From positions 64,001-127,851 of IMG/VR virus record IMGVR_UViG_2879469214_000003: a stretch of 63,851 nt of DNA; one strand, given 5' to 3'. The notes under the pieces were generated by a model, which made no database searches, was not told the origin of the DNA, and worked only from the letters and a program-made list of their open reading frames with translations. This stretch comes from a virus. Its lineage: Duplodnaviria > Heunggongvirae > Uroviricota > Caudoviricetes. Both the position numbers and the translations under genes were made by a program. How positions within the stretch are numbered: the first letter of the stretch is position 1; each line of letters opens with the position of its first letter. Below, one piece after another: positions 1 through 63,851 of the stretch.

Positions 1-384
1 CTTAGTTAAAAACATTGTATCTTGTACAATAAACTCTTCTTCTTTTACAAACACTGAACCAAAATATCCATCATCGTTAAAATTATTTGCTATGTATCTC
101 CACAAAAGTTCTAAATCTTCTTGGTTAAAATACCAAATCAGTTCATCATCAATATCTTCTTCATAATATTCCTCTAGGAACTCTTTTAAATCATTGAATT
201 TGCGAAATGGCGTATAGTCCCCATCATTATGGTAATATTCGTATTCACCACAGTCATAGTCTTCGTTTCCGGGTGACTTTCTGTAGTCCATAATTGCCCA
301 GAATCGCGGAGCTGCTTGGCAATCGTTATCTTGAGTGTTTAATTCAGTTTGTAACTCTTTTAGAAACTTTAGATCCTCGTTCAT
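1..384 (-). CDS. Hypothetical phage protein, runs off window start
   Basis: Open frame MNEDLKFLKELQTELNTQDNDCQAAPRFWAIMDY... read manually; not in ORF track because truncated. Confidence 0.7.
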   Translation of the reverse strand, partial: MNEDLKFLKELQTELNTQDNDCQAAPRFWAIMDYRKSPGNEDYDCGEYEYYHNDGDYTPFRKFNDLKEFLEEYYEEDIDDELIWYFNQEDLELLWRYIANNFNDDGYFGSVFVKEEEFIVQDTMFLTK

Positions 385-388
385 TCAC

Positions 389-598
389 TCACTCCCTGTT
401 CGATTTTTCTTTTAATCTGCTACCTAATTCAGAAGCAATGCTATCGTATTTATCAATCATCGTATTAAATTTATCTACTGAAACCTTGTACTCTTGGTTA
501 GTCTTGTGTTTTTCGTATGTAACTCCCAAATTTAATATAACTCCAAAAATCAACAAAGCTAATCCAATCCAATACCAAACTCTTTGTTTCTGGCTCAT
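389..598 (-). CDS. Small membrane-anchored protein
   Basis: SD GGAG, one N-terminal TM segment (WYWIGLALLIFGVILNLGV). Confidence 0.7.
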   Translation of the reverse strand: MSQKQRVWYWIGLALLIFGVILNLGVTYEKHKTNQEYKVSVDKFNTMIDKYDSIASELGSRLKEKSNRE

Positions 599-652
599 AT
601 GTACACTCCTTTCAATTTCATAAATCTTTTCTCAGTAAATGATCGATTTTAT

Positions 653-847
653 CTAATCCTGATGGTCATATATGTATTCAAGTTCAAACTCCACATCTAA
701 TGCTTCTAATAAATCCTTTACAACATCTATGTAAATATCTGTGTATGTGCCAACCAACTCTTCATTAAGAATTAGCTCTGTTCCCCATTCTCCACAACAA
801 CCATCTGAGCAACTGTAGTGATATTCTCTGATTAAAATTTTGTTCAT
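653..847 (-). CDS. Hypothetical acidic phage protein
   Basis: ORF co-oriented with array; overlaps upstream stop. Confidence 0.65.
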   Translation of the reverse strand: MNKILIREYHYSCSDGCCGEWGTELILNEELVGTYTDIYIDVVKDLLEALDVEFELEYIYDHQD

Positions 848-972
848 TTGATTATCGCAACTATTAGTGCAGCGAATGACAATACAACAGATATGTATAA
901 AAGTAAGTAAATCTCAACGACACTCTTTAGATATTCCTTTTTCCATAGATACGCTTTAAACTTTTTAAACAT
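844..972 (-). CDS. 42-aa membrane peptide (not in ORF track)
   Basis: SD AAGGAG then MFKKFKAYLWKKEYLKSVVEIYLLLYISVVLSFAALIVAIIK*; stop overlaps next ATG. Confidence 0.65.
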   Translation of the reverse strand: MFKKFKAYLWKKEYLKSVVEIYLLLYISVVLSFAALIVAIIK

Positions 973-1282
973 AGTTACCACTCCTTTCTTGTTGAATTAT
1001 CAATTTCATTGAAAAATAAGTCTCTCAGTTTCTTCCATCCAAAGAACCTACGTGCTACTGGCTAGTTTTACACATAAATATAGGACTAAGATACTAAAAC
1101 CAAAGCAATCCCAAACAAAAAATTAGGTATTTGGGGTTCATTCAACATATAGTCCTATATATAATATGGTATAAAACATTACCATAAACACTATATGTAC
1201 ACCACAATACAATTGACTTATCTATATATGGTGTTGTAAGCTAATCTTGTTCCAATATTTTCTTTAGGACTAGGAGGTGAAT

Positions 1283-1432
1283 TTGTTGACAACTAGATCT
1301 AGCACTCGAAAGGTATCTTCTACTGCAATGTCTAAAAAGGCTTCTTCAGTTTTAAGAAGTAAATCCTCAAGTAAAACTGCCAAGTCTCTAGCAGGATCTG
1401 TTCTGGCACAATCTCGGTCAGGGCGCAAATAA
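1283..1432 (+). CDS. 49-aa Ser/Lys-rich basic peptide (not in ORF track)
   Basis: SD GGAGGTG, TTG start, LTTRSSTRKVSSTAMSKKASSVLRSKSSSKTAKSLAGSVLAQSRSGRK*. Confidence 0.65.
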   Translation: MLTTRSSTRKVSSTAMSKKASSVLRSKSSSKTAKSLAGSVLAQSRSGRK

Positions 1433-1457
1433 CTCTAATTCGAAAGGGGTCATTATA

Positions 1458-1589
1458 GTGACTAAAAAGATTAAGATTAACCTATCTGGGTCTAAATCCC
1501 AAATTAAAAGTCAGTTGAGAAAGGCTGAACGAGAGATTACGCGAGATATTGAGAGACAGTTAGAACGTCAGATCAACAAGTTGAGGTAG
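1458..1589 (+). CDS. 43-aa basic helical peptide (not in ORF track)
   Basis: SD AAAGGGG, GTG start, TKKIKINLSGSKSQIKSQLRKAEREITRDIERQLERQINKLR*. Confidence 0.6.
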   Translation: MTKKIKINLSGSKSQIKSQLRKAEREITRDIERQLERQINKLR

Positions 1590-1620
1590 TATCTCTTCAT
1601 TCTTCATAATCTTTTGACTC

Positions 1621-1646
1621 CTCCAGATGCCGGATAACATCTGGGG
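1621..1646. terminator. Hairpin between convergent units
   Basis: CTCCAGATG / CATCTGGGG stem. Confidence 0.55.
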
Positions 1647-1690
1647 GAACCTTATAAATTCTTTATTTGATTAAAACTTCTAAAGACTGT

Positions 1691-2056
1691 CTACTGCTCA
1701 TATGTATTAATAGCTTTCTCAATGTCACTTAGTATCTTTTTCATTTCTTCAGCATTCTTACTATAAACTGAACCACCACTTGATTTAATCTCAAACTTGA
1801 AGTCGTCTTTGTTCGTCTCTGGTTCAACTGGAACAGTGTTGTAAATCAGCGTTCCTTTTGGGAATGTCTTTTTAGTGTAACTGTCACAATAATCTTCTTT
1901 AAGTTCAGTTAAACCTTTACATCCTCTAATTTGTTTAACACTTTTCTTTGATCTAATCCAGCAATGACCGAGCGTTTTAAACTTATGAACCTCTAAGAGT
2001 AAACCTTCTCTTACTCGCCAAATATCTTTAATTGCGTGTGATTGTATTTTTTCCAT
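1691..2056 (-). CDS. Hypothetical phage protein
   Basis: 121-aa ORF in array. Confidence 0.65.
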   Translation of the reverse strand: MEKIQSHAIKDIWRVREGLLLEVHKFKTLGHCWIRSKKSVKQIRGCKGLTELKEDYCDSYTKKTFPKGTLIYNTVPVEPETNKDDFKFEIKSSGGSVYSKNAEEMKKILSDIEKAINTYEQ

Positions 2057-2393
2057 ATGTATCGATCCGTTTCTGAATTTTCTTTTTTATCCGATTGCTT
2101 TTAGTTTTAGTTAGGATACTTTGTAGTTGCTTGATTTTATATCCCTTCTCAATAGCCTTAACCATTTTTTCAACACTTCGCCACTCAACAATTAACTGAT
2201 CAACTTTATACTTCAGTCCTTCAACTTCTACTTCATCAGATACAGTTACGTTCATTTTCAAATCACTTGCTTTCACATTGCCTTGCATATCAATCTTAAA
2301 CTTTTCTTCCTCAAACACTTCTGCTGCTAATGGTTTAACTGGTGTACTAAATTTACTTGCTACCTTTTTGATGAATTCTTTAAATTTACTCAT
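2028..2393 (-). CDS. Hypothetical Lys-rich phage protein
   Basis: 121-aa ORF with upstream SD AAGGGG. Confidence 0.65.
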   Translation of the reverse strand: MSKFKEFIKKVASKFSTPVKPLAAEVFEEEKFKIDMQGNVKASDLKMNVTVSDEVEVEGLKYKVDQLIVEWRSVEKMVKAIEKGYKIKQLQSILTKTKSNRIKKKIQKRIDTYGKNTITRN

Positions 2394-2452
2394 TCGATTT
2401 CCCCTTGTTATGTGAATTTATGAGACTCTTTATTTCCGATGAAATACAGCTT

Positions 2453-2626
2453 TTACAGTGACTCTAATCGTTTGATTAACACCTGAACCTTTAACCCATA
2501 TTCAGTTCTACTTTCTTTTGCTGATTCAATTACTTTATCTATATCGCTCTGTCTAGAGACGATCTGTTTGACCATCTCATCCACAGAGGTTTCACTTATG
2601 TATTTGATGGTTCTAAGCCTGTCCAT
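2453..2626 (-). CDS. 57-aa hypothetical protein (not in ORF track)
   Basis: MDRLRTIKYISETSVDEMVKQIVSRQ...KRLESL*, start abuts gmk stop. Confidence 0.6.
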   Translation of the reverse strand: MDRLRTIKYISETSVDEMVKQIVSRQSDIDKVIESAKESRTEYGLKVQVLIKRLESL

Positions 2627-3154
2627 TTATCCTTTTGACTCAACTTTGATAATGTTTCGGATAATTTTCACTGCCTTATCAAAATCATAGTTAATTACTT
2701 GATAGTCGTAACGTTTCTTTTTAAATTTCAGTCCATCAGTATTAACTCGTGAAAGAATTCGAATTACATCGTCTCCACGCTTTTGCATACGTTTCATTCG
2801 TGTCTCTTTATCCACTTTCAGATAAATTACTACAAACTCGATGTCTTCCATACGCTTCTTCAAATCCTCGATACCTACAGGATCTACAACATAGATATCT
2901 GATAGCATTAGCTGCCGCTTAGTGGCGAAGTAGTGGTAGCCTTGAATTTGAGAATAAGCAGCAATTTCATCTTTTTCTTTAAATTTCTCATATTCCTCAT
3001 TATTGCAAAAAGTATGCCCCCATTCATTCTTATGTCTTTGTGGCCTTGTAGTATATGACTGTAAAACTTTGTATCCATCTTTCTCTAGCTCTTTTACAAT
3101 TTCAGTCTTGCCAGCTCCTGAATAAGCCATAATGCAAAATATCTTTTTCTTCAT
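2627..3154 (-). CDS. gmk: Guanylate kinase-like nucleoside monophosphate kinase
   Basis: P-loop AYSGAGKT, SYTTRPQR, GHTF, YHYFAT motifs. Confidence 0.85.
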   Translation of the reverse strand: MKKKIFCIMAYSGAGKTEIVKELEKDGYKVLQSYTTRPQRHKNEWGHTFCNNEEYEKFKEKDEIAAYSQIQGYHYFATKRQLMLSDIYVVDPVGIEDLKKRMEDIEFVVIYLKVDKETRMKRMQKRGDDVIRILSRVNTDGLKFKKKRYDYQVINYDFDKAVKIIRNIIKVESKG

Positions 3155-3171
3155 ATGTATACCTCGTTTTC

Positions 3172-3678
3172 CTAATCAATAATTCTAACCTTTATATGCT
3201 TCTTTCGACCAAAATTTAAAGCTTCTTTTTCAGTTTCAAAGTACACGTCAATCCGTTTATTCTTAATGTCTCCACCTTTATCTTGCACAACTCTTTCCCC
3301 TACTCCATCTATGTAAACACGAGTTCCCTTTGGGAGTACTCGCCAGTCAGCAGCTATGGTAACTCCTTCTTTGGTCTTTTCCCCGCTTGCTGTGATTCCA
3401 TAATCTGCATCGCCCTTATTCTTGCCAGTGCTATTTTCATGGTTGGAATATGCGGTTAATTCGAAATACATCCAATCATATTCACCATCACTTTTTTTGC
3501 TAGATACTACTTTTACTTGCTTAACTTCCTTTTTGACAACCTTCTTGGGCTCCGCCGACTGTTCAACTTTAACACTCTCAATCTTAGTCGTGTTTTTCGC
3601 TTCTCGTGCTTGATTGGCACTTTCTAATCCTGCCTGACCAATGGATAGTGCCAACAATAGAGATAGGAGTACTTCCAA
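3172..3678 (-). CDS. Secreted 3D-domain (lytic transglycosylase-like) protein
   Basis: Signal peptide; LTAY, TASG, IAADWRVLPKGT, DKGGDIKNKRIDVY 3D motifs. Confidence 0.85.
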   Translation of the reverse strand: MEVLLSLLLALSIGQAGLESANQAREAKNTTKIESVKVEQSAEPKKVVKKEVKQVKVVSSKKSDGEYDWMYFELTAYSNHENSTGKNKGDADYGITASGEKTKEGVTIAADWRVLPKGTRVYIDGVGERVVQDKGGDIKNKRIDVYFETEKEALNFGRKKHIKVRIID

Positions 3679-3755
3679 CGTATCACCTTCCTGATATTTG
3701 ATTATAGTAAAGCCCCACTATTTCAAGTGAGGCTATATGTGCAACTACATTAATG

Positions 3756-4277
3756 CTAAAGGATATTCCTGCCTTTTAATTCTTCCATTACTTTTAGGAG
3801 CTTTTCAGTGGCCTGTTGGGATAAAATTACTTCTGAATTACTAATGGTTATTAACTTTTCAACATTCGGCTGCTTATCCTCTGGCTTATAAAATCTCTCA
3901 ATACGATAGTGATTCAATTCATCTTCCAATTTTTTTGATAATGTCCTTCCATACTTGAACGATTCTTGGAGTTCTTCGGACATGTAATCAAGAAAAGTAC
4001 TATAATCAGTGACACATTGCAGTTCAGCATCCTCATCTTCATAGTAAAGTTTTGTTATATGCTCACTGATATCTGAATTACTGTTTACTTGCTTGATGTG
4101 CTCAATCATTCTATCTTTTAAACAACTTTTAACTTTAGCTTTTGGATCAACTTCGACCACTGAATAACTGGTGCCTAGGACTTCATAAAACACATTTGGG
4201 TTATCTTTCGAATAAACAACATCGCCCTTTTTAAGAACCATTGGGAGTGGGGTCCAGTTAACTTCAATATCTGACAA
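3756..4277 (-). CDS. Hypothetical phage protein
   Basis: 173-aa ORF with SD AGGAGG. Confidence 0.7.
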   Translation of the reverse strand: MSDIEVNWTPLPMVLKKGDVVYSKDNPNVFYEVLGTSYSVVEVDPKAKVKSCLKDRMIEHIKQVNSNSDISEHITKLYYEDEDAELQCVTDYSTFLDYMSEELQESFKYGRTLSKKLEDELNHYRIERFYKPEDKQPNVEKLITISNSEVILSQQATEKLLKVMEELKGRNIL

Positions 4278-4293
4278 AATACGTCCTCCTATT

Positions 4294-4340
4294 TATCTAT
4301 ATGTAGATCGGGATGTTTACTTCTGATCTACATATAGATA
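4294..4340. repeat. Perfect 16-bp inverted repeat (15-nt loop) in intergenic region
   Basis: TATCTATATGTAGATC ... GATCTACATATAGATA. Confidence 0.85.
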
Positions 4341-4380
4341 TTTATTCTTTATGAAATCTGTCTTATATGAACTCTATGTA

Positions 4381-5553
4381 TTATTCAGGTAACTTGAAAT
4401 CAGTAATGAACTTGACCGCTTTAGTAAGTGCATCAACATCTGTAACTGTCGGATATGCTGCTGTACCCATAAGCTTTTTAAACTCTGGAACGACAAACTC
4501 AGTGAGTTGAGCATGTGTAAAGCGTTCTTTTTGTTTATGAATAGATTCGATCAATTCCTCAGCGGTAAACTTGGCCTCTTCCTGCTCACCAAACTCTTTA
4601 GCTTGCTCATCGCGCTCTTGTTCCTGTTCAACTTTTAACTCATCAATATTTTTCGTAGTCTTTTTAAGTTGACCTTTAACAGCATCTTCAAACACTTTCA
4701 GGAAGTTTTTGGCGCTGTACTCTACTGGTTCCTCTGGAAGATCCGTATACCGACCACCTGCAATGGAAATATACTCTGTAGGACGGAACACCATAACAGT
4801 GCGAGTCTCATGGAAGTTACTTCCCTTTTCTCTTCCTTTTTTGTCCTTGATATTGTCTGACATCTCGTCACCATCTTTATTTGTTACAACTACTTCATTG
4901 AACAAGCAACAAATCAAACTAGCTTGTGATTCAAAGATTTTACGTGCAGTAGCATGCATCATTAATTCAACAGAGTTATATTTCATACCGTTATACAGAG
5001 TCGTTTCTTTTTCTTTTGTCCAGCCTAATCCAAGCAAGCCGTAACCTGCATTACGAAGAGCATCAAACGGTTTCTTCATTTCTTCATAAAGAGCTGTGTA
5101 TCCATTTTCTTTATTGCTTGATGCATCACCAAGATCCTGTAATGAAATAATTGATGGTTTACCATAGCGTTTTGCTCTATCCTTTAACAACCACGAAGTT
5201 GCTGCATCCACACATCGGTCAGCAGTATCAATACCAATGAGTTTTACAATTCTTCCTTCCTTGGCTTCTTTTACGAGACCCGGAACAACTTCTTTCTTGA
5301 AAAATTCCCATTGTTTCCATGCATCTTCATCTGATCCTTCTTTATGAATTGGAATGATGTTGTCCAATTCCCATGTCTCATATCCGGGCTCAAACGCCAA
5401 CAGGAGTGCCTCATCAGGTGAATTATAGTGTAGCTCAGTTACCTCTTTCCAAAGGCGTGTTTTACCTGTTTTGTATGTACCAACAATAAGACTCATGATT
5501 GAATGAAGTTCCACTTTAGGCGTATTTTTTTGTACTTTATTTCTCCAACTCAT
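4381..5553 (-). CDS. AAA-family NTP-binding protein (recombination-associated, SPbeta YorG-like)
   Basis: Walker A GTYKTGKT, Walker B IGIDTAD, AFEPG, C-terminal coiled coil; next to SSB-like gene. Confidence 0.75.
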   Translation of the reverse strand: MSWRNKVQKNTPKVELHSIMSLIVGTYKTGKTRLWKEVTELHYNSPDEALLLAFEPGYETWELDNIIPIHKEGSDEDAWKQWEFFKKEVVPGLVKEAKEGRIVKLIGIDTADRCVDAATSWLLKDRAKRYGKPSIISLQDLGDASSNKENGYTALYEEMKKPFDALRNAGYGLLGLGWTKEKETTLYNGMKYNSVELMMHATARKIFESQASLICCLFNEVVVTNKDGDEMSDNIKDKKGREKGSNFHETRTVMVFRPTEYISIAGGRYTDLPEEPVEYSAKNFLKVFEDAVKGQLKKTTKNIDELKVEQEQERDEQAKEFGEQEEAKFTAEELIESIHKQKERFTHAQLTEFVVPEFKKLMGTAAYPTVTDVDALTKAVKFITDFKLPE

Positions 5554-5576
5554 TTAAATAAATCACTCCATTTATG

Positions 5577-6149
5577 TTATTTTATTGTATTAAAGAAGTT
5601 CACATATTTCTCAATCAAATCCCATCTACCTGCAAACTCATGATACTTCTTCCCATTAGCATTTATTTCAATAGTGCTTACTCTTGCATAAACAGAAGGT
5701 ACTATGTATGTATTATCAATTTCTCCATTAACATCAAGCGCGAACAGCAGATAGATATCGCACGTTGGATTAGGTTTGTTTGTTGCAAATGTATGAACCA
5801 ACGACTTGTATTCATATGTCTTAGGGTTGGCGACTTTAACATCTATCTTTACGCAATTGTTAATTAAGAGGTCGAATGGATGTCTCAACGCCATTTTTTC
5901 TACTTTATATCCTAAAGACTCTAGCATATTTAGTGCATGAAACTCATAATCTATTCCCGTTTTCGAACATGAATCCTTAATCTCAAGATTTAAGTAGTTA
6001 GCCCATTCTCTAAAACCCTTATTTTTACAAATCGCACCTGCAAAACTGTAATTCTTATCTAACTCTACTATTTCGTTAAAAGTAGGCATACGATTTAGTC
6101 CTAATATCTCTTTCCTTTTAAGTATCCCTTCCTCAATTGACTTAAGTAT
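5577..6149 (-). CDS. PD-(D/E)xK endonuclease, probable free-standing homing endonuclease; likely ATA start
   Basis: PFDLLINNCVKIDVK core; frame extends 20 codons above the ATG at 6089 to an ATA 7 nt after GGAGGTG. Confidence 0.65.
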   Translation of the reverse strand: MLKSIEEGILKRKEILGLNRMPTFNEIVELDKNYSFAGAICKNKGFREWANYLNLEIKDSCSKTGIDYEFHALNMLESLGYKVEKMALRHPFDLLINNCVKIDVKVANPKTYEYKSLVHTFATNKPNPTCDIYLLFALDVNGEIDNTYIVPSVYARVSTIEINANGKKYHEFAGRWDLIEKYVNFFNTIK

Positions 6150-6200
6150 ATTTTCTCACCTCCTTTGATAAGAAAGTGAGAAAAACAATAGTTAAATTAA

Positions 6201-7346
6201 TTATTTGAATGGATCATCGCTGTCGTTAGAGAATGGATCATTCCCAACTTGACTAAACGGGTCATCGGATTTATTTGTGTTGTTAAACGGATCGTCGCTT
6301 GTCAGTGTTGCTGTTTTTCTAAATTCCTCTTCAGTCAACAGCTCACGCATAATACTACCTTGTACATAGCTAATTACTTCCAATCCCTTTTTGTCTCCGT
6401 TGGTTACACGTTCTTGACGAGTTACTTTCTCATCGCTATCAACTTGACTAAATGGGTCATCAGAGGGAATCTCTTCAACAATATCTACATAAGCAAATGT
6501 TGCTCTGTTATTGTCTTGACCTGTTACTTCAATAAAATCATATGTATTAAGTGATGCGAATGCATCTGCCATTGGAATACCTTTCTCTACTTCTTTATGG
6601 TATACCATGAGTTCCACATCTTTCGGTTCGGAACGTTCTTTCCCATAATCTAAAAACACTGCATTAACTTTTGTGTCTTTGTTTTCATCTTGATATGTAC
6701 TACGAATTCCTAATTGCATACTAAAGTAATTTACTTCTCGGAATGCTTCACTATTGAAGTCTGTTACATAATCAAATTCTTGTCCTGCATGTTTTACTGT
6801 CTGTGTTGTGCCGTCATCATTTACAAGCAATCCATCTTTAATTGGTCTAATTGATGAAATAACTCGTTTAACAAATACTTTCTCTTCGGCGCTATTGTCT
6901 GGAGTAAATGTATCGAACTGGTATTGACCGCGAACTTCGTACCATCCATCCTCCTCGACCATTTGACCAAGACGCTCTGTCTTATCCCAATCTACTTCAA
7001 TTGCGTGATATGAATCATCAGGAAACTTTGTTTTATCATTGCGGTCTGCCCACACAACTTTAGCAGCCTTATTATTTGCACGACTGTATGGATAAGCGAA
7101 AGGTTGTTCCATGCCCGCAAGTTCAACTCGTAGTCGATTACTCAATGCTGTTTCAATTTCGAACTGGAGTACTCGACGCGGCTTATTCGTACGAGTAGTT
7201 GTTTCTTGATAAATCGGTTGCTTTTCCCAACTATCAGTTACTGGATCTTTCTTATTTACTGCACTAACTTTACCAATAAAACGAAACGAACTCTTAAACT
7301 CTTTACCTTGATGATTTTTGTTTACCTTGATTTTGTAGTCTGCCAT
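6201..7346 (-). CDS. Putative single-stranded DNA-binding protein
   Basis: Beta-rich OB-like segments, acidic tail with repeated DDPF motifs, adjacent to AAA ATPase. Confidence 0.55.
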   Translation of the reverse strand: MADYKIKVNKNHQGKEFKSSFRFIGKVSAVNKKDPVTDSWEKQPIYQETTTRTNKPRRVLQFEIETALSNRLRVELAGMEQPFAYPYSRANNKAAKVVWADRNDKTKFPDDSYHAIEVDWDKTERLGQMVEEDGWYEVRGQYQFDTFTPDNSAEEKVFVKRVISSIRPIKDGLLVNDDGTTQTVKHAGQEFDYVTDFNSEAFREVNYFSMQLGIRSTYQDENKDTKVNAVFLDYGKERSEPKDVELMVYHKEVEKGIPMADAFASLNTYDFIEVTGQDNNRATFAYVDIVEEIPSDDPFSQVDSDEKVTRQERVTNGDKKGLEVISYVQGSIMRELLTEEEFRKTATLTSDDPFNNTNKSDDPFSQVGNDPFSNDSDDPFK

Positions 7347-7619
7347 TAATTAATTTTATCTCCCTTTGTGTATATGTATTTTTTGATTGGTGTCTCTCTA
7401 GATAATCAGTTACATTGGAGGACTTCTCAATCTGCTCGTCATTTGTTCCACCACCTTTTCAAAATGAACTTGCTGCCTCTATATAATCACGCAAAGCGTG
7501 TTATTTTAATCTCCGTCATTCTTTCATATGCTCTCTTATGCTTCTCTATTCAAATCCAATTTCTTGATGAAACTATTATTTGACTAACTTCTTCTGTTCT
7601 TCGTTTAACTTACTCTCTT

Positions 7620-7664
7620 AATATAATCCAAATCATTTGTATTGTAAAGTATTATTTTAGTGTA
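7620..7664 (-). promoter_or_regulatory. SigA-like promoter with upstream TACACTAAAATAATAC box
   Basis: TTTACA-17-TATATT on minus strand, box abutting the -35. Confidence 0.7.
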
Positions 7665-7687
7665 TTTATTTTACCGGGAAATCCCGG

Positions 7688-8140
7688 CTACATAAACTTC
7701 ATGGCAAATCTATCGAATCTAATTTCTGGTTCTGCAACATGCAACTCATAAATAACTCTAGTATCATTGCATTGGAATCTTTCCAATTGGTATTCGCTAA
7801 GACACTCTTGAAATAGTCGCTCCAAGGAACTCTTACGATCTTTTATATATGTATCATTAAAATTTTCATAAGAGTCGAAGCGAGTCATCTTTATCATCTC
7901 TTTTCTGTATCCATATAAAAAGGAGTGAATAAATTCAGTAGATTTGTCTTTGCAGTTATCTACAAAATAGTCCATGTTTCCTTTAAACATAAACTCGACC
8001 ATGTTTAAAAAAGTTCCAGCTCTCTTGCTAACCCCCAAAATCTCCATGACTTGTTGCATATGCTCATACCTCTCTCGTAAAAATGTATTTTCTGGATGTA
8101 AATTCTTCCTATGTACAAATTTTAATCCATCTTTATACAC
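7688..8140 (-). CDS. Hypothetical protein downstream of Agr-like cassette (start may be ATG at 8059)
   Basis: 150-aa ORF; GAGGT SD precedes the internal ATG at 8059. Confidence 0.6.
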   Translation of the reverse strand: MYKDGLKFVHRKNLHPENTFLRERYEHMQQVMEILGVSKRAGTFLNMVEFMFKGNMDYFVDNCKDKSTEFIHSFLYGYRKEMIKMTRFDSYENFNDTYIKDRKSSLERLFQECLSEYQLERFQCNDTRVIYELHVAEPEIRFDRFAMKFM

Positions 8141-8333
8141 TTGACAATCATATTTGGTAGGTGACTAAATTGTATTGACATATGCATAAATATGGAATCG
8201 ATCCCATAATAGTGTCGTAAAATGTCGACACTGTGTTTTACAGAACTAGTGTTCGTATTTATTATACAACAAATCCTTTGGTATAACTATACTTACTTAG
8301 AAACATAACCTGATCTTCTATGTATTTAGCTGT

Positions 8334-8711
8334 TTACTTACCAAACAGCTTTTTAATATAATTCTTTACTAATTCTATCTTGCTTTGGGCTATCGTTATG
8401 TACTCTTTTCTTTCATCATCAAAGTACACTTTACCTGTTTCATAGTCTACATCTTTCATCTTATAGAGGTTTCCTAGAATTCCTGAGTCGGTCAACATCA
8501 TACCTTCACGTTCATTCATTAACTTTAAAAATGCATCATTGCTATCGGATCTTATAAACTCTCCGTAACTGGTGTAGATAACGACCTTGTAATCTCCCTT
8601 TTTAAACAACTCTCTTCTGCACTGCCTAATGTCATCCACATCTAGCCATTCAGCAACATCACTTATTTTTTTACCCTCTCTCCTTTGAACCATAATTCTA
8701 TCTCTTATCAA
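8334..8711 (-). CDS. Stand-alone LytTR DNA-binding domain protein, no receiver domain
   Basis: 125 aa; VIYTSYGEF and LTDSGILGNLYKMKDVD resemble the LytTR RxHRSxLVN..I motif; follows agrBD. Confidence 0.7.
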   Translation of the reverse strand: MIRDRIMVQRREGKKISDVAEWLDVDDIRQCRRELFKKGDYKVVIYTSYGEFIRSDSNDAFLKLMNEREGMMLTDSGILGNLYKMKDVDYETGKVYFDDERKEYITIAQSKIELVKNYIKKLFGK

Positions 8712-8734
8712 GATGTTTCACCTCTTTTGAAATA

Positions 8735-8766
8735 GCTCTTCAACTTAACATTCTAAATTGAAGAGC
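8735..8766 (-). terminator. 9-bp hairpin between agrD and LytTR gene
   Basis: GCTCTTCAA / TTGAAGAGC with weak U-tract. Confidence 0.6.
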
Positions 8767-8778
8767 CCATTACTAAAA

Positions 8779-8913
8779 TTATTTCAATTCTTCTGGTACT
8801 GGCTCTGAGTGAATCAAAGTCCAGCTTGCTGTGTTAACACCAGCATAGGCAATCGCAGTAAACAAAAATCCAATTGCTGTCATAGTGAGTTTCATTACAT
8901 TCATTTTAATCAT
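8779..8913 (-). CDS. agrD: AgrD-like cyclic lactone autoinducer peptide precursor, 44 aa (not in ORF track)
   Basis: SD AAGGAGGTG; ATG overlaps agrB stop; MIKMNVMKLTMTAIGFLFTAIAYAGVNTASWTLIHSEPVPEELK: amphipathic leader, S-x4 ring, PxP acidic tail. Confidence 0.85.
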   Translation of the reverse strand: MIKMNVMKLTMTAIGFLFTAIAYAGVNTASWTLIHSEPVPEELK

Positions 8914-9440
8914 TTTACTTCACCTCCTTTCAAGCGAACCAAAAGGAGACTCTGAGCTAACATCGCTAGGCTAACTACTGGATTCTGAATTAAAAATCCT
9001 ATTAAAACTGTTAACATTGATATGTACTTTAGATACTTAAAATACTTTTTCAGTATCTTGGTTTGGTTTTCAATGTTGGATGGTGCATATACAGTAACCA
9101 AGATAAAAGCTATCCCAGAACAAATCCATTCAAATCCACCGATTAAACCTCCAAATTCAGCAATCGATAGTATTAATACAGATGAGTAGATTAAGCATAA
9201 TTCTGGATAGTCGCTATGATATCCACCCGATGTCATTCTGAGAATTGAAAAGGATAAAACGCTGATAAAAACATTCGATAAATTCCCTGTGAATACACCT
9301 ATTAACAATAATAATGAAATGGGAATCACATTTGTAAAGATGAATTTCAAACTATATCGAGTAATCCCAAATGGCGGCAATTCATTGGGAAACTGTGCCA
9401 CCAACCTTGTAGCAGTGTTGTTTACAAATTTATCAATCAT
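8910..9440 (-). CDS. agrB: AgrB-family peptide-processing membrane protease
   Basis: LRMTSGGYH and C (ELCLIYS) catalytic motifs, YAP motif, multiple TMs. Confidence 0.9.
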   Translation of the reverse strand: MIDKFVNNTATRLVAQFPNELPPFGITRYSLKFIFTNVIPISLLLLIGVFTGNLSNVFISVLSFSILRMTSGGYHSDYPELCLIYSSVLILSIAEFGGLIGGFEWICSGIAFILVTVYAPSNIENQTKILKKYFKYLKYISMLTVLIGFLIQNPVVSLAMLAQSLLLVRLKGGEVK

Positions 9441-10081
9441 CTAGCCTCACTCTTTTCTTTTACAACATCTACGAAAATAATATTAACTAAACAGATCAAC
9501 CAAAACAGTAATCCCAAATATATGTTTTCGATCTGTTTAACATTGTATAGAAGCGAAATGGCCAACAAACCGATGAAAACGCTAATTATATTTGTTCTAT
9601 TTATTTTAATTTTAAATGTGTAGTCATATGGCATTGTAGTATACCAAATTCTTCTTCTTTGTAGTGTTAAGGTAAGAATGATCAGCAATGAATTTCCGAT
9701 TAGTTGAATGTAAGATCCCAATTCGTCAATTGTTGCTGTGTAACTCTTGCTAGTAGCGAACATCATTATTATAGCAACCAGCATTTGAGAGATGAGTTGA
9801 GCCCCAAAACCATATATACTTAATTTCACACTGCTCCATGGACGAATTCTAAAATAAAAAGTAAGAAGTGTGACTAATAGAATAAAACAAATGAGAGGTA
9901 TGAATCCTGAGATCGCTTCATTTGATCTCATTAGAAATGTTCCTATTGATATTAAAACATTGCTAACTAAAATCTCTTTCCAATAATCTTTAAAACTAAC
10001 CTTAAAACACCCAAATGCAAACATGAAAATTGTAATCCCGTCCATTAAGCTCATTGCTGCATAAATTAAATCATTCTTCAT
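9437..10081 (-). CDS. Polytopic membrane protein resembling an AgrC sensor domain without a kinase domain
   Basis: 214 aa, about 6-7 TMs, no H-box or HATPase, stop overlaps agrB start. Confidence 0.65.
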   Translation of the reverse strand: MKNDLIYAAMSLMDGITIFMFAFGCFKVSFKDYWKEILVSNVLISIGTFLMRSNEAISGFIPLICFILLVTLLTFYFRIRPWSSVKLSIYGFGAQLISQMLVAIIMMFATSKSYTATIDELGSYIQLIGNSLLIILTLTLQRRRIWYTTMPYDYTFKIKINRTNIISVFIGLLAISLLYNVKQIENIYLGLLFWLICLVNIIFVDVVKEKSEAR

Positions 10082-10115
10082 TCTGGTTATCTCCGTCCTA
10101 ATGTGTTTTCTTTAA

Positions 10116-10176
10116 TTACACTAAAATAATATGTATTTCATGAATTAAATATATCATATAGACCCATAGGAGTCAA
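10116..10176 (-). promoter_or_regulatory. Promoter of Agr-like cassette with inverted repeated box in the leader
   Basis: TTGACT(10176-10171)-17-TATATT(10153-10148); TTACACTAAAATAAT box on plus strand from 10116. Confidence 0.7.
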
Positions 10177-10190
10177 CTATTTATACAACA

Positions 10191-10221
10191 AAAAAAGAAT
10201 AAAGTTTTCACTCTATTCTTT
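10191..10221 (-). terminator. Terminator after mrpR
   Basis: AAAGAATAGAG / CTTTATTCTTT stem followed by U run on minus strand. Confidence 0.55.
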
Positions 10222-11230
10222 AAAGTCCATACACTTTTTCAATTGTGGGAATATTCAAGAATTCTGACCTCATAGGCCCAGATTGATACTGACCCATTTT
10301 ATCTTTCTTTATGTTGAAGTGTTCAAATATTTCCGAATATTCTTCTGCCTCTAACTTATTCCGCTTATGATACAAGTCTCTTGCCACTTTCAACATTCCA
10401 CTATTTCTTACGTTTTTTACAGTTAATTGAGGTAAGTTGTGCCACTCCGCTATTTTTTTCAGTCTTGATTGAACTAAATATATAGAAGTTGGCTCATCTA
10501 TTCCCTGTTTGATTGTAGAATTAACAGCGGATCTAAGAATATAGTCGTTATCAATCAATTCATTTACACTACTTTTAATGTTGGGCTTTAGTATGCCATT
10601 ATTCTTAATGTATTTCTCTTCTTTATTTGCTATTCTTAAAATGTTATATAAAAAATTAGATATTTTTATTTCTCTACTTTCTTTAGTCCCATCTCCATTA
10701 TCATTGAATAAGGTAATTCTATATTTCCCTTCACTTCCAGTTATGTGTTCCATTTTCATATTAAGAATTTCACTGTTTCCTTTACCCATAATTCCCTCAA
10801 ATAAAGCTTGAACTATTAGCTTATCCTGAAAATTCAAACACCCATCTACGACCTCACCTATATCATCTTCACTAAACAATGATTGATGGTTATCAATTAT
10901 AAATTGGCTATACCACTCAAAAGATGTTACCGCACTTAATGGGTTTATATTGTCTTTACGCAAGTCTTGATCTATCGCCCATCCTATGTAGTTATTAATA
11001 ACACTACCTGCTTGCCTTAAAGATGATATTTTTTTTGCCTTCAATAAATACAGAAATTGAGATATTTCATCAAGATTAAAATCATAAAGATCTTTATCTA
11101 AACTTTTTTCCATTATAGCAGCCCTTTTGAAAACACGTCCATAGGCCAGTTCTGTTGCTGGGCTCAAGTCTTTAAGGTATCTGCTTTTTTGATCTTTGTT
11201 AAAAAAATCTTCATTGTATATTTTATTCAC
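10220..11230 (-). CDS. mrpR: SPbeta-type master repressor MrpR/YopR (inactive tyrosine recombinase fold)
   Basis: FNKDQKSRYL, KDLYDF, YIGWAI, NFQDKLIVQALFEG, LTVKNVRNSG match YopR pattern; catalytic residues degenerate; GTG start at 11230 after GGAGGAG. Confidence 0.85.
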   Translation of the reverse strand: MNKIYNEDFFNKDQKSRYLKDLSPATELAYGRVFKRAAIMEKSLDKDLYDFNLDEISQFLYLLKAKKISSLRQAGSVINNYIGWAIDQDLRKDNINPLSAVTSFEWYSQFIIDNHQSLFSEDDIGEVVDGCLNFQDKLIVQALFEGIMGKGNSEILNMKMEHITGSEGKYRITLFNDNGDGTKESREIKISNFLYNILRIANKEEKYIKNNGILKPNIKSSVNELIDNDYILRSAVNSTIKQGIDEPTSIYLVQSRLKKIAEWHNLPQLTVKNVRNSGMLKVARDLYHKRNKLEAEEYSEIFEHFNIKKDKMGQYQSGPMRSEFLNIPTIEKVYGL

Positions 11231-12545
11231 CTTTATCGTCTCCTCCAAACAGCTCAACAAAGTAATTAAAAAGTTGTTCACGAAGTCTTTTGTTATTAGT
11301 CAAAGAAGCTTTAGAATTTAATTTTGTCTCTAAATTCACTAAGTCATTTTCAATAATATTAATGTACTGTTCAATATCAGCAAATTCAATCTCATTATCC
11401 TTTAAAAATCTAGACAGTACAATGTAACCAATAAACATTAAAGGGTGACTCATCCATCCATTCTCACGCAATTGAGTATTTTTCGAAAACTCATTTGGAT
11501 AATAACCTACGAGATAAACAAAAAAGTCATTTAGATACTTAGAGACCTGTATTACATCAAATTTTCTTTCCATCTTAAATGCGCGGTCTATAGCATAAGA
11601 TAGAATATCGAATGTCGTTAGCTCACCAGCTAAATCACTTACAGTACTCCCTGAAGCAATCTGTTTACCAATTTCTGATTTGCGCTGTAGTTCGACTACA
11701 ACTTTATCAGATAATTTTTCTTGAGCGAGCTCCTTTCTTCTCTCTTTATTCAATACGTTAATAGTATTGAGTTGACTAAAAAACTGCTTAGATGTCTCAT
11801 AATCATAAATTCTAACTGATAGTATTTCATTAAAATCCGTCAAAGGATTAATGCTAATAGCGGCAACAAATCCCTGTAATCGATGGAAGCCATCAAGGAT
11901 AGAAATTACTGCTCCATCATTTATAGTCAACATTCTTGTATCTGAATTATAACTTACAGGATCAATTTCTGTAGAGTATACATTTAATGTTATCATGTCC
12001 TCAAAATACTTGTTATCAGAGGCTTTAGCAGCAATTCTCTTTACACTTGCTCTGTTTAAAATTGGAGATTTAACTATCCCACCTGATTTATTCTGCTTAT
12101 AAGTCACTCCACGCTGAGTTTCTTCTTCATAAATTATAAGTTGACTATTTACCATCTTGACCAATTCTTTAATTGAAATTTTAGTGAGATAACTGTCATA
12201 TTTAACTTCAATTACATCATTTAAAGTGTAAGGTAAATAAATTTTATTTTGTTCTTTTTCTTTTAATGATATTAAAGCTTCTCTAATTTCACGTTCTCCA
12301 AAATATCTTTCTCGACTAGGGTTGGATTGATCCACCTCATGTAATGCGCTAACAATGCCCACTAAATGAGGTATAGATAACTCAGTTATTGTTTCTTCAT
12401 TTTGATAAATTCTCTGTATCATTCCAAACGGTACATTGTATTCAACCAGTTTTAGATTTAACTCGTACTGAGATTTTCTTGAATTTTGTGTTGATTTTAA
12501 AGTTTCTAAAATTTCTTTCTCAATATCAGATCGATCAAATTTCAT
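11223..12545 (-). CDS. DndB/DGQHR-like protein, SPbeta YopQ (SroE)-like
   Basis: ILDGFHRL motif, 440 aa, directly upstream of mrpR as in SPbeta. Confidence 0.75.
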   Translation of the reverse strand: MKFDRSDIEKEILETLKSTQNSRKSQYELNLKLVEYNVPFGMIQRIYQNEETITELSIPHLVGIVSALHEVDQSNPSRERYFGEREIREALISLKEKEQNKIYLPYTLNDVIEVKYDSYLTKISIKELVKMVNSQLIIYEEETQRGVTYKQNKSGGIVKSPILNRASVKRIAAKASDNKYFEDMITLNVYSTEIDPVSYNSDTRMLTINDGAVISILDGFHRLQGFVAAISINPLTDFNEILSVRIYDYETSKQFFSQLNTINVLNKERRKELAQEKLSDKVVVELQRKSEIGKQIASGSTVSDLAGELTTFDILSYAIDRAFKMERKFDVIQVSKYLNDFFVYLVGYYPNEFSKNTQLRENGWMSHPLMFIGYIVLSRFLKDNEIEFADIEQYINIIENDLVNLETKLNSKASLTNNKRLREQLFNYFVELFGGDDKGE

Positions 12546-12721
12546 CTATGTACTCACCTCTAATAAGCATTATAGCACATATAGCTTAAAATAATACAGG
12601 GATTACTCGACCAAAAGAACTATTAGAACTATTTCTTATAATCTTATTTAACACTTTATTAACATCTACTTAGATAATACTACACAATAAATAGCATTGC
12701 AAAATAAAGAAAAGCCTCCAT

Positions 12722-12928
12722 TTAGAGACTTTTATCTTCCATCCATTTATGTAAATCTAGATTAGTCTTAATAACTTTTTTTTCAACTATGTCGTAAATT
12801 CTATATCCATTAAACATAAAATTGTTGAGTTCGTGAGGCTTTTCTGATCCCAAGTTCAAGCACTTCCAAGTTTGCATTTTTGTGTCCACATTATAATCAG
12901 TAAGTTTCATTAACCAATATCTCTTCAT
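12722..12928 (-). CDS. Hypothetical protein between mazF and yopQ-like gene
   Basis: 68 aa with SD GGAGGGG. Confidence 0.65.
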   Translation of the reverse strand: MKRYWLMKLTDYNVDTKMQTWKCLNLGSEKPHELNNFMFNGYRIYDIVEKKVIKTNLDLHKWMEDKSL

Positions 12929-12997
12929 AGCCCCTCCGTCTCGATAGTATTATGCAAATTATATTTGTGCAATTATCTCAAGACAAGCGGTAAAATA

Positions 12998-13369
12998 TTA
13001 CAAAGACAACGATAGTTGTAGTGCCTTGTTAATTGAATTTCCAAAGTGTCTTGGAAGTTCTGCAATTTTAAAGTCTAACTGATCTTTTGAAACTGTCATG
13101 ATTTGTTCCAACAGAATAATACTATCTTCATATAATCCAATTTCATCTTTATTTACTTTAACATGTGTGGGCATAGCCTTTTTCACTCTACTTGTAACTG
13201 GGGCCACAATCACTACTGGACTATATTTATTTCCCATGTCGTTTCCTAAAACGATACACGGTCTCTCTCCACTTTGGACGCTGCCTTTATTTCTTCCTAG
13301 GTTTACATTCCACATATCTAATCTCTTAACTTCTTTCATTACTCTCTCCATTACTACTGCCATAATCAC
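12998..13369 (-). CDS. mazF: MazF/PemK (EndoA-like) endoribonuclease
   Basis: GSVQSGERPCIVLGNDMGNKYSPVVIVAPVTS, PTHV, LEQIMTVSK; catalytic Arg and Thr present. Confidence 0.9.
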   Translation of the reverse strand: MIMAVVMERVMKEVKRLDMWNVNLGRNKGSVQSGERPCIVLGNDMGNKYSPVVIVAPVTSRVKKAMPTHVKVNKDEIGLYEDSIILLEQIMTVSKDQLDFKIAELPRHFGNSINKALQLSLSL

Positions 13370-13608
13370 CGCTCCTTATTATTTTTCAATTAAACTCTAT
13401 AATCTATATGTACCACATTCAATTAGTTTTTAAACCTTATGTACTATATAAGTATTATAATCGTTTAATTGATTTTTAACAATAGGAACATACGTTTGTC
13501 AAGAACATTTAGTAGGTGACTAAAATTTTCCTTAGATACCCGAATAACCTATTGACTTTTAGGATATATATGGTATTAAGACTAATCTAATCAATTTGGA
13601 GTGATACT

Positions 13609-14097
13609 ATGAAACGAAAAGATGAATGGAATGCAAATGATGATTTCAAACTTGCAGAGATGGTTTTGTCATACATTAAATATGGTAAGTCTCAACTTCA
13701 AGCGTTTGATGATGTAGGTGAGAAACTAGGTAGAACTCCAGCCGCTTGCGGATTCCGCTGGAATTCTAATGTAAGACATAAATATAAAGATGCAATTTAC
13801 ATGGCAAAAATGGAGAAATTAAATAGTAAAATAAAATCTTCTTCTGGTTCTAAAGAAAAGTCATTTTCATTCGATGATGTTATCGCCCATCTATTAGCTG
13901 CTAAGGATGGATTACAGCACCTTGAAAGAGAAAAAGAAGTCATAAGACAAAAGATACAGAATGTATCCTTAGAGATCGAAAATAAGCGTTCTGAGATGAA
14001 TACAGTTACGCTTCAGAATACTCAGGCTCTAGCAAAGATATTATCTAAAGCCGCAGATTTGGGACTCTTTGAACATAACAAAAAACCCGCCATTTAA
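13609..14097 (+). CDS. rsfA: RsfA/YlbO-family transcriptional regulator
   Basis: RKDEW..DD..LAEMVL..I..G.SQL.AF..VG.KL.RT.AACGFRWNS.VR signature. Confidence 0.9.
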   Translation: MKRKDEWNANDDFKLAEMVLSYIKYGKSQLQAFDDVGEKLGRTPAACGFRWNSNVRHKYKDAIYMAKMEKLNSKIKSSSGSKEKSFSFDDVIAHLLAAKDGLQHLEREKEVIRQKIQNVSLEIENKRSEMNTVTLQNTQALAKILSKAADLGLFEHNKKPAI

Positions 14098-14109
14098 TTG
14101 GTGGGTTTT
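14081..14109. terminator. Bidirectional terminator
   Basis: AAAACCCGCCA / TGGTGGGTTTT stem between convergent genes. Confidence 0.7.
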
Positions 14110-14149
14110 AATATTGTATTTATATAAAATCTACATTTTATTATAATTT

Positions 14150-15040
14150 CTATCCCTTAAAAGTCTGAATAACATCCTCGATCATTCTTTTCTTATCTTC
14201 GTTGCTTGATAGTTTTAGTCCTCTTCCTGCCGCTGCATAGAAGTGATGAAGCAGTACAACACGACGATTTCCCCAATAGTAAAGAGAATAGGCCCTATCT
14301 GCTTTGTGATCCTTGACAAGTTCCAAAGACCCTAATTGTTTATTTCTTGATACCATCTCAAGCAGAATATCACAAGAGTTACTACCATTACACACAATCC
14401 AGCCATCTCTAGTAAGTGATTTATGTATTGTATCAAAGAGTAAAGTTAAGTAATTTTTAAATTCAGGAATTGTATTAAAGAGCTTTTCAACATCTGAACT
14501 GTGGGGTTTAAACCTATGCGAGTGAAAAGGAATAAATTCTGCGGCGCAAAAATTTTCAAGTGATTTAATAACTTTTGCGCTCGTTTCTTCCTTGGTCAAG
14601 CCCTGTTTAAATTCCAACCAATTTGTGTACTCCCCTTCAATTAGAGATGTTGCCAATGGTGTCATTTCTCTATAGTACCTTCCAATTGGCACCGCAACAT
14701 GTTTAAATATACCTTCTGAATTATAGAATCTTGAATATTCCTCCCACGTTGATAAAGCAGCTTGTTTCTCCTTGACAGTTTTGTTGGTATTCTTAGTGTC
14801 TAGATGAGGGTTCAACCCCAGAGTTACAAATTTTATTTCTTTTCCTCCAGAAGCAAAAGGAACTGGAGCAATCAATTGTCCCATATACTCACTAACTAAT
14901 AATGTTTCATTTTTTAAACGCAGCGCTGAATTGAATCTGTTTACTATGTCACTGAAGTCAGAGCTCTGATTAATTATGTCACCAGTTAACTTGTCATCTT
15001 TAGTAAAACAAGAAATTAGATTTAGAAATTCCTCTTCCAT
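14150..15040 (-). CDS. UDG-superfamily DNA glycosylase-like protein (Brig1-like?)
   Basis: LGLNP, AEFIPFHS, IVCNG, LLHH motifs in UDG-fold order. Confidence 0.5.
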   Translation of the reverse strand: MEEEFLNLISCFTKDDKLTGDIINQSSDFSDIVNRFNSALRLKNETLLVSEYMGQLIAPVPFASGGKEIKFVTLGLNPHLDTKNTNKTVKEKQAALSTWEEYSRFYNSEGIFKHVAVPIGRYYREMTPLATSLIEGEYTNWLEFKQGLTKEETSAKVIKSLENFCAAEFIPFHSHRFKPHSSDVEKLFNTIPEFKNYLTLLFDTIHKSLTRDGWIVCNGSNSCDILLEMVSRNKQLGSLELVKDHKADRAYSLYYWGNRRVVLLHHFYAAAGRGLKLSSNEDKKRMIEDVIQTFKG

Positions 15041-15079
15041 ATGTATCCCCCTAACAGAAATTTAGATCAAACTTGCATT

Positions 15080-15328
15080 TTACTCAGAATCAATCTTGGT
15101 CCATCGAGTTTGGTTGCCCATCTTGTTATAATCCATATCAAATAATCTTTTTGCGCCAGCTAATTTATCATGCCACAAACCCTCTATGAGTGAATAAGAT
15201 CCATCATCGAAACATTTTCGGATTTCGATATCGTATCGCTCTCCCAACACTTCTGAATCCACTCTGGTTATAATTGCTTTATAGATGAATTCCTCATCAT
15301 CGAAACTGATTATTTTCTCCCACTTCAT
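15080..15328 (-). CDS. Hypothetical protein
   Basis: 82 aa, SD, array context. Confidence 0.6.
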   Translation of the reverse strand: MKWEKIISFDDEEFIYKAIITRVDSEVLGERYDIEIRKCFDDGSYSLIEGLWHDKLAGAKRLFDMDYNKMGNQTRWTKIDSE

Positions 15329-15361
15329 TGCTCATCCTCTTTTCCAAATGAAACATGCCTT

Positions 15362-15568
15362 TTACTTAATCGCAATCACTGTTCTAAGTCCATCTTCATT
15401 TAGGCTCACACCATAACCGCCAATTGACTTCACTGTCTTATATAAATCCTCAGCGATTCGCTTGTAGTTGTCTCCATAGTGAAATGAATCAAGAGCAACT
15501 TCCTTATTCGTATGTAATTCTTGCAGCAGATTAACCATTACAGGAATACTGCTGTTCATCGTAGGCAT
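15362..15568 (-). CDS. Hypothetical protein
   Basis: 68 aa, SD GGAGGAG. Confidence 0.6.
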   Translation of the reverse strand: MPTMNSSIPVMVNLLQELHTNKEVALDSFHYGDNYKRIAEDLYKTVKSIGGYGVSLNEDGLRTVIAIK

Positions 15569-15703
15569 ACAGTTCTCCTCCCAGTATGTTTGTGTTCTAT
15601 TGATCTATTGGTATGTACGAGCGACCACGAAGCCTTCAGGGCAGTCTCTGAGGTCATCTAAGTAAAGGTTTATCTTGTCTGTCATGATCGCACCACTTTC
15701 TTT

Positions 15704-16198
15704 CTATTTATAATCTTTTGTTAGGTCTACTCCAATCGAGATGGAGTTAAATCTGCATGTTAAGTGAGTTTCAGAAACTTTCAGATCCTCAAAATTGCCT
15801 CTTGTTACGGTTTGAACCATATCAATAGAATTCTCTTTGTCAATTGAAGAAATCTTTTTCAGATGAAGCCGAATTGTTTCGCCAATATAGTCAACCTTCC
15901 CAATATAGTATTGATCCACCACACTCGCTATGCTTAAATGCGTAACTCTTTTATTTGTAAGTCGAAATGAGCGATCAGTAAAATTCTCAAAATCTCTAGA
16001 TGCTCTACGTTTTTTTAAAAGACCATAGGCAACCGCACTTCCACAAATCATGAAAAGGTATAAGAAGACTCCAAAAAACGAACCACTTCCAAATAAAATT
16101 GCAATTGAAGGAAGGATTAAAAAAACAAAAACGAGACCTTCATTAGTAGTTGGATTTACTGGGCCTCCACCGAATCGTCCAATCATTGCTTGTGACAC
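15704..16198 (-). CDS. Two-TM membrane protein
   Basis: Two hydrophobic segments, SD GAGGAG. Confidence 0.65.
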   Translation of the reverse strand: MSQAMIGRFGGGPVNPTTNEGLVFVFLILPSIAILFGSGSFFGVFLYLFMICGSAVAYGLLKKRRASRDFENFTDRSFRLTNKRVTHLSIASVVDQYYIGKVDYIGETIRLHLKKISSIDKENSIDMVQTVTRGNFEDLKVSETHLTCRFNSISIGVDLTKDYK

Positions 16199-16241
16199 TC
16201 CTCATTTTATCATCAGGATGAAACACATCTTTTATCTAAAC

Positions 16242-16691
16242 TTAAAATTTCAAATCTTTGCGGATATCTTCAGACTTAATATTGGTTTTTTCAATTTCAA
16301 CCAATAATCTTTTTAAATGTGGCAAGTTCAAAGTTTTTAATGCATTATTTATTGTTTCCCGATCAAGATTTTCTAGTTTGCCTAAGATTTCTTCTTTGGT
16401 TAAATTGACTGCATTACCTCTCTTGTTGTTCTTGAGATAAAGCTGCCAATTACCTCTTAATTTTGAGTATATTGAAGTGTTTTTGTTGGCTAATATTTGA
16501 CCTACCCGTTGCTTTGAAAGTCCAACTTCGGATGCAATAGATCCGTTCGTTCCTCCTTCAAGGAATAAAGTTAAGATGTTATTCTCTTCTTCGCTCAGAA
16601 GATCATTATATGATAGCCCATTCTCGTTAAACTTCTCTACCATTCCCAATAAACTCGCCTGTTGACTTGAAATATTACTTCTTTCCTTCAC
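16242..16691 (-). CDS. HTH protein, sigma region 4/LuxR-like N-terminus
   Basis: LSEEENNILTLFLEGGTNGSIASEVGLSKQRVGQIL. Confidence 0.65.
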   Translation of the reverse strand: MKERSNISSQQASLLGMVEKFNENGLSYNDLLSEEENNILTLFLEGGTNGSIASEVGLSKQRVGQILANKNTSIYSKLRGNWQLYLKNNKRGNAVNLTKEEILGKLENLDRETINNALKTLNLPHLKRLLVEIEKTNIKSEDIRKDLKF

Positions 16692-16734
16692 TTAGTTCAC
16701 CTTCTATTCAATTAAAATAGCCATTTCATTGCAA

Positions 16735-16962
16735 CTAATGAATTACTCGACGCTTTACAATTTCATTCTTTATTTCGTCAAACACGCTAATGGTCTCAAT
16801 GTTCCGATTTTTATAGTCCTCACCGTAGTTTAAAGGAATATCAAACTCAACTGCCATATCGCTAAGCAATCTCAAAAGGCTCTCCATTATTTCTTCATCA
16901 CTTTTTTTCACACTGTTAATAATCTCATTTTTTCTTTCCATATAGTCATATGGGTTATTCAT
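16735..16962 (-). CDS. Hypothetical protein
   Basis: 75 aa, SD AAGGAG. Confidence 0.6.
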   Translation of the reverse strand: MNNPYDYMERKNEIINSVKKSDEEIMESLLRLLSDMAVEFDIPLNYGEDYKNRNIETISVFDEIKNEIVKRRVIH

Positions 16963-17011
16963 TACTAAATCATCTCCTTATAATAAAACAGTCATTTCAC
17001 CTTGAATACTT

Positions 17012-17221
17012 TTAAAAATCGTAATTATCAATACAATTTTCGATATTTGCAACATCATCAACGCTCAAATTCTTACTATCTTTAGAGAAAACTTTAACAG
17101 TCATATCTCCTTTTTTTCCTGATACAATAACATTAAATTCATTACCAAGATCCCGATTAATACCACTTTCCACAACTTCAGGATCTTTATTAATCCCAAT
17201 GTTGCGTGTCACCATATTCAT
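17012..17221 (-). CDS. Hypothetical protein
   Basis: 69 aa, SD AAGGAG. Confidence 0.6.
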   Translation of the reverse strand: MNMVTRNIGINKDPEVVESGINRDLGNEFNVIVSGKKGDMTVKVFSKDSKNLSVDDVANIENCIDNYDF

Positions 17222-17251
17222 GTCATCATCTCCTTATGAAATAGTTATTTC

Positions 17252-17611
17252 TCAGAAATTAAATTCTGCTTTCACTTCTGTTTTATAATAATTTACAAAC
17301 AGATCAGCAAAATACTTTACATGCTCTTCTGTACCGTAATACTCGTAAAAGTACTTGTACATTTTCTCTACTATTTGCTTCTGCTCAACTTGATCATATT
17401 CCCAGACACTCATATTCCCAAGGGCTTCATGAAACTCATTTAGAATAACCTCTTTGTCTTCATCAGTAGCTTCATGCATAAATTCAAGCCAAGTGCCCAA
17501 CGAATCGCAAACGACACCAGTCAGTGTACTCTCTCTGTCTGATAAGAATTCATTAAGATCGTCCATTATGATCTTTACCAAGAATGAAATAGATTCATTG
17601 CCAATCCCCAT
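17252..17611 (-). CDS. Hypothetical acidic protein
   Basis: 119 aa, SD GAGG. Confidence 0.6.
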   Translation of the reverse strand: MGIGNESISFLVKIIMDDLNEFLSDRESTLTGVVCDSLGTWLEFMHEATDEDKEVILNEFHEALGNMSVWEYDQVEQKQIVEKMYKYFYEYYGTEEHVKYFADLFVNYYKTEVKAEFNF

Positions 17612-17712
17612 ATTGAGACCTCACTTCTCTATGAAATAAACCTTTCACAACCTTATGTATGCTGCTACTATAACTTAATTATATAGTAGCAGTGAAATAA
17701 GTGAAATATGCA

Positions 17713-18048
17713 CTACTTAGTTTTTTCTAGTGATACTTGCACCCGTTTAACGGCAGATTTTGCAATCTCTATTTGCTTCCCATTCACAAACTCGATCATC
17801 GCCTCATCTGTTTTCAAATTGATAACCTTAGCTGGATTGATGTAAGTGTCTGCATCTGATTTAATAAGATTTTCTGAATCTCTCAACATTGAGACCCACT
17901 CAGCATTATTTAACATTCTATATTCAGAACTGTCAGTCACCAATTTTATTACAGACCCCTTTACTCCAGTTCGATTTAAATACTGAATCTCAGAAGCATT
18001 TAGAGTCTTAATTTCATCTGTCAAAATATCAATTACAGGAATAATCAA
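17713..18048 (-). CDS. Second stand-alone LytTR-domain protein
   Basis: IQYL, LVTDSSEY, LIKSDADTYINPAKV resemble LytTR; own promoter upstream. Confidence 0.65.
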   Translation of the reverse strand: MIIPVIDILTDEIKTLNASEIQYLNRTGVKGSVIKLVTDSSEYRMLNNAEWVSMLRDSENLIKSDADTYINPAKVINLKTDEAMIEFVNGKQIEIAKSAVKRVQVSLEKTK

Positions 18049-18134
18049 ATGGATTCACCTCGTGTATGTTTATATTACATTATCTAAATATATTGTTTCT
18101 GTTTACAGTACGTTGTTACCTTTTAACTGAAATA

Positions 18135-18180
18135 ATCATAACACATATTTTATTTTATTTTCAATATTATTTTAGTGTAA
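18135..18180 (-). promoter_or_regulatory. Promoter with TTACACTAAAATAATA box
   Basis: TTGAAA-18-TGnTATGAT; box abuts the -35. Confidence 0.6.
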
Positions 18181-18332
18181 TAAAAAAGACGGAGAATTAC
18201 TCTCTCGTCTTAGCATATATATATTCTTGTTGTTTGTGTGTACTATAATTTTCAGCAGCGTCGATTAAACTAATCCATTCTCCATCATGCTTTTGTACCC
18301 ACATATGACCGTCTGAGAGTCGCTTTCCACGT

Positions 18333-18515
18333 TTATACACTGTAATAGTATGCCTCCCCTGTTTGAGCAATACGAACGTCTACGGCCTGTTTAAATTCCA
18401 TTGTAAGTGAATAAACTCTGTCCATTAGAATATGTGCAATAGTATCTTTGCAACGTCCATGTTCCTCAACTGTATCGATTACCTCATTATTTACGATGAT
18501 GTTGTATGTGTTCAT
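18333..18515 (-). CDS. Hypothetical protein
   Basis: 60 aa, SD AAGGAG, repeated box just upstream. Confidence 0.6.
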   Translation of the reverse strand: MNTYNIIVNNEVIDTVEEHGRCKDTIAHILMDRVYSLTMEFKQAVDVRIAQTGEAYYYSV

Positions 18516-18730
18516 TGTATATATCTCCTTATTTATATTATTTTTGTGTATATAAATTTTAAAGAAAAACTTATTTTATTTACTTATTCTAAGATCAGCA
18601 ACCAGAACTCTGCTCTTTTTACCATTGATTACAACTTTTGCCCACAATCGTTTTTTATATTTATAATACTTTACTACATAGCCTATAGGATTCAACTATT
18701 GTCATCTCCTTTCTTAATCAAATACTTCTT

Positions 18731-19039
18731 TTACTGTAAACGCGGATTAGTCTCACAATAATCGTTTATATGTTTTATTTTATCTTTTATGAATTCATTC
18801 AATGTCTCTAATGCTTGTAAGAAACCTCCATCATTAATGAATTCTGTTTCAAACATTGATACACTCCATCTGTCAAATGTCTCTGGGAAATCAGCTCTTA
18901 AACAATACTGAAAGCCTGTACCCTGATGTGGCTCAATCAGTTGTACATACAATTCATTTCCTTTAAGCACAGTAACGCCATACTCAGACCAGCTTTGAAC
19001 GAGATTATGCTTTTCTGATAATAGTTTTATATAGTCCAT
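18731..19039 (-). CDS. Hypothetical protein
   Basis: 102 aa, SD AGGGGG. Confidence 0.65.
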   Translation of the reverse strand: MDYIKLLSEKHNLVQSWSEYGVTVLKGNELYVQLIEPHQGTGFQYCLRADFPETFDRWSVSMFETEFINDGGFLQALETLNEFIKDKIKHINDYCETNPRLQ

Positions 19040-19080
19040 TGCTTCCCCCTATCTTATAATGAAAGAATCCTTTCATTAAA

Positions 19081-19284
19081 TCATTCATTCCAAACGTGTA
19101 TTTTAACAGTTCCACACTTTGGACAAGCAAATAATTGATGTTGTTCTGGCTCATCCCACTTATCACCTCCAGATAGTACCTTAACTTCATTACTTAATCT
19201 CAATTGAATGAAATCTTCCTCTTGTTCATAGCCATCTTCCCACGAACTAAGATCATAGGTGTGCCCACACGCTCCACATTTCAC
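19081..19284 (-). CDS. Zinc-ribbon protein
   Basis: CGAC...CPKC. Confidence 0.65.
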   Translation of the reverse strand: MKCGACGHTYDLSSWEDGYEQEEDFIQLRLSNEVKVLSGGDKWDEPEQHQLFACPKCGTVKIHVWNE

Positions 19285-19322
19285 GTTGAATCATCTCCCC
19301 TCAAAACATGTTATCTTGTTTA

Positions 19323-19601
19323 CTAAGCACTTAAAAAGTCAAAGGAGCCATCTTCATGTATCAAGAGAATATTAGTATGTTTATCAATTATGTATTCCCA
19401 ATCTTCATGATCAAGTTTTCTGCTAAATTTTAAATCATAAGGATAATATCTTGTTTGTCTCAAATAATTTTCTCCTTCCAATTCCACAACAATAGTATTT
19501 GACTGGTTCCAAACGTCAACTTCTTTTGAATCCTTGGAGTATTTACTTCCAAAGTAATCATTGATTATGTGAGAAAACTCATCATTGTTCTTCATGATCA
19601 T
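19323..19601 (-). CDS. Hypothetical protein
   Basis: 92 aa, SD GGGAG. Confidence 0.6.
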   Translation of the reverse strand: MIMKNNDEFSHIINDYFGSKYSKDSKEVDVWNQSNTIVVELEGENYLRQTRYYPYDLKFSRKLDHEDWEYIIDKHTNILLIHEDGSFDFLSA

Positions 19602-19814
19602 CTAATTCAACTCCCTGTAAAATAATCTTTTCATAAACTTAATATTTGATTCTCAAAATCTACTATGCGATGATAAACGTCCTCCATACACTCTTTATCT
19701 GTTGAGTTAAAATTAGGTGAATTAACAATGGTATCAAGTAAACTCTGTCTAACCATCTCTCGCTCTGAGTCAGATAAAATTAGTTCCATTACATGCACAC
19801 TCCTTATAAAATAT

Positions 19815-20153
19815 TCATTTCATTTTATGACAATATACACATAGTAATTGTGCATTAGAAATATGATTTATTTGCTTCTCCGTTGCATTTGCTGGAAAAC
19901 TACTTACCTCTTTTATATGATCAACATCAAGTACTTTTTCTGATAAAGATACACCTCGTTTTGTTAGTTCACAACTAGGATTCATACATCTCACTCCGTA
20001 AGTTTTTATTGCATTTTTTCTGAATTTTTCGCGATATGTACCTGTTCTAACCTTACATTTACCACATCGCTTGTTGTTATTCGCATTACTAATCACTGTT
20101 GTACATCCATTCCCTTTGTATCCTACACATTGAATCATCATAATTGTGCTCAT
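19815..20153 (-). CDS. HNH endonuclease
   Basis: CRMNPSC...DVDHIKE...SNAQLLCVYCH. Confidence 0.8.
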   Translation of the reverse strand: MSTIMMIQCVGYKGNGCTTVISNANNNKRCGKCKVRTGTYREKFRKNAIKTYGVRCMNPSCELTKRGVSLSEKVLDVDHIKEVSSFPANATEKQINHISNAQLLCVYCHKMK

Positions 20154-20178
20154 TAATCACAGCCTCCTCATGAAAGGA

Positions 20179-20403
20179 TCATTTTACACTAACCAACTCA
20201 TCAATTTTCGCTTTCGCTGCTTCACTAGCTTCCTCTTTAGTGTCAAAAAAGGTTTTATTCCCATGCCATTCTGAATCATATAGATGTGAGCCATCTTTGT
20301 ATAATTTGAATTTCCATTTGTAATTACTTCTCTCAGATAAATTAATCTCAACATTATGCTTTTTGTATTTGCCCTTATACCCACTCCATTGCTTTTCTGT
20401 CAA
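20179..20403 (-). CDS. Hypothetical protein (start revised to TTG at 20403)
   Basis: SD GAGGTG precedes TTG ACA GAA AAG. Confidence 0.55.
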   Translation of the reverse strand: MTEKQWSGYKGKYKKHNVEINLSERSNYKWKFKLYKDGSHLYDSEWHGNKTFFDTKEEASEAAKAKIDELVSVK

Positions 20404-20612
20404 TTTCACCTCGTTCAACTCCTTATCCAAATTGTTCGCAGAGTTCTTCTTCTTCAACAATTTTATCTTTAATCATGCAATGCAACTTATTGTCGTCAGT
20501 TGAAAAGGAATTATCACAACCCATGCAATCAAAGTAAAGTCTACTAGGGAAGTCTTCTTGCAATTGATCAATTAACTCTTCTCGGTCCACACAATCTACT
20601 CCCTATAGTTAT

Positions 20613-20966
20613 TTATTTTACAATCACTTGTTTACCGAATCTGTAGCTATGCTTTGTGATTTCTTCCAACTCATAAGTGAAAGCCAGATTGGCATAAAAG
20701 ATACGCACTATATCACCAATACTCGGTTTCTGCGATTTAATTTGTTCTATGAATACAGGATTTGTAATTTCAGATAATTCCCCGTTGTCTTCCTTATATT
20801 CAAATGACTTCATTTCATCTGGTAACTCTGCGATCTCTCTATAAAAATCCAAAGCTGGTATCGTACCAGACCCAAAACCAGATTTGTTAAATGCTTTTTC
20901 AATGCTTTCACCTGAGATAATATTTTTTGTGCCATCCATCCATTTCAACTCAAATAGTTTTTCCAT
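20613..20966 (-). CDS. Hypothetical protein
   Basis: 117 aa in array. Confidence 0.6.
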   Translation of the reverse strand: MEKLFELKWMDGTKNIISGESIEKAFNKSGFGSGTIPALDFYREIAELPDEMKSFEYKEDNGELSEITNPVFIEQIKSQKPSIGDIVRIFYANLAFTYELEEITKHSYRFGKQVIVK

Positions 20967-21185
20967 TTCGTTTTATCCTTCTTTCTCCATAAAATTATAG
21001 ATTCATTTAAACTGCAACCAAATCTCTTTGAAAAACAAAAACGTCATCATCCTCACACAATTCCATAAACATATCACGCTGCGCTTCAGTTGGAAATCCA
21101 TATGTATTCTCTGTAACTATATCAAGAATCTTCTCAATGACAACCACTTGATACATTGTGATCACCTCTTCTATTTGATAATCTT

Positions 21186-21231
21186 ATTATACATCTTATA
21201 TTTACAATTGTACAGTATTATTTTAGTGTAA
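21186..21231 (-). promoter_or_regulatory. Promoter with TTACACTAAAATAATAC box
   Basis: TGTACA-17-TATAAT with box abutting. Confidence 0.75.
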
Positions 21232-21280
21232 TTATAATGAAAAAGAGATGCTTTAGGGCATCTCCATAGTCTACAGCATA

Positions 21281-21559
21281 TCAGTGTTTATCAATATTAC
21301 TCATAAAGTCTATATAATGTTTCCTGCATCTATTCCTCATGAATAATCGCTTCTTACAGCTCTTAACACTACAAACACTATATTCAAATTTCATCATATC
21401 TGCTTTTGACTTGTAAGCGACATTCTTTGTTGACTCTCTGATTGTTCGAGCGGTATCAATCATATACTCTCTACAAGGATAACAGATCCCTAACGGAGCG
21501 CTGCTGTGTCTGTAATTGTTACACCCTTCTCTTAAGCATCTAACAAGAATCTCGCTCAT
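21281..21559 (-). CDS. Cys-rich hypothetical protein
   Basis: CxxxxC, CYPC, CSVKSC, CRKHY. Confidence 0.6.
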   Translation of the reverse strand: MSEILVRCLREGCNNYRHSSAPLGICYPCREYMIDTARTIRESTKNVAYKSKADMMKFEYSVCSVKSCKKRLFMRNRCRKHYIDFMSNIDKH

Positions 21560-21668
21560 ATAATCACCATCCAGTAAGTTCTAAGTTGTCTATGTGATTA
21601 TATTCTAACACTGGGGGTCTTCTGGGTAAAATTAATCTTTCACAGGAAAAGAAAAAGCAGCCCGAAGG

Positions 21669-21884
21669 CTACTCTTTGATGATTTTATTCCATGCGTCTT
21701 CAATTGCTTCTTCTACATTATCACAAGCTTTAGAGATTGATCTTTTACGATTCTCAAAATCTTCTAAGTAACAAGTAAACCCACCAACTGCGTTTAATTG
21801 GACAATATATGTACGACCATCCAATTCCATAATTGAAGTATCAACTTTCGCGTTGTTAAATGTAGTTCTAGTCACCATTAGCAT
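21669..21884 (-). CDS. Hypothetical protein (ATG at 21884)
   Basis: GGAGGTG then AAATAC ATG. Confidence 0.6.
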   Translation of the reverse strand: MLMVTRTTFNNAKVDTSIMELDGRTYIVQLNAVGGFTCYLEDFENRKRSISKACDNVEEAIEDAWNKIIKE

Positions 21885-22110
21885 GTATTTCACCTCCTTT
21901 ACTCATAATTCTATATTACCATAATCAAGTAGAAGTTTAAATGATATCAGACTTTCACAGACTCTTTAATCGACTCAATTTTCTCCATATATATCTTTCT
22001 GTCAAACTGTCTATAAAACTCTCTTCCTGCACGAAAGAGGTTAGTAGCTTTGATTTCTACAGTTTGTGTCTGACATGCAAAGCGATTATAAAATGCGATT
22101 ATGTAATTAT

Positions 22111-22326
22111 TCATATCTCATAACCTCTTTGTCTATTATCGTATGTTCTAAGCTTCTCAAAATCTTTAATATATCTACTCATATAACTTGGTGATATTCC
22201 AAGAGAACCCATCTTAACAACTACATCGTGATCTTTCTTGCATTTTTTTATATTTTCATCAAGTAATTCCACTAATTCTTCACGACTCATTTCCGTCAGT
22301 TCCTTCAGTAGCCCCAATGTTTTCAC
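22111..22326 (-). CDS. Hypothetical protein
   Basis: 71 aa in array. Confidence 0.5.
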
Positions 22327-22531
22327 CTTCTTCTTCTAGAATTTCATTACAAATCTCAATACATTCATTGCAAATGAACACCATTGGGCCAGCTACAATC
22401 CTTGATACCTCTGATTGCGCCTTACCACAAAAAGAGCAGCACAACTCTGGATTCTTGCCCGAGAATTTCAACAGATCATCATACTTCTTTGCTTTATCCG
22501 TTATTTCGTAAAATTGTTCAGTTGTTATCAT
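22280..22531 (-). CDS. Stand-alone ClpX C4-type zinc-binding domain protein
   Basis: [37 protein letters not shown] is the ClpX N-domain signature. Confidence 0.85.
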
Positions 22532-22752
22532 TGTAATCTCTCCTTATGTATCTAATTGAAATTCAACTTTCATTTGCTTTCTTAAATTCCCTCAACATTT
22601 CTCGCATCTTATCCATACCTACACTCTTAGTCTTAGTTGTGCGCGCCGCGTATTCTACAAAGTCCTTGTAATCCATTTCATTAGTGAATATTGCTTTGGT
22701 TGGTCGTATTGGTTTATTGTTCATATTCATATGCTCTCTTTTCTGTAAGGAA

Positions 22753-22986
22753 TCAACTTTTATATGTAATATTGTCCATCATAGTAACCAAGATGTTACC
22801 AATCTCTTTATTTTGTTCATTTAAACGATCCTGTTGTCTTTTCCACTCCAGTTGTTCATTTTTACGTAACAATTCATTCTCTGCTCTTAGTTCTGCCACT
22901 TCATGAACTAAGCTCACAATTGTTTCGGATCTAACCAATAGATCAAGTTCATTCTGATTCAAATAGTCAAATATTGATTCCCTCAT
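22753..22986 (-). CDS. Coiled-coil hypothetical protein
   Basis: 77 aa, SD GGAGG. Confidence 0.6.
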   Translation of the reverse strand: MRESIFDYLNQNELDLLVRSETIVSLVHEVAELRAENELLRKNEQLEWKRQQDRLNEQNKEIGNILVTMMDNITYKS

Positions 22987-23024
22987 CTTATTACCTCCAT
23001 TTTTGTTTTAGTAAAATAACTGTT

Positions 23025-23207
23025 TTATCCAAATACAGCGACTGTCTTGTTTATGGTCTTAACAAAGAGATTGCTGCCTTCTCTTTTGTGTACGAAATAA
23101 CGTTCGTTTTTAAACACAATACAGTCACTTTCAAATATTTGGAGATTTGAATCTACACAAAATTCTTCTTGTTCGTGGATCATTACTTTATATATCATAT
23201 AGTTCAC
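23025..23207 (-). CDS. Hypothetical protein
   Basis: 60 aa, stop within junction palindrome. Confidence 0.55.
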   Translation of the reverse strand: MNYMIYKVMIHEQEEFCVDSNLQIFESDCIVFKNERYFVHKREGSNLFVKTINKTVAVFG

Positions 23208-23235
23208 CTCTTATTTTTATAATATCCTGCATTCA

Positions 23236-23433
23236 TTAAGTATTAAACTCGCTATCTGTTTTGTCATTATTAGTTAATACTTTCTTGATTCCATCAATCT
23301 GTTCAAAAAGATATTGTTTATCAGTCTCATTTAATGAACTATATTCAATATCAAATTTTAAGCATGACAATAACTCCCTAGCTCTCACAATCCTCTTCGC
23401 TTTTCTACGAACAATCTGCTCTACATTGTTCAA
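23236..23433 (-). CDS. Hypothetical protein
   Basis: 65 aa, SD GGGAG. Confidence 0.55.
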   Translation of the reverse strand: MNNVEQIVRRKAKRIVRARELLSCLKFDIEYSSLNETDKQYLFEQIDGIKKVLTNNDKTDSEFNT

Positions 23434-23462
23434 AAATACCCACTCCCAGTGAAATACTGTTT

Positions 23463-23729
23463 TTACTCAGAATCATCTATATTACTTCTTACAAAATCTT
23501 TAATGTCGCTAAGAATTTCATATTGCCAGCAAGAGAAATCATTGCTCTCTCCATAGCGTTCACAGGCTTCAGCTTTGGCAATTACTACTCTACCTTCCCA
23601 CTCATCGAACCTGTGAGTTATCTGCCAATCATTAAATGATCTAATAACTACATTCACTCTCTCCCTGTTACTATTCCACCAGTCAATACCCGTATCGGTA
23701 TCTAGTTCCTCAATAAGTTTAAAATTCAA
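23463..23729 (-). CDS. Hypothetical protein
   Basis: 88 aa, SD AAGGAGG. Confidence 0.6.
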   Translation of the reverse strand: MNFKLIEELDTDTGIDWWNSNRERVNVVIRSFNDWQITHRFDEWEGRVVIAKAEACERYGESNDFSCWQYEILSDIKDFVRSNIDDSE

Positions 23730-23837
23730 TATTAGCCCTCCTTTACTAAATGAAATCGTTGTTTTAACTCCTTATGTATCACATTAACAATACCTTGTTT
23801 CTATCTCCAACACTCTGTTACTTGATTCCATAAACAA

Positions 23838-23882
23838 ATTTTACATCATATTTATTATATATTCAAGTATTATTTTTGTGTA
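23838..23882 (-). promoter_or_regulatory. Promoter with TACACAAAAATAATAC box
   Basis: TTGAAT-17-TAAAAT. Confidence 0.65.
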
Positions 23883-23894
23883 TAATAAAAACAA

Positions 23895-24275
23895 CTAAGC
23901 ACTTGCCAACATGCCTAGTGCTCTTCCGAATCTAATTGTTTTATCTTCAGCCCATACAGTGTACATATCATCAAAGTGTACATTGTACACATACATCTGT
24001 TCTATATGATACTTAGTGATTGCCTCATTAAACATCAACATTAATGTATTGATAGGATTTGTCATAAAGTCTTGATTAGTGAACACTTTTACAATAGAAT
24101 TACTTTGATGTATCTTTCTGATCTGATATAATTTTCTATGTATCTCGGTATCAGTAATATTTTCATTCAGACACAAATAGAACTCGCTAATATCATCAGG
24201 AGTCTTCAAGATTGCTTGTAAGTTAGAATTTAATATATATGCCTCTTCATTGAATTCATAAGATTTAATTGTCAT
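23895..24275 (-). CDS. Hypothetical protein
   Basis: 126 aa, SD AAGGAG. Confidence 0.65.
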   Translation of the reverse strand: MTIKSYEFNEEAYILNSNLQAILKTPDDISEFYLCLNENITDTEIHRKLYQIRKIHQSNSIVKVFTNQDFMTNPINTLMLMFNEAITKYHIEQMYVYNVHFDDMYTVWAEDKTIRFGRALGMLASA

Positions 24276-24503
24276 AGATAAATCTCCTTATGTATGTTTT
24301 ACTGTGGCGTTTGGAGGTCATTTAACTATTTTTTGCACTAAGAAAACTTAACAGACCAGTCTATTAAACTGCCAGTTAAGCACTCTCTTTTATGGGGGTG
24401 CTTTTGTTATGCAAACTTTCTGTTACCCAAATGGTAACACTCTTCTTAATTTAAACCAAATACTGTCTGTTGTCAACTGAATTTGTATAAAGGGGGATTC
24501 TCT

Positions 24504-24725
24504 ATGGTTTCTCGTAGATTAAAGATACACTTAGGAAATATACTTGATAGCAAAGATATATCAGCTAGAGAACTATCAAGACGTACAGGAGTTCGTCATG
24601 TAACTATAAGTAAGATTGTTAATGGTGAAGCTGTATACATATCATTTGAAAATATTGAGAAGATCTGCAATGAGTTGAAAATTGATGTAAATGAAATTAT
24701 GTCTATGATCGAAGAAGATGAATAA
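24504..24725 (+). CDS. XRE/Cro-family HTH regulator
   Basis: ISARELSRRTGVRHVTISKIVNG...IEKICNEL; SD AAGGGGG. Confidence 0.85.
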   Translation: MVSRRLKIHLGNILDSKDISARELSRRTGVRHVTISKIVNGEAVYISFENIEKICNELKIDVNEIMSMIEEDE

Positions 24726-24879
24726 GAGCACAACAATATGGATTACGGGCAATACATTGGCTTTAGTAGCATATTTATTGTATCTAAGAACATCATTAGA
24801 ATGGTTAGTTTATGCGGTTTTACTTTGTGCTGTGACTTTATTGATTCTATCAATCTATTTTATAATTAAGAAGAAATGA
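24718..24879 (+). CDS. 53-aa two-TM membrane peptide (not in ORF track)
   Basis: MNKSTTIWITGNTLALVAYLLYLRTSLEWLVYAVLLCAVTLLILSIYFIIKKK*, overlaps HTH stop. Confidence 0.65.
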   Translation: MNKSTTIWITGNTLALVAYLLYLRTSLEWLVYAVLLCAVTLLILSIYFIIKKK

Positions 24880-25136
24880 AAAAGGAGCTGCTGTTTGCAG
24901 TCTCCTCTTCTTTATGTAAAAGTAACATTTGATCTAAACTTTAATACCAGAAACTTCTTGGAAGCGTATGTTTCCGATCAATCTTTCAAGTTTACGAATT
25001 GCGAGATTTTGGAGCTCTTTATCAGCAGTATCGGGAGTACAAGAAACAAAAACTTCTACAATAACGTCTTCACCCAAATCAACATTTACGATCTTTCCAT
25101 ACATCTGCATTCTCCTATTCTTGTAAAATTAAAATT

Positions 25137-25436
25137 TTATTTAGATATTGTCTTTAAAAGTAACTCATTAATTGAATTCAAAGTTGTTTCATTAACATTG
25201 GCTAATTTATCTCCATGAATAATGGAATCACTCTTTACCATTTTTATCATATAAGGATTCACTTTTAGGGTTTGACCTTGAGTTGTTTCGATGTCTAAAA
25301 TATCTACTTTTTTATGAGTGTCTCTCAAAATATCTAACACGCTCACAGTTTCTCCCATGTTGTGAACAACTAAGTATTTATTAAGCCCAACTCCAATTAT
25401 GTCACCGTTCTTAATCTCCATTGCGATCGCCTCCAT
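25137..25436 (-). CDS. Hypothetical protein, weak PemK/CcdB-like appearance
   Basis: IKNGDII...YLVV and C-terminal TLNSINELL helix; no clear catalytic motif. Confidence 0.4.
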   Translation of the reverse strand: MEAIAMEIKNGDIIGVGLNKYLVVHNMGETVSVLDILRDTHKKVDILDIETTQGQTLKVNPYMIKMVKSDSIIHGDKLANVNETTLNSINELLLKTISK

Positions 25437-25443
25437 AAATTTA

Positions 25444-25647
25444 TTATCTCATGAATCTAAAGTTCAATGGAATACCCAACTTGTCTTCAATTGTATTAAT
25501 TCGATTCTTAATGTTCATTCTCTCTTCCCAGTTTAAGTTGTCATTCATTAAATAATCTTCTTTGAGACTTTTCAGTATATCTCTTACACTCAACCTTAAC
25601 ACCTCTTTATGTATTATCTTCTCTATCTGAATATAATTATACAACAA
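25444..25647 (-). CDS. Hypothetical protein
   Basis: 67 aa; real start probably internal. Confidence 0.5.
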   Translation of the reverse strand: MLYNYIQIEKIIHKEVLRLSVRDILKSLKEDYLMNDNLNWEERMNIKNRINTIEDKLGIPLNFRFMR

Positions 25648-25678
25648 TAAAAATAAATATACAAGTATTATTTTATCG
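25636..25678 (-). promoter_or_regulatory. Promoter with AAAATAATAC box
   Basis: TTGTAT-17-TATAAT. Confidence 0.65.
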
Positions 25679-25733
25679 TTATTGATGATAAAAGTCTTGT
25701 TTTACCCAAAACAAAAACAGCCCGCTAAGGCTG

Positions 25734-26174
25734 CTAGTTAACTGTCTCTGCTGTTGGTATATCAACACCTAAAGACAATCCGGTTACGATAAATGAGACG
25801 ATGAAGATGAGTACATACAGCCATATAACTGTAAACCTTGATCTACCATCCATAAAAGCCAACGCAGGATGTATAATACCGAACACCATCAATGGCACTG
25901 AACTTACCATTATCGTAAACGGTATAGCTGCAAAACGATTGAATGGTGCAAAGACAAAGCAGATAAAGAAGAAGACTGTTATTGTGGCAATTGTCATGTA
26001 CTTGAATGTCTGAAGCTTCTTAATGCGCTTTCTAGCCTTTGGTTCTCTGTCGTAATAATCACTTATGTACCTATCTTGGATGTAGCTGTAAATCTTGTCT
26101 GATCCCCTCTTTGATGATTGTCGTTCTATCTTGTTCATTGATCTCTGAAACTTCTTCTGAGTCGGTGTTGGCAA
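25734..26174 (-). CDS. Three-TM membrane protein
   Basis: Basic N-terminus and three hydrophobic segments. Confidence 0.65.
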   Translation of the reverse strand: MPTPTQKKFQRSMNKIERQSSKRGSDKIYSYIQDRYISDYYDREPKARKRIKKLQTFKYMTIATITVFFFICFVFAPFNRFAAIPFTIMVSSVPLMVFGIIHPALAFMDGRSRFTVIWLYVLIFIVSFIVTGLSLGVDIPTAETVN

Positions 26175-26280
26175 GCCGTATCCCCCTTTTCGTTTTGTAT
26201 ACAGAGTGTATCATCATTCGAGTGATTTGAGAACAAAAAAGAGCCCAAATGGACTCCGTTTTCTTTGTGAAAGACTGGTT

Positions 26281-27321
26281 TTACTGGGTCTCCACTACGC
26301 CATTCTTCAGCAGATACTTCTTACTATTAACGCTTTCCGTTTGGCTCTTATCTACAACTTTATTACTATTGATTATTTGGGAAATAAAGCTTAGCTTATG
26401 TTCAAGTTCTGCTATTTCCTTTTTAAGTTTACTGTTCAGTTTAGATTTATTGTTAATCTGGGCATCTTTACCCTCTATAATTACGTCCTTCAGTTTAAGC
26501 TGATTCTTCAGTTCAGCAACCTCTAATTTCAATTCATTAATCTGAGAAACCTGACCTATACTAGCTTTCATATCGTTCAGAATGCTTTCTAATTGCCCTG
26601 TTATAGTTTGGGCCACATCTGGAGCCGAATCCGTCTCAGGATGCTTCTCAATTTGTTCTGTACGCTTTGTGCTACCCAAATAGATAACATTCTTTTCCAC
26701 TAAATAATTTTGAACAGATCCATGTTTCTTGGTGATTTGATAATACTTCTGATTAATGTTATTTTCTTTCCTATTTAATATCTTTGATACTGCTTTTATC
26801 GCAGCCTTCTTTGTGTTACCTTTCTTCTTTTCTTCCTGAATTGTTTTTTCCACTAACAACAATTCGTCATCATTCCAATCGCCCAGAATTTCACCCTTTT
26901 GACTATCTGTAAGAGTCTCCTCAACCCTTAATAAGTACTCTCTTACTGTTGCTGCCACTTTACTATCTCTGAGGAGCATTCCAAGACGTAGTAAACATCT
27001 ACGATTCAAAATTATTGCTGAGGGCACTCTGTCCAACTCTGGGACATCATGTCCTAGAGTCAGCCTATATTCCTTCAAGTCCTTGCTGTACAAGGTTTTT
27101 ATCCCATCATCTGAGAGCTCTTGTCTGTTTCTTTGAATAACCTTTCTAATTGTTTCGATACTGACTTCATAGTACTCCGCTGCTTGTCTGAGGGTCATAT
27201 TCTCACCATCTGGTAGCATACTCAAGGCTTTAACCTTGTTGAGTATTTCTGTTTTGACTATGTATTCATTCCGCAATGTTTGATCATCCATAAATCTATC
27301 CAATTGTAGCGCTTCATTCAT
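26281..27321 (-). CDS. Antirepressor-like DNA-binding protein with internal RsfA/Myb-like helix bundle and coiled coil
   Basis: ATG at 27321 after GGAGG; MTLRQAAEYYEVSIETIRKVIQRNRQEL HTH, RLGMLLRDSKVAATVREYLL; WNDDELLL segment. Confidence 0.6.
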   Translation of the reverse strand: MNEALQLDRFMDDQTLRNEYIVKTEILNKVKALSMLPDGENMTLRQAAEYYEVSIETIRKVIQRNRQELSDDGIKTLYSKDLKEYRLTLGHDVPELDRVPSAIILNRRCLLRLGMLLRDSKVAATVREYLLRVEETLTDSQKGEILGDWNDDELLLVEKTIQEEKKKGNTKKAAIKAVSKILNRKENNINQKYYQITKKHGSVQNYLVEKNVIYLGSTKRTEQIEKHPETDSAPDVAQTITGQLESILNDMKASIGQVSQINELKLEVAELKNQLKLKDVIIEGKDAQINNKSKLNSKLKKEIAELEHKLSFISQIINSNKVVDKSQTESVNSKKYLLKNGVVETQ

Positions 27322-27343
27322 TTTACAAACCTCCAATGTTATT

Positions 27344-27523
27344 TTATTTTTTATAGGTGGAAATGAAATTCTCAAGTTTATCAATCTCAGGCTTTTGTAA
27401 AGGCTGCTTTCCATTTATAAACAGTGAAAATAATGCATTACTGATTCCTAGTTTCTTTGCAATGAAGGATTTCTTGATTCCATAGTCATCAATAACTGTT
27501 TGTGTCCTCTCTTTTAATGTCAT
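27344..27523 (-). CDS. Cro-like HTH protein
   Basis: GIKKSFIAKKLGISNALFSLFING; SD AAGGAGGTG before ATG at 27523. Confidence 0.8.
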   Translation of the reverse strand: MTLKERTQTVIDDYGIKKSFIAKKLGISNALFSLFINGKQPLQKPEIDKLENFISTYKK

Positions 27524-27586
27524 GGCTCTCACCTCCTTAAAATATATTTTAATTGTTAAGCAAAAAAATTTAGTCAAATAAGCATT

Positions 27587-27781
27587 TCATTCAATCTCAT
27601 CTTTGCAAGAATAACACTCATTACTCTCTTCAATGGCTTGTCCCTTACTATTTACCACATACGAAATTGTGGAAAGTTGATTGCAAATGTAGCATTTTCC
27701 CAATCCGTTTCGCTGCTCATATTGCCCAATAAAGATTGAATTGTCTTCCTCCAAGTAAAATACGGACACAAATATCACCAC
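27587..27781 (-). CDS. Small Cys-containing protein
   Basis: CYIC...CYSC. Confidence 0.55.
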   Translation of the reverse strand: MVIFVSVFYLEEDNSIFIGQYEQRNGLGKCYICNQLSTISYVVNSKGQAIEESNECYSCKDEIE

Positions 27782-28092
27782 CTATCACCAGTATTAATAA
27801 TTATGCATGTTTGCGTATATAATTATCATTACTTGCGAGTGTTAAACTTTTTAGTTTGAATATTCATGCAGTAGACAACTTTACTGCTTAAGAATTGATC
27901 TTATAAATCTCAATTTGAATTTGATTACTATTTTCCGATCTTGGCAACACCAATGCGGACAAGTTGTTCGTTTTATTTACTGCTGTTACAAAGTCTGTAA
28001 TATCTGCGACACTATTAGTTAATTTCAATGTGATGACTAATTCATCTTTCATAATTCTCAATCCAACTCCTATGTATTTATATTTTTATTCC

Positions 28093-28362
28093 TTAGGGCA
28101 ACAAAGCTACACTTTCACCAGTTTGGACATAGTATGCACGTTGTAAGAAAGTTAAGGTGTGATCAGCCTTCCCTTCCATTACTTCCTTTGCTTCTTCTTT
28201 ACGCCATGCAAAATATGATTCTGGATCGTTTACTCTCACTTTTCCACATTCAACTTCTTCAATACAGGCTAATGAAATATCGGCAAATAATTGCCTTGTT
28301 TTTTGGATTGATTCTTCTGTAAGTTCTAGGCCATTAAATCTCAAAGTTTTTCCTCCCAACAT
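28093..28362 (-). CDS. Hypothetical phage protein
   Basis: 89 aa in array. Confidence 0.6.
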   Translation of the reverse strand: MLGGKTLRFNGLELTEESIQKTRQLFADISLACIEEVECGKVRVNDPESYFAWRKEEAKEVMEGKADHTLTFLQRAYYVQTGESVALLP

Positions 28363-28574
28363 TCCTTTGAAACAAGAATTTTATAAAGTCTGCTCTTTCG
28401 AGTAGTACTCCATTATTGTGATATTTGGATTGTCTTGCTCAGTTTCTTTAATCCAGTTTTCAATATCATCTGTTTCGATTTCCTTGTACATATAAGGCAG
28501 GAATAATCCTTCTTTATGATAATGAATGCCGTACTTCATTTCGTGCCTCCTTATGAAATCACTCTTTTACCTAG

Positions 28575-29210
28575 TTATGAGACGTTCCATAGGCTCAGTT
28601 CATACTCTTTTACTTCGTCTATTGTTAACGGTCTGTCATATGCGATGATTCCATGTCTACCTTTTGTGTCATCTGTCTGCGTAAATCCATTCGGCTGACA
28701 ACCAATAGACACAGGGCGTAGCCGCAATTCGTACCAATACAACCCATCTATATCTTTATTCCTGTTACTGTTTTGGTGTTCTGTCATATACTTCTCAAAA
28801 GCTTTTTCGGCTTTATATTGCTTTATGAATCCTTTGTAAGCTGCTACTTCTTGGCTCGCACTTTCTAGTTGTCTGCTATCATTCTTTAGTTGTTGCATAT
28901 CTTCACTGTTAATTGATAACTCCAAACATTCCGACGTATCCTCAATGATTGTTTCACCTTCATAAAATACATCTGTCGTAATTTGAATGTTTTTGAATCC
29001 CTGTTTCTGGTACAGATTAAACTTTTTCATAACTTCATTCATTGACTTACAAGAACTCTTGTTCACGTTCGAAAAATCGATTTTTACTTCTTCATCATGT
29101 TTTGTTGTCTCGATAGTGTAGATTAGCTCCATTTCTTTAGCTATTCCCCAATACTGCACTCCCTCTTTTGTTCTATGGCTGCAATCGGATTTCCATATAA
29201 TATTCTTCAT
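28575..29210 (-). CDS. Protein with C-terminal DarA_C-like (defence against restriction) domain
   Basis: YWYELRLRPVSIGCQPNGF...GRHGIIAYDRPLTIDEVKEYEL. Confidence 0.6.
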   Translation of the reverse strand: MKNIIWKSDCSHRTKEGVQYWGIAKEMELIYTIETTKHDEEVKIDFSNVNKSSCKSMNEVMKKFNLYQKQGFKNIQITTDVFYEGETIIEDTSECLELSINSEDMQQLKNDSRQLESASQEVAAYKGFIKQYKAEKAFEKYMTEHQNSNRNKDIDGLYWYELRLRPVSIGCQPNGFTQTDDTKGRHGIIAYDRPLTIDEVKEYELSLWNVS

Positions 29211-29313
29211 TTATATTCCTCCATGTTTTAATGAAATGAGTATTTGACTTAGTTACATTACAATGTTTCTCGTTCAGGTACGGTGTTTATGTATTGCTTA
29301 ACTTGTTAATGTA

Positions 29314-29358
29314 ATTATAGCATCATTACATAATATTGTACAGTATTATTTTAGTCTA
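29314..29358 (-). promoter_or_regulatory. Promoter with TAGACTAAAATAATAC box
   Basis: TGTACA-17-TATAAT. Confidence 0.75.
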
Positions 29359-29396
29359 ATAAAAAGAGATTCCGCTGTGGAATCCCTTAGTCGCTA

Positions 29397-29738
29397 CTAT
29401 TTAAGTTTAACACTCCAGATCTCAACTTCTTCATCCGAGTCAACAGGTTCAACATATGTAACAACAATAATCTTTCCTTGATACTGCTTACGTAATACAT
29501 CAGTAAATGATTTATCCTCTTTTCCTGTAGCGATATCAGTCACCTGTAGCACCCAGAAGCGTCCTTCCTGATCCTTTGTAGTGTGAGCTACATAATAACC
29601 GCTACCCTTCATGTAATACACCTTTTCAATCGTCGTAGTGGCCTGTTTAACTTCTTCTTTAACTCCACTTGCCATAGTTACACTAGACACCATCAGAGAC
29701 AATACAAACAACATCAACATAATAGTAATCTTTTTCAT
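29397..29738 (-). CDS. Secreted hypothetical protein
   Basis: Signal peptide MKKITIMLMLFVLSLMVSSVTMA. Confidence 0.65.
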   Translation of the reverse strand: MKKITIMLMLFVLSLMVSSVTMASGVKEEVKQATTTIEKVYYMKGSGYYVAHTTKDQEGRFWVLQVTDIATGKEDKSFTDVLRKQYQGKIIVVTYVEPVDSDEEVEIWSVKLK

Positions 29739-30354
29739 TTTAAATACACGTCCATTCTTATGTTATTTTAGTTTAATTAGATAATGAATTAAGTAGTTCA
29801 AGGTGTTGACTAAAGGATAGCCCTATCGATGACCGTTTAGTCTGCATTTGTGAGTTTACTCTTTGCTCTGGCTGCTTAAACGCTGCATATGGATTAGTTT
29901 TATGTACTGGATGTATGTAATAGATTCTTAACATGTGTTTACCTCCTTCCTCTGAATGCATTATCTATGTAAAAGGCCACTTTCATGGACTCTTGATATA
30001 TCTCATTTGCAGCTCTCATGTGTTTCGTCTCCATTTAATATCCACTCTCTCACAATTGAACGAAGTTCTTCTGTACTAATGTCATCTGGTAAATCCATGA
30101 CATCAACAATATCATTTTCCAAAATAGCCATTTCCAATTCATCTTTATTCATGTTATCAATCATTTTTATTACCACCTTTTAATTTGTATTGTTTTATTT
30201 ATGTGTAATTATATATTAACGAAGGATCAATGCTCCTACGATTGTTTTACTCTTCAGAGCTTGTTTACGTGCCCATTGAGACTTCATAATAGCCAGTTTA
30301 GTTTGACACATTGGTTTCAACTCCTTATTTCGTTATCCTTTACCTTATATACTT

Positions 30355-30400
30355 ATTGTACATCATAAATATATATTTGTACAGTATTATTTATGTGTAA
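30355..30400 (-). promoter_or_regulatory. Promoter with TTACACATAAATAATAC box
   Basis: TGTACA-17-TACAAT. Confidence 0.7.
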
Positions 30401-30698
30401 TTAACACAAATAGACCACTTTTATTAGTGATCTAAATGAGTTATAGATGAGATAGATTGTTAAAGAAGAAATAAACCAAATGACAGACACAACGGTTTAT
30501 GTTGTGGATGAAGGTGAGCGACAGCCATGGAGTGAAACGGAATGGATCTCGCCACCTATTATTAAGTGAATTATTTAAATTATTATGTATAAATATATAC
30601 TATTTTATCTTTAAATTATTAACCTTTTTCCTTTAAGACTTAGGGTCATTTTTCCCAGTGTTTATGCGGGTTTTTTGAATGATTTATAAGGTTTGTTC

Positions 30699-31940
30699 TT
30701 ATAAACTTATTTCATCATTCAACCATGACACTAAAATTGAACGCATTCTTTCAGATGGTATGTATAGATTAATAGGTTCATTGTTTCTGATTGCACTTCT
30801 CCATATCCATTGAATTAGTTCAGATAAGGCATACATGTCTTGATTAACTTCAATATCTCTACTTTTAAAGTATCCATCCAATACAGGATTCAGAAACCTA
30901 TTAACAGCGTATACTAAAACTATCTTGTTTTGATATTTGTTTGTACTACGCTCATTGACTGAAACATAGCCCTTAGTATAACCTACACCTGATATTTTAC
31001 CTTTAAAATCTTTATATGTAGTCCACATATTTTTATCAGATCGAGAATTCATTATATTATTAAAATAGTTTAAAGTATTATTCTTAAGTTGTTTGTGTAG
31101 ATGTTTTTTATTTATATACCAAGACTTTGAAAGTGAATACTTACCTTCTCCTACTTTATTCAAGCTGCCATCATATATTTTAATTTTACTTTTGATATTG
31201 TTTTTGATATCTCTTATAGATGACGACTTTTTATTAACAAAAAAGTATCTATCTTTTTCATTCATTACTGACCAATATTCATATTTAATACTATGAATGT
31301 CAAAGTAGTACTTCTGTAGTTGTGACTCAAATAGATATGTGAGGATGTAGGTATCTTTAAACAGTTCAAATACATTAGGTGGAAAACTCCATAACAGAAT
31401 GACTCCATTATGTATAGCTAAGTTATTGTTTAATGCATATCTTCTCACTAATTGAAATTTACCACTATATATCTCATTCTGCTTGTCCTCCTTAGCGGTA
31501 TCCCACAACAAGGCTCCATTATCAGATTTAATAAGCCATTCTTTAAGTAACATCTTAGTGTCTGAGGCAGATATATTTACCTCTTTTACTACCTCCAACG
31601 CTTCATCAAGTATTAAGGTATATCCACCATTGTAAATTAGATCCTTAGTTACATCCGTAGCCATTTTGAATAGTTCATGAGTCGTTGCAATATTCTTTCC
31701 TTCAGATAATAGCTTATGCAATGAATCCAATTTAAAATACAATTCGCCATCTAAAGAAAATACTTTTGGTTCATAGAATTTTCGTTCATTACAAGATTGT
31801 TTAATTCTAGTCACCTCATCTAGATAAGGTGTAATGTAAATGTACTTATTGCTATCAGGTTTGTTCATTAATTCAATAGATGCGGAAGTTTTACCGCTAC
31901 CCATAATTGAATCCACAATTTTAACTGGAATACTGTTCAT
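30699..31940 (-). CDS. SF2 helicase-like P-loop protein
   Basis: DSIMGSGKT, YITPYLDEV, LILDEA, SELIQWIWRSAIR. Confidence 0.75.
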   Translation of the reverse strand: MNSIPVKIVDSIMGSGKTSASIELMNKPDSNKYIYITPYLDEVTRIKQSCNERKFYEPKVFSLDGELYFKLDSLHKLLSEGKNIATTHELFKMATDVTKDLIYNGGYTLILDEALEVVKEVNISASDTKMLLKEWLIKSDNGALLWDTAKEDKQNEIYSGKFQLVRRYALNNNLAIHNGVILLWSFPPNVFELFKDTYILTYLFESQLQKYYFDIHSIKYEYWSVMNEKDRYFFVNKKSSSIRDIKNNIKSKIKIYDGSLNKVGEGKYSLSKSWYINKKHLHKQLKNNTLNYFNNIMNSRSDKNMWTTYKDFKGKISGVGYTKGYVSVNERSTNKYQNKIVLVYAVNRFLNPVLDGYFKSRDIEVNQDMYALSELIQWIWRSAIRNNEPINLYIPSERMRSILVSWLNDEISL

Positions 31941-32052
31941 CCTTTCAAATTATTATTGTAATTCATATATGTAAAACTCTATAAGAGAGTGGAAGCGTCA
32001 ATACATTTATACGTAAACATTTTATTATCGTGTATAAAAGTGAGGGAAAAGA

Positions 32053-32301
32053 TTATTCCCCTTTAACAATACTCAATAGCTTAACAGTATACTCTTCTAA
32101 GAATACTCTAATCTGTTCCTGTGCTTCAATCTCATCAGTAATAGATCCATGTTTATATGCTTCCATAGTTCCCAATAGATCGTCCACTGCATAATCTACA
32201 GCGTTATTGTAAGCTTCATTATTATCAGGTGTAATGACATCATTGATGATAGTCTGCTTAAGCTGCTTATCATTGTTGTATAAGTTATCAAAGCTATTCA
32301 T
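32053..32301 (-). CDS. Acidic hypothetical protein (ATG at 32301)
   Basis: SD AAGGGG then AATTACAT ATG. Confidence 0.55.
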   Translation of the reverse strand: MNSFDNLYNNDKQLKQTIINDVITPDNNEAYNNAVDYAVDDLLGTMEAYKHGSITDEIEAQEQIRVFLEEYTVKLLSIVKGE

Positions 32302-32409
32302 ATGTAATTCCCCCTTAGTTATTGTATTGGCTACTACATTGCCATATGTAATCATATTGTATTATACCCCATTCGTATGTAGTTGTAATAGGTGAAGCAG
32401 TAGCCACAG

Positions 32410-32709
32410 TTAGAACACCGTGACTACCTTGATATATGTATTACTTATGATAAGACTGACTACTGCATGACGCTTATTGAACCCTTTAACCTTATACTTA
32501 TATACTTGCCTACCATCATCCCATTCAGGCGTTATACTCATTGGATGCTTGAGTATGAACAGTAACCTTTCAAAAGTAAAATTCCTATCAGGCTGAGTTA
32601 ACCTTTGTTCAGCATGTGATGAGAGTTCGATGTGTCGTTGTGATGCTAGTTGTGGTATGAGTGTTAACAGTGTATCGGTAGATAGTGGTTCATGAGTCAT
32701 GTTGTTCAC
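32410..32709 (-). CDS. DUF4258-like (RelE/BrnT-fold) protein
   Basis: IELSSHAEQRL...YKYKVKG...VVTVF. Confidence 0.55.
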   Translation of the reverse strand: MNNMTHEPLSTDTLLTLIPQLASQRHIELSSHAEQRLTQPDRNFTFERLLFILKHPMSITPEWDDGRQVYKYKVKGFNKRHAVVSLIISNTYIKVVTVF

Positions 32710-33247
32710 CCCCTGTGATGGAATCTATTTGATAATACTATTATAACATTTAATACTTTAGATTACCAGTGTTATTTAAGTGTAAATGAATTGGGAGTGA
32801 TAGATTAGGAATGATAATATGGAAATGAGAGATTGAATTTTGAAAAGTTAAAATTGAAATAGGAATAGCGAGATGAGAAATAGAGTTGCAATCAATTGTG
32901 ATGATATGATGTGGATAGTGTTGAGTTGTGCATGTAAGATGTGAGAGATAAGATATAATGGATAGGAGCGATATAGATTAATATATGGATAGTTAAGAGT
33001 GTGACAATGATAAGATGAGTAATAGGTAATAGCTATAGGTGAAGATGAGATGATAGTTAATATATAATAAGTCATGATTTATGCAAACACTGTTACCCAG
33101 CGATTATATTATACCCCCATAGGGTATAGTGTGTGTAAGATGAAATTTATAGAAAATTTGAAAGTTTAAAATATTTTTTTGAGAAATGTATTGACAATTG
33201 GGTAGCTGAGTGGATCAGTGCTGCATGTTGGTAGAGGTGTCTCTATC

Positions 33248-33273
33248 TACCCTATAATATATCTTATATGGTA
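33248..33273. other. dif-like tyrosine recombinase core site
   Basis: TACCCTATAA-TATATC-TTATATGGTA: 10-bp arms with 9/10 inverted identity, 6-bp spacer, about 550 bp from a recombinase gene. Confidence 0.5.
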
Positions 33274-33826
33274 CATAGAACATGGATGGGGGGCTATTTT
33301 AAATCTGAAAATCGATCAAAATTGGAAAATAGTGGCCTAGCACTTCCACTTCCACACCCTGATTTATATTTTATCCCTCCCATATATTTACCATTTAATT
33401 GTAATTTTTTTGTAACCATTTCCTCCATTTTCACTAAAATTCAATCATAAACTCAATCACAACTCATCTTCTTTTCCTATGTCCCATCTACATTTTTCAA
33501 TTAATTACAACTCTGTAACCATACCAATATAGTCAATTCCATTCCTCTTTTCATCCGTTTTCCTTGATATATCAATGTTATTGCGATGCACATGTGTGGT
33601 CATCCTCGACTATCATACCTTCATCTTCACTTTCCCTTGATAAATCAACGCTTTTTATCTTATAAGTTAAATTGACGATTAACATTCAATCGTAATGATC
33701 ATTGAACACAAAAAAAGCCTACTGGACGTTTTATCCAATAGACTTGATCAAACACTAATTTTTTTCTTTAAGACTCTCGTCGCGGGTACATCATTTTTTC
33801 AGGTGTTAACTTCAATTCAATAACGC

Positions 33827-34879
33827 TCAATTATTCACCTCTCCTTCTTTATTGTTAACAACATCTTGTGCATCTCTTTTAATTTGCGACACAACACCAT
33901 AATCTTGATTCATTAGTATGCGAATCAATTCATCTTTGGTTAATTGTTCAAGAATAGAATTATCTATCTTATCTTCAATTCTCAAGCTGATGCTATTTGA
34001 TAAATCTTCGTTAATATGTCTGTAATATGTTTCAGTTGTGGAGATATTTGAGTGATTTAAGTGTTTTTTTGCCTCTTCTAGAGTTCCGAAACCAGCAGCA
34101 ACATTTCTGAAGCTATGGAATACCACATTTCTTTCGGGTAAAATTCCTAGTTGTTTTTTCAGAGACTCTAGCATCAATCTAATTGTCTTATCTGTTAAGT
34201 GGAATATGCGACCGTCTTCATATTTTTGATAATACTTAAATGTTTTAATCTTAAGGAGTTCATTGTAAAGGTCTGTTGAAATAGGAACTACGTGCTTTTT
34301 CCCTCCTTTTCCCACTACCGAAACTTCATAATAACTACTACTAATATTCGGTTTTATATCAGTCCATTTAAGGCCTTGTAATGTGCTTTTACGAAAACTG
34401 GTTGTGTAGGCCATACGTATAAAAGCTGACTTTTCCTGTCCTTGCTTTCTGTCTTCTAAAACAAGTTCTGCCATTTGCTCTGCTTCGTGAAGATATAGTG
34501 CTCCTGCGTGTTCGCTATCGTTGGAAAGAATATCGATTTTTAAATGTTTTGACTTTACTGGGTACTCGTTAATCTCAAAAAACTCATACAAACTTTGAAC
34601 TGCCTCTATGTAATTGTTCACTGTGACATTGGCATAGTCTACCTCATGTTCCTTTAAATAAGTCTGATATCTAACCATATCTGTATTTCTAATTTTTATA
34701 TCTTCAATTGTAAGTTGTTCAATATCCTTATTTCTATACCACATAAAAAAGTTCCTAATACTTCTCTCGTAACTCTTTCTTGTGTGCTGACTCTGAAATT
34801 TTCCTATAAATGTTTTTATATCTTCATCAACTGATCCTCTGTGAAGTCCCACTACATTTTGTGTCATGCTCATTTCCAT
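33827..34879 (-). CDS. Tyrosine recombinase/integrase with intact catalytic residues
   Basis: SAM-like N-domain; TSFRK, GKGGK, FHSFRN, LNHS, TETYY. Confidence 0.9.
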   Translation of the reverse strand: MEMSMTQNVVGLHRGSVDEDIKTFIGKFQSQHTRKSYERSIRNFFMWYRNKDIEQLTIEDIKIRNTDMVRYQTYLKEHEVDYANVTVNNYIEAVQSLYEFFEINEYPVKSKHLKIDILSNDSEHAGALYLHEAEQMAELVLEDRKQGQEKSAFIRMAYTTSFRKSTLQGLKWTDIKPNISSSYYEVSVVGKGGKKHVVPISTDLYNELLKIKTFKYYQKYEDGRIFHLTDKTIRLMLESLKKQLGILPERNVVFHSFRNVAAGFGTLEEAKKHLNHSNISTTETYYRHINEDLSNSISLRIEDKIDNSILEQLTKDELIRILMNQDYGVVSQIKRDAQDVVNNKEGEVNN

Positions 34880-34923
34880 TCCTCCTCTACTCTTGTAATT
34901 TCATTATATACTATTGATTTTAA

Positions 34924-34970
34924 TTACACAATAATAATACTTTACAAATTATAATGTAAATGATTATAAT
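34924..34970 (+). promoter_or_regulatory. Promoter for RNA polymerase operon with TTACACAATAATAATAC box
   Basis: TTTACA-18-TATAAT at the minus-to-plus transcription switch. Confidence 0.7.
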
Positions 34971-35032
34971 GAGAACACGGACATCAAATCCGAATACATA
35001 AGAAGCTCACTGAAGCTGAAAGGGATAACTGA

Positions 35033-35227
35033 ATGATCAACAGAAACAAAGGAAACCACTCTATTAATACTTGGGAGGATCAATACTATGACGGATACGA
35101 GGTAGATACATATGATCATAGAATGGTATCAGATGAAATTAAGCAAGGAACAGAAGATTGTGTTAAATACATAGAAGAAATTGTAGATAATGAATACTTT
35201 TGGTACAAGAATATTACACGTAAATAA
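35033..35227 (+). CDS. Small acidic protein upstream of phage RNAP
   Basis: 64 aa, SD AAGGGA. Confidence 0.55.
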   Translation: MINRNKGNHSINTWEDQYYDGYEVDTYDHRMVSDEIKQGTEDCVKYIEEIVDNEYFWYKNITRK

Positions 35228-35268
35228 TACATCTTAACTATAATATTAAATATGCAAAGGGTGTTTGA

Positions 35269-37845
35269 ATGGCATTGGATAAGCAAGTATACATATATAG
35301 CGTCGATACTAGCGCTTTTTTCACTCAAAAAGAAAGTTTGCTAAGAAAAGAAATCAACAAAGCTAAACAAAAGAATGAGAATGAAAAAGTTAAAGAGCTC
35401 GATAAGAGTTTTCGAAACATTATTGACTCAAATATCCACTTGAAACGAAAACTAAACCCGCATAGCTTGTCCATTAACAACAAAGTTTCTTTGTTTGAAT
35501 CTTCTCTGACGCGGACGTTGCGTCTAGAAGAAAATAATACATATGAAGATGTAATAATTGTAGAAACACACTATTATAGTATCTTTGATAGTCTCATTGA
35601 AAATGGATTTACTCTAAATGGTCAAGACTACGTTCCATTCACGGCTTCAGCGGGTCAAATAAGAACTAAAAAAACTGTATTTATGAAGAAAACGACTTGG
35701 GATAATGTTAAGGATACGCTAACATGTGGACTTTCTGAAGAAAAAATAAATAAACACTACGATGTTAACAAAGAAAATAAGAGATTCTATGGTGTAAGCA
35801 TTAATAAATATTTGGCTTATCTTGCACTGTGTTCAAGTGCTACAGATGAATGGAAGGATTTCAACATTGACCGTTCGATTGTAGTTGAAGATTTTGAGAC
35901 TTCAATTAATACAACCGTAGATTTTGTTGACGATGTAACTTATAACGTTAAACGCAGAAAGATGGATATTCCTATTAATCATACTGATGGGTGCGGCATG
36001 ATTTTGCCAAAGAAAAGTAAAAAGTCGTTCATGGTTCGACTTCCTTGGGTCAAGGGATTGCTAGTTCCCTTCCCATACGACAAATTCATAGATAAGAATA
36101 ATTCCACAGTTACAGATATCTATGGCAAAAAACATGATGTACTTAAAGAAAAAATTGAAGTAATTTTCACCAAAAGCCAGTTTAAAATGTGGAAATATTA
36201 TGAGAATTGGGATGAATACAAAAAACTTTACAAGCAATACAAGTGTCATGCTAGTTTAACTAATATAGAAGAAGATGAACTGAGCTCTGCTAGACTATGT
36301 TACCAGATGTTGCAAACTCTGACCCTCATCTCAGATGAACAACTGGACAATCTAGTTTCAATAACTAGAGGAGAAATTCAAGAGACAGTTAGCAACCCCG
36401 AAGAAATGCTTAAACTAATGGGAGCATCTAAAGGACGTTTTGAAGATAAAAATAATTTACAACAAGCTCTCTTCATATATCCTGAACTCCTATTAGACCC
36501 ACATGTAAAAACCAAACTAAAAGAAGCCAAGGCTAGTCTTATGAGAAAAGTGTATACAGGTAAAATTAAAGTTGATGGCTGCTATACTTTTATTGCTCCT
36601 GATTTGTATGCATTTTGTGAACATTTGTTTAATGGAGAGGAAAATCCTCAAGGTTTACTACAAAACGGTGAAGTTTCATGCAAGGCGATAACGGGAGGTA
36701 CAAAGGTTGACCTACTGCGTTCTCCACACCTGTATAAAGAACACGCAGTAAGGATGAACACAAGAATAGAACTCACAGAAAAATGGTTTATCACTAAAAA
36801 CGTTCACACTTCAATTCATGATCCAATTAGTAAAGTTCTTATGTTTGATTGTGACGGGGATAAAGTTACAGTTAGCTATGATGAGACGTTGGTTTCTGTA
36901 GCTGAAAGGAATATGGTTGATGTTGTTCCGCTTTACTATGATATGAAGAAAGCTCCAGCAGAAAAAATAAACAGAAAAAGCGTTAAAGAGAATTTGAAAA
37001 GAGCGTTCTCTGGAAATATCGGAATTGTAAGTAACGACATTACTAAGCTATGGAATAGTGACTCAGTTGATATTGATTTAGTTAAAATTAGAACAATGGA
37101 AAATAACTTTGAGATTGATGCAGCAAAAACAAACTATAAGCCAGTCCGACCAAAGCATATCAAAGCAATGTTTAAACCTTTCAATAAAATGAAAATGCCC
37201 CATTTCTTTACCTACGAAAAATATAGGCTTAAGCCACAAGACAGGAAAAAGAAAAAGCCTAAACGTACCACCGAACCATGGAATGACTCAACAACAGTAA
37301 ATAGAATTAAAAATCTTTTTCCAGACGTTCGTATCAAATTTAAAGCAGTCTCTGATATGTATGAGTTTGACTATAGAAATCTAATGCACACCAGCAGAGA
37401 TAGAAACGAGTTGTATTATTTAATTAGAGATAGATATGAAGAGCTAAATAATGAAAAATGGAAGTTTTCCTCAAAAAGTAGCAATGGTGATATTAATAAT
37501 TCTGACCACCTTCCTGTATATGTCTATATTAGACAAGAATTATTGAAATTATGTAATGACCCATTCTTGGTTGCGGATGTTATTGTCGAACATCTGTATA
37601 CAGGTCCGAATAGCAATTATAAAACTACACTATGGTCAAGTTTTGGTGACATCATTGTGGAGAACTTGAAACAGAACCTTTCTACTAGATTGAAGCTCTG
37701 TGAAAAATGTGGAACCGTGTTCTCCAATAAAAGAGATAAAAGTATGAACAATAAGAAATATTGCGACCCCTGTTCGGTTGAAGTGAGAAAGGACAAAGTA
37801 AGAGAGAATGTTAGAAATTTGAGAAGTAAGAGTGAAAATACATAA
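35269..37845 (+). CDS. yonO: YonO-like single-subunit RNA polymerase (RdRP-related double-psi barrel)
   Basis: TDGCGMI, LRSPHL, catalytic MFDCDGD, IDAAKT, C-terminal zinc ribbon; upstream of HU and late genes as in SPbeta. Confidence 0.9.
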   Translation: MALDKQVYIYSVDTSAFFTQKESLLRKEINKAKQKNENEKVKELDKSFRNIIDSNIHLKRKLNPHSLSINNKVSLFESSLTRTLRLEENNTYEDVIIVETHYYSIFDSLIENGFTLNGQDYVPFTASAGQIRTKKTVFMKKTTWDNVKDTLTCGLSEEKINKHYDVNKENKRFYGVSINKYLAYLALCSSATDEWKDFNIDRSIVVEDFETSINTTVDFVDDVTYNVKRRKMDIPINHTDGCGMILPKKSKKSFMVRLPWVKGLLVPFPYDKFIDKNNSTVTDIYGKKHDVLKEKIEVIFTKSQFKMWKYYENWDEYKKLYKQYKCHASLTNIEEDELSSARLCYQMLQTLTLISDEQLDNLVSITRGEIQETVSNPEEMLKLMGASKGRFEDKNNLQQALFIYPELLLDPHVKTKLKEAKASLMRKVYTGKIKVDGCYTFIAPDLYAFCEHLFNGEENPQGLLQNGEVSCKAITGGTKVDLLRSPHLYKEHAVRMNTRIELTEKWFITKNVHTSIHDPISKVLMFDCDGDKVTVSYDETLVSVAERNMVDVVPLYYDMKKAPAEKINRKSVKENLKRAFSGNIGIVSNDITKLWNSDSVDIDLVKIRTMENNFEIDAAKTNYKPVRPKHIKAMFKPFNKMKMPHFFTYEKYRLKPQDRKKKKPKRTTEPWNDSTTVNRIKNLFPDVRIKFKAVSDMYEFDYRNLMHTSRDRNELYYLIRDRYEELNNEKWKFSSKSSNGDINNSDHLPVYVYIRQELLKLCNDPFLVADVIVEHLYTGPNSNYKTTLWSSFGDIIVENLKQNLSTRLKLCEKCGTVFSNKRDKSMNNKKYCDPCSVEVRKDKVRENVRNLRSKSENT

Positions 37846-38042
37846 TTATTATCGTGTAATCATTTCTAAAATTGCTCTTGATGCTGAAAGCCTTATATAT
37901 CAACGTTTTGCTATATTTGAGTGTTATTTTAGATAGGTGTTTTAGGGGGAGGTATGCTATTGAGCTTAATGCCAAGTAAGAGAAGTTTTAACTGGCATAC
38001 TTTCACCACATCAAATAAAAAAACATAAAGGGAGATTTATAA

Positions 38043-38318
38043 ATGAATAAAACAGATTTGGTAAATGCAGTAGTAGGTAAAACAGGATTGGCTAAAAAGG
38101 ACACAGAACAAGTAATTAATGAAACACTTAGTGTTATTACGGATGCACTTGCACAAGGCGAAAAAATTCAGCTATTTGGATTTGGTAATTTTGAAGTTCG
38201 AGATCGTGCAGCTCGTAAAGGGCGCAATCCTCAAACTGGCGAAGAATTGGATATTCCAGCTAGCAAAGCTCCAGCTTTCAAGCCCGCCACAGCACTAAAA
38301 AATGCCGTAAAAGAGTAA
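38043..38318 (+). CDS. hup: HU DNA-binding protein
   Basis: MNKTDLV...[22 protein letters not shown]. Confidence 0.97.
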
Positions 38319-38449
38319 TTTTATATACTTTTAACAATAAAATAATACATATAATCATTATAAAAAATACAGTAATATGGACAGGATGAGATAATCCATC
38401 TCTCCTCTCCACCTTTTTTTACATTAAAATAATTTGGGGGCAATATAAT

Positions 38450-38632
38450 ATGGCAAAACGCAATAATTCTATTCAATTCAAGGGATTTCTTAATACAGAA
38501 GTAATGGAGATCACAGAGAAAGATAAGGATAGCTTGAAGGTGTATGATTTACTTGAAGAACTTAAATTTTATGATGGAAAAGATGTAACAATCTCAATCA
38601 AAGAAGATTTGCCAGTTATTCCAAAGGGGTGA
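38450..38632 (+). CDS. YonK-like protein
   Basis: 60 aa, MAKRNNSIQFKG...YDGKDVTISIKE; SPbeta synteny. Confidence 0.65.
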   Translation: MAKRNNSIQFKGFLNTEVMEITEKDKDSLKVYDLLEELKFYDGKDVTISIKEDLPVIPKG

Positions 38633-38636
38633 TTGA

Positions 38637-39818
38637 GTGACTCCTACAGTTATTAAAAGAGGTTCAAATGAAACAATTACAGACTACCATATTCGGTTAG
38701 GTGACAATCTTGAATTATATGAACTGAATTGGACAAAAGCAGCGGAGCTATTAAATCAAGAATCAGAGGAAGAATATACTGAATCGAGATGGCGCAAGAA
38801 ATATGCTTCTTATATCGAATGGAAACCAATTATTCTTGAGAAATATGCAACCAATGAACTTGCTGATGAAGTCAGAGATGCCACCTTACAATTAAAAAAA
38901 GAAAATGTTAAACTTCGTGACCAAAAACGTGAATATAATCAATTAATCTTTAAAGAGGCGCGCTTTGAAAACCTTCAAAGTATCGTTAAAGATGCTATTC
39001 TGGATTTAGAAAGGCTCAAGCCCCTCTCTCCACCTTCTTCTCCACTCTCACTAGTAACTAACAAAAAAAGCATTTCCCTGTGGAGCGATTGGCACGTTGG
39101 AAGTGAATTTAAGAATGGCTTAAATACATATAACATAGATATTTTTAGATCAAGATTGTCAAAACTAATTGCAAAAACACTCAGCTATAGTAAGAGAAAT
39201 GAAATTGATGAAATTATTGTAGCTAACCTCGGAGACATTATACATGGAGCTATTCATGTATCTGCACGAGTTCAATCTGGCGAAGACGTAATTAATCAGA
39301 TTCAGATTGCTGCTGAGAGTGTTGCAGAAGCCCTTGCAGAACTTTCCCTGCATCATCGTAAAGTTAAATTCATTAATATTATTGGCAATCATAGTAGACT
39401 AATTTCAAATAAACACGACTCAATTTTCCGAGAAAATTTAGAATATCTGATTCCTTGGTTTTTAGAAACAAGACTGAAAGAATTTAATAATATTGAGATA
39501 GTAAAAGATACTGACGGAATTTATGTTGAGGAAATTGAAGGAGAAAATCATGTCTTCGTTCATGGCGATCTCGATTCGGCATACACCTCCGCGAAGAATC
39601 TACCTCAATTGCTAGGATTTGTCCCTAAATATATTTACTCGGGACATATTCACCATAATTATGAAAAAGAGTTTGGCAAAACCGAAGCAGTGGTGAACGG
39701 TAGCTTGATGGGTGTAGATGACTATGCAATTTCTAAACGTTATTATGCAACACCTATGCAAAAATACATAATTTTAGATGGTTCCGATATTGAGTGTACA
39801 TATAAAATTAAATTTTAA
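38637..39818 (+). CDS. Calcineurin-like metallophosphoesterase (YonJ-like)
   Basis: SDWHVG, NLGDIIHG, IGNHSR, HGD, GHIHH. Confidence 0.85.
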   Translation: MTPTVIKRGSNETITDYHIRLGDNLELYELNWTKAAELLNQESEEEYTESRWRKKYASYIEWKPIILEKYATNELADEVRDATLQLKKENVKLRDQKREYNQLIFKEARFENLQSIVKDAILDLERLKPLSPPSSPLSLVTNKKSISLWSDWHVGSEFKNGLNTYNIDIFRSRLSKLIAKTLSYSKRNEIDEIIVANLGDIIHGAIHVSARVQSGEDVINQIQIAAESVAEALAELSLHHRKVKFINIIGNHSRLISNKHDSIFRENLEYLIPWFLETRLKEFNNIEIVKDTDGIYVEEIEGENHVFVHGDLDSAYTSAKNLPQLLGFVPKYIYSGHIHHNYEKEFGKTEAVVNGSLMGVDDYAISKRYYATPMQKYIILDGSDIECTYKIKF

Positions 39819-39975
39819 AAGAATACATAAATCGACTACCTGATTAAAAATAAAATCGGGTTTTTTCTTATTTATTTTTACATGGGGAGATCCTGCCATA
39901 AGGTTCTTTAAACCGGACGCTCCCTCCTACCCCATGATTTTTCATTAAGGAGCATGTTTAGGAAGGTGATGCAGA

Positions 39976-40878
39976 ATTACTGCCTCAAAGAATATAAAAT
40001 TAAAATGTTTAAAGTGTAATGAGTTAAAAATGCCAACCACTTTCTATGTGAACACGAATCCGCTGTTCTCCACCGATAAGATTCAAATATGTAAGAAATG
40101 TATATCTGATCACATTGGATCAAAAGAGTCAAATGGCTATGAGGATAGGATTAAATCTGTGCTAGCAATTATGGATAAGCCCTTCATTTACGATGCATGG
40201 GTGAGTAGCGATAAAGATTGGAGTAAGTACATCCCTCAAATCTCATCGTTGTCACACTACAAAGGAAAGACTTTTTCCGATAGTGTCTTTAATTCAACGC
40301 CAGAATATAGCGCTTCTGATGATTTGAATGAATACTCAGAAACACAGGTTACTCTAAACGACGATGAAAAAAATAAATATGTCTCTTTCTGGGGAAAAGG
40401 ATATGAAATTGATGACTACTTATATCTGGAAAATGAATACGAAACACTCTTAAGTTCATATGAGTGTGATTCTTATGCTCAAGAGATGCTTTTTCAAGAA
40501 ATAGCTCATGAAAAATTATCCATTAGAAAAGCAAGAGAAGCTAACAAACCCACAGAAAAGCTACTTAAAACACTACAAGAACTACTTGGTTCGTCTAATA
40601 TCAAACCAGTTCAAGAAACTGGAGCAAACGCAACAGAACAGGCAACTTTTGGAACATTGATTAAAAAGTACGAAAATGAACGACCTGTGCCTGAACCAGA
40701 TCCGATGTGGGCTGATGTTGACGGTATCAAAAAGTACGTTCAAATTTGGTTCTTAGGTCACTTATGCAGAATGTTGGGAATTAACAATGAATATTCGCAG
40801 ATGTATGAAGATGAGATATCTAAATACAAAGTTGATGCACCCGAATACGTTGAAGATGATGAAACGGTGAGTTCATGA
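39976..40878 (+). CDS. Putative terminase small subunit (YonG-like), probable ATT start
   Basis: Directly precedes terL; CLKC upstream of the ATG at 40030 pairs with CKKC; ATT 7 nt after AGGAAGGTG. Confidence 0.6.
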
Positions 40879-42656
40879 GTGGACATAAAAACTTCCAAGT
40901 AAATAGGAATAAGTCCTCAAAGGGAAATAATCTGTTCGATAAAGGAAGAAATTACAACAAGCATTCTGATAACCTGTCTAAATCCGACAGATTAAATCAA
41001 GGTATTGGAATCTGGGCAAGTTTTTATCGAGCAAATCCACAAAGATTTGTTAAAGAATATCTAGGGATCAATTTAAAAATGTTTCAGATGATACTCATCT
41101 TTATGATGAATCTGTCTCACTACTTCATGTATCTTGCCAGTCGTGGACAAGGAAAAACATTTCTTACCTCTATATACTGTTGTGTGAGAGCCATCCTCTA
41201 CCCTGAGACTAAAATAATTATAGCATCAGGAACTAAAGGTCAGGCAAGAGAAGTAATAGAAAAGATTGATGATCTTAGGAAAAACTCCTCTAACTTGGCT
41301 AGAGAAATATCCGATTTATCCACCTCAGCAAACGATCCAAAAGTTGAGTTTCACAATGGTAGTTGGATAAAAGTAGTTGCTTCAAATGATGGTGCTCGAA
41401 GTAAACGCGCGAATCTCCTAATAGCAGACGAATTCCGCATGATTGATCTTGACATCATTAATAAAGTTCTTCGAAAGTTCCTCACAGCGCCCCGTCAACC
41501 CAAATATTTAAACAAACCCGAATATGCACATCTTCAGGAAAGAAATAAAGAAGTGTATCTCTCCTCCTGTTGGTACACTGTTCACTGGTCATGGGCAAAA
41601 TTAAAGTCATTTTATAAATCTATGGTATCTGGAAAAAGTTATTTTGTTTGTGGTCTACCCTATCAATTAGCAATCAAAGAAAGTTTGTTGATGGAAGATC
41701 AAGTTAAGGACGAAATGTCTGAAGAAGATTTCGATGCTACAGCATTTTTCATGGAAATGGAATGCATGTTTTTCGGTGAATCCGAGAAAGCATTCTTCAA
41801 ATATGAAGACTTGAATAAGAATCGCAAACTTAATAAGCCTTTATACCCTAGAGATTATTATGGACTTATAAAAGATAAAACATTCCAATATGAAACTAAA
41901 AAACTAGGTGAAATAAGATTAGTTAGTTGTGATATTGCAGGTATGGCTGGTAAAGAGAATGACAGTAGTGTTTACACCATTTTCCGGCTAGTTCCAAGTG
42001 CAAAAGGTTTTGATCGCCATATCATTTATATGGAAAGTATATCTGGAGGCCACACCACTACACAGGCAGTTAGGATCCGACAATTATTTAATGATTTTGA
42101 CTGCGACTATCTTGTTTTAGATACACAAAGTATGGGACTTGGTATTTATGATTCTTTGGTTCAACCTCTATTCGATCAAGATAGAAATATAGAGTACGAT
42201 CCTTGGAACTGTATTAATGATGAGAAGATGGCTGAGAGATGTACCTACCCAACTGCTCCAAAGGTTATCTACAGTATAAAGGGTAATCAAGTATTTAACA
42301 GTCAGTGTGCTATCTTACTTAGAGATGGACTAAAAAAGGGCAAAGTTAAACTCTTGCTTAACGATATGGAAGGAAGAGAATATCTCAAGAAGCTAAAAGG
42401 CTATTCAGATTTGCCAGTAGAATTGCAGGTTAAATACGAAATGCCATTTAATCAGACTACACTGCTCATTAATGAAATGATAAACCTTGAAGGCGAAATT
42501 ACTGATAATGGCCTAGTACGACTTAGAGAACCTAAAACAAAAAGAAAAGATAGATACAGTTCAGTTACATACGGAAATTATATTGCTACCGAACTAGAAA
42601 GAAGTCTCTTTAGAGAAACAAACAACGATGATCATCATTTCTTTATTTATGGCTAG
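40875..42656 (+). CDS. terL: Terminase large subunit
   Basis: [19 protein letters not shown] nuclease motif, KRKDRYSS. Confidence 0.92.
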
Positions 42657-42680
42657 GATTATGTTGTAAGCAGAGAGTAG

Positions 42681-44192
42681 GTGAAAAAAATAACTGATAA
42701 TCACAATGGGTTGCTAGACAGTAGTTATTACGAACTATCTTCGTTTCATGATTTTTTATCTCAATATAGTCAACAGGGCGCTGTCATTGATGTCAATTTA
42801 AAAGATTTGTATCTATGGCTTAGAAATCCTATGCAGCATCGCAAGAATTTAATTAAATTAAGTAGGTACTATTACAATAAAGAGGGCATAGTTACAGATA
42901 TTTATGATCTATTTAAGACCCTTCCTGTTTTAAACTACTCCGTTAACTTAAATAATGAAGCTACTGCCTTCAAAAAAAATAAAACTCTGATAAACGGATT
43001 CATTAAGAAGATTAACGTTAAGAAGCTTGCAAGAGACACTCTGTTCACACAGATCGTCGAGGGTGTTTGTGTATGGTACAACCGAGGGAATAAATACATA
43101 CAGTTTTTAGAGACTGACCAAATATGCATTGAATACATGGTCAATGGTCGTTGGCAAGTGCTTTATGACTTAGAATACTTGTCTAGTTACAAACTCAACG
43201 CAGGGCTTGCGCAACAAATAAATGCAGCACCTGATGAGGTCACAACTAGGAAATATTTAGACTACAAGGCTGGCAAAGGTGAGCGTTTCGTCCCTCTTGA
43301 TATTCACAAAACTCAAGTGTTTAAACTTCGAGGCTCAAGGAATGAACCTTATAGTATCCCCTACTGCATCCCCGCTGTTGCAAGTATTCTCCATCGAGAC
43401 CTATTGGAGAAAACAGAGAAAGCATTGGCAGATAGGGTTACCAACCAAATTATCATCCAGAAAATTGGCACTATCCCCAGCCAAGACGGAAAAACTCAAC
43501 TTCCCGTATCTAAAGAGGCATCACAAGGATATCACGATAACCTAAAAAACCTAGTTCAAAAGAAACACGATCATCATTCTCCTGATAGTTCATCTACCGC
43601 TCCTCTCACTGTCCCCTCTTTTATCAGTATAGAAGAACTCAAGGTTAATATGAATACTTTCCCAAAAGAAGTGTGGGAACGTATTGAAAGAGACATTTAT
43701 AAGAAGCTCGGATATTCGATGTCATTAAATATGGGTGGCGCGAATGGACAAAGTTTTGGCTCATCTTCTATTAACGTAGAGAAAATCTACTCCACTATCT
43801 TCTACATGTTAGAGGATATTGAAGAAGCTTTGAACTTTTACATGGAGCAGATAGCAACAAATGATAACTTAAACCCTTCTATTCGATTCAGCCGCGCAAC
43901 GATTTTAGATAAAGAGACCGGATTCAAACAAGCTGAATCCCTATATCTCAAAGGCCGGGGTAGCCTAAAAGACTATGTCGAATCTGCTGGATACAATTTT
44001 GATCACTGGCTTGCTCAGGTTAAGTATGAAAATGAAGTTTTGAAGCTTGATGAGTTGCCAGTACACGCAACCAGTTTTACACAGAGCGGCGACAGTTCAT
44101 CTGGAAGAAAGAGTGAGAACAAGTCAACGGACGAATCAGATAAAAATAGCAGCAGCAACGCAAATGATAGTCCATTCCCTAGTAATACTTAA
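42681..44192 (+). CDS. Portal protein
   Basis: 503 aa directly after terL; start may be ATA at 42690. Confidence 0.75.
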   Translation: MKKITDNHNGLLDSSYYELSSFHDFLSQYSQQGAVIDVNLKDLYLWLRNPMQHRKNLIKLSRYYYNKEGIVTDIYDLFKTLPVLNYSVNLNNEATAFKKNKTLINGFIKKINVKKLARDTLFTQIVEGVCVWYNRGNKYIQFLETDQICIEYMVNGRWQVLYDLEYLSSYKLNAGLAQQINAAPDEVTTRKYLDYKAGKGERFVPLDIHKTQVFKLRGSRNEPYSIPYCIPAVASILHRDLLEKTEKALADRVTNQIIIQKIGTIPSQDGKTQLPVSKEASQGYHDNLKNLVQKKHDHHSPDSSSTAPLTVPSFISIEELKVNMNTFPKEVWERIERDIYKKLGYSMSLNMGGANGQSFGSSSINVEKIYSTIFYMLEDIEEALNFYMEQIATNDNLNPSIRFSRATILDKETGFKQAESLYLKGRGSLKDYVESAGYNFDHWLAQVKYENEVLKLDELPVHATSFTQSGDSSSGRKSENKSTDESDKNSSSNANDSPFPSNT

Positions 44193-44218
44193 TATTAATC
44201 CTATGACTGGTTAAGGAG

Positions 44219-45703
44219 GTGAGAAATATAAAAAGAGAAAAGATTATTTCCCTCAAATCAAAAAATCTTGAGCTGAATAGCACATCAAATGACGTATATA
44301 TGGAATTGAGCATGTGTATTTTGACCGATCAGCCAAACCTTAATAAATTAAAGTTTAATGATAACTATATCAAAGGCGTGGTTGCGAACAAGGACAAATT
44401 TATAGGAATACCACTGGTTGTGAATCGTACAAAACTAGAGAATGGATTCTTTGCAAGTCTTGATCATGAGTTGGATAAACATACTAGCCTTCTTAAAACA
44501 GATACAATAGGCACATTCGTAGATTTCCGTGAGGAAATGGATGCAGACGGGGCTCTTAAGCTTATGGGCGAAGTAAGAATACTTAAACGATACCCTACTG
44601 TTTGTGAGTCGATAATAGAATTATATGAGTCGGGCGATCTTGAGTTTAGTTGTGAAGCAATGGTTTATGGATATGAGTCTATAGATGATGAAACTGGAAT
44701 TCGAAGCGTGAACTATGAATTTGAAGGAAAAGTAAATTCATTATTCGGTTCATGTATTGTATCTGAACCAGCGGAGGTAAAATCAAAACCTACTCTATTG
44801 ATTGCACAGGCTCTAGAAAAAGATTTGGGAGAAGAAATCAGGATGACTAAAACAGATATTGGATTTAATAAAGATATTGAAATTACGTACCATGGAAAAC
44901 TGGAGCTATCGTCGCTAAAATTCTCTGATGTTTCAAATCAAATTTACAACATCCTTAATCCTATCAATCCTCGAAGTAACTTTCGTTCGTACAACTACTA
45001 TATTCAGGAAATGTACGTTGATCATGTAATTGTTGAAGATGAAGATGATTATAAAGTTCTCTTCAAGATCAACTATAAGATTGAGAACGATATTGTTATT
45101 CTGGACGACAAAGAAAATTGGATTGAAGGCTATAAAGGATTTATCCCAAAAGGTGTGAATGTAGATGAACTGATTGAAGCAAGAGAAAAATCAGAAACAG
45201 AAGCAGCGACAATTACGACAGAACTAAATGCAAGACATAAGGAGGCAACTGAGAAAATGGAAGAAGAAGTTAAAGAACTAAACAGTAAAATTGAAGAACT
45301 AGATAGACAAGTCAAAGAACTCAATAGCGCTCTAGTTGGTAAACAAGAAGAGATTCAGACTCTTGAGGAAAGCAAAAAAGAGTTAAACTCTAAGATTGAA
45401 GAATTGGAGCCATATAAATCTAAAGTTGAAACCGCAGAAAAAGAACGACAAATTAATGAGCTCCAAAGCAAATATCAAAAAGTACTTACTGAAGAGTCAA
45501 TGCAGTCTGAAGAAGTAGTACAAGCAATCAATGAACTAAACTCTAGCAAACTAGATGCTATTGTAGTTGCTCAGATTTTGAGTAAGTCTTCTAAAGGTGA
45601 AGAAGAAGAACAAAAAGAAGAAACTGTAATTGTTACTGCTTCAGCACAGCAAGACCTTATCCCTCAATCAGCAAAAGAACGTCTCTACGCACCACGAAAC
45701 TAA
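44219..45703 (+). CDS. Prohead protease / scaffold fusion (YonD-like)
   Basis: N-terminal protease-like domain (LDHE, FSCE) and long acidic coiled coil; start likely ATA at 44228. Confidence 0.7.
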   Translation: MRNIKREKIISLKSKNLELNSTSNDVYMELSMCILTDQPNLNKLKFNDNYIKGVVANKDKFIGIPLVVNRTKLENGFFASLDHELDKHTSLLKTDTIGTFVDFREEMDADGALKLMGEVRILKRYPTVCESIIELYESGDLEFSCEAMVYGYESIDDETGIRSVNYEFEGKVNSLFGSCIVSEPAEVKSKPTLLIAQALEKDLGEEIRMTKTDIGFNKDIEITYHGKLELSSLKFSDVSNQIYNILNPINPRSNFRSYNYYIQEMYVDHVIVEDEDDYKVLFKINYKIENDIVILDDKENWIEGYKGFIPKGVNVDELIEAREKSETEAATITTELNARHKEATEKMEEEVKELNSKIEELDRQVKELNSALVGKQEEIQTLEESKKELNSKIEELEPYKSKVETAEKERQINELQSKYQKVLTEESMQSEEVVQAINELNSSKLDAIVVAQILSKSSKGEEEEQKEETVIVTASAQQDLIPQSAKERLYAPRN

Positions 45704-45729
45704 TTTTTAAATACTAGGAGGATTTATAA

Positions 45730-46182
45730 ATGTCCGCAATTATTAATCAATCAACAGATAATACATATATTGGAAATCTCAAATCTACAGTAACAACAGC
45801 TAACGGTGTATTCGTAACACCGAATTATGGCACCCAATCAGCAACACCTGTGGTGGATGCCGCCGCTGGTGATAAAGCAGGGCTATTGATGGTTTATAAC
45901 CAAAATACGCACATTGACCAAGAACTAGTAGCTGATGCCGACTTCGTTGTTCGTGCTGACAAATTCCTACGACTTAAGCCTTTTCTTCCGGGTAACGCTT
46001 TTACCACTGATCAAATCAATGGCAACATCACCGCTTTTAATGTAGACAGTATTGTAGCTATTGGTGCTGGTGGCAAACTTGAAGCGGTGGGATCACGTAC
46101 CCCTGCAATGACTTTTGTTGTAAAAGAGAAAACAACTCTATATGGTAAGCCAGCTCTTAAAGTTCAAGTAGTAACTGTTTAA
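45730..46182 (+). CDS. Head decoration / minor capsid protein
   Basis: 150 aa between scaffold and capsid genes. Confidence 0.55.
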   Translation: MSAIINQSTDNTYIGNLKSTVTTANGVFVTPNYGTQSATPVVDAAAGDKAGLLMVYNQNTHIDQELVADADFVVRADKFLRLKPFLPGNAFTTDQINGNITAFNVDSIVAIGAGGKLEAVGSRTPAMTFVVKEKTTLYGKPALKVQVVTV

Positions 46183-46213
46183 TAATACATAACATTCGGA
46201 GGAATAAAAATAC

Positions 46214-47206
46214 ATGTCTAATATTAACAAAAGATCAGCAATTATTGAAACAATGTCCAAAGCTACCACCAACAAAAAATATGATGAGATGGATTATGAG
46301 GATTCTGTTAAGCTAATCAAAGAATTGGCTTCTAACCCCAACCCAATGAACCTATATGAGCTCAACCAAATCGTTGCATACTCTGTGGATACTATTTTGG
46401 ACACTCGACTTAAGTATATTGAAATGATTGCTGAAGTTAAGCGAACAGATTTCAATGAACGACCAAAATTCAAAACAAAAACAGAAGGAATTAAAGCTTA
46501 CTGGCAAGCAATTGGTGGCACTGCGGATCGCTCTAAAGTAGGACATAAATATTCTGGTTTGGATATTGAAGAGTTGTCAGCAATGCCAGTTGCCGAGTGG
46601 GCTGAAATTGCTGCTGGTCGATACGATTTTGTGGAATTGCTTCGTGATACCGCAAATGAATTTGAAATCAAAGCAGCTCAGAAAGTGCAAAACACCCTGT
46701 ATGCTGGTTACGAAGGTCTTGCTGCTCCAATTTATGCTTCAGGCAACGGTGTTATTGCAAATGCGTTTGATCCACTCCTTACTGCTATGCAACGCTTTGG
46801 TGGTCGAGCCGCAATCATTGGTGACTACGAAGCATTGCAAAAACTTCCTAATTTGACTTCCATTCAAGGTCGTACAAGTGACAACATTATCGATGAAGTA
46901 AATTCGAATGGTTTGATTGGTACATATAAAGGAGCTCCAGTCATCAAATTGGATAATCCTTATGTTGGATTCCAAGGATATGAGACTGCACTCGATAAAG
47001 GTTTGATCTATATCGTTCCAGCAGCTTCAGATGACCTTAAAACTCTTAAAGTTCAATTTGCTGGCGATGTTGTTCCTATGCAAGAACAAACAATTAAGGA
47101 TCGTTCTTATACAATGCGCTTTGACAAGCATATGGGTGCTGGTTTGGTTGATGCAGGTCGTCACACTTTGGCAATCTACAAAGATGAGACTCTCTCCACT
47201 CTTTAA
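46214..47206 (+). CDS. Major capsid protein
   Basis: 330 aa, strong SD, followed by terminator, head-module position. Confidence 0.75.
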   Translation: MSNINKRSAIIETMSKATTNKKYDEMDYEDSVKLIKELASNPNPMNLYELNQIVAYSVDTILDTRLKYIEMIAEVKRTDFNERPKFKTKTEGIKAYWQAIGGTADRSKVGHKYSGLDIEELSAMPVAEWAEIAAGRYDFVELLRDTANEFEIKAAQKVQNTLYAGYEGLAAPIYASGNGVIANAFDPLLTAMQRFGGRAAIIGDYEALQKLPNLTSIQGRTSDNIIDEVNSNGLIGTYKGAPVIKLDNPYVGFQGYETALDKGLIYIVPAASDDLKTLKVQFAGDVVPMQEQTIKDRSYTMRFDKHMGAGLVDAGRHTLAIYKDETLSTL

Positions 47207-47235
47207 TAGTAATTAGAAACATACAATACATAAAT

Positions 47236-47258
47236 GAGGGAACAGAAATGTTCCCCTC
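47236..47258 (+). terminator. Terminator after capsid gene
   Basis: GAGGG(G)AAC / GTTCCCCTC stem. Confidence 0.6.
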
Positions 47259-47279
47259 TTATCTTTTCGGGAGGAATAT

Positions 47280-47717
47280 ATGCAGACGAAAAAAGTTAAA
47301 GTTACTAATCCATATGCGAGTGCGGTTGGATTGCGTCTAATGGATGGCATGAGAGAAGTTCTTGTGCACCCTAAAGGTTTTATTATGTTGGACTCAGAAG
47401 AAATCTTCTACATCAACAATATGTCTAGTATTTTTAGTAAACGTAGGTTGTTAGTGCAAGATGATGAGGTAAATATGGAGCTTGGATTGATTTCAGAATC
47501 TACAGATGTCGTAGGCATGACTGATGAACAAATCGAGACACTGCTTAAAGGAAACATCATGACAATGAAAAAACATCTCTCTGGAATCACAGATAAACAA
47601 GTGATTGGTCGAGTAATTGAAGTGTCTAAGAAAATCGAAGATTTGGCAACTGGTAAACTAAAAATCATTCAAGAGATTAGCGGATACGATTTTGATCAAC
47701 TTATTTCCGCCGAATAG
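47280..47717 (+). CDS. Hypothetical head-module protein
   Basis: 145 aa after capsid gene. Confidence 0.6.
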   Translation: MQTKKVKVTNPYASAVGLRLMDGMREVLVHPKGFIMLDSEEIFYINNMSSIFSKRRLLVQDDEVNMELGLISESTDVVGMTDEQIETLLKGNIMTMKKHLSGITDKQVIGRVIEVSKKIEDLATGKLKIIQEISGYDFDQLISAE

Positions 47718-47725
47718 GTGGGGAT

Positions 47726-48130
47726 ATGTATACAGGCTACGATTCAATATATGATAGGTTTCTTACCAAAATTACTGACTACGAAATGGCAGAGCTTTTA
47801 GACGAAGAACTTGAAGTACAACTTTTGAAGTATTTGCGTAGCGCGATTTCAGATTTTAAATACGCCTCAAAAATACTTGCTGAAAGAGATGACTCTCAAC
47901 TTGTCTTTCTAAGAGAATTAAGCGATCTCGAACAAGAGATCTTAGCCAAATTTATGATCATACATTGGTTAACTCCTCAGATTTTACGGCTTGAAAACGT
48001 TAGGAATGAGCTGGGAAATAAAGACTTTAAACTGTATTCTCCTGCAAACTTCCTCGATAAAATCAGTAAAATGAAAACCGATATCAAGGCAGAAGTTAAT
48101 CAAGATATGGTTTTTTATTATTACAGTTAG
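47726..48130 (+). CDS. Head-tail adaptor-like protein
   Basis: YDSIYDRFLTKITD...YLRSAI, helical; position. Confidence 0.55.
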   Translation: MYTGYDSIYDRFLTKITDYEMAELLDEELEVQLLKYLRSAISDFKYASKILAERDDSQLVFLRELSDLEQEILAKFMIIHWLTPQILRLENVRNELGNKDFKLYSPANFLDKISKMKTDIKAEVNQDMVFYYYS

Positions 48131-48133
48131 TAG

Positions 48134-49354
48134 GTGTTGCTATTGAATTCAATTAGCGACTACAAAAAAAGAATTGGTAAACAAAAGAATGTTGAGACTG
48201 CGACAGTTAAACATGCAAAACACTCAATCAAAACTTTTTTTCGGCACTCACCATCTTTTGAAGAAGTATTGTTAAATAATGATGAAGTAAAAGTTCCGGT
48301 TCAGATTGTGTCCGATGCAAAAATACCAACTGTAAAAACTATATTGATGGAGCCCGATTATTCTATTAAAGCTGGACATAGCATCAAGCGATCAAATAAT
48401 GAAATTTGGCTTTGCCTTAGCGATGACCCCAATGATGTATATGTCAGTGGAAAAATTGAAAGATGTAATTTCGATTTAAGGTGGATCGACCAAGATGGGT
48501 TTATCCAGTCCTTCCCCTCTATCCTATACTTCAATGCACGTTCAAATTTTGGTACTGAAGAAGATAAGCTAATGAACCTTCCTGCTGGACGTAGACAAAT
48601 TGTAGTGAGTAAAAATGTTGAAACACAATTAATACAACGTGACACACGTTTCATTATTGGTAGCGAAGCATTTAAGGTAATTGATACCGATTATATGTCT
48701 GATGATGGATTGGTTAATCTTAGCTTACAGTCTGATCAAATTGATCCAGTCAAAGACAATCTGGAATTGGGTATTGCTGATTATAATAAACTTAGTAAAT
48801 ATGAATTGATTATTCTTAATGACAATCCATTATCCCTTAGTGCTCACCAATCCGCAAAAATCAACGTCAAAGTATTGAAAAATGGGACTGAAACAATTAA
48901 TCCTCAACTTGAATATTCAAGTTCCAATACTGATTTAGTCAGTGTCGATGAACAAGGGATTGTTACTATTCATGAATCTGGTGAAGTAACTATAACTGTC
49001 TCAGCGTATGGAATTGAAAAACAACTGAATATTTATGTAGCCCACACTATCCATTATGACTATGACGCTACAATAGACGGAGCAAATGATATTTACTTAA
49101 ACCGCGAGTCTACATATGTAGCTAGTTTTTATAATAATGGTATTAAAATTTCTGATGAAAGTTCATTTTCATTAACAAATTTGGATGGCTCCCCTACTCT
49201 CCTCGCCTCAATAACCTCGCAAGATCCTATAGCAAATGCATGCACAGTCAAAGCTAACAGTATTCGTAAATTAGGTACTGTTATTTTACATGTTAAAAAT
49301 GCTAATGGACTGTCTTCGGGACAGAAAGAAATAAAAATTAAATCACTAATATAA
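48134..49354 (+). CDS. Head-closure-like protein with Ig-like (Big_2) domain
   Basis: YSSSNTDLVSVDEQGIVT Ig motif. Confidence 0.55.
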   Translation: MLLLNSISDYKKRIGKQKNVETATVKHAKHSIKTFFRHSPSFEEVLLNNDEVKVPVQIVSDAKIPTVKTILMEPDYSIKAGHSIKRSNNEIWLCLSDDPNDVYVSGKIERCNFDLRWIDQDGFIQSFPSILYFNARSNFGTEEDKLMNLPAGRRQIVVSKNVETQLIQRDTRFIIGSEAFKVIDTDYMSDDGLVNLSLQSDQIDPVKDNLELGIADYNKLSKYELIILNDNPLSLSAHQSAKINVKVLKNGTETINPQLEYSSSNTDLVSVDEQGIVTIHESGEVTITVSAYGIEKQLNIYVAHTIHYDYDATIDGANDIYLNRESTYVASFYNNGIKISDESSFSLTNLDGSPTLLASITSQDPIANACTVKANSIRKLGTVILHVKNANGLSSGQKEIKIKSLI

Positions 49355-49366
49355 AGGAGCGTGTAC

Positions 49367-49879
49367 ATGGGACAAGCTATTGTAAGACTTGGAGAACTTA
49401 AACCGGAGAGATTTGTTGAAGGTTTAGTAAACAACTATCTGGTATATTCTCCTCTTCCGCTATCTAAGCAACATTCATCAGGCTTAGATGGTGACATTGT
49501 AATGAGTGCAACTCCAACACTTGAGATCATTGATGCAGATCTAGATGTAGCTATCAATCCTCAATACGAGTATGTTTACTCAGTAGGTACTGATAACAAG
49601 CTCAAAGTTGCCTTTGACAAGTCTAAACATACTAACAAAGGTAGCGCAATTGATGCTTTGAAATGTGTTAGCGTGATTTATGAGCAAGGAGAATTGATTG
49701 TTACAGGTAACGAATATATTCTCACTGTACATAACAGCCGTGGAGAAGAAATTCACAGGACTGTACCACAATCGCCAGCACAGCTATTAACAGTTATGTC
49801 TACGTTTGACGACACCCGTCAAGTCGATGAAGTTGGTCCTCTCGATTATAAGATACGCCGAAATTATACTGTAAAGTAG
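49367..49879 (+). CDS. Hypothetical structural-module protein
   Basis: ATG at 49367 after AAGGAG. Confidence 0.55.
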   Translation: MGQAIVRLGELKPERFVEGLVNNYLVYSPLPLSKQHSSGLDGDIVMSATPTLEIIDADLDVAINPQYEYVYSVGTDNKLKVAFDKSKHTNKGSAIDALKCVSVIYEQGELIVTGNEYILTVHNSRGEEIHRTVPQSPAQLLTVMSTFDDTRQVDEVGPLDYKIRRNYTVK

Positions 49880-49886
49880 GTGTACT

Positions 49887-50357
49887 ATGTCTAGATTCGA
49901 GAGTATAGCAAGAGATAAAACAACCGTTATTGACAAGATACTTTCTTCTAATGAAATCATGAAAGCTCTGAAGTATAATGAATTAAATTTCCTTGAGCAA
50001 CCAGACTTTGATAATGCCTCTTTACTTTACAGTTCGCTGTTCCCCCATCGCTTCATCCCCGGAACCTCTGATCAGAAAAAGACATATATAACTATCTCCT
50101 TTGGTAAGTATAGACCGACTAAATCCTCTTTTAAAAGTGGACTGATCACATTTAGCGTTTTTACCCATCAAGATCTATTTAGAACAGCTTATGGTTGTCT
50201 TCGTACAGATTATATAATCACAAAGCTAGATGAGATATTTAATGAAGCTGAAGGTTTAGGTGTCGGTAAGGCAGAGTTTTATGATATGGATGCTCTAAGC
50301 ATGAACCCTGATTATCATGGCTCATACATAAGTTACAAAGTGTGTGATTTCAATTGA
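49887..50357 (+). CDS. Tail terminator-like protein
   Basis: 156 aa, position before tail tube. Confidence 0.5.
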   Translation: MSRFESIARDKTTVIDKILSSNEIMKALKYNELNFLEQPDFDNASLLYSSLFPHRFIPGTSDQKKTYITISFGKYRPTKSSFKSGLITFSVFTHQDLFRTAYGCLRTDYIITKLDEIFNEAEGLGVGKAEFYDMDALSMNPDYHGSYISYKVCDFN

Positions 50358-51073
50358 TAGAAGTAGATCGGTTAGCTTTGTTTTTGGGTAACCCTTATAC
50401 ATTGGAATCTGGCTTGAGAGTTTTCTCACCTACGGTTAACGATATCTCCTTGGTTGGGTATCAGGATTACATGATAAAGCTTACATTATGTTCGTTTGAC
50501 AAAAATATGATATTGTCTGATTTATTTGGAGTTTCAGATGATGCAATTAACGAAATTTCTGAGCTAGATGATTTTGAGATATTAACCAGCGAGGAGGCAA
50601 TTAGAAACCACATTGCAAGCTCGCTTAGTTTCTTTGTTCGTGGTGAAGTTGAATTTGACCCCATTTATCAAGCATTCATGTTAGAAGATAGAGTTTTAAT
50701 TTCTAAAAATAACTATTTAAAAGTTGCAGACGTAATTAAGCAATTGAATTGCAGTAAGGCTGAGTCTGAGAAACTCAACACAACAAGCAGCAAGGCTAAA
50801 GAGATGTTGAAGAAAATGATGATGTTTGAACAAAAACAAAAGAAACAAGATGATGGACTTGATTTTAAAGATATCCTCTCTGTTCTTTGTGCTGCCAACG
50901 GGAATGGAATAGATATCTTCAACGTTAAGAATCTGACTATTTACCAAGTTTATGAGCAGTTCGAACGTTTAACTACCAAAGACAGCTTTGATCGTATACT
51001 GCCCGTATGGGCAAATGGACACTTAGGAAAAGACGATCAACTTCCTGAATGGATCAAAAAAACAAAATTATAA
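50354..51073 (+). CDS. Hypothetical tail-module protein
   Basis: 239 aa. Confidence 0.55.
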   Translation: MIEVDRLALFLGNPYTLESGLRVFSPTVNDISLVGYQDYMIKLTLCSFDKNMILSDLFGVSDDAINEISELDDFEILTSEEAIRNHIASSLSFFVRGEVEFDPIYQAFMLEDRVLISKNNYLKVADVIKQLNCSKAESEKLNTTSSKAKEMLKKMMMFEQKQKKQDDGLDFKDILSVLCAANGNGIDIFNVKNLTIYQVYEQFERLTTKDSFDRILPVWANGHLGKDDQLPEWIKKTKL

Positions 51074-51093
51074 TTTAATACGGAGGTTTTTTA

Positions 51094-51885
51094 ATGGCTC
51101 TACATCTTGATCGTTACGGTTCACGTAACAATCTCAACTTACAAATCTTCAACTATGTTTCTAGTACGCCCAATGTGCTTGATCCAATTATGACATTTGA
51201 TTATGCCACCACCACTAGCAATGAGTGGACTGGTGAAACTGTATATAGTCGCGGTGGAGATGGAAACCCAAAACGTCACTCTTGGTCTGGGGACAAAGAC
51301 TCTACATTGACAGTCGAAACACAAGTTTTTACATTCCAGCACTTGGCGATGCTTGCAGGAGAACCAATCCAACACGGCGCTCAGAATATCAATAAATCTG
51401 AGGTACTGACTGTCGAAGATGATGGCAGTGGAGGCAAACAAGTAACTCTTACTAAGACTCCGATTGGTGGAGCAGGTACAGTTAGCGTATTCTCGTATAT
51501 CGGTGGTATTAAAACAGACACCCAAGAGATTGATTCTGTGACGGGCAGTGTAGTGAAACTTGCAAGCACATCCACATCTAATATTGGTGAAGATGTTGAA
51601 GTTTACTACCAATTCACTGTAGCTAATGCTGCTAAGCTTTCTTATACCACTAAAGGTTTCCCGGGCTATGTTAAACTCATTGGTGATACTGTGTATGCTG
51701 AAGAAATTGGTGGCGATATTACCTCTTCTCAACAAATCTATTATAAAGCAAAATTGCAACCAAACTTCACTGTCACATATTCTCCTACAGGAGATCCAGC
51801 ATCCTTAACTCTGGTGTTTGATTTGTTCCCTGTTCGAATTAATGGTGTTGAAGTTATGAAAGATGAGATTATCTATAAAGATTAA
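51094..51885 (+). CDS. Major tail (tube) protein
   Basis: 263 aa, beta-rich, strong SD, terminator after. Confidence 0.65.
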   Translation: MALHLDRYGSRNNLNLQIFNYVSSTPNVLDPIMTFDYATTTSNEWTGETVYSRGGDGNPKRHSWSGDKDSTLTVETQVFTFQHLAMLAGEPIQHGAQNINKSEVLTVEDDGSGGKQVTLTKTPIGGAGTVSVFSYIGGIKTDTQEIDSVTGSVVKLASTSTSNIGEDVEVYYQFTVANAAKLSYTTKGFPGYVKLIGDTVYAEEIGGDITSSQQIYYKAKLQPNFTVTYSPTGDPASLTLVFDLFPVRINGVEVMKDEIIYKD

Positions 51886-51895
51886 AATACATATG

Positions 51896-51928
51896 GGCTG
51901 AGTCTAATTGGCTTAGCCCTATTTTTTT
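51896..51928 (+). terminator. Terminator after tail tube gene
   Basis: GGGCTGAGTC / GGCTTAGCCC then T run. Confidence 0.7.
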
Positions 51929-51940
51929 CTAGGAGTAAAC

Positions 51941-52693
51941 ATGAAGACAATAACAATAGCTGCACCAGTCCGTAATAGAGCATGGATACTTCCACAGTAT
52001 TTGTTGAAGATATTTGAGATCAATTATCCCAAATCTTTAATCGATCTACATTTTGTTGTTAATGATAGTTTAGACAGAACATTTGAATTGTTGACAGAAT
52101 TTAAAAAAGACCACAAGGGATTGTATAACAACATCCGAATAGACGTAATTAACAATGGTATACCCGAAGATGAACGTGAGTTTTCAGTAAGAAATAAATA
52201 CATATATAAGAGTTTGAGCAACTTAAAGAATTACATTATGAGCAAAGTTCGAACCGATAAATTGATTTTTATCGATACAGATATCCTTGTAAAACCTGAT
52301 GTTATTACTAAGTTACTCAAACATGGGAAGAAAATTATATCGGGATTAATTTACAACGGGTATCTGACCAATAATGATAAGCCATTTCTATACCCAAACA
52401 TTATGCAGTTAGATGACAAAGGGCAATATCGTCATATTACAAACTATCACGTTAAGACTGCCCCTGCTCTACTCTGTTCAAAATTGCAACGCGTGGATTT
52501 AACAGGAGCAATTATTTTATTGGATAAATCAGTGTATAAGTCTATAAAATACGGATTTCATCCACAAGGAGAAGACGCACACTTTTGTAAGATGGCTCAA
52601 GACAATGGCTTTGAGCTTTTTTGCGATTTGTTTGCCTATAGTCAGCACATTATGTCACCAGAACAATTAAGGGAGTTTATAAGGAGAAAATAA
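51941..52693 (+). CDS. GT-A (family 2-like) glycosyltransferase
   Basis: IAAPVRNRAWILP, VVNDSLD, FIDTDI (DxD), GED. Confidence 0.85.
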   Translation: MKTITIAAPVRNRAWILPQYLLKIFEINYPKSLIDLHFVVNDSLDRTFELLTEFKKDHKGLYNNIRIDVINNGIPEDEREFSVRNKYIYKSLSNLKNYIMSKVRTDKLIFIDTDILVKPDVITKLLKHGKKIISGLIYNGYLTNNDKPFLYPNIMQLDDKGQYRHITNYHVKTAPALLCSKLQRVDLTGAIILLDKSVYKSIKYGFHPQGEDAHFCKMAQDNGFELFCDLFAYSQHIMSPEQLREFIRRK

Positions 52694-52695
52694 AT

Positions 52696-53838
52696 TTGTT
52701 ACTAACTGAAACCGTAACTGTTAAAACAAATCCTAGGAGCTACAAACACTATTTGAATAAGGGATACTCAGTTAAGTGCGGAGGAACAGTATGTGTAAAA
52801 GTAGAAGACTTAACCCCAAGCAGCACTGTTGTAGTGTCAGTAAAGTGTGATTATTGCAGTAATGTTATTGATAAAAAATACTATAAATATTATAGATCTC
52901 ATAACAAACAATCGATAAATAAAGACTGTTGCAGTAAGTGTAATATGGAAAAAGTTAAAGAGACAAATCTTCTACTTTATGGAGAAGAGCATTGTATGAA
53001 AGTAGAGTCAATAAAAAATAGAGCTCAACAAACCAATCTGACCAAGTATGGATTCATAACGCCCTCCTCCTCAGATCTGGTTAAAAATAAAGTCAAGAGC
53101 ACTAACAGAAATAGATATGGAGTTGACTATTATTCTCAAACGAAAGAGCACATTGAGACAGTAAGAAATACATGTCTTAGGAAATATGGTGTGAGCGCAT
53201 ATTCACAAACAGAAGAATGCCGTATAAAAATTAAAAATACTTGTTTAAAAAAGTATGGCGTAACCCATCATACAAAATTAGAAAAAATCCAGAATAAAAA
53301 ACGAAAAACAAATTTATTAAAATATGGTGTTGAGAATTTACTACAAGATAAAGAAGAACTTAAAAAGAGAAAGATTAAAGCAACGCTAACATTATCAAAA
53401 AATGGAACAGTCAATACATCTAAACAGCAATTATATTTACATAGGTTAATAGGTGGAAAAATCAACTATCCAGTTGACAGGATTATGATTGATATTTTGA
53501 AGGATAATATCGCAATTGAATATGATGGAACTGGACACGACATCCCTGTTAAATATGGTAGAGTCTCAAAGAAGGAATTTAATTTAAAAGAATTAAAAAG
53601 AGATAAATTTTTGAATTCGAGAGGCTACAAAGTTTTAAGAATAAAATCTCTCACACAAACAAAACTTCCCGAAGATAGCATTATTGTCAAATTAGTTAAT
53701 GAAGCAACAATTTTATTTCAAAATGAGGATTTTAAATGGTTCGAAATAAATCTCGATGAGAATTGTGTTCGCTATAAAAATGTGAAAATTGACTATGATT
53801 TCGGAGCACTTTTCGAAATCAAAACTATAGGAGCTTAA
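52696..53838 (+). CDS. Free-standing homing endonuclease-like protein (Zn/KYG repeats plus Vsr/PD-(D/E)xK domain)
   Basis: KCDYC, six KYG-type repeats, IDILKDNIAIEYDGTGH. Confidence 0.7.
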   Translation: MLLTETVTVKTNPRSYKHYLNKGYSVKCGGTVCVKVEDLTPSSTVVVSVKCDYCSNVIDKKYYKYYRSHNKQSINKDCCSKCNMEKVKETNLLLYGEEHCMKVESIKNRAQQTNLTKYGFITPSSSDLVKNKVKSTNRNRYGVDYYSQTKEHIETVRNTCLRKYGVSAYSQTEECRIKIKNTCLKKYGVTHHTKLEKIQNKKRKTNLLKYGVENLLQDKEELKKRKIKATLTLSKNGTVNTSKQQLYLHRLIGGKINYPVDRIMIDILKDNIAIEYDGTGHDIPVKYGRVSKKEFNLKELKRDKFLNSRGYKVLRIKSLTQTKLPEDSIIVKLVNEATILFQNEDFKWFEINLDENCVRYKNVKIDYDFGALFEIKTIGA

Positions 53839-53839
53839 A

Positions 53840-54847
53840 ATGAAACAAAAAACTATTTTGTACCCATGCACGTTAGACTATTCGTTTCTTTTTCAGCGAC
53901 CCCAACAGATATTGAGGCAACTTGCTAAGTTGGGGTGGCGTGTCATATTTTGCAATAATACTCAATCAGGCAGAACTCCAGAAGAAGTGGAGCCAAATTT
54001 GTTTGTATACCACAATTTCGAAGAAGTTTTGTCTTTAATAAAACATAATAAAATAAAAATAGATGTTTTTTATTATACATGGGCCAAATCAGCTCAGTTT
54101 GCAGATAATATAAAAGCAAAAATCAACATTTACGATTCAGTTGATTCTTTTTCTGATTGGTATGAATTCGAAGAGTATGCAACTAAGAGAGCGGATATTG
54201 TATTAACTTCAAGCCAATTCCTATTTGATCTTCGAAGTAAAGATAAAGATAGTACGTATTTAATTAGAAATGCTTGTCCCGAAGACTATATCGACCACCC
54301 TTCTCAGGTTCCTGATGAGTATAAAAAATTGAGTGGTCCCATTGTTATTTTTTCGGGGGCTATTGGATCGTGGGTCGATACACGACTTATACGAAAAGTT
54401 GCAAATAGATATACTACAGTTCTAGTCGGTCAGGAATTTGGTAAGGAGTGTCCTTCTAATGTACTAAAATTAGGAACCAAATCGCATGAAGATTTATACA
54501 ATTACTATGCTCATGCTGATGTTTGCTTGCTACCATTTAACACGAAGCTAGAAATTACTCAGGCTGCATGTGCAATCAAGATGTTTGAACATATGGCTGC
54601 GGGTAAAATCACCGTTGCTACAAAATGGCTGGAAACTGACTTGTATCCCGATGCAGTACTGACCTCAGAATCGGATGAAGAATTTCTTCAGAATGTTGAT
54701 CGTGCGATAGAGATGGCAAAGCTCGATTCACACAAGCAGACTTGTATAGATTACGCAAAAAGAAACACATGGGAATTAAGAGTTAAACAAATTGAGGAAG
54801 CAATTGAGGAATATTCACTGAAAAGTGGTGTTGTGATTGGGTCTTAA
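53840..54847 (+). CDS. GT-B (GT4-like) glycosyltransferase
   Basis: FLFQRPQQI, YDSVD, FSGAIGSWVD, IKMFEHMAAGK. Confidence 0.85.
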   Translation: MKQKTILYPCTLDYSFLFQRPQQILRQLAKLGWRVIFCNNTQSGRTPEEVEPNLFVYHNFEEVLSLIKHNKIKIDVFYYTWAKSAQFADNIKAKINIYDSVDSFSDWYEFEEYATKRADIVLTSSQFLFDLRSKDKDSTYLIRNACPEDYIDHPSQVPDEYKKLSGPIVIFSGAIGSWVDTRLIRKVANRYTTVLVGQEFGKECPSNVLKLGTKSHEDLYNYYAHADVCLLPFNTKLEITQAACAIKMFEHMAAGKITVATKWLETDLYPDAVLTSESDEEFLQNVDRAIEMAKLDSHKQTCIDYAKRNTWELRVKQIEEAIEEYSLKSGVVIGS

Positions 54848-55808
54848 AGTTTTATTCACGAATAACAGTGCATTGATAAAATATGGTATATCTTCAGGAT
54901 TTAATAACCTTGGACACGAAGTATATATTATGGATGGAAAATATCAGTTGTGGGACAAAGATAAGGAAACTCAAGTTGAGTTGTTTAAAGAATACATAGA
55001 GAACAATCATGTAGATATAGTGTTCTCCGAATGCTTCGCTAACTTTGCCGAAGGTATATTCGAGCATACAAAAGAAAAGGGAATATTCCATGCATTGTGG
55101 TGTATAGAGGATACCCCATTCGACCATTGGATTGGTGACTACTGGTCTGATTATGCTGATTACATTTTTACAACAACTGCCGAATGTCTGCCTAACTATT
55201 GGAATAAAGGTAAATCTGCTGAATTGATGTTGTTTGGATGTAATCCTGATTTTCACAAGCGAGTCGATACAAGTATCCATAGAGACATTGTGCTAATTGC
55301 CAATAACTATGAACGTAGATTTGAGCAGACTAAAAAGTTCATTATGCCAGTTGTAGATCATGGTTATGATGTAAGCATATTTGGTAATGAGTGGTGGATG
55401 GATTCTAACCGTGATGTAAATTTGCTGAACCATCCTTCCACTTACAAAGGATATGGAGCATATGAAGATCTTCCATATTTGTATTCAACGAGTAAGATAA
55501 TTCTTGGGCAAAATTTAGATGACAAGTCAATTACTCAAACATCAATGAGACCTGCGGAAAGCTTAGGAATTGGAGGAGGCATTCTAATCTCCCCTTTCAC
55601 CCCTGCACAGCAATATCTATTCCATGATCATGTCTACCTGCCTAGAAGCACTGATGAGATGTTATTGATGATTGAAGAAGTGTTGAATATGACAGATATA
55701 CAACGTGAACAGAAAGCAAAAAAAGCACAGGATTTCGTGTACAAGTATCACAATTACAATTTAAGAGCTGAACAAGTGATCAATGCTTATCATGGTTACA
55801 AACCTTAA
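54837..55808 (+). CDS. CgeB-like GT-B glycosyltransferase
   Basis: WCIEDTP, FGCNPDFHK, SMRPAESLGIGG, HNYNLRAEQV. Confidence 0.8.
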   Translation: MGLKVLFTNNSALIKYGISSGFNNLGHEVYIMDGKYQLWDKDKETQVELFKEYIENNHVDIVFSECFANFAEGIFEHTKEKGIFHALWCIEDTPFDHWIGDYWSDYADYIFTTTAECLPNYWNKGKSAELMLFGCNPDFHKRVDTSIHRDIVLIANNYERRFEQTKKFIMPVVDHGYDVSIFGNEWWMDSNRDVNLLNHPSTYKGYGAYEDLPYLYSTSKIILGQNLDDKSITQTSMRPAESLGIGGGILISPFTPAQQYLFHDHVYLPRSTDEMLLMIEEVLNMTDIQREQKAKKAQDFVYKYHNYNLRAEQVINAYHGYKP

Positions 55809-55821
55809 GGGAGATGAATAA

Positions 55822-56304
55822 ATGGCAAAATCAAATAAACTAACACTTGCTAAGTTAAATACGGTTGATAATAAAAAGAATCAGCGCAAGACAATTTATG
55901 TGACTCCTGAGCGATATGAAGTAAATATTCATACATTCTTCCGAGAGTCATTTATGGAAGATGTCGTTGCCGAGTATATGACATTCGTTGAGGATTTAAG
56001 AAGCAATAAAGAAATTGACGATGCGTTGATCCGTGGAACACTTAGTCTATTTAATGTGTTAGTGATGAAGAAATTTACCGATATGCCATTCCCAAGAAAG
56101 ATAAATTTGAGCGGATTGATCGGCCTCGCTCGAAAATTTATGGACAATGGTATTACAAATGAAGTTATTAATTCCTTCCCTAAAGAGGAAATGAAGAAAC
56201 TTGAAGATCGTTTCAAAGCAGCTCAACAAAATGCAGCTAAAGTGATTGCTGAAATGGCGGTAGCCTCTGTTGCACAAGCTCAGGAAATTTCTGATGCAAG
56301 TTAA
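55822..56304 (+). CDS. Putative tail assembly chaperone
   Basis: 160 aa helical, upstream of tape measure. Confidence 0.4.
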   Translation: MAKSNKLTLAKLNTVDNKKNQRKTIYVTPERYEVNIHTFFRESFMEDVVAEYMTFVEDLRSNKEIDDALIRGTLSLFNVLVMKKFTDMPFPRKINLSGLIGLARKFMDNGITNEVINSFPKEEMKKLEDRFKAAQQNAAKVIAEMAVASVAQAQEISDAS

Positions 56305-56719
56305 GACGCAACAGGATCTAGTCAAATTCCTACAAAAGTTGAATCAGCCTATTGCACAAGCATTGAGTAATGATGTGGCTAAGACAGTTAAGACAGTCAT
56401 GAAGGAAAAAGTTAAAGAAGAAGTCTATGACGTATATGAGCCTACCATGTATTCTCGTACAGGATTATTAGGTAGTGAAGACAGCATGAAATCAGAACTG
56501 ATCAATGACACCACTTTAATAGTTGAGAATGTTCGTTCAGATGGCGATAGAAATGTTGCTGAAGTTGTGGAGTCAGGCCAGAATTATCAATACGGATTTG
56601 AGTATGCAGGAGTACCTCGCCCATTTACCGAAGCAACACGAGAAGAGTTGAGGAATACTGGAGCTCACAAAGCAGCTATGTATAAAGGATTAAAATCTCA
56701 AGGAATCAATTTGAAATAA
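56270..56719 (+). CDS. HK97 gp10-like tail completion protein
   Basis: VYEPTMYSRTG, PRPFTEATREEL; ATG at 56294 probable. Confidence 0.55.
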   Translation: MHKLRKFLMQVKTQQDLVKFLQKLNQPIAQALSNDVAKTVKTVMKEKVKEEVYDVYEPTMYSRTGLLGSEDSMKSELINDTTLIVENVRSDGDRNVAEVVESGQNYQYGFEYAGVPRPFTEATREELRNTGAHKAAMYKGLKSQGINLK

Positions 56720-56788
56720 TAGAACACAGGGAGCGTGTTATTTATGGCATTGGAAAGTTACGATCAATATACATAAGGATGATGTTAA

Positions 56789-57790
56789 TTGAGTAAAAAA
56801 GAAGTTAAGCAAAACACATTACGTGAACCAGCAAAGAAGCAAGCAGAAGTAACTGAAGAAATGTGGCTTCAGGTAAATGAAGATTATCGGTTAATTGTAG
56901 ATGAATTCATATCAGTTCAAGATCTGTCCCCTGCTTCACGAAAGCAATATACAAGTGTGCTTCGACAATTTGGTTGGTATCTTTTTAGTTCGATGAATGA
57001 CAAACCATTCTACAAAATAACCAAACGTGATTTCTTGCGCTATTTGAGTTTCATACGCGACAATCGTAAAATGTCATCTTCCGCTATTAGTCTGAGAAAA
57101 TCTGTCGTGTCTAGTCTGTGTAATCACATTGAAAACATTATTGCAGATGAAGAGGAAAATTATAAAGGTTTTAGAAACTTTACTCGTGGACTCCCTGCAA
57201 TCGCACGGAATAGAGTTTATGAGAAAGTAAAAGTTACCAAAGATGAGTTTGACTCAATGATGAAGATTCTTGAAGAAGATCAAAACTGGCTAGGTATGGC
57301 ATGGCTTGCTACAGCTTTCCTTGTAGGTGCTAGACGTTCAGAGATTATTCAGTTCAAGTCAGAAATCATGGATTATAAAGTACCTGAAGGTCAAAATTAT
57401 GTGCTATCTCACGTAGTTCGAGGTAAGGGCCCTTCAACCGATGGCAAACCCCTAGAGTATATGGTTCCATTAGAGGTTTTACCATATTGGCAAAAGTGGA
57501 TTGATACACGAGGGTACGAAAGTGAATATGTTTTCACAACTAGATATGGAAATGAGATCAAAGCAATGTCTTCGGCGTGGGCAAATGATTTCTGTACTAA
57601 TGTGTTGTCAGACATGTTAGAGCGTAGAATTAACGTACATATATTTAAGAATTCATGTATTACTTATCTCCTTGAATCCGGTGTGCCAATGCATTTGGTA
57701 TCTAAGTATGTAGCTCACCATAACGACATTTCAACAACACAGATTTATGATTTGAGGGATTTTGAAGAAGAAAAGAATCAAATTTTCTAA
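56789..57790 (+). CDS. Tyrosine recombinase-family protein (YomM-like)
   Basis: GARRSE, RGKG, HIFKN (K at HxxR Arg), AHHN, TQIY. Confidence 0.85.
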   Translation: MSKKEVKQNTLREPAKKQAEVTEEMWLQVNEDYRLIVDEFISVQDLSPASRKQYTSVLRQFGWYLFSSMNDKPFYKITKRDFLRYLSFIRDNRKMSSSAISLRKSVVSSLCNHIENIIADEEENYKGFRNFTRGLPAIARNRVYEKVKVTKDEFDSMMKILEEDQNWLGMAWLATAFLVGARRSEIIQFKSEIMDYKVPEGQNYVLSHVVRGKGPSTDGKPLEYMVPLEVLPYWQKWIDTRGYESEYVFTTRYGNEIKAMSSAWANDFCTNVLSDMLERRINVHIFKNSCITYLLESGVPMHLVSKYVAHHNDISTTQIYDLRDFEEEKNQIF

Positions 57791-57840
57791 TTTAATCACT
57801 GTAAAATTACCATTTCATTTTGATTTAAAGGGAGCAAAAA

Positions 57841-58254
57841 ATGAAAATACATAATTATCAACTTGAGAAATTAATTGTCTTCCTCCACTCGCTTGAGTTG
57901 GAGCGGAAAGATTCTCGCATGAGAACACGTTTTAAGAATTTATTGATGGATAAACTGCAAACAGTTATGGATGAAACAGTTGAGATCAATAAACAATACA
58001 TAGCACATGATGAAAATAATCAACCAATTAAAGAGAATGGTGATTATCTAATCAAGGATAATGTGAAACGTGTAGCCGATATCAAAGAGCTAATGAATGA
58101 AGTATATGAGATTCCACAGGATATCAACAATGGAGAAATGTTGTTGTCCATTAAAGATAGTGTCCTCAACCATTCCCCAGCTACATTCAAGGGTGAAGAA
58201 GCAGATGTCTATGATATGGTCTGTGAGTTGGTTGAACAAATTACATACGAGTAA
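57841..58254 (+). CDS. DUF1617-like protein
   Basis: L.LERKDSRMRTRFKNLL motif. Confidence 0.5.
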   Translation: MKIHNYQLEKLIVFLHSLELERKDSRMRTRFKNLLMDKLQTVMDETVEINKQYIAHDENNQPIKENGDYLIKDNVKRVADIKELMNEVYEIPQDINNGEMLLSIKDSVLNHSPATFKGEEADVYDMVCELVEQITYE

Positions 58255-58261
58255 ACATTGG

Positions 58262-58290
58262 GAAGCGATCATTTGAATCGCTTCTTTTTT
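58262..58290 (+). terminator. Terminator before tape measure gene
   Basis: GAAGCGAT / ATCGCTTC then T run. Confidence 0.65.
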
Positions 58291-58336
58291 ATTTCTCTTT
58301 AGACATTAGAAGCAAAAAGGAAGTGATTTAAGTAAC

Positions 58337-59763
58337 ATGACTGATTTGAAGATTTTGATTGAGGCTGGCCTAAATATGGGTCTTAGCGTCAAAAATGTAA
58401 ACCAAGAGATAAAGGCTTTAGCTTCTCATCCCTCCCTCAAATCTCTGAATTTGAAAGTGGATATTGATAAGTCATTTGTTAAAGCAATGAATGAGTTTGT
58501 CTCAGCTACTAAAGTATTAAGTCATGCTTTAGAGCAGCAGCAAAAAGTTGTAAATGAGTCAGTTAAAACAACTAAAATGTTGGATGGCTCAATTGAAAAG
58601 GTAGTACAGCGCCAAATGGCTAATGGCGATATTATCACTAAAAACAGTAAAAAGATTAACGAAGAAACTAAAGCTTACAGCGAGCAAAAGAAAACATTGC
58701 AGCAACTTGAAAAAGAACTAGATGGATACACCTTAGCAAGAACCCGAGCCAATAAGAATAAGCTTGGCGAGATCAATAGCACGACAAATACATATAAAAA
58801 TCAGGCTGGGCAACAAGTAAGCGTCAATGTTGACAATGAAGGCAACGTTAAGAATTACAGTCAGATTACTGATTATCTAAAACAGCAACAAGATGCATTG
58901 CAAAAAGAGCAAGCGATTAATAAGCAACGTGAGCAAGCAGCACAACAGGAATATGCAACACGTAAAGCTTTGGCTGACAAAAATCTCAAAGAAGAAGAAC
59001 AGCGGAATCAGCAATTTCTTAATCAATTGAGAACACGTTTTACAGAGGAGCAGAAAATTGCTCGTGATAGAGACGCTGTAGATAAAGCACATACAGCAGC
59101 TATTAGTGAGAATTTAAACAGGCAAAAAGCTGTTGCAGATATGCAAGCGAAGATAACGTCAGCACAATCCAAGTTTAAGGGTAATTCTTCTGCTGTTGCT
59201 GAATTAAGTGCTCTAAATGCCCAATTGGGCAATGTGTCAAAAGTGAGTAATTACAAGAACGCATTAACTGAATTGCAGACAAAACTCACACAAATTACAT
59301 CTCAAGCTAAATTAGCGGGAAATGAAACTAGAACACTGGGACAACGTTTTGGTGATGCTGCATCTAAGGTAGCTATGTGGGCAGGTGCAACTTCATCTGT
59401 TTATATGGTGACAAGAGCGTTGAGAGATATGGTCAGTGTAGTTATTCAAGTAGATAGCCAAATGACTCAATTGAAACGTGTAATGGATGAATCGACTGAC
59501 TTTGAGGGCATGTTGAGTCGTAGTATTCAATTGGCAAATGAGTTAGGTCGAAGCATTACAGAAGTAAACGAGAATGCTATTGGGTTTGCACGTATGGGAT
59601 TCGATGAAGATCAGACGATGAATCTAGCTAAGACAACCACGTTACTACAGAACATATCTGAGTTAACGCCACAGGAATCGGTAGATACTTTAACAGCAGC
59701 TATGACTATTTTTAACGTTGAAGCTGGTAAGAGTATTGAAATTGCGAATAAGTTGAACGAGAT
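58337..59763 (+). CDS. Tape measure protein, exon 1
   Basis: Coiled coil then TP901-type TMP domain ...SIEIANKLNEI; frame completes with exon 2. Confidence 0.9.
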
Positions 59764-61013
59764 TAAACCGAGTCTCCTCATGCAGCAATGTATGTAGAAA
59801 AATTTGGCTATATCAGGGGAAGCCGAGAGGTCGGTAATCCTGAGGAAAGACCTGTTTATTTACTTTCATCTCCCCCCAAATTCTGGAGGTGCAAGTTTGT
59901 TAATTAAAGATAAATTAATTGAAGTTAAAATCACGAATTACAATAAGAAACATTATCAGAGTTTGGGATATAAATGCGAAAATGAATCTGAGATTTATGT
60001 ATCTCAAGAACAAATACCTCCCTCTTCTAGAATTAAGGTTGAGTGCAGATGCGACTATTGCCTTGAGAACTTTGAAAGAAAAAGAGTTGACGTAAAAACC
60101 ACTACTCTTTGTAGCACAAGATGCAGAAATGAATATTTAAAATTAAACAATCCTAATCCATCAAAAGATAAAATTGAGGTTGCATGTGCTGTCTGTCGCT
60201 CTACATTCTTAGTGAACGAAGCTAAGTACAAAAATCAAACTCACTTTTTATGCTCAAGAAAATGCTACAGCACTCACAGATCAATGTTGTATCATTCAGA
60301 TAATGTGTATAACTATCAGTCCATCTATCGAAAATGTTCGAATTGTGATAAAGAAGTCAAGATTATAGAATATGATTTAACAAATAGGAATAACTCCTTT
60401 TGCTCTCCATCTTGCTATCATGTACATAAAAAGAATAACTTTAGCACTTATTACTTCAATGACAGATTAAATAATAGCAGAAAAGAAACAAAACCAGAAA
60501 AGGCTGTTAGAGAATATTTATCTAAAAGCAATATTAAATTTGAACAAGAGTTTTGCATCCATAATACCTATTTTGCTGATTTTTATTTACCCGACTACAA
60601 TGAAATCATTGAAGTATACGGAGATTACTGGCATTGTAATCCATCCAAATATCCAGAGGATGCGATGCGAACCGAGATGCAAATTCGCAGTATAAATAGA
60701 GATAAAAAGAGAAATGGACATCTAAAACATCTTGGATACAGTGTAAATATTATATGGGAAGAACAAGTTAATAAGAATATTGACCATTTCATGGGGGAAA
60801 TCGTCAATAATATAGTAAATAAACAGGAATCCGCAACGACTACACGCCAAAGTCCTTAGATGATAAGGAACAAGATATAGTCTGAACTGCATAGAACCTA
60901 ATAAAGAATATGCAGAGAGACGGTCAAGTGTAAAGACACTTTGAAGGAGTACCGTCTCCGCTATACTGCTTGTATAGTCAGTAAGGCGAAATATGCCTGA
61001 AAGTAACAGAATG
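59764..61013 (+). mobile_element. Group I intron 1 (1250 nt) with endonuclease ORF
   Basis: P1 GAGAU/GUCUC with U59763-G59772 wobble; R GCAACGACTAC, S AAGATATAGTCT; ends in G; removal restores NEIDNNY. Confidence 0.9.
59897..60859 (+). CDS. Intron-encoded homing endonuclease (Cys-rich repeats plus Vsr-like/EDxHD-type domain)
   Basis: TTG start 6 nt after GGAGGT; CSxxC repeats; ETKPEK...FADFYLP...IIEVYGDYWH; C-terminus overlaps intron core. Confidence 0.8.
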   Translation: MLIKDKLIEVKITNYNKKHYQSLGYKCENESEIYVSQEQIPPSSRIKVECRCDYCLENFERKRVDVKTTTLCSTRCRNEYLKLNNPNPSKDKIEVACAVCRSTFLVNEAKYKNQTHFLCSRKCYSTHRSMLYHSDNVYNYQSIYRKCSNCDKEVKIIEYDLTNRNNSFCSPSCYHVHKKNNFSTYYFNDRLNNSRKETKPEKAVREYLSKSNIKFEQEFCIHNTYFADFYLPDYNEIIEVYGDYWHCNPSKYPEDAMRTEMQIRSINRDKKRNGHLKHLGYSVNIIWEEQVNKNIDHFMGEIVNNIVNKQESATTTRQSP

Positions 61014-61167
61014 TGATAACAACTACGCAATTACAACTCAGAACCTTGCACTGTCTATGACAAAAGCAGGTGCAAGCGCCAATACCTTTGGTGTTTCAAT
61101 GGAAAAATTGTTGGGCGATACAACTGCAATTACAACAGCGACAAGAGAAAGTGGATCAGTGGTCGGT
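61014..61167 (+). CDS. Tape measure protein, exon 2
   Basis: 154 nt encoding DNNYAITTQNLALSMTKAGASANTFGVSMEKLLGDTTAITTATRESGSVVG. Confidence 0.9.
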
Positions 61168-61436
61168 AAAAATGTTGCCGCCTAATATGGGAACATATTA
61201 GTGAAAAATCTCTACTTATTGACTTGGATCTCCCACTGGGACAACAAGGGGCAAGTTTAAATACAGCCTGAACGACTAAGTGTAGAGATGTCCAGAACGG
61301 ACAAAGCGATAGTCTGAACTCTATGGGAACATAGAGAGAAGTACTCAAGTGTAAAGACACTTTTGGAAGAAGTGCTTCCGCTATACTGTCAATGTATAGT
61401 CAGTAGGATATTGATGTATCTGAAAGTAACAGAATG
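61168..61436 (+). mobile_element. Group I intron 2 (269 nt, no ORF)
   Basis: P1 CGGU/GCCG with U61167-G61177 wobble; R GAACGACTAA, S GCGATAGTCT; same 3' end CTGAAAGTAACAGAATG; removal restores VVGNSLKSIYSRI. Confidence 0.9.
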
Positions 61437-63851
61437 AACTCACTTAAATCCATTTACTCGCGTATCACCTCAATGAGTAAATCAGAAGACGTACTAAGTG
61501 GCGTTGGTGTAGCCATGAAGGATATGAATGGTGAAGTTAGAGATGTCTCGTCCATTCTCGACGATTTAGCAGGAAAATGGTCAGGATTATCCAAAGAACA
61601 ACAACAAAATACAGCAGTTCAACTTGCCGGGCGTTATCAGCTAAGTCGGTTTTTAAGTCTCATGCAAAATTATGACATATCTGTTCAAGCTACAGAAACA
61701 GCCCTCAACTCTCAAGGTTCAGCTACACGAGAAAATGAGAAATACATGGCATCCCTCGAAGCACGTATCCAGAAGATGAAAACTGCTTGGGAAACAATGT
61801 CCCTTGCCTTCGGAGACGCAATAATCTCCGACTCAATTGTAACTCTTACCTCTCTCATAGCCTCCATGTTAAACGGTGTTGCTAAAGTAGTCGATGTGGT
61901 AGGCGCTCTCCCTGTCATCTTTGGTGTGGCAAGCGTTGCTCTTCTCGGCCTTCATCTAGGCTTCCGTATGCTTATTATCGAGATGACTAAAACTATTGCA
62001 TCTCTGTTTGGTCTCACTATTCAAACTGGCACAGCTTCCGCAGGACTAAATAGATTCTCTCTTTCTACTATTGCATCTAAAATATCTCTTTTGGGTCTAT
62101 CCGGTGCAGCAAATATAGCTAAAGTTGCTTTGCGTGGACTGATGATTGCCACTGGTGTTGGAGCTGCTTTTGCCGTATTAGGTTGGGCTATCGAGGGAAT
62201 TGTCGGCCTCTTCTCAGATGCCACTCAAGCTACTGAAGATTTTACTGACAAAACTGAAGCATTAAATGAAAAACAATATGATTTAGCTAACCTCAGAAAA
62301 CTTCAAGAAGAGTACGATTCGCTCTCCAAGAAAACCAGTTTGAATTATGATGAAAAATCAAAATTGGCTCAAATTGAAAGTGAACTGTCTTCAAAATATG
62401 GAATCACTGTTCAAGGAATAGATGGACAAACCAAATCTATTCAAGAAAATAATGAAGCAATAAAATCCGCAATTGAACTCAAAGAAGCGGAACTAAAGAT
62501 AGAACGTGATCGCGCTGAAATTGAATACGCTGCAAACTCACGAGACATTGAAAGTAATATTTCTAAGTACAAAGAGCAATTATTTGCTTTAGAAAAAAGT
62601 AAACAAGCAGCACAAGAAGAATATGATTTACGCACAAAGATTCTTAGTCAAACCAGCACATCAGATCCTTCATATGATGCAAATAGTCGTCACGCTCAGA
62701 ATGCAGCTAAAGCACTGCAAGAAGAATTATCTGCTTACGATGAAACTAACACTAAACTTCAAGAGTATACAAATAAAAAAGCTTTAATTCTTAAAAATGC
62801 AGGTCAAGAATACGTTGATGAGCAGGAACGAAACAACGTTAAAATAAGCGGCATGACTCGCAAATTTATCGATATTTATGCACAGGCTGCCGCTGAAAGT
62901 AAAATTCCAGCCGATCAGATTAAAAATAATATCGGTCAAGTTTTTCAGGGTGTTCAAAGTGGCAACATAAAGAACGCTGAGCAAGGAATGAAACTCTTAG
63001 AGTCCCTACCGGGTGTAGCAAACTTAACTGCTGAATCCTATAGAAATATGGGTGCTGCTATATCTCAAGTTGACTATGCTCCAGTAGTTGAGGGTGTTGA
63101 AAATACCGAGGATGCCGTAGATGGGTTGGGTACTTCCGCTGACCAAACAGGACAAAAAGTTAGCGAAATGTCCAAGAAACTTGATGAACTATCAGTTTGG
63201 GCTACCAATTCAAAAGAAGAAGTTGAACTTTTAAATAAAGCTCAGTCTGAACTCGCGAAAAAGAACACTCTTTCTGCCGACACGATCAAGAAGATGAATG
63301 AAAAGTATGGAGACTTTATTAAGATCACTGGACTTAGTAAAGATTCTATTTTGAAGTTCATAAAAGCAAAAAAAGAAGAGAAAATAGAATTTATCAATGC
63401 TGAAATTAAGAAAACTGAGGCTGCAATTAAAGCTTCAATGACTAGAATCGCTACTGTTGAGCTAGAAATGAGTGCACGACAAAAACTCATTGATCAGATG
63501 AAAGAAGATTACTCGGATATCGCTGGTAAAGATCCATTGGAAGATATCAAGACTGAATCCAGAATGGGTGCTGTAAGATCTGCTGGCGGCAAGCAAGCTG
63601 ACTTAACTTACGAAAAGGAAAAATTATCTGAGTTAATTGCAACGCTACAGACGTGGAAGAGTATAGGGTCTGATACTACTGAGATGATTAAGAATGGCGA
63701 TAAAGCTGTAGAGGATGCAACTAAATCTAACGATAAGTCTAACCAATCTTATACCGACACCAATGAGATTCTAACTGAAACTCAGAAACAGTTTATCAAA
63801 TTGGCTGATGCAATCAAGAAGGTTCAGAATGAGCGCAATACAATGGTTAAG
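61437..63851 (+). CDS. Tape measure protein, exon 3 (continues beyond window)
   Basis: Frame NSLKSIYSRITSM...LAGRYQLSRF read at both ends and in register with the window end; antisense shadow ORFs typical of TMP. Confidence 0.85.

Follow-up and report, generated by a model that had tools for sequence, protein, structure and literature searches.

The locus raises the question of why TACAT, read in an earlier note as the cleavage site (UACAU) of the Bacillus MazF RNase, recurs in the leaders and Shine-Dalgarno-to-start spacers of a phage that also encodes a MazF, and whether its transcriptome is programmed for that enzyme. We addressed this in the window, meaning the whole stretch of 63,851 nucleotides presented here, and in the complete 127.8-kb provirus (35% G+C, with an A-rich sense strand). 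All 31 TACAT sites listed earlier were recovered on the strand given, with two displaced by a single base (8320 instead of 8321, and 37839 instead of 37838). Real starts follow each of the five sites said to lie directly before an ATG, four of them in public gene calls and the remaining one, 389-598, in a call of our own. The excess over shuffled controls was also borne out: the window holds 261 copies of TACAT on both strands against 200 +/- 15 in dinucleotide shuffles, none of 100 shuffles reaching 261, and 160 of these copies are sense against 101 antisense (binomial P = 3e-4). Among intergenic sense words of the window, TACAT (50 observed, 24 expected) takes 6th place out of 1024 pentamers, and the five above it are three Shine-Dalgarno words, CCCCC and ACATA, which overlaps it. 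The result is replicated in the half of the genome beyond the window, where intergenic TACAT takes rank 3 (42 vs 15.5). The impression that the sites lie always on the coding strand proved to be an artefact of site choice, as 21 intergenic antisense copies of TACAT are also present in the window.

Selection acts on the hexamer TACATA (U/ACAUA in RNA) rather than on the pentamer. In the provirus, TACATA alone is enriched, and on the sense strand alone, with TACATC, TACATG, TACATT and the antisense TATGTA (35 observed, 35.5 expected) all near 1.0; among TACAT copies, the excess is limited to those with A next, and TACATG is neutral in every genome compared. TACATA occurs 97 times in sense and 24 times in antisense in the window, and 204 against 47 times in the whole provirus, whose coding sequences carry 141 sense copies where synonymous-codon shuffling predicts 62.5 (z 9.9), and whose intergenic regions carry 63 where 13.3 are expected, an excess of about 5-fold. 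Copies of TACAT that do not fall within ATACATA are balanced between the strands (205 sense vs 198 antisense), the bias being carried by the longer word. The strict cleavage motif of EndoA/MazF has been defined as the hexamer U/ACAUA (PMC11780869; bioRxiv 10.64898/2026.08.06.743204), and the enriched word matches, at the level of sequence, exactly this specificity. Of the 31 listed sites, 25 are full TACATA hexamers, and the bias on which the earlier proposal drew belongs to the longer word. The three listed sites that overlap start codons, at 21883, 46211 and 49364, read TACATG, and those at 35228, 38420 and 39879 are likewise not TACATA hexamers.

A pattern of this kind could in principle arise with no selection, simply from a high A+T content, from codon usage or from the dipeptides encoded; the base composition of the provirus lends itself to such a reading, and the plain composition shuffles employed in published work can be misleading. 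We regard it as scarcely credible, since the excess survives synonymous-codon and whole-codon shuffles as well as order-1 and order-3 Markov expectations, the sister hexamers, nearly the same in composition, show no such excess, phage SPO1 (40% G+C) deviates in the opposite direction, and the sites are conserved above background. In an unbiased scan of coding DNA, ATACATA, with a z of 10.3, came first among the 16,384 heptamers, no word unrelated to it exceeding 5.3, and the motif was found in all three reading frames. Taken together, the shuffles, the heptamer scan, the hexamer specificity and the conservation effectively refute an origin without selection.

A roughly twofold excess is common to the provirus and its relatives. 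Sense TACATA in coding sequences, given as observed over synonymous null, amounted to 149/75.7 in Geobacillus phage E3, 114/53.4 in SPbeta and 108/49.5 in phi3T, and sense copies in the related Paenibacillus prophage of genome G001 to 137/62.5. No excess was found in a related Paenibacillus chromosome (41/48.9) or in 21 kb of the structural region of a P. cremeus relative (4 vs 3.6). The virulent phage SPO1 shuns the hexamer tenfold (3/34.5, z -5.4), a depletion confined to the sense strand (antisense 70 vs 58.5) and holding with any base upstream. In a relative of 80% identity, the sense hexamer is preserved at 49 of 78 sites, and control hexamers at 56 of 177 (Fisher P = 4e-6); the sense hexamers appear from this alignment to be under purifying selection.

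Contrary to what had been proposed, the enrichment is not peculiar to leaders, as the hexamer is about 2.2-fold in excess through all coding regions, early and late. Both transcriptional blocks of the window are affected (Table 1), and so is the repressor operon; a partition between lytic and lysogenic genes was not seen in the phage, and the enrichment of SPbeta cluster I is lower (1.47). The orientation of the motif switches exactly at the divergent junction near 34950. Such a switch would suit a polar DNA signal along the genome arms, comparable to Chi, KOPS or SRS motifs and acting in replication, recombination or packaging, or made of weak MrpR-type half-sites, and sense specificity would then be only apparent, because genes are co-oriented with the arms. 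Counter-oriented genes (16.3 kb pooled from four phages) contain 12 gene-sense and 16 regional-orientation sites, which fits read-through lytic transcripts and fits a DNA-level polar signal equally well; moreover, SPBRE, the MrpR operator of SPbeta, contains ATACATA. We nonetheless hold a DNA signal to be quite unlikely: the restriction to A at position 6 coincides with an RNase specificity independently measured in vivo, the tenfold depletion in SPO1 affects the sense strand only, and the intergenic sense copies here lack the 15-bp context of SPBRE, which in SPbeta is antisense and promoter-bound. To our knowledge, no DNA process uses the TACATA word.

At start codons, TACAT is the commonest directly adjoining 5' pentamer in the provirus, abutting the AUG in ten of its 232 genes; E3 has 5 such genes, SPO1 has 0 and the host chromosome that was sampled has 1. 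Hexamer sites are predicted to be slightly more single-stranded than hexamers of the same composition (0.34 vs 0.30, P = 6e-4).

Table 1. Motif sites and associated genes, in coordinates of the window
Position	Strand	Feature	Remarks
1..34950	-	Block of early and small genes	66 sense TACATA: 27 intergenic, 39 CDS (17.5 under synonymous null)
598..603	-	UACAUA, last A being the A of the ATG of ORF 389-598 (gtgTACATatg)	ORF called in this analysis
2056..2061	-	UACAUA overlapping ATG of gene 1691-2056	Public gene call
3154..3159	-	UACAUA overlapping ATG of gene 2627-3154 (guanylate-kinase-like), 3 nt after GAGGT	Public gene call
10220..12545	-	YopQ-like gene and MrpR (master repressor) homologues	Pfam DndB, MrpR_N_CB, MrpR_C_cat
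12547..12552	-	UACAUA in Shine-Dalgarno-to-start spacer, 2 nt 5' of ATG of yopQ-like (DndB-family) gene 11223-12545	
12722..12928	-	68-aa ORF between MazF and yopQ-like genes	No family match
12998..13363	-	PemK/MazF homologue, 121 aa, about 45% identical to EndoA-type MazF	Pfam PF02452 E = 7e-25; PDB 4MDX E = 1e-23
13407-13412, 13438-13443	-	Two UACAUA in leader/promoter region of phage MazF gene	
15040..15045	-	UACAUA overlapping ATG of gene 14150-15040, directly 3' of GGGGGA	Public gene call
21883-21887	-	TACATG over start codon	Not a MazF hexamer
22545..22550	-	Recurrent TACATAAGGAG arrangement, hexamer abutting Shine-Dalgarno site	Example
24289, 25608, 28071	-	Further TACATAAGGAG-type sites	
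32301..32306	-	UACAUA overlapping ATG of gene 32053-32301	Public gene call
34951..61000	+	Block of YonO RNA polymerase, packaging and structural genes	31 sense TACATA: 7 intergenic, 24 CDS (10.3 under synonymous null)
46211..46215	+	TACAT overlapping major-capsid ATG, reads TACATG	Not a MazF hexamer
49364-49368	+	TACATG over start codon	Not a MazF hexamer
56770	+	Further TACATAAGGAG-type site	

A homologue of MazF, suspected in the window, is indeed encoded there: the product of 12998-13363 matches PF02452 with 87.8 bits (cut-off 23.1) over profile positions 1-109 of 109 and retains Gly18, Arg25, Pro26, Thr48, PTHV and LLEQ. Glu20 in the b1-b2 loop is replaced by Val, as in all 16 clade members aligned, and both the specificity and the activity of the protein may differ from those of EndoA; in MazF-Da, E20A abolished activity. 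The gene contains no UACAUA within its coding sequence. It precedes the yopQ-like gene and mrpR, at about the position that yopM/yopN occupy in SPbeta; by comparison with the SPbeta gene order, 10220..12545 belongs to an operon of the sro lysogeny type, headed by the phage MazF gene. No ORF lies upstream of the MazF gene on its strand, and the downstream 68-aa ORF is the only nearby, unproven, antitoxin candidate. The published MazF model requires a MazE-like inhibitor for lytic growth. The helix motif MxxxYxEM recovers YosL and AimX in SPbeta/phi3T and one candidate in E3; this motif search, which a diverged inhibitor would escape, returned no AimX/YosL/MazE-like protein in the provirus or the G001 prophage. 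A Paenibacillus genome that harbors a prophage with a 98% identical capsid, a related genome and not the provirus's own host, carries mazE-mazF, and the toxin can be aligned with EndoA over its entire length (E = 7e-63).

Beyond the hexamer, the motif is extended by A residues: position -1 is A in 63% of the hexamer sites of the provirus (37% background), position -2 is also A-rich, 128 of the 204 sense hexamers are ATACATA, and AATACATA is the 8-mer with the greatest sense bias (76 sense to 0 antisense). This longer motif could reflect a factor other than an EndoA-type MazF, either a diverged phage MazF whose specificity has shifted or lengthened, or an RNA-binding protein, reading the 7-8-nt (A)AUACAUA, in which case the overlap with the EndoA hexamer would be partial or inherited. 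Such a factor would accord with the strong A preference, with the conserved Glu20-to-Val change of the phage clade in a loop that covers the RNA, and with the range of 3 to 7 bases recognized by other MazF proteins. Other phages, however, argue the other way. SPbeta and phi3T, in which we did not find a phage MazF, share the twofold hexamer excess with weak A preference at -1 (44-45%), and SPO1 avoids the hexamer whatever the upstream base; the excess in the former and the avoidance in the latter suggest that what selects in all these phages is the host enzyme. We therefore consider another RNA factor unlikely.

The explanation that we favor, with a probability of about 0.7, is that the sites are copies of UACAUA for the chromosomal EndoA-type MazF of Bacillota, multiplied and kept by selection on the message strand. 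Selection would have acted on copies in coding regions, leaders and Shine-Dalgarno-to-AUG spacers of this SPbeta-like Paenibacillus prophage, and their accumulation on the message strand would thereby make phage mRNAs far more MazF-sensitive than host mRNAs. We infer that, once MazF is free to cleave at UACAUA, phage gene expression would collapse while the cell survives, pushing the infection to lysogeny, a model proposed for phi3T (PMC10769878; bioRxiv 10.1101/2023.04.27.537455). One cut would in addition part the ribosome-binding site from the start codon wherever the AUG or the Shine-Dalgarno site adjoins the hexamer. The phage MazF, whose gene comes first in the repressor operon, probably contributes MazF activity or sets it free; it would either act as an RNase itself or titrate host MazE. 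The earlier idea of a transcriptome programmed for MazF is partly supported, by the motif match, the conservation, the lack of excess in a related host chromosome, the avoidance in SPO1 and the MazF homologue encoded in the window, but not in its leader-specific form. The accompanying statement that MazF activity favors lysogeny agrees with the literature for phi3T but not for SPbeta, whose lysogenization is reported in the preprint not to depend on MazF (bioRxiv 10.1101/2023.04.27.537455).

In a different arrangement, which we rate as improbable, the phage would possess a self-contained MazF translation switch, its own MazF cutting, or releasing cutting, at UACAUA and turning the UACAU-AUG genes leaderless. 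As the first gene of the repressor operon, the gene for the diverged MazF would be expressed behind a leader that itself contains two UACAUA, and it might be coupled to the neighboring Agr-type peptide signal instead of arbitrium. Stepwise 5' trimming by 2 nt has been described in B. subtilis (PMC11780869), and cleavage followed by such trimming would leave the ten UACAU-AUG genes with mRNAs starting exactly at the AUG. Were this so, a defined subset of genes would become leaderless-translated and not merely destroyed.

The reading as UACAUA copies selected for a host MazF can be set against several known systems. SPBRE, the 15-bp MrpR operator found at about 10 promoters of SPbeta (PMC10516654), resembles the present sites in containing ATACATA and in being intergenic in an SPbeta-type phage. 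In SPbeta, however, it is antisense to the downstream gene and has conserved flanks in an extended ATACATAttatttgtattt context, whereas the provirus carries about 200 sense copies that are mostly intragenic, with flanks heterogeneous beyond A-A. We rejected SPBRE/MrpR operators as an identity for the sites, given these heterogeneous flanks and the sense orientation in place of a 15-bp antisense promoter element. The B. subtilis EndoA/MazF-MazE pair (ndoA-ndoAI; PDB 4MDX, 4ME7) shares with the phage MazF its Pfam family and about 45% identity. The phage gene differs in being prophage-borne, in having no antitoxin gene upstream, and in the Val that stands for Glu20 throughout its clade.

The products of sroA/sroB (yopM/yopN; phi3T_92/93), the leading genes of the repressor operon in SPbeta, bind MazE and promote lysogeny (PMC10769878). 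In the provirus, roughly the same place, immediately upstream of yopQ-like/mrpR on the same strand, is taken by the MazF gene together with the 68-aa ORF, although SPbeta has yopO and yopP in between. Binding to MazE would be expected of a protein with the MazF fold. Unlike phi3T_93, an all-helical dimer that mimics only the MazE-binding surface of MazF, the phage protein is a true PemK/MazF family member that keeps the catalytic Arg and Thr.

The closest precedent is the published enrichment of MazF sites (UACAU) in the ORFs of phi3T and SPbeta (Guler et al., bioRxiv 10.1101/2023.04.27.537455; Nat Microbiol 2024 9:150), which the present finding extends. The provirus belongs with these phages in the SPbeta-like group, as marked by Pfam YonK, YonJ, YonG, YonB, YomX, YomW, YomV, YomU, YomO and YomN, the YonO RdRP-type polymerase and MrpR; the likeness covers the Yon/Yom structural genes, YonO, MrpR and YopQ as well as the motif core and the message-strand excess, which we reproduced as twofold in both phages. 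That preprint considered the pentamer, in ORFs only and with composition shuffles, whereas here the hexamer is resolved, with an excess of about 5-fold in intergenic leaders; the start-codon-abutting class and the conservation between relatives go beyond it. In contrast to phi3T and SPbeta, the provirus represents a distant Paenibacillus lineage (capsid identity 42% with E3, about 26% with the SPbeta group) with no recognizable AimX/YosL, and it carries a MazF homologue of its own together with an Agr-type cassette.

The DNA of the window, bases 64001-127851 of the record, is also found at the end of a 2.79-Mb contig in NCBI assembly GCA_003833245.1, and public gene calls together with Pfam matches identify the provirus (the whole 127,851-bp record) as an SPbeta-like phage. 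Its capsid protein shares 42% identity with that of Geobacillus virus E3 and ~26% with those of SPbeta-group phages, and a near-identity search of the phage collection recovered no near-identical phage to the window. Genes were taken from the public calls and a self-trained caller, whose results coincided for 96 of 98 stop codons and 80 of 96 start codons; they occupy the minus strand up to ~34,900 of the window and the plus strand thereafter, and "sense" denotes the strand matching the mRNA of the local genes. For host comparison, the genome of Paenibacillus sp. NPDC057886 served as a stand-in, its prophage encoding a capsid protein 98% identical to that of the provirus. In this related prophage (contig C4:40001-200000), DNA of low GC content (0.33-0.37; host ~0.47) extends over at least 160 kb, more than the length of the provirus. 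Alignment at 80% identity covers only ~50 kb.

Several further features of the gene map were recorded. An Agr-type peptide cassette, with an AgrB homologue, a 44-aa ORF and two unassigned ORFs, lies just downstream of the MrpR repressor gene; no arbitrium genes appear among the Pfam matches listed for the provirus. A repeated box, TTACACTAAAA, which may serve as a promoter or an operator, is present in the window in 12 copies when one mismatch is allowed (3.9 expected). Many genes of a small-gene array are preceded, just 5' of the Shine-Dalgarno site, by short hairpin-like tgaaa-N-tttca motifs.

Coordinates of features in the window and in the compared phages
Feature	Position	Strand	Basis or remark
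Yon/Yom families of the provirus			Pfam: YonK, YonJ, YonG, YonB, YomX, YomW, YomV, YomU, YomO, YomN
YonO-type RNA polymerase	35269-37845		Pfam
Repressor pair, YopQ-like and MrpR	10220-12545	minus	Pfam
Phage MazF	12998-13363	minus	Pfam E = 7e-25
Agr-type peptide cassette	8334-10081	minus	
AgrB homologue	8910-9440	minus	Pfam E = 4e-20
44-aa ORF of Agr-type cassette	8779-8913	minus	
Box TTACACTAAAA	1870, 18170, 21221 (-), 10116 (+)		plus 1-mismatch copies
Small-gene array with tgaaa-N-tttca motifs	15329-23900	minus	
Gene preceded by tgaaa-N-tttca example	18731-19039		atgaaaggattctttcat
SPbeta ATACATA	64141, 66429, 68719, 68783, 76209, 77898, 83421, 99594, 110914, 116163, 129218	antisense	
E3 ORF (NC_029073)	70916-71185	minus	motif MxxxYxEM (EAMARGYREMAIINL)

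The earlier note had reported the pentamer TACAT recurring on the coding strand in leaders and spacers, and all 31 of the sites it listed are present, two of them one base off. On both strands of the window together, TACAT exceeds its null (261 against 200 +/- 15 in shuffles), with 160 sense and 101 antisense copies. In sense intergenic DNA of the window it reaches 50 copies against 24 expected, ranking sixth of 1024 pentamers after three Shine-Dalgarno words, CCCCC and the overlapping ACATA, and the half of the provirus outside the window gives the same result (intergenic rank 3; 42 against 15.5). The observation is confirmed, and it can be sharpened: splitting TACAT by its next base settles the hexamer TACATA as the unit and TACAT as only its core. 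Over the whole provirus, TACATA occurs 204 times in sense and 47 times in antisense, as compared with 32/60 for TACATC, 39/26 for TACATG and 58/67 for TACATT. Against a synonymous-codon null, the hexamer stands at 141 observed to 62.5 expected in coding sequence and 63 to 13.3 between genes, an excess larger in intergenic (~5-fold) than in coding DNA (~2.2-fold), while the other TACATN variants and the antisense hexamer lie at ~1.0.

Longer words add an A-A preference upstream of the hexamer in the provirus. Over all sense sequence, the strongest strand bias among heptamers belongs to ATACATA (128 to 8) and among octamers to AATACATA (76 to 0), the latter occurring 29 times in sense between the genes of the entire provirus, where 1.8 copies are expected, and not once in antisense; TACAT not within ATACATA shows no strand bias (205 against 198). 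An artefact of composition or codon usage was rejected as the source of the excess, since the excess survives both codon-based nulls and the other TACATN variants are neutral. Inside genes, ATACATA is found in 85 copies spread over all three frames, against 30 under the synonymous-codon null and 14 under codon shuffling, and no other heptamer deviates as far from the former null (z 10.3; next unrelated word 5.3).

The word enriched on the message strand is exactly the hexamer of EndoA, the MazF of B. subtilis, which cuts only U/ACAUA, a specificity common to the Listeria enzyme and, mainly, to that of S. aureus (PMC11780869; bioRxiv 10.64898/2026.08.06.743204). Under the synonymous null, similar excesses were recovered in E3 (149/75.7), SPbeta (114/53.4), phi3T (108/49.5) and the NPDC057886 prophage (137/62.5), but none in 400 kb of the NPDC057886 chromosome (41/48.9). 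That genome carries a chromosomal mazE-mazF pair whose toxin aligns over its full length with EndoA (E = 7e-63). In the whole genome of the virulent B. subtilis phage SPO1 (NC_011421), by contrast, coding sense TACATA is depleted to 3/34.5 and the antisense count is normal (70/58.5), which suggests that SPO1 strongly avoids being cut by MazF. TACATA is low in SPP1 and phi105, genomes too small to judge, and shows no excess in 21 kb of structural genes from a P. cremeus relative (4 against 3.6), a sample too small to weigh. That phages whose hosts carry MazF show selection of opposite sign on one word is difficult to account for unless the RNase is involved. A polar signal acting on DNA was weighed in genes opposed to their neighborhood, where the motif follows the gene's own sense 12 times and the regional sense 16 times (16.3 kb pooled from four phages); this outcome fits such a signal and read-through lytic transcripts equally well. 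Judged from sequence comparison, MazF targeting is probably the right account of these sites (we put it at roughly 70%) and the best available one. It holds only in part as the earlier note framed it: the enriched word is the exact MazF hexamer, and the note's leader-specific framing and its TACATG start sites do not stand.

The sites also appear to be maintained. Across the ~50 kb of provirus that aligns, at 80% identity, with the prophage of NPDC057886, sense hexamers are intact in the latter at 49 of 78 positions, against 56 of 177 for six control hexamers (Fisher P = 4e-6), with TACATT kept at 36%, TACATC at 23% and TACATG at 33%; on this alignment, the hexamer sites are held by purifying selection. 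Predicted single-strandedness is slightly greater at the sites than at hexamers of the same composition (0.34 against 0.30, P = 6e-4), and hexamers are distributed over cistrons more evenly than chance would give, leaving 102 units free of sites where 117 +/- 5 are expected.

The proposed placement in leaders and spacers holds in part. Intergenic and start-adjoining classes do exist: 54 hexamers lie within 60 nt upstream of starts, ten of them at -5 (gene 14150-15040 among them), where UACAU adjoins AUG and the final A is that of the start codon, and TACAT is the most frequent pentamer preceding start codons of the provirus. In a second repeated layout, TACATAAGGAG, the hexamer adjoins the Shine-Dalgarno site. 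A cut at either kind of site would leave the ribosome-binding site disconnected from its start codon or from the RNA lying upstream. TACAT directly precedes AUG in five genes of E3 and none of SPO1; SPbeta and phi3T have no gene with TACAT at -5 and a few at -6 or -8. The three start-overlapping sites, that of the capsid gene included, read TACATG and drop out as MazF targets. The excess is, however, also present within coding blocks and even over early and late ones (2.16-2.34-fold), which argues for tags throughout the transcriptome and not for a device confined to leaders; it is lower (1.47) in SPbeta cluster I, which is expressed in the lysogen.

The phage-encoded MazF that had been proposed is borne out by a gene with a full PemK/MazF domain, whose nearest solved relative is EndoA (E = 1e-23). 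It contains no hexamer in its coding sequence and two in its leader. The protein falls in a clade of Paenibacillus proteins, at least 16 in number, that retains Gly18, Arg25, Pro26, Thr48, PTHV and LLEQ; Glu20 of the b1-b2 loop is always Val (GSVQ against GSEQ in EndoA), and alanine in place of the equivalent Glu20 abolished activity of another MazF. The residue preceding Arg25 varies in this prophage-type clade (E, Q, V or L). If the protein is active, its target word may be UACAUA, AAUACAUA or another. No antitoxin gene was found upstream, and the 68-aa ORF that follows has no Pfam family match. Strict and relaxed motif searches of the provirus gave nothing convincing as an AimX/YosL/MazE-like helix, and the MxxxYxEM motif was likewise not found in the NPDC057886 prophage; an E3 ORF bearing this MazE/YosL/AimX-type motif is a candidate phage anti-MazF.

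Antisense ATACATA in SPbeta belongs to a separate class. All intergenic copies lie within a conserved tatATACATAtt(a/t)tttgtatttg, at promoters for which MrpR/SPBRE sites have been reported; on the transcribed strand, the operator thus carries the MazF word in reverse complement. These are SPBRE operators of MrpR, distinct from the sense MazF-type sites; membership of the provirus hexamers in this class was rejected, as SPBRE comprises antisense copies in conserved context and the provirus copies are sense.

The principle of MazF-site enrichment is already published: a preprint by Guler et al. (bioRxiv 10.1101/2023.04.27.537455) treats UACAU in ORFs only, for phi3T and SPbeta and with composition shuffles, and proposes that phage RNA is thereby more MazF-sensitive than host RNA. 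The provirus pattern is a variant of that phenomenon. In the literature examined, which has Guler et al. as a preprint, we found no account of hexamer-exact selection, intergenic and start-adjoining site classes, conservation of sites across relatives, presence of the pattern in Paenibacillus and Geobacillus lineages, SPO1 avoidance of the hexamer, or a phage-borne MazF. UACAUA is under precise message-strand selection in phages of lineages as distant as Bacillus, Geobacillus and Paenibacillus, whereas virulent SPO1 shows the opposite selection to SPbeta-type phages on the same host. Together with the purifying selection, this makes phage transcripts that are MazF-sensitive by build a concrete, testable design principle, and it supplies a simple genomic signature for telling phages predicted to exploit MazF from those predicted to evade it. 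The MazF route to lysogeny in SPbeta-type infection has been called "an uncharacterized mechanism" (PMC10769878). The phage MazF heads the yopQ-like and mrpR operon, at about the place of yopM and yopN (sroA/sroB) in SPbeta and phi3T, and one of their counterparts, phi3T_93, binds MazE and sets the host's MazF free (PMC10769878). We infer that the provirus supplies the MazF arm directly, as enzyme or MazE sponge; the leader and start-codon sites, and the presence of a phage-borne MazF where other phages have MazE-binding sro genes, suggest specific experiments.

Follow-up and report, generated by a model that had tools for sequence, protein, structure and literature searches.

The stretch analyzed here (the window, 63,851 nt) covers the right half of an SPbeta-like Paenibacillus provirus of 128 kb and encodes homologues of YonO, MrpR, YopQ, YopP and YomM. 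The YonO-type single-chain RNA polymerase (35269–37845, plus strand) marks the phage as SPbeta-like. The minus strand carries genes for an MrpR/SroF-like master repressor (10220–11281; Pfam MrpR_N_CB and MrpR_C_cat), for a YopQ/SroE-like protein (11223–12545; DndB/ParB-like) that is a possible DNA binder, and for a YopP/SroD-like tyrosine recombinase (33827–34879; 30% identical to YopP). A YomM-like protein with a tyrosine recombinase fold (56789–57790, plus strand; Pfam Phage_integrase) is 60% identical to SPbeta YomM.

An earlier note on this DNA had listed copies of a palindrome, T[GA]AAA-N6-TTT[TC]A, at the junctions of a small-gene array. A copy was found at all 23 listed positions, 17 of them exact and six with one arm mismatch (636, 993, 15067, 17237, 27574 and 29232); the list was incomplete, as exact copies at 16219, 19618, 19807, 25124, 25689 and 29970 had been missed. 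In total, the window contains 26 exact copies (22 of them within 2440–29985), against 2.57 expected and a maximum of seven in dinucleotide shuffles. The proposed scan against a positional null confirmed the enrichment at junctions: the exact motif was present in 15 of 56 upstream 70-nt regions of early genes, compared with 0.16 in shuffles of the same regions. When the spacer was varied from 2 to 10 bp, the whole provirus yielded 2, 3, 3, 4, 50, 1, 0, 4 and 4 copies, respectively, and the enrichment is therefore restricted to the 6-bp spacer. We found no published description of these sites.

Of the 50 provirus copies, 46 lie outside predicted coding sequence, typically 13–38 nt before the next start codon, and in 10 copies the T[AG]A of an arm is the stop codon of the upstream gene. 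Almost always the order is stop codon, site, ribosome-binding site of the next gene. The 16-bp palindrome turned out to be only the core of an element of about 28 bp, an 11-6-11 dyad with the extended consensus TYYnnR-TRAAA-N6-TTTYA-YnnRRA; the genes here are on the minus strand. In its geometry the dyad resembles tyrosine recombinase sites, as the earlier note had supposed. The downstream arm is better kept than the upstream one, and an A 6 nt past the core is conserved. Since TRA of the upstream arm often serves as a stop codon, this arm has less freedom to follow the consensus, and the co-orientation of sites and genes is probably due to overlap of the upstream outer arm with the end of the upstream gene. 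All spacers within a genome are distinct, as previously noted, with no identical, reverse-complementary or palindromic ones (about 2.4 expected in the provirus and about 1.9 in SPbeta). The SPbeta genome contains 36 copies of the motif. Site density is high in early operons and low in the late operon transcribed by YonO. A palindrome at 33248 that had been linked to the motif has different arms and belongs to a separate conserved non-coding stretch.

We compared the provirus with three related proviruses, two of which are referred to below as g1 and g2. On the minus strand of the window, exact junction sites with the same spacer in all three relatives were located at 2440–2455 (its arm providing the stop of gene 2453–2626), 17632–17647, 19060–19075, 19618–19633, 19807–19822, 20171–20186, 21627–21642, 23012–23027 (arm used as the upstream stop), 23751–23766, 26268–26283 (stop of gene 26281–27414) and 28554–28569; a junction-type site at 25124–25139, also exact and kept in all three, overlaps a plus-strand ORF from a crude gene call. 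Exact sites kept in two relatives were found at 14125–14140, 15349–15364 and 23450–23465 (both with an arm forming the upstream stop), 16219–16234, 16713–16728, 16984–16999, 22557–22572, 25689–25704, 28368–28383 and 29970–29985. Sites with one arm mismatch retained their spacer in three relatives at 636–651 (spacer GATCGA on the plus strand; collinear), 7568–7583, 15067–15082 (arm TCAAA), 17237–17252, 18718–18733, 20990–21005, 27574–27589 and 29232–29247, and in two relatives at 993–1008, 4352–4367, 21942–21957 and, as a weaker, probable site, 8078–8093. Two junction-type sites lie on the plus strand, both with the same spacer in three relatives: 38308–38323, after an HU-like (YonN) gene, and 57802–57817, 12 nt past the stop codon of the YomM-like gene. 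In SPbeta and Geobacillus E3 a motif copy is likewise found shortly downstream of yomM.

Across the four genomes, 71 groups of orthologous sites were recognized, with identical 6-bp spacers and the same order. The arms vary more than the spacers: position 1 differs in 52% of the groups, position 14 in 63%, and the flanks in about 85%. Between the provirus and g1 alone, 35 exact sites are common, or 71 if up to one arm mismatch is allowed, all collinear and with identical spacers, while about 0.7 would be expected by chance. A further test placed no condition on the spacer: 28 sites were projected through flanking homology (66–92% identity), and all six spacer bases were kept at 23 of them; the substitution rate of the flanks predicts a fully retained spacer at about 30% of the projected sites (P about 2e-8). 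A partner with the same spacer was still present for 19 of 22 sites lacking flanking DNA homology.

The DNA between these conserved sites is often replaced. Among the 74 comparisons of slots within the window, the contents were unrelated in 41 (no protein-level homology between two conserved sites), partly related in 19 and the same in 14. For example, the slot 17237–17632 has four unrelated contents of 379, 213, 478 and 1142 bp; slots 19807–20171 and 28554–29232 are unrelated in all three relatives, slot 14125–15067 in g1 and g2, and the slot adjoining 16713 in g1. Homology with g1 begins exactly at 25689 and stops at 26268, a 1.6-kb insertion in g1 starts at 27574, and neither flank of the sites at 23012 and 23751 is homologous in g1. 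Among 71 site pairs, 23 had no flank and 31 only one flank with protein-level homology. Because ordered sites with the same spacer persist while the intervening DNA is replaced, the proposal that they are cassette boundaries is supported, and gene replacement in relatives does follow the motif.

SPbeta and phi3Ts were compared at base-pair resolution. Fully identical blocks (100%, 0.1–18 kb) end 0–7 bp from the core at at least 16 sites; in two cases the identity breaks between the spacer and the right arm, and seven sites are isolated islands of 16–22 bp. Among four hybrids obtained by crossing SPbeta and phi3T in the laboratory, every crossover fell inside identical blocks of 1.4–18 kb and isolated sites had none; these crosses thus give no sign of site-specific exchange at high frequency, although they had no power to resolve it. 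The sites most likely mark fixed crossover points for the swapping of gene cassettes.

We propose, with about even confidence, that the sites are heterospecific core sites of a candidate phage protein with a tyrosine recombinase fold, which mediates ordered cassette exchange. Each early or accessory gene junction of SPbeta-like phages would have its own 6-bp spacer as an address. A dimeric protein, YomM-like or YopP-like, would be bound to the 11-bp arms, with strand exchange taking place across the spacer. As such exchange needs spacer identity, a site would recombine only with the same junction of another phage or prophage; paired exchanges at two junctions would swap one cassette, leaving gene order intact and causing no deletion within the genome. 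Purifying selection that maintains spacers because they allow exchange at a later time is a second-order effect, and the spacers may have some first-order function.

Every motif-rich phage examined has three genes for proteins of the recombinase fold. The YomM-like protein of the provirus retains the catalytic tyrosine, two histidines and the first arginine, with lysine in place of the second arginine, and is a candidate for binding or cutting the sites. Conservation of YomM between Bacillus and Paenibacillus phages (60%) parallels that of the arms. Its gene is located in the tail module beside the tape-measure gene, and this also holds where the motif signal is weak, for example in Lactococcus 949; the role of YomM may therefore be unrelated to the sites. 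The YopP/SroD-like protein, the other candidate, has a complete catalytic set (R, HxxR, H and Y), while SPbeta YopP carries the same lysine replacement as YomM, which may reduce or abolish cleavage. The YopP-like gene had been singled out as the adjacent recombinase that shuffles the array; we found it to be linked to the sites no more than the YomM-like or MrpR-like genes. The MrpR/SroF-like protein has a recombinase fold and is non-catalytic. The possibility that the motif is the MrpR operator (SPBRE) was rejected, as MrpR/SroF binds a different box.

The suggestion that the sites are operators is a live rival, and we consider it possible, if somewhat doubtful. Here a phage protein that binds DNA as a dimer (for example SroE/YopQ, a small HTH protein or SroD/YopP, an auxiliary repressor) would silence or insulate early genes in the manner of mycobacteriophage stoperators, and recombination would be a by-product of a short conserved sequence. 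Dyad arms, placement after a stop codon and ahead of the next ribosome-binding site, and the contrast between early and late operons all fit regulation; SPbeta has repression proteins for which no described binding sites were found, and SPbeta YopP lacks the second catalytic arginine, as a protein that only binds might. However, an operator is recognized through its half-sites, whereas in these sites it is the half-sites that vary and the spacers that are constant. Nor do the sites keep a fixed distance from the next start or from sigma-A promoters (in SPbeta the site is upstream of the promoter at yorE and aimR and downstream of it at yosX), and the reported MrpR ChAP-seq peaks are at SPBRE and not at this motif. 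Moreover, arm variation leaves a perfect match of only about 12 bp, which is short for homologous exchange and makes recombination through short homology a poor fit. The dyad arms and the conserved, unique, non-palindromic spacers would be explained as well as by a recombinase if a dimeric endonuclease of the BstXI or SfiI type cut inside N6, the junction-specific overhangs being re-ligated only at the same junction to give ordered re-assortment on co-infection. A ligase-like protein and several nucleases are annotated in SPbeta, but no candidate enzyme was identified, about 50 cuts per genome would be hazardous, and sites extending over 11-6-11 typically belong to tyrosine recombinases and not to restriction-type enzymes; we regard this mechanism as improbable.

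A signal for gene expression (a promoter for a phage polymerase or sigma factor, a translational operator or an RNA processing stem) would agree with the position upstream of ribosome-binding sites, the co-orientation with genes and the conserved A past the core. It seems very unlikely, since the sites have no −10- or −35-like elements, some copies precede sigma-A promoters, and spacers that are site-specific yet invariant among orthologues are left unexplained. No covariation was seen between pairable arm positions: at positions 1 and 14 the non-pairing A/C is the commonest combination (Fisher P 0.37), which makes an RNA or DNA hairpin unlikely. The folding energy of the arm hairpin is positive in most copies, and the processing stems mentioned in the earlier note are thus contradicted. 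Its preferred model, an integron-like array in which each cassette carries an attC-like site and circles are inserted or excised by a neighbouring integrase, accounts for small, mostly promoterless genes split by imperfect palindromes and for the presence of tyrosine recombinase genes. Nevertheless, site identity tracks position and not the gene or cassette, and there are no duplicated spacers, which integrative insertion would create. The sites are duplex dyads of 16–28 bp and not folded attC sites of 57–141 bp, and an attI/Pc arrangement was not seen, so that we give this model hardly any credence.

Several known systems resemble the sites in part. Small gene cassettes, imperfect palindromes between them and a link to a tyrosine recombinase are common to integron attC/IntI; however, attC moves with its cassette, recombines as a folded single strand and inserts at attI, while here short duplex dyads are fixed to positions and the contents between them are replaced. 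The stoperators of L5-type mycobacteriophages are similar in number (about 25–30 short sites), in their location in small intergenic gaps, in stop-codon overlap and in co-orientation with transcription. Stoperators, however, share a single asymmetric sequence of 13 bp, to which the immunity repressor binds; the sites described here are dyads with variable, site-specific centres, and MrpR/SroF, the known master repressor, recognizes a different box. SPBRE, the operator for MrpR/SroF in SPbeta, is another intergenic repeat in this phage family, and its binding protein has the recombinase fold. Its sequence is different, however, being built around ATACAAAnAATATGTAT; a monomer reads 24 bp, and its approximately 10 occupied copies are at promoters, phage-specific and not conserved across genera. 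Short conserved intergenic borders of swapped modules are also known as T4-type PeSL cassettes and lambdoid boundary sequences; those are repeats of the same promoter/stem-loop or linker used by homologous recombination, whereas here the conserved centre is particular to each copy and only about 12–16 bp match perfectly.

The dif and pdif sites of XerC/XerD, including those of Acinetobacter plasmids, are 28 bp long with an 11-6-11 structure and one arm better conserved. The sites described here share this structure and unequal arm conservation and, like those of dif modules, bound exchangeable gene modules. Unlike pdif sites, which alternate in orientation and are acted on by host XerCD, they are co-oriented with genes and the candidate enzymes are phage-encoded; in addition, their arms are TRAAA/TTTYA and their spacers form a conserved ordered set. 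Heterospecific lox and FRT sites (Cre, Flp) likewise have inverted arms around a 6–8 bp spacer and require identical spacers for a two-site cassette swap, which in our case is inferred from conserved addresses with replaced contents. Those sites are engineered and paired, with 13-bp arms and an 8-bp spacer, whereas the phage has a natural array of about 50–70 sites (arms of 11 bp, spacer of 6 bp), for which the enzyme is only a candidate. If the proposal is correct, the array would be a naturally occurring equivalent of the cassette exchange that recombinases carry out between heterospecific lox sites.

The window holds 26 copies of the motif T[GA]AAA-N6-TTT[TC]A, two inverted 5 bp arms around a 6 bp spacer, whereas dinucleotide shuffles predict 2.57 and reach seven at most. 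Most of the exact copies (22 of the 26) fall in 2440–29985. All 23 positions named in the earlier note hold a copy (17 exact and six with one mismatch), and six more exact copies had been missed. For spacer lengths from 2 to 10 bp, the whole provirus contains 2, 3, 3, 4, 50, 1, 0, 4 and 4 copies, i.e., only N6 is enriched. Forty-six of the 50 copies in the provirus lie outside predicted coding sequence, usually 13–38 nt ahead of the next start, and in ten of the copies the TRA of the arm is the stop codon of the upstream gene, in keeping with what had been noticed by eye. An exact copy was found in 15 of the 56 regions of 70 nt upstream of genes, compared with 0.16 in shuffles of the same regions. 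We conclude that the motif is real. Two exact copies in the late region, at 49156–49171 and 52545–52560, lie inside genes by their ORF coordinates and are conserved together with the coding sequence; these are probably chance matches and not junction sites, that is, copies placed between a stop codon and the next ribosome-binding site.

The provirus was compared with three related proviruses (G001, G002 and G003), each fetched whole, which contain 59, 52 and 52 exact copies, respectively. Only about half of its DNA aligns with G001, at about 80% identity. Thirty-five exact sites are nevertheless collinear in these two genomes and have identical spacers, or 71 if one arm mismatch is allowed, whereas chance alone would give about 0.7 shared spacers. 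In a further test, exact sites were paired without reference to the spacer: 28 of them could be projected via flanking homology of 66–92% identity, and 23 of these keep all six spacer bases, three differ and two are lost, whereas about 30% would be kept at the rate of the flanks (P about 2e-8). Even among the 22 sites without any flanking DNA homology, 19 keep a same-spacer partner at the collinear place. Across the four genomes we distinguished 71 ortholog groups with identical spacers, whereas 52% of the groups show variation at arm position 1 and 63% at arm position 14. Thus, the spacers are the best-conserved part of the element. A link of the arm variants to the homologous flank was also considered and rejected: alignments inspected by eye revealed no pattern, and the degenerate arm bases flip even beside 90%-identical flanks.

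As stated in the earlier note, the spacers all differ. None of them is duplicated, reverse-duplicated or palindromic within any genome, although about 2.4 such cases are expected in our provirus and 1.9 in SPbeta. A set of sites that do not recombine with one another would require such an absence of repeats, which hints at a set of this kind and speaks mildly against integron-style insertion. It should be mentioned that SPbeta and phi3Ts contain reverse-complementary spacers at roughly corresponding places (TGATAA at 99498 and TTATCA at 89345, respectively), and this pair may represent an inverted site.

The DNA between the sites behaves differently from the spacers. Comparison of the 450 nt flanks of 71 site pairs with G001 by tblastn revealed homology on neither side in 23 pairs, on one side in 31 and on both sides in 17. 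For the slots, i.e., the stretches between neighbouring sites, 74 comparisons were made between adjacent conserved sites of the window; 41 of them gave no protein-level homology, 19 gave partial homology and 14 the same content, a result that supports the earlier suggestion of cassette boundaries. For example, slot 17237–17632 has four unrelated contents (379, 213, 478 and 1142 bp) in the four phages, and the contents of slots 19807–20171 and 28554–29232 are different in all three relatives. Since contents are swapped between same-spacer sites, the identity of a site goes with its position and not with the gene. The motif marks junctions where related phages have exchanged genes, each with a conserved private 6 bp centre.

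The product of one cassette between two junction sites (28575–29210, minus strand) has a DarA_C domain (defence against restriction); the slot of this cassette contains unrelated DNA in all three relatives. G001 has two MrpR-like genes, 85644–86645 and 72286–73365, which are 41% and 53% identical to the copy in the window, and one of the two is located inside the small-gene array. The YomM-like protein of the window is 99.4% identical to that of G003 (171612–172610) and only 83–84% identical to those of G001 and G002, which suggests mosaic exchange in the late region too.

In the comparison of SPbeta with phi3Ts, long 100%-identical blocks adjoin unrelated DNA. Perfect identity, in blocks of 0.1–18 kb, ends 0–7 bp from the core at at least 16 sites; at SPbeta 86886 and 113513 identity is lost between spacer and downstream arm, and seven sites are isolated islands of 16–22 bp with unrelated flanks. 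Examples of isolated sites are those at SPbeta 88400, 116415 and 117535. Relative to random positions, alignment-block ends within 10 bp of a site are enriched 18-fold between SPbeta and phi3T and 5-fold between our provirus and G001, although the majority of block ends are still located away from sites. In laboratory SPbeta x phi3T hybrids (Hyb1-3, PP526179), parental k-mer painting placed every crossover in 1.4–18 kb of shared sequence, so ordinary homologous recombination suffices for those events. The laboratory hybrids neither show nor exclude use of the sites.

Conservation extends beyond the 16 bp core. On the transcribed strand the core is preceded by a purine and followed by a pyrimidine, and R-R-A is found at +19 to +21 of the element, with A at +21 in 21 of 22 copies; the upstream mirror positions, T-Y-Y at −6 to −4, are less conserved in the provirus and in SPbeta alike. 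At orthologous sites, about 85% of the groups vary farther out and 60–75% vary at positions −9 to +23, and in the core the share is close to zero. These two features therefore indicate an element of about 28 bp, an 11-6-11 dyad with the downstream arm better kept, in which strict 5 bp inner arms are accompanied by weaker outer positions. The weaker upstream arm shares bases with the end of the upstream gene, and this by itself may account for the gene-oriented look of the sites. A is the first base of the spacer in only two of 46 copies and T the last base in only one of 46, so the arms are sharply bounded.

Both alternatives raised in the earlier note, RNA processing stems and operators, have to be weighed against these data. 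A hairpin in RNA or DNA, acting in processing or as a translational operator, would predict pairing arms. Arm positions 1 (R) and 14 (Y), however, assort independently, the non-pairing combination A/C being the commonest (16 of 46; Fisher P 0.37), and for most copies the 5 bp arm hairpin has a folding energy between +0.5 and +1.5 kcal/mol. These results do not support a stem in RNA or a cruciform, and we discarded this reading. The strongest competing reading is a regulatory operator with no more than a passive part in recombination. It leaves the kept spacers and unkept half-sites unexplained; an operator read through its half-sites would show the reverse.

Particular expression signals were considered as well. 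The recombinase-fold master repressor MrpR/SroF binds SPBRE, and the motif could have been its operator; the upstream regions of ten ChAP-seq-positive SPbeta genes, however, share another box, around ATACAAAnAATATGTAT, and the TAAAA-N6-TTTTA copies are separate from it. In addition, SroF boxes vary from phage to phage, in contrast to the motif arms, which are common to Bacillus and Paenibacillus phages. In SPbeta, TAAAA-N6-TTTTA occurs 36 times, followed by the same W-N-N-A-R-A; 29 copies are located in the plus-strand yop-yot region, where they often begin with a TAA stop. The copies take no fixed place with respect to sigma-A promoters (upstream of the promoter at yorE and aimR, downstream of it at yosX). 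A sigma-A promoter or UP element was rejected, there being no -35/-10 after the site and the ribosome-binding site beginning as little as 2 nt after it. A YonO promoter was rejected too: the motif is rare in the late operon and is absent from the published YonO start region upstream of yonK, as far as the estimated mapping of its coordinates goes.

The window covers positions 64001–127851 of the provirus, which is 127,851 bp long and SPbeta-like by its gene content. The 858 aa protein at 35269–37845 is a YonO-type single-chain RNA polymerase (Pfam RdRP match, 45% identity to SPbeta YonO). Searches by tblastn with SPbeta proteins revealed homologues of MrpR/SroF (10220–11281, minus strand; Pfam MrpR_N_CB and MrpR_C_cat), YopQ/SroE (11223–12545), YopP/SroD (33827–34879, minus strand) and YomM (56789–57790, plus strand; 60% identity), as well as of the HU-like YonN and YonK. 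Over the first 35 kb or so of the window the genes are encoded by the minus strand, and the late genes by the plus strand. A PemK/MazF-type toxin gene (12998–13369, minus strand; Pfam E 7e-25) adjoins the repressor operon; for SPbeta YopM, an action by way of the host MazE/MazF pair has been reported. A stretch of 750 bp without an obvious gene (33076–33826), 75% conserved in G001, separates the YopP-like gene from the next one. The TATAA-N6-TTATA palindrome at 33248, previously described as dif-like, sits in this stretch and is only partly conserved; the stretch may serve as an origin or a resolution site or encode a non-coding RNA.

The YopP-like and YomM-like recombinase-fold proteins are candidates for acting at the sites. 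The catalytic set of tyrosine recombinases is R-K-H-R-H/W-Y. Of these residues, R, HxxR, H and Y are present in the YopP-like protein. In the YomM-like protein Arg I, both His and the Tyr are kept and Lys stands at the second Arg, as it does in YomM and YopP of SPbeta. Among the proteins shared with SPbeta that serve neither structure nor replication, YomM is the best conserved; it is always encoded just upstream of the tape-measure gene, with a motif site close behind it. A YomM-type gene directly ahead of the tape-measure gene, and thus in a tail module, is found in SPbeta-like, Geobacillus E3, Tsamsa-like and Lactococcus 949-group phages, the last of which are virulent. The N6 peak was also detected in Geobacillus virus E3 (42 copies), Tsamsa (29) and a Staphylococcus SPbeta-like phage (20), and it is weak in Lactococcus 949 and in the contig of Clostridium phage D-1873. 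All three genes, MrpR-, YopP- and YomM-like, are present in every motif-rich phage examined, so co-occurrence singles out none of them; the only negative case is D-1873, a partial contig that still has the weak N6 peak. Scans with a 377 aa protein over genome contigs and with a 296 aa protein over viral contigs brought up no relative.

The reading we favour, at about even chances, is that a dimeric recombinase-fold protein would exchange strands across the 6 bp centre, so that only like junctions would recombine and cassettes would be swapped in order. More generally, large temperate Firmicutes siphophages may carry a built-in ordered array of 30–70 heterospecific recombination sites, used by a phage tyrosine-recombinase-fold protein to swap single accessory genes, anti-defence genes included, with relatives while gene order is kept. 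We hold this proposal to be tenable, at somewhat less than even chances. These phages would include the SPbeta-like ones of Bacillus, Paenibacillus, Geobacillus and Staphylococcus, and possibly Tsamsa-like phages as well. Our literature searches on the motif, or on cassette junctions in SPbeta phages, yielded no published description.

Phage genomes are mosaics, and the clean exchange of gene-sized modules at gene boundaries is a long-standing question, usually answered by rare illegitimate events filtered by selection or by homologous exchange in conserved flanks. The element looks like a dedicated junction set with position-specific addresses, which would explain the precise, order-preserving replacement of accessory and anti-defence genes. 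SPbeta, a phage of B. subtilis, is a model amenable to genetics, so the idea is directly testable there; if confirmed, it would give a function to the conserved, unexplained YomM/YopP recombinase-like proteins and could supply a natural set of orthogonal recombination sites.

If true, this would be a natural recombinase-mediated cassette exchange distinct from integrons and pdif modules. Integron attC sites are 57–141 bp long, folded (R''-L''/L'-R') and move with the cassette, whereas the sites described here are 16–28 bp long, form an unstable arm hairpin without covariation and are tied to position; the integron-like array proposed earlier is thus not upheld. The recombinase-fold proteins of the window match SPbeta YomM, YopP and MrpR, and IntI4 gave only a marginal match to the YomM-like protein (E 0.05). 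In the pdif/dif modules acted on by XerCD the sites alternate in orientation, which is not so here: in the minus-strand array, most sites have their better-conserved arm on the downstream side. The arms of B. subtilis dif appear to differ from the motif arms, a point to be read as a lead only. L5-type stoperators are one asymmetric repeated sequence bound by the immunity repressor, while the motif is a dyad with site-specific centres. The sites resemble tyrosine-recombinase core sites of the Xer/dif, lox and FRT type, which have inverted arms around a 6–8 bp spacer, here 11-6-11, and in which the spacer must match between partners while the arms tolerate change, the same pattern as at the motif sites.

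Follow-up and report, generated by a model that had tools for sequence, protein, structure and literature searches.

Why would a temperate phage keep an agr-type peptide cassette directly behind the gene of its master repressor, and could such a cassette serve in place of arbitrium? To our knowledge, arbitrium is the only phage-to-phage peptide communication with an understood mechanism, and it occurs only in some of the SPbeta-like phages and in certain other phages of Bacillus. The window analyzed here, a stretch of 63,851 nucleotides (positions 64,001 to 127,851 of the virus record IMGVR_UViG_2879469214_000003), belongs to an SPbeta-like Paenibacillus prophage of about 128 kb (127.9 kb), in which a four-gene cassette of agr type lies on the minus strand directly behind the master repressor gene mrpR. 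A first-pass annotation of this DNA had suggested that an Agr-like peptide replaces arbitrium in this lineage.

Genes of the repressor operon and the cassette

The genes and transcript ends of the region are as follows (window positions).

12998..13369, minus strand: PemK/MazF-like toxin gene heading the yopQ-mrpR operon (PF02452, 7.2e-25; synteny identical in L004)
11223..12545, minus strand: yopQ/SroE-like gene (DndB/DGQHR-like, 440 aa), overlapping the start of mrpR (PF14072 DndB, 2e-09; TIGR03187, 2.3e-09)
10220..11281, minus strand: mrpR, yopR-type recombinase-like master repressor, 353 aa (PF22822 MrpR_N_CB, 1.6e-24; PF22823 MrpR_C_cat, 5.8e-13)
10190..10219, minus strand: intrinsic terminator 3' of mrpR (AGAATA...TATTCT, then a T run), read from the sequence
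9437..10081, minus strand: membrane protein, 214 aa, seven predicted helices (model pLDDT 61)
8910..9440, minus strand: AgrB peptidase/cyclase, 176 aa, its start overlapping the stop of the membrane protein gene (ATGA; PF04647, 3.6e-20, above the cut-off)
8779..8913, minus strand: AgrD precursor, 44 aa, Ser type (TIGR04223, 9.8e-08, 32 bits against a cut-off of 19)
8734..8767, minus strand: strong hairpin 3' of agrD, then a short A/U-rich tract (-19.6 kcal/mol, z -5.6)
8334..8711, minus strand: stand-alone LytTR-fold protein, 125 aa, TTG start, no receiver domain (from Foldseek, profile and relatives)
7688..8068, minus strand: downstream gene, about 126 aa from the ATG at 8068, first gene past the switch region, without a Pfam family

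The switch is SPbeta-like, as it combines a recombinase-like repressor of the MrpR/YopR kind with a YopQ-like gene ahead of it. In tblastn, mrpR shares 24-32% identity with its counterparts in SPbeta-type phages and in phi3T, Goe13, Perkons, and E3, and a yopQ-like gene stands 5' of mrpR in all related loci, the same pairing that is found in Spbetavirus Goe13 and in the phages Perkons and E3. The first-pass annotation had read four co-oriented genes immediately downstream of mrpR, encoding a membrane protein, AgrB, AgrD, and a solo LytTR protein; the four genes are indeed present on the minus strand (8334-10081), and the AgrB and AgrD identities agree with the family matches listed above. The genes of the membrane protein, AgrB, and AgrD are translationally coupled via ATGA overlaps, with one sigma-A promoter ahead of them as judged by reading the sequence. 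The hairpin and T run behind mrpR is kept in 10 of the 10 loci compared, and in almost every related locus the LytTR gene is followed by the gene found here at 7688..8068. Searched by blastn, a collection of 50,697 phage records gave no match to the 5-kb region.

His75 and Cys82 of AgrB are seven residues apart, a spacing that we take to be the same as that of the catalytic H77 and C84 of S. aureus AgrB, and R68, G72, G73, H75, C82, and P120 are invariant among 24 distinct AgrB sequences; no solved relative of AgrB was detected by sequence. AgrD has the predicted ring Ser30-Trp-Thr-Leu-Ile34 followed by the tail HSEPVPEELK, and its relatives share the motif A-S-W-T-[LVI]-[ILV], then x-x-E-x-V-P-x-E-[LM]-K, in which the ring residue is always Ser and never Cys. 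Thus, an AgrB with His and Cys and an AgrD with a ring residue and a tail are both encoded here. Five peptide types occur among the phages (TASWTLI, VASWTVI, AASWTLV, AASWTIV, and TASWTIL). The hairpin behind agrD is found in all 10 loci (-15 to -25 kcal/mol) with differing sequences; it is probably a leaky terminator or an RNA-stabilizing element ahead of the LytTR gene, which is presumably reached by read-through past it.

For the 125-aa protein, relatives, profile, and fold all indicate a divergent LytTR domain, in line with the solo LytTR of the first-pass annotation. The window's own protein has no match to PF04397 at E<=10 and no NCBIfam family, and it carries the motif F-x-x-D-R-G-x-x-x-N-L where PF04397 has F-x-R-x-H-R-S-x-x-V-N. 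PF04397 is matched by 24 of the 38 family members (best 1.1e-11), the family profile finds the LytTR domain of AgrA in the PDB at 9e-5, and the best Foldseek matches are the AgrA LytTR domain (4g4k, 1.8e-3), ComE, and 3d6w (B. cereus LytTR), with LytTR proteins in AFDB as well. The TTG start aligns with ATG in three related loci (L010, L005, and L008). Since the LytTR fold takes up all 125 aa, the receiver-plus-LytTR arrangement of AgrA is not found in this protein. A second stand-alone LytTR paralogue is present in the provirus under an early promoter.

The membrane protein matched no Pfam or NCBIfam family, its profile had no match in the PDB, Foldseek against the PDB returned only noise, and neither the feature-based nor the shape-based ESM Atlas search was informative. 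Its AFDB matches were similar uncharacterized proteins and, weakly, the N-termini of GHKL kinases (E 0.04, TM 0.64, with a model pLDDT of 61). The membrane proteins encoded in chromosomal agr-LytTR loci are its homologues (hhalign 96%, E 1.7e-9). An AgrC-like kinase of the host genus, aligned by its N-terminus, reached 0.5% in hhalign, and no longer, kinase-fused homologues of the membrane protein were found. Because of this hhalign value, the weak GHKL fold matches, and the lack of a kinase-fused form, we did not adopt the reading of this protein as an AgrC sensor domain. The protein has no cytoplasmic domain. Its variable loop (residues about 108-124) tracks the peptide type, so that the five peptide types coincide with loop sequence types; this loop, predicted to lie outside the cell, varies more than any other part of the protein, while the charged predicted cytoplasmic loop and the tail are highly conserved. 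Membrane protein and LytTR protein occur together in every chromosomal and phage version seen, in one locus (L065) without a clear AgrD, and a soluble LytTR regulator and a transmembrane protein are thus encoded within one operon, as in LytTR regulatory systems. We propose that the membrane protein may be both the receptor of the peptide and the anchor of the LytTR protein.

Promoters and operators around the cassette

The following elements were read at the two ends of the cassette.

10148..10176, minus strand: cassette promoter, -35 TTGACT, 17-nt spacer, TG-extended -10 TATATT (scan score 10/12 with TG)
10115..10132, minus strand: operator-like box ATATTATTTTAGTGTAAT, a copy of the repeated early-promoter element with 1 mismatch to the consensus
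8242..8266, minus strand: sigma-A -10 TATAAT (8261-8266) with the LexA/Cheo box CGAACACTAGTTCT (8242-8255) just downstream, directed toward the early genes
8213..8228, minus strand: direct repeat TCGACA-N5-CGACA in the leader of the LexA-box promoter, in 10 of 10 loci and unique in the 127.9-kb provirus
8119..8170, minus strand: palindromic operator ATTTAGTCACCTACCAAAT (8152-8170) adjoining a second promoter, TTGTCA-17-TAAAAT (8147-8119), ahead of the next gene

The repeated element of this phage is the 18-bp box GTATTATTTTAGTGTAAT, of which the provirus holds 36 copies at 4 or fewer mismatches as against 4-11 in shuffles. About 20 copies adjoin the -35 of early promoters, and the sequence of the box differs from what SPbeta would have. 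As had been noted from the first reading, the cassette promoter carries the box of the early promoters; we add that this copy is inverted and lies 3' of the -10, at about +10 to +27 in the initial transcribed region. The cassette-promoter box agrees with the early-promoter box of the same phage at 12.6 and with those of other phages at 10.7 of 14 positions, a preference that was reached by 0 of 20,000 permutations. The -35 of the form TTGAC(T/A) is likewise kept at the cassette promoter in 10 of 10 loci. In SPbeta, MrpR binds the SPBRE at PaimR and at early promoters (PMC10516654); the cassette box parallels the SPBRE at PaimR, and by this analogy we infer that MrpR may bind it. Two other candidates in this region were rejected: TTGTTGTATAA as the shared box is a promoter-proximal coincidence with three intergenic copies, and the inverted box as an antisense promoter reading into mrpR has poor adjoining -35 and -10 sequences (GTATTT and ATATAG). 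The distance between the mrpR terminator and the cassette -35 is only about 12 nt, which leaves no room for upstream autoregulatory repeats, and the repeats of LytTR regulatory systems (11-13 bp spacer, about 10 bp 5' of the operon -35) were not found there.

At the other end, the LexA-box promoter just downstream of the LytTR gene is kept in 10 of 10 loci, and CGAAC-N4-GTTC sites occur only twice in the whole provirus. The direct repeat in its leader, which has a period of 11 bp, is a candidate LytTR site by inference only; it is kept across phages that share only about 32% identity in their LytTR proteins, and it could equally mark another binding protein. Canonical LytTR direct repeats (9-mer pairs, >=8/9, spaced 19-23 bp) were found in none of five regulatory regions. 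A second copy of the palindrome (13505-13526) stands ahead of the pemK-yopQ-mrpR operon promoter, and within each of six phages the centers of the two copies co-vary. As a LytTR site, the palindrome (ATTTAGT-N5-ACTAAAT) was set aside because a 19-bp palindrome better suits a dimeric HTH protein.

Search for arbitrium and histidine kinase genes

No AimR-like TPR protein or AimP had been visible near the repressor in the first reading, and the HMM search extends this result to the whole 127.9-kb provirus. The AimR model NF038310, which has a cut-off of 70 bits, scored at best 27 bits, for a 73-aa Cro/C1 HTH protein (24504-24725), and TPR_12 was not found in the provirus; as one family model and TPR_12 were used, a very divergent receptor could be missed. 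AimR was also absent from five related proviruses, and the AimR of Goe13 as a query found nothing in the 49 loci. As there is no aimR, there is no aimR-aimP pair, and the sole gene at the switch that resembles a small signal peptide gene is agrD. Across the provirus, the histidine kinase domains HATPase_c (PF02518) and HATPase_c_5 (PF14501) were unmatched at E<=1, and thus no AgrC was found. In three of the five host genomes, an orphan AgrC-like kinase and a LytTR response regulator occur away from any agrB.

Distribution and exchange of the cassette

Comparison of synteny across relatives, which had been suggested with the first-pass annotation, covered 49 viral contigs that have an MrpR relative, and in about 24 of them the cassette occupies this position. 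The order yopQ-mrpR-mem-agrB-agrD-LytTR-p150 (mem, the membrane protein gene) is kept in the 10 loci compared in detail, and even LytTR-family members of as little as 26% identity still stand directly behind MrpR. In L028, MrpR is followed by LytTR without agr genes, agr genes are linked to mrpR in other arrangements in six loci (L061 and L065; L071, L082, L084, and L086), and, as an independent recurrence in a second clade, AgrB and AgrD are encoded 5' of yopQ-mrpR. The same four-gene unit occurs outside prophages in Paenibacillus chromosomes (L023 and L024). The unit is therefore not phage-specific but a general bacterial signaling unit, and a phage might carry it for purposes other than its switch.

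The membrane protein, AgrB, and AgrD of the window are closest to those of L005 and L010 (77-78%, 66-70%, and 77-80%, respectively), and its MrpR, LytTR, yopQ-like, and p150 proteins are closest to those of L004, L006, and L007, with nucleotide breakpoints near 10100 and 8850-8900. This pattern indicates that phages swap mem-agrB-agrD as a single block and that the promoter box and the LytTR gene go with mrpR, not with this block. Such modularity would fit a unit of signal and receptor.

Discussion

The reading that we favor, with moderate confidence, is that the cassette is a phage-encoded, phosphorylation-free agr-type peptide signaling unit wired into the lysis-lysogeny control region. Its comparative tie to the switch comes from the fixed position in about 24 of 49 contigs, the promoter with the phage's own box, the LytTR gene that stands behind mrpR without agr genes in L028, and the other arrangements of mrpR and agr genes. 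Thus, of the proposal that an Agr-like peptide replaces arbitrium, the anatomy, the absence of arbitrium, and the tie to the switch hold, and the role as a phage-to-phage signal is proposed from genomics. The cassette may be the counterpart of arbitrium in this phage lineage. Weighing against this reading are the chromosomal copies of the unit, the missing sequence relation of the membrane protein to AgrC-type sensors, the negative scan for canonical LytTR repeats, and the retention of the candidate 11-bp-period repeat beside strongly diverged LytTR proteins.

We propose that such a unit would work as follows. MrpR would bind the cassette box as it does the SPBRE at PaimR, so that the cassette would be held down in the stable lysogen and expressed on infection or induction. 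AgrB would use His75 and Cys82 to remove the tail of AgrD and to close the Ser30-Ile34 lactone, cyclo(SWTLI), with a short N-terminal extension, and the seven-helix protein would sense the exported peptide via its variable predicted extracellular loop. At the conserved cytoplasmic loop and tail, this protein would hold or release the LytTR protein, as the inhibitors of LytTR regulatory systems do. The free LytTR protein could then act on the switch DNA just past its own gene, with TCGACA-N5-CGACA, between the LexA-box promoter and the next promoter, as the candidate site, and population and SOS signals would thereby be combined in the decision to express the early lytic genes.

A cassette of this build could also have been acquired for lysogenic conversion, in which a host-type agr unit lacking a kinase would alter the host (competence, sporulation, biofilm, or bacteriocins) through host promoters and would have no part in the phage decision. 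The Paenibacillus chromosomal loci of the same architecture with homologous parts would suit this explanation, as would the moron-like layout with its own promoter, flanking terminator, and hairpin, and the movement of the mem-agrB-agrD block between phages. However, morons usually occupy variable sites, whereas this cassette is fixed between mrpR and an SOS-controlled early promoter across very divergent phages. Its promoter box is the phage's own early-promoter box and co-varies with the phage, the LytTR gene co-varies with mrpR and is retained there even without agr genes, and the unit recurs independently beside CI and integrase in phage Abouo, so that we consider conversion rather unlikely. 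The wiring within the cassette could differ as well: the membrane protein might be a factor for maturation, export, or self-protection of the peptide, similar to MroQ, while the peptide is sensed by a host AgrC-type kinase or disrupts host or rival-phage signaling and the LytTR protein is regulated otherwise. This would agree with the membrane protein's lack of a sequence relation to AgrC sensors and of forms fused to a kinase, with its tight coupling to agrB and agrD, along with which, and not with the LytTR gene, it is inherited, and with the orphan AgrC-like kinase and LytTR response regulator, away from agrB, in three of five host genomes. Nevertheless, a LytTR protein without a receiver needs an input, and the only characterized precedent is a membrane inhibitor from the same operon (PMC6193735); moreover, the variable predicted extracellular loop tracks the peptide type over a highly conserved predicted cytoplasmic loop and tail, and membrane and LytTR proteins co-occur in all versions seen, in L065 without a clear AgrD. 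We therefore regard this wiring as unlikely.

A further alternative keeps the peptide as a phage signal and changes its use. The peptide of a lysogen might make incoming relatives of the same peptide type choose lysogeny or abort, or it might pre-empt the induction of neighbors, so that it would serve superinfection control or kin recognition and would not count infections in the manner of arbitrium. Discrete peptide types that are swapped as blocks, the position next to the immunity repressor, and the second stand-alone LytTR paralogue, which would be expressed by an incoming phage from its early promoter, are all consistent with such a use. However, if MrpR represses the boxed promoter, as we infer, lysogens would make little peptide; sequence does not separate this use from the unit wired into the lysis-lysogeny decision, and we judge it very unlikely.

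For the phosphorylation-free signaling unit at the switch, a more far-reaching scenario can be put forward tentatively, as a possibility that falls short of being likely: the Paenibacillus SPbeta-like clade would have replaced arbitrium with a kinase-free agr system, in which a Ser-lactone peptide, a new seven-helix receptor, and a bare LytTR protein gate the LexA-controlled early promoter, so that density and DNA damage are read at one site, and block swaps give rise to private peptide types. If the cassette does the work of arbitrium, peptide communication at the lysis-lysogeny switch arose at least two times from unrelated parts within one phage supergroup, and cyclic peptides of the agr type can be read without a kinase or a phospho-receiver, a wiring that is undescribed for agr and would be present in chromosomes too. 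The system is testable, as it offers a predictable peptide that can be synthesized, culturable hosts, an isolated phage (Abouo), and natural peptide types as specificity controls.

Compared with the agrBDCA system of S. aureus type, the cassette shares the AgrB family peptidase with invariant His and Cys, an AgrD with an amphipathic leader, the five-residue ring position, and an acidic xxVPxEL tail, and a LytTR DNA-binding domain as output. In contrast, it has no AgrC histidine kinase, no receiver on the LytTR protein, and no AgrA-type direct repeats that we could find; a seven-helix protein precedes agrB, the ring residue is Ser (lactone) and not Cys, and the cassette is phage-borne behind a repressor. 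With arbitrium (AimR-AimP-AimX) of the SPbeta group it has in common a large temperate phage, peptide signal genes beside the yopQ-yopR (sro) repressor operon, a promoter with the phage's repeated operator, as in the SPBRE of PaimR (PMC10516654), and peptide variants that differ among related phages. There is, however, no homology: a predicted cyclic lactone made by AgrB stands against a linear hexapeptide cut from a secreted propeptide, a proposed membrane receptor against a cytoplasmic TPR receptor reached through Opp, a LytTR output against an HTH output, and a place downstream of mrpR against one upstream of the operon.

The LytTR regulatory systems HdrRM and BrsRM of Streptococcus mutans, in which the membrane protein of the operon inhibits the regulator (PMC6193735), likewise combine a soluble LytTR protein without a receiver and a polytopic membrane protein in one operon without a kinase. 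The cassette differs in having the reverse gene order, with AgrB and AgrD inserted, and a membrane protein outside the HdrM and BrsM families. The direct repeats that define these systems, which have a 12-bp spacer and lie about 10 bp 5' of the operon -35, were not found, and a signal, unknown for these systems, is predicted for the cassette. The temperate Clostridioides difficile phage phiCDHM1 also has AgrB and AgrD near lysogeny genes (PMC3901668), but it encodes a full AgrC kinase and no response regulator, whereas the cassette has a LytTR output and no kinase.

A close likeness is found in Brevibacillus phage Abouo and in Davies and Emery; Abouo gp44-gp47 are the same four genes in the same order: a membrane protein (HMM 4e-25), AgrB (1e-44), a 42-aa AgrD-like peptide, and a 122-aa LytTR-family protein (1.7e-12), located between the integrase and the CI/Cro genes. 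Abouo is nevertheless an unrelated 45-kb phage with a CI/Cro and not an MrpR switch, and the two AgrB proteins share only 29% identity. For phages of the Abouo type, Hargreaves et al. (2014; PMC3901668) mentioned in passing AgrB, AgrD, and membrane proteins without an HATPase domain; the LytTR protein was not recognized and no tests were made, and this note on Abouo-type phages is the only published record of the cassette. A 2025 review, which we do not regard as an earlier report of the cassette, credits SPbeta-like phages with agr homologues on two references that concern other subjects.

Gene order and proteins of the cassette

The provirus is 127,851 bp long, with an estimated completeness of 95% (IMG/VR), and the window is its second half; the homologues of its proteins come nearly all from Paenibacillus. 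The region leading into the cassette reads as follows:

13369..12998, minus strand: PemK/MazF-like toxin gene (PF02452, 7e-25), heading the yopQ-mrpR operon
between the PemK-like and yopQ-like genes, minus strand: 68-aa gene
12545..11223, minus strand: yopQ-like DndB/DGQHR gene
11281..10220, minus strand: mrpR, matching both MrpR Pfam domains
10219-10190, minus strand: terminator 3' of mrpR, followed by the four cassette genes

No antitoxin partner for the PemK/MazF-like gene (12998-13369) is visible at the operon head. The first-pass annotation had placed a unit of membrane protein, AgrB, AgrD and LytTR genes behind mrpR, which is borne out by profile and fold evidence. The membrane protein (214 aa, seven predicted helices) matches no Pfam or NCBIfam family, AgrB matches PF04647 (3.6e-20) and the 44-aa AgrD matches TIGR04223 above the cut-off, and the three genes are coupled by ATGA overlaps of the mem stop with the agrB start and of the agrB stop with the agrD start. 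AgrB carries His75 and Cys82, 7 residues apart, as do 24/24 distinct sequences compared. AgrD ends in ...GVNTA-SWTLI-HSEPVPEELK, and its predicted ring is Ser30-Ile34, placed by its distance from the conserved VPxEL of the tail, as for known AgrD peptides. Because the ring residue is Ser in every AgrD relative and Cys in none, a lactone is predicted, in agreement with the lactone peptide originally proposed.

The Pfam LytTR model does not match the window's 125-aa protein, which profile and fold comparisons nevertheless identify as a divergent LytTR domain. LytTR domains make up all of its best fold matches in the PDB (AgrA 4g4k at 1.8e-3, ComE and 3d6w), and its AFDB fold matches are LytTR proteins. 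An exhaustive profile search recovered a LytTR-like family of 33 representatives (113-154 aa); PF04397 is matched by 24/38 aligned family sequences (best 1.1e-11), and a PDB search with the family profile hits the LytTR domain of AgrA at 9e-5.

Promoter and control regions

The cassette has its own sigma-A promoter at 10176-10148 (minus strand; TTGACT, 17 nt, TG-extended TATATT), 3' of the mrpR terminator. The box GTATTATTTTAGTGTAAT occurs in 36 provirus copies at <=4 mismatches, compared with 4-11 in shuffles; some 20 of the provirus copies sit directly against the -35 of promoters that serve either early minus-strand genes or the first operon on the plus strand. The claim that the cassette promoter carries the same box as early lytic promoters was right as to its presence, but the copy there (10115-10132, one mismatch) is inverted and downstream, at about +10 to +27; it resembles an operator in the transcribed leader, unlike the promoter architecture elsewhere in the provirus. 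When ten related phages are compared, the corresponding element agrees with the phage's own early-promoter box at 12.6/14 and with other phages' boxes at 10.7/14 (means), and 0/20,000 permutations reach the observed value, a figure that overstates independence since the loci are mutually related. Published work on SPbeta shows MrpR binding to its repeated element, the SPBRE, both at the aimR promoter and at early promoters (PMC10516654); by analogy, we infer that the cassette is part of the MrpR regulon.

A strong hairpin (-15 to -25 kcal/mol; z -2.5 to -7.4), with a short A/U tract directly after it, separates agrD from the LytTR gene in every locus, though its sequence differs. This is probably a leaky terminator or stabiliser, and if so, LytTR would be made at a low ratio to the sender. 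The DNA immediately 3' of the LytTR gene is a conserved control region that runs in the order LexA-box promoter, direct repeat, palindrome, second promoter and next conserved gene:

8242-8255, minus strand: LexA/Cheo box CGAACACTAGTTCT, just after a TATAAT -10
between the TCGACA-N5-CGACA repeat and the second promoter, minus strand: palindrome ATTTAGT-N5-ACCAAAT
8152-8170, and again at 13505-13526 outside this region, minus strand: the same palindrome, as the operator ATTTAGT-N5-ACTAAAT, abutting the -35 of two promoters

Only two LexA boxes (CGAAC-N4-GTTC) occur in the provirus, this one and one that falls outside the window, at provirus position 48245. The box after TATAAT, downstream of the LytTR gene, is kept in 10/10 related loci; it is a candidate site at which the SOS response would feed into lytic development in an SPbeta-like phage. 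The direct repeat is unique in the provirus. The two promoters with the palindrome serve the pemK-yopQ-mrpR operon and the gene that follows the LytTR gene, the palindrome centre covaries between both sites within six phages, and in relatives the operon's promoter has a LexA-like box too.

Distribution and exchange

Ten loci, drawn from Paenibacillus genomes and from IMG/VR proviruses (127-204 kb), share the order yopQ-mrpR-mem-agrB-agrD-LytTR-p150, and LytTR-family members as low as ~26% identity again lie directly behind yopQ-mrpR. Among 49 viral contigs fetched with the MrpR profile, about 24 have the whole cassette in this position. Variants and kinase-less chromosomal loci are:

contig L061, 6156-9038: MrpR-AgrB-mem-AgrD-LytTR-LytTR, with two longer LytTR proteins (160-180 aa)
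contig L065, 6105-7917: AgrB-like gene, mem and LytTR; AgrD not recognised
contig L028, 3599-4221: LytTR gene alone directly after mrpR; agr genes absent
contig L057: MrpR contig with neither agr genes nor LytTR gene behind mrpR
L023, 5355-7037; L024, 5419-7103; L025, 5836-7018: Paenibacillus chromosomes, non-prophage

A second, more distant MrpR clade (L071, L082, L084, L086) has AgrB (1e-29 to 1e-34) upstream of yopQ-mrpR; AgrD is there too, passing its cut-off in two loci, and so are a membrane protein and a PemK-domain protein of ~260 aa, which lies between AgrD and AgrB in L071, L082 and L084 (260-267 aa). In SPbeta, this upstream position is held by aimR-aimP of arbitrium instead. PemK next to MrpR and agr genes, in the window and in this clade, recalls the link reported in SPbeta between arbitrium, YopM and host MazEF (PMC10516654).

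In 77 isolated phages that have an MrpR relative, no AgrB of the cassette kind was detectable. Brevibacillus phage Abouo is the only isolated phage with the cassette; its gp44-47 are the same four proteins by HMM, between integrase and CI/Cro genes. Hargreaves et al. (2014) noted AgrB, AgrD and HATPase-less membrane proteins in phages Abouo, Davies and Emery, with no mention of the LytTR protein of Abouo-type phages and no experiments (PMC3901668). New here are the block-exchange breakpoints, the operator-box covariation, the second MrpR clade with upstream agr genes and the 49-contig MrpR tally.

For mem, AgrB and AgrD of the window, the closest counterparts are in the related loci L005 and L010 (77-78%, 66-70% and 77-80% identity). 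MrpR, the yopQ-like protein, LytTR and p150 instead resemble those of L004, L006 and L007 most and are distant from L005 and L010. Nucleotide identity, followed along the region, switches at ~10100 (mem start) and ~8850-8900 (agrD end). By these mosaic identities and breakpoints, sender and membrane protein have been exchanged as a single block; the boxed promoter and the LytTR gene stay with the repressor. Predicted peptide types are TASWTLI, VASWTVI, AASWTLV, AASWTIV and TASWTIL. Residues ~108-124 of mem are its least conserved stretch, predicted to be extracellular by the positive-inside rule, and their motifs go with peptide type (SY[TS]x-T[IL] with TASWTLI; F[TS][EQ]-AS with VASWTVI); the predicted cytoplasmic parts include the hydrophilic stretch of highest conservation (QRRRIWYTTMPYDYTFKIK) and the C-terminal tail. 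A receptor docking a cytoplasmic partner would be expected to show this pattern; shared ancestry could also give rise to it.

Proposed mechanism and relation to known systems

Our best reading, towards which we lean slightly, is a phosphorylation-free agr-type peptide signalling unit in the lysis-lysogeny control region of an SPbeta-like prophage. The sequence establishes what AgrB, AgrD and LytTR are, how the operon is built, that the box is present, that the placement is fixed and that the exchange is modular. In the proposed model, MrpR would control the cassette promoter, and the membrane protein would act as peptide receptor and control the LytTR protein; the DNA target of the latter and the sign of the response are putative. 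Against this, canonical LytTR repeats were not found in a scan of regulatory regions, and the membrane protein could not be tied to AgrC sensors. A further point against it is that the cassette-type unit also lives outside phages, at extra agrB loci in three Paenibacillus chromosomes (L023, L024 and L025), which have Ser-type AgrD with rings SPVYV and SLAWV; mem-AgrB-AgrD(Ser)-LytTR-like order is clear in two of the three, and the membrane proteins of chromosomes and phages share homology (hhalign 96%, E 1.7e-9). An orphan AgrC-like kinase and LytTR response regulator, not adjoining any agrB, occur in 3/5 host genomes.

The cassette belongs to none of agr, LRS (LytTR regulatory system) and arbitrium. 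It is like agr on the sender side, but the kinase and receiver domain were tested for and are absent; it is like LRS on the receiver side, but the defining LRS promoter repeats were not found; and it occupies arbitrium's niche with zero homologous components. The AimR model NF038310 found over the whole provirus only a 73-aa Cro/C1 HTH protein (24504-24725, plus strand; HTH_26 1.2e-14) at 27 bits against a cut-off of 70, and TPR_12, HATPase_c and HATPase_c_5 had zero matches, in agreement with the earlier statement that no AimR was visible near the repressor. The AimR model gave the same outcome in five related proviruses, with none above the cut-off and with equivalent small HTH genes. The observation thus stands, and the proposal that an agr peptide acts in place of arbitrium is partly supported: the gene anatomy, AimR absence and placement stood, and a phage-phage signalling role would be conjecture. 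Phage-encoded peptide quorum sensing is the known kind to which the unit would belong.

A second stand-alone LytTR-family protein (111 aa, 17713-18048, minus strand; cassette LytTR-family HMM, 2.7e-10) has an early-type boxed promoter (box 18164-18181) and is kept in 4/5 related proviruses at 18-43% identity. In the lytic phase it might pair with the cassette LytTR protein or compete against it.

Follow-up and report, generated by a model that had tools for sequence, protein, structure and literature searches.

The agr locus is the textbook peptide quorum sensor of Gram-positive bacteria and, to our knowledge, has always been described as a kinase with a phosphorylated regulator. In the cassette analysed here, the phosphotransfer modules have been lost from both partners, but the pair was conserved in about two thirds of the sampled Paenibacillales and in several phages. 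This raises the question of how a peptide signal would pass from a membrane protein of 214 aa without kinase domain to a LytTR-fold protein of 125 aa without receiver.

The cassette was located on a provirus record of 127.8 kb, which was approximately 95% complete. The window, meaning the whole stretch of 63.8 kb analysed here, represented bases 64001-127851 of this record. Relatives of the gene for the 214-aa protein all originated from Paenibacillus, and the element is a large prophage of this genus.

Gene order and promoters around the cassette

On the minus strand, the order in the direction of transcription was a MazF-like toxin, a DndB-like protein, an MrpR/YopR-type repressor, a hairpin with T-run, a promoter and the cassette. 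The cassette itself comprised the gene for the 214-aa membrane protein, agrB, agrD, a hairpin and the gene for the 125-aa LytTR-fold protein (Table 1). The whole neighbourhood was common to five related genome loci. The stop codon of the membrane protein gene overlapped the start of agrB (ATGA), and the two genes were translationally coupled. The stop codon of agrB overlapped the start of agrD in the same manner. The hairpin behind agrD may act as a partial terminator in front of the LytTR gene and may partly uncouple transcription of this gene from that of the rest of the cassette. At the other end of the cassette, a conserved GAAATACATATTAT block followed the -10 element of the promoter, and a second copy of the block was not present elsewhere in the provirus. 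The gene upstream is related to the master repressor MrpR of SPbeta (PMC10516654).

Table 1. Features of the cassette and its surroundings, with positions in the window
Feature	Position	Strand	Remarks
MrpR/YopR-type master-repressor homologue	10220..11281	-	MrpR_N_CB 1.6e-24; directly upstream of the cassette
Terminator-like hairpin with T-run	10189..10219	-	Directly after the mrpR stop codon; conserved in related prophages
Cassette promoter, TTGACT-17-(TG)aTATATT	10148..10176	-	Near-consensus; conserved in five related prophages
Seven-helix membrane protein, 214 aa, kinase-less and by profile comparison homologous to the AgrC sensor module	9437..10081	-	ATG start; GGAG ribosome-binding site
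AgrB, 176 aa	8910..9440	-	Pfam 3.6e-20; start overlaps stop of the membrane protein gene
AgrD precursor, 44 aa	8779..8913	-	TIGR04223 1e-7; ends ...TASWTLIHSEPVPEELK
Stable hairpin after agrD	8734..8767	-	-18.5 to -19.6 kcal/mol, z -4.5; weak U tract
LytTR-fold protein without receiver, 125 aa	8334..8711	-	Own ribosome-binding site; assigned by predicted fold and family profile
TATAAT with GAAC-N4-GTTC (LexA/Cheo-type box)	8243..8266	-	Closely follows the cassette; head of the following gene block
Second receiver-less LytTR-like protein, 111 aa	17713..18048	-	Family HMM 6.7e-11; no Pfam match

The 63.8-kb window contained only two LexA/Cheo-type boxes. The copy behind the cassette started 6 nt after the TATAAT hexamer and was conserved in four of the five related prophages. 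Together with its place at the head of the following gene block, this suggests an SOS-controlled early promoter. The LexA-boxed promoter was followed by a long, highly conserved leader (positions 8120-8240, minus strand) with paired TCGACA/ACGACA and two TGTCAA motifs approximately 34 nt apart. These motifs may serve as operators that are bound, perhaps, by the MrpR-like repressor. The first gene behind this promoter (7688-8140, minus strand) encoded a protein of 123-150 aa that was present in all related prophages and matched no entry in any library. The repressor region was headed by a PemK/MazF-type toxin gene (12998-13369, minus strand; Pfam 7.2e-25), beside which no obvious antitoxin gene was seen.

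The 214-aa membrane protein and AgrC sensor modules

Fifteen relatives of the 214-aa protein with 53-80% identity were found in Paenibacillus. Values of dN ranged from 0.14 to 0.36 with saturated synonymous sites, and dN/dS was 0.08-0.11 where it could be computed. Judged by these substitution patterns, the open reading frame is a real gene under purifying selection. For more distant comparisons, a narrow phage-type alignment (A1) and a wide family alignment of 82 sequences (A3) were used. A profile search through 1.84 billion representative proteins yielded 85 relatives. All of them were 73-236 aa long, so none was fused to a kinase. Kinase-fused relatives of at least 414 aa were not found in a search restricted to longer proteins either, which is weak evidence. 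Of the 401 Paenibacillales genomes sampled, 261 contained the family (E≤1e-18), often with two to seven copies, and the A1-based search recovered close relatives in five IMG/VR proviruses, 128-204 kb in size. The missing kinase half could also mark the protein as a decaying agrC remnant without a function of its own. This explanation is barely conceivable, given the uniform length of 205-236 aa across the 85 representative clusters, the occurrence in 65% of the sampled Paenibacillales, often as multiple copies, the nonsynonymous change far below the saturated synonymous change, and the conserved promoter and translational coupling.

The initial annotation had described the protein as consisting of membrane helices without a kinase domain. 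Seven helices were predicted, and neither Pfam nor a kinase-core HMM detected a kinase domain. In Pfam at E≤10, only a sub-threshold match to DUF6944 was obtained. SPOB_a and HisKA were absent, and thus no helix with a phospho-accepting histidine was found. The protein ended 10 residues past helix 7. Lysine and arginine residues numbered 14 in the predicted inner loops and four in the outer loops, indicating an N-out, C-in topology. Under this predicted topology, the inner loops were better conserved than the outer loops (1.98, 1.98 and 1.73 versus 1.14, 1.03 and 1.05 bits in A3). The best-conserved parts of the family were FRI at residues 77-79, the GFTFxP/WYTTMP loop at 142-165 and a C-terminal KE, and two glutamines within the membrane were near-invariant. 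The outer loops were most variable. Conservation on the inside and variability on the outside would suit a partner in the cytoplasm that stays constant and a ligand that varies, although the pattern is not specific evidence.

The AlphaFold2 monomer model contained seven helices at low confidence (pLDDT 61). Foldseek searches with this model returned generic seven-helix noise, and the model was discarded as too poor for use. In the ESM Atlas, only unnamed clusters matched the protein. Neither the cassette nor the 214-aa protein gave a match in DNA and protein searches of phage collections; only AgrB reached a phage, Abouo.

Homology to AgrC became apparent at the profile level. The sensor parts of nine kinases were aligned (A4), and hhalign matched A3 to A4 with a probability of 98.5% (E 3.7e-15, 166 columns) and A1 to A4 with 92.4%. 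AgrB, which is also polytopic and originates from the same loci, served as control and gave only 1.4% with the A3 profile, so the match between A3 and A4 is not an effect of composition. The kinases were reached only with A3 and with hhalign; the A1 profile did not reach them by HMMER. The A3 profile had no match among PDB sequences. The initial annotation had proposed a structural comparison with the AgrC sensor domain. The likeness was borne out by the profile match, whereas the structure model was too poor to contribute.

In whole genomes of 401 Bacillota, the A3 profile matched three kinds of frames. The first were proteins of approximately 215 aa with agrB directly behind each. The second were proteins of 440-496 aa, AgrC-type kinases of about 446 aa, which were matched over their first 190-200 residues. 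All five of these that were tested carried SPOB_a, HATPase_c and HATPase_c_5. Seven of the nine matching kinases were adjoined by agrB and one by a clear AgrD. At these loci the kinase gene preceded agrB, the same order as in the cassette. The third were proteins of approximately 165 aa in which the match spanned the first five helices, with a kinase half encoded by the next gene. By profile similarity and position, the 214-aa protein is homologous to the AgrC sensor module but kinase-less, standing at the place of agrC directly upstream of agrB. Its sequence relationships indicate that it descends from the polytopic sensor module of AgrC-type kinases or that the two share an ancestor. As a true homologue of such sensors, the protein can reasonably be expected to bind peptide.

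Frames of the third kind represented split AgrC-type kinases, which were seen at five loci of other Bacillota. There, a sensor half of approximately 165 aa was followed by a protein of approximately 290 aa with two helices, SPOB_a and HATPase_c_5, sometimes with agrB adjacent. Like the 214-aa protein, these sensor halves are separate proteins and match the same profile. They differ in length and always have the kinase half directly behind, which is not the case in the cassette.

Split genes demonstrate that a sensor need not share a polypeptide with its kinase. The 214-aa protein could accordingly be a detached sensor subunit of a kinase encoded elsewhere, or a decoy or modulator paired with an AgrC-type kinase of the host. 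A kinase core lay within 4 kb in three of 51 loci of the family, and some hosts carried an orphan kinase with a REC-LytTR partner. However, no kinase core was detected anywhere in the provirus: PF14501 (HATPase_c_5) had no match in the whole 127.8 kb at E≤1, and a local AgrC-type kinase-core HMM had none at E≤0.1. The provirus thus encodes nothing that could take the role of such a kinase. Among five related lysogen genomes, on which the statements on hosts are based, a strong HPK10-type kinase was present in only three, paired with a REC-LytTR regulator, and its sensor scored negative against the family profile. In two of the five, agrB was absent apart from the prophage copy. Moreover, the conserved LytTR partner of the cassette offers no receiver to phosphorylate. 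Signalling through a kinase in trans is thus quite improbable, and the earlier suggestion of a decoy for, or partner of, a host AgrC was weakened.

In related hosts, an orphan REC-LytTR regulator and a kinase of 432 aa with HATPase_c_5 were encoded at three loci beside a secreted protein of 684 aa, with no agrB nearby.

Receiver-less LytTR proteins and linkage of the cassette genes

Pfam did not call a LytTR domain in the 125-aa protein, even at E 10. Its AlphaFold2 monomer model reached a pLDDT of 85, and the ten best Foldseek matches in the PDB were all LytTR domains, including those of AgrA, a B. cereus LytTR protein and ComE, with probability 1.00 and TM 0.62-0.76. AgrA (4g4k) was the top match (E 3e-5). 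A profile of 12 sequences of the 125-aa protein had its best PDB match in AgrA as well (E 0.0065), and the profile of a 35-member LytTR family matched AgrA at 1.5e-8. Thirty of these 35 members matched Pfam LytTR. All were 108-153 aa long and none carried a receiver. According to the predicted fold and these profiles, the 125-aa protein is a LytTR domain without receiver. The structure search, the family profile, the Pfam matches and the short length all agree with the description of a receiver-less regulator given in the initial annotation. Its statement that phosphotransfer from AgrC to AgrA is impossible within the cassette also held, with neither DHp/CA nor receiver present.

Compared with canonical AgrC-AgrA systems (agrBDCA of S. 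aureus, agrC-agrB of clostridia), the cassette shared a homologous sensor module adjoining agrB and agrD, and an output protein with the LytTR fold of the DNA-binding domain of AgrA. It differed by lacking the DHp histidine helix, the ATP-binding domain and the receiver.

Linkage was determined in 40 of the best-scoring Paenibacillales matches with their 4-kb flanks. The membrane protein gene was directly followed by agrB in 37 of the 40 loci, and a solo LytTR gene (108-153 aa) stood behind agrB/agrD in 29. The tighter link to agrB counts against gating of LytTR by the membrane protein and forms part of the case for the main rival explanation, in which the membrane protein works with AgrB in peptide maturation, export, retention or protection of the producer. 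Translational coupling to agrB points in the same direction. One subgroup, located beside rsmD/coaD, consisted of membrane protein, AgrB and AgrD with no LytTR adjacent, and one genome encoded a fusion of membrane protein and AgrB. On the other hand, the relatives of the membrane protein are ligand-sensing kinase modules and not proteases or transporters, and a protease-type His/Glu motif was not conserved in the family. The single fusion has siblings in which the two genes are separate, and an indel would seem to explain it. In addition, the agrBD pair of Paenibacillus polymyxa alone makes peptide in B. subtilis (PMC12180512), although this is a classical pair from a different locus type. A role with AgrB, which the initial annotation had not raised, was considered unlikely.

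The fusion was a single frame of 379 aa on the minus strand (locus L099, positions 3482-4621). It was rejected as a true form and probably results from an indel, with two overlapping genes in close siblings. Three Paenibacillales loci contained tandem arrays: the membrane protein was present there as two to five paralogues, grouped around one agrB and one solo LytTR gene.

HdrRM and BrsRM of Streptococcus mutans, whose defining features were taken from the literature (PMC6193735), likewise combine a receiver-less LytTR protein with a co-encoded membrane protein and lack a kinase. The defining features comprise positive autoregulation and, immediately ahead of the operon's -35 element, pairs of 9-bp direct repeats with 11-13 bp between them (PMC6193735). 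In contrast, no 9-bp direct repeats were found near the cassette promoter at 8/9 or 7/9 matches, and none with a 12-bp spacer lay ahead of the -35 element; more degenerate sites may have escaped these scans. Only 13 nt separated the mrpR terminator from the -35 element. Across 46 promoters of the family, direct repeats were not enriched, with seven loci compared to 4.9 ± 2.0 in shuffled sequences. The gene order was also opposite, and the cassette held agrBD and a stable hairpin between the two genes, on the same strand. The 214-aa protein was unrelated to the streptococcal inhibitors and lacked DUF2154, as present in HdrM, in Pfam at E≤10. Finally, the signals of HdrRM and BrsRM are unknown, whereas the cassette encodes a dedicated peptide signal. 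The initial annotation had proposed a hybrid of Agr and LytTR regulatory systems. The AgrC-sensor homology and the pairing with a receiver-less LytTR (29/40 loci, and Abouo) supported this proposal; the comparison with the inhibitors, the gene order and the direct repeats did not. The cassette may work like a LytTR regulatory system and was not filed as a member.

Signal transfer, phage context and peptide

With DHp/CA absent from the membrane protein and no receiver in its partner, a signal would pass by protein contact. The pair was nevertheless kept, and the simplest reading is that peptide binding was retained and that signalling occurs by contact. In this preferred reading, which we rate at slightly under even chances, the 214-aa protein would serve as peptide receptor in an agr variant that has no phosphorelay, acting directly on the solo LytTR protein. 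The reading is favoured by the AgrC-sensor homology, the stand-alone form of all relatives, the linkage, with a kinase core within 4 kb in only three of 51 loci, the conserved inner loops, the purifying selection and the wide spread. Against it stand the tighter link to agrB, the subgroup with no LytTR adjacent, the lack of LytTR-type direct repeats, the hairpin behind agrD, the marginal covariation of the peptide core and the poor model of the seven-helix protein. We infer peptide binding, LytTR contact, a direction of control and target promoters as follows. AgrB would process AgrD to a cyclic peptide, whose ring would probably be the Ser lactone SWTLI. The peptide would bind the outer or membrane-embedded face of the seven-helix protein. 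The conserved cytoplasmic loops and the C-terminal KE are the likely surface through which the signal would reach the solo LytTR protein. This contact would hold or release LytTR, which would then act on DNA. The cassette is positioned between the master-repressor gene and the LexA-boxed promoter and may feed the density of phages or lysogens into the lysis-lysogeny circuit. If the membrane protein controls LytTR directly, this would constitute a second route of agr signalling and link agr to LytTR regulatory systems, which are poorly understood.

The position of the cassette resembles that of arbitrium (AimR-AimP-AimX) in the SPbeta family. Both are peptide modules of large, SPbeta-like temperate phages near the MrpR/YopR region. 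The proteins are unrelated, and position is the sole basis of the analogy. In arbitrium, a linear peptide is imported and sensed by a receptor in the cytoplasm. By the same logic as in RRNPP systems and arbitrium, the membrane protein could import the peptide, which would then bind LytTR or another factor directly. We know of no AgrC sensor that is a transporter and of no LytTR domain that binds peptides, and the 214-aa protein matched no transporter family. Import is very improbable on these grounds, despite the location of the cassette next to mrpR, where arbitrium-like control would be expected (PMC10516654).

Direct action of the membrane protein on LytTR can be extended to a broader proposal. 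A branch of agr would have replaced phosphotransfer by direct gating, with an AgrC-derived seven-helix protein holding or releasing LytTR upon binding of a cyclic peptide. In SPbeta-like Paenibacillus phages, this branch would operate instead of arbitrium and report phage or lysogen density to a repressor and SOS-controlled switch. We regard this proposal as possible but rather doubtful. If true, phages would possess a communication channel other than arbitrium at the lysis-lysogeny switch.

The same four-gene cassette was identified in the same order in Brevibacillus phage Abouo as gp44-gp47, each gene matching the respective family profile. Gp44 matched the family HMM at 1.4e-48, gp45 was AgrB and gp46 was AgrD. 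Gp47 (NC_029029.1, 27554-27922) was a solo LytTR-type protein (family HMM 7.8e-18), annotated as 'peptidase' like PHROG 15081. This identity agreed with the PHROG matches. Abouo differs in being a phage of 45 kb that carries the cassette beside its integrase.

Kinase-less membrane proteins of the phages Abouo, Davies and Emery were mentioned in passing by Hargreaves et al. (2014; PMC3901668). In that study, 18-20% identity was the only evidence of homology, LytTR was unrecognised and no mechanism was proposed (PMC3901668). The agr3 locus of Clostridioides difficile phage phiCDHM1 is likewise a phage-borne agr locus without a phage response regulator (PMC3901668). It differs in an AgrC of 453 aa that has kept its HATPase domain and in the lack of a LytTR protein in the phage (PMC3901668). 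Two papers on Paenibacillus polymyxa treat classical agrBD and agrABCD loci and not a kinase-less receptor. Nothing further on a kinase-less AgrC paired with a receiver-less LytTR was found in the open literature. The present analysis adds AgrC-sensor homology at the profile level, the AgrB control, the split forms, and the counts of prevalence and linkage.

A pattern search recognised AgrD in 39 of 46 modules. The tail of the precursor in the cassette reads ...TASWTLI-HSEPVPEELK. This fits the staphylococcal register, which would give a Ser-lactone ring SWTLI as the likely form of the peptide. Sister loci had Cys or Ser at the same position of AgrD (TACMFLG|HRPDTPEEL, TASWTVI|HNEPVPEEM). Covariation of the peptide core was marginally stronger with the outer and membrane parts of the 214-aa protein than with its inner loops, a weak signal that is not corrected for phylogeny.

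In many AgrD sequences of such cassettes, Lys replaced the ring-closing Cys or Ser, for example in TLKPMVF-SPKAPKEL. This was observed at nine bacterial loci and in Abouo gp46. The chemistry of the ring may differ in this Lys-type subgroup.
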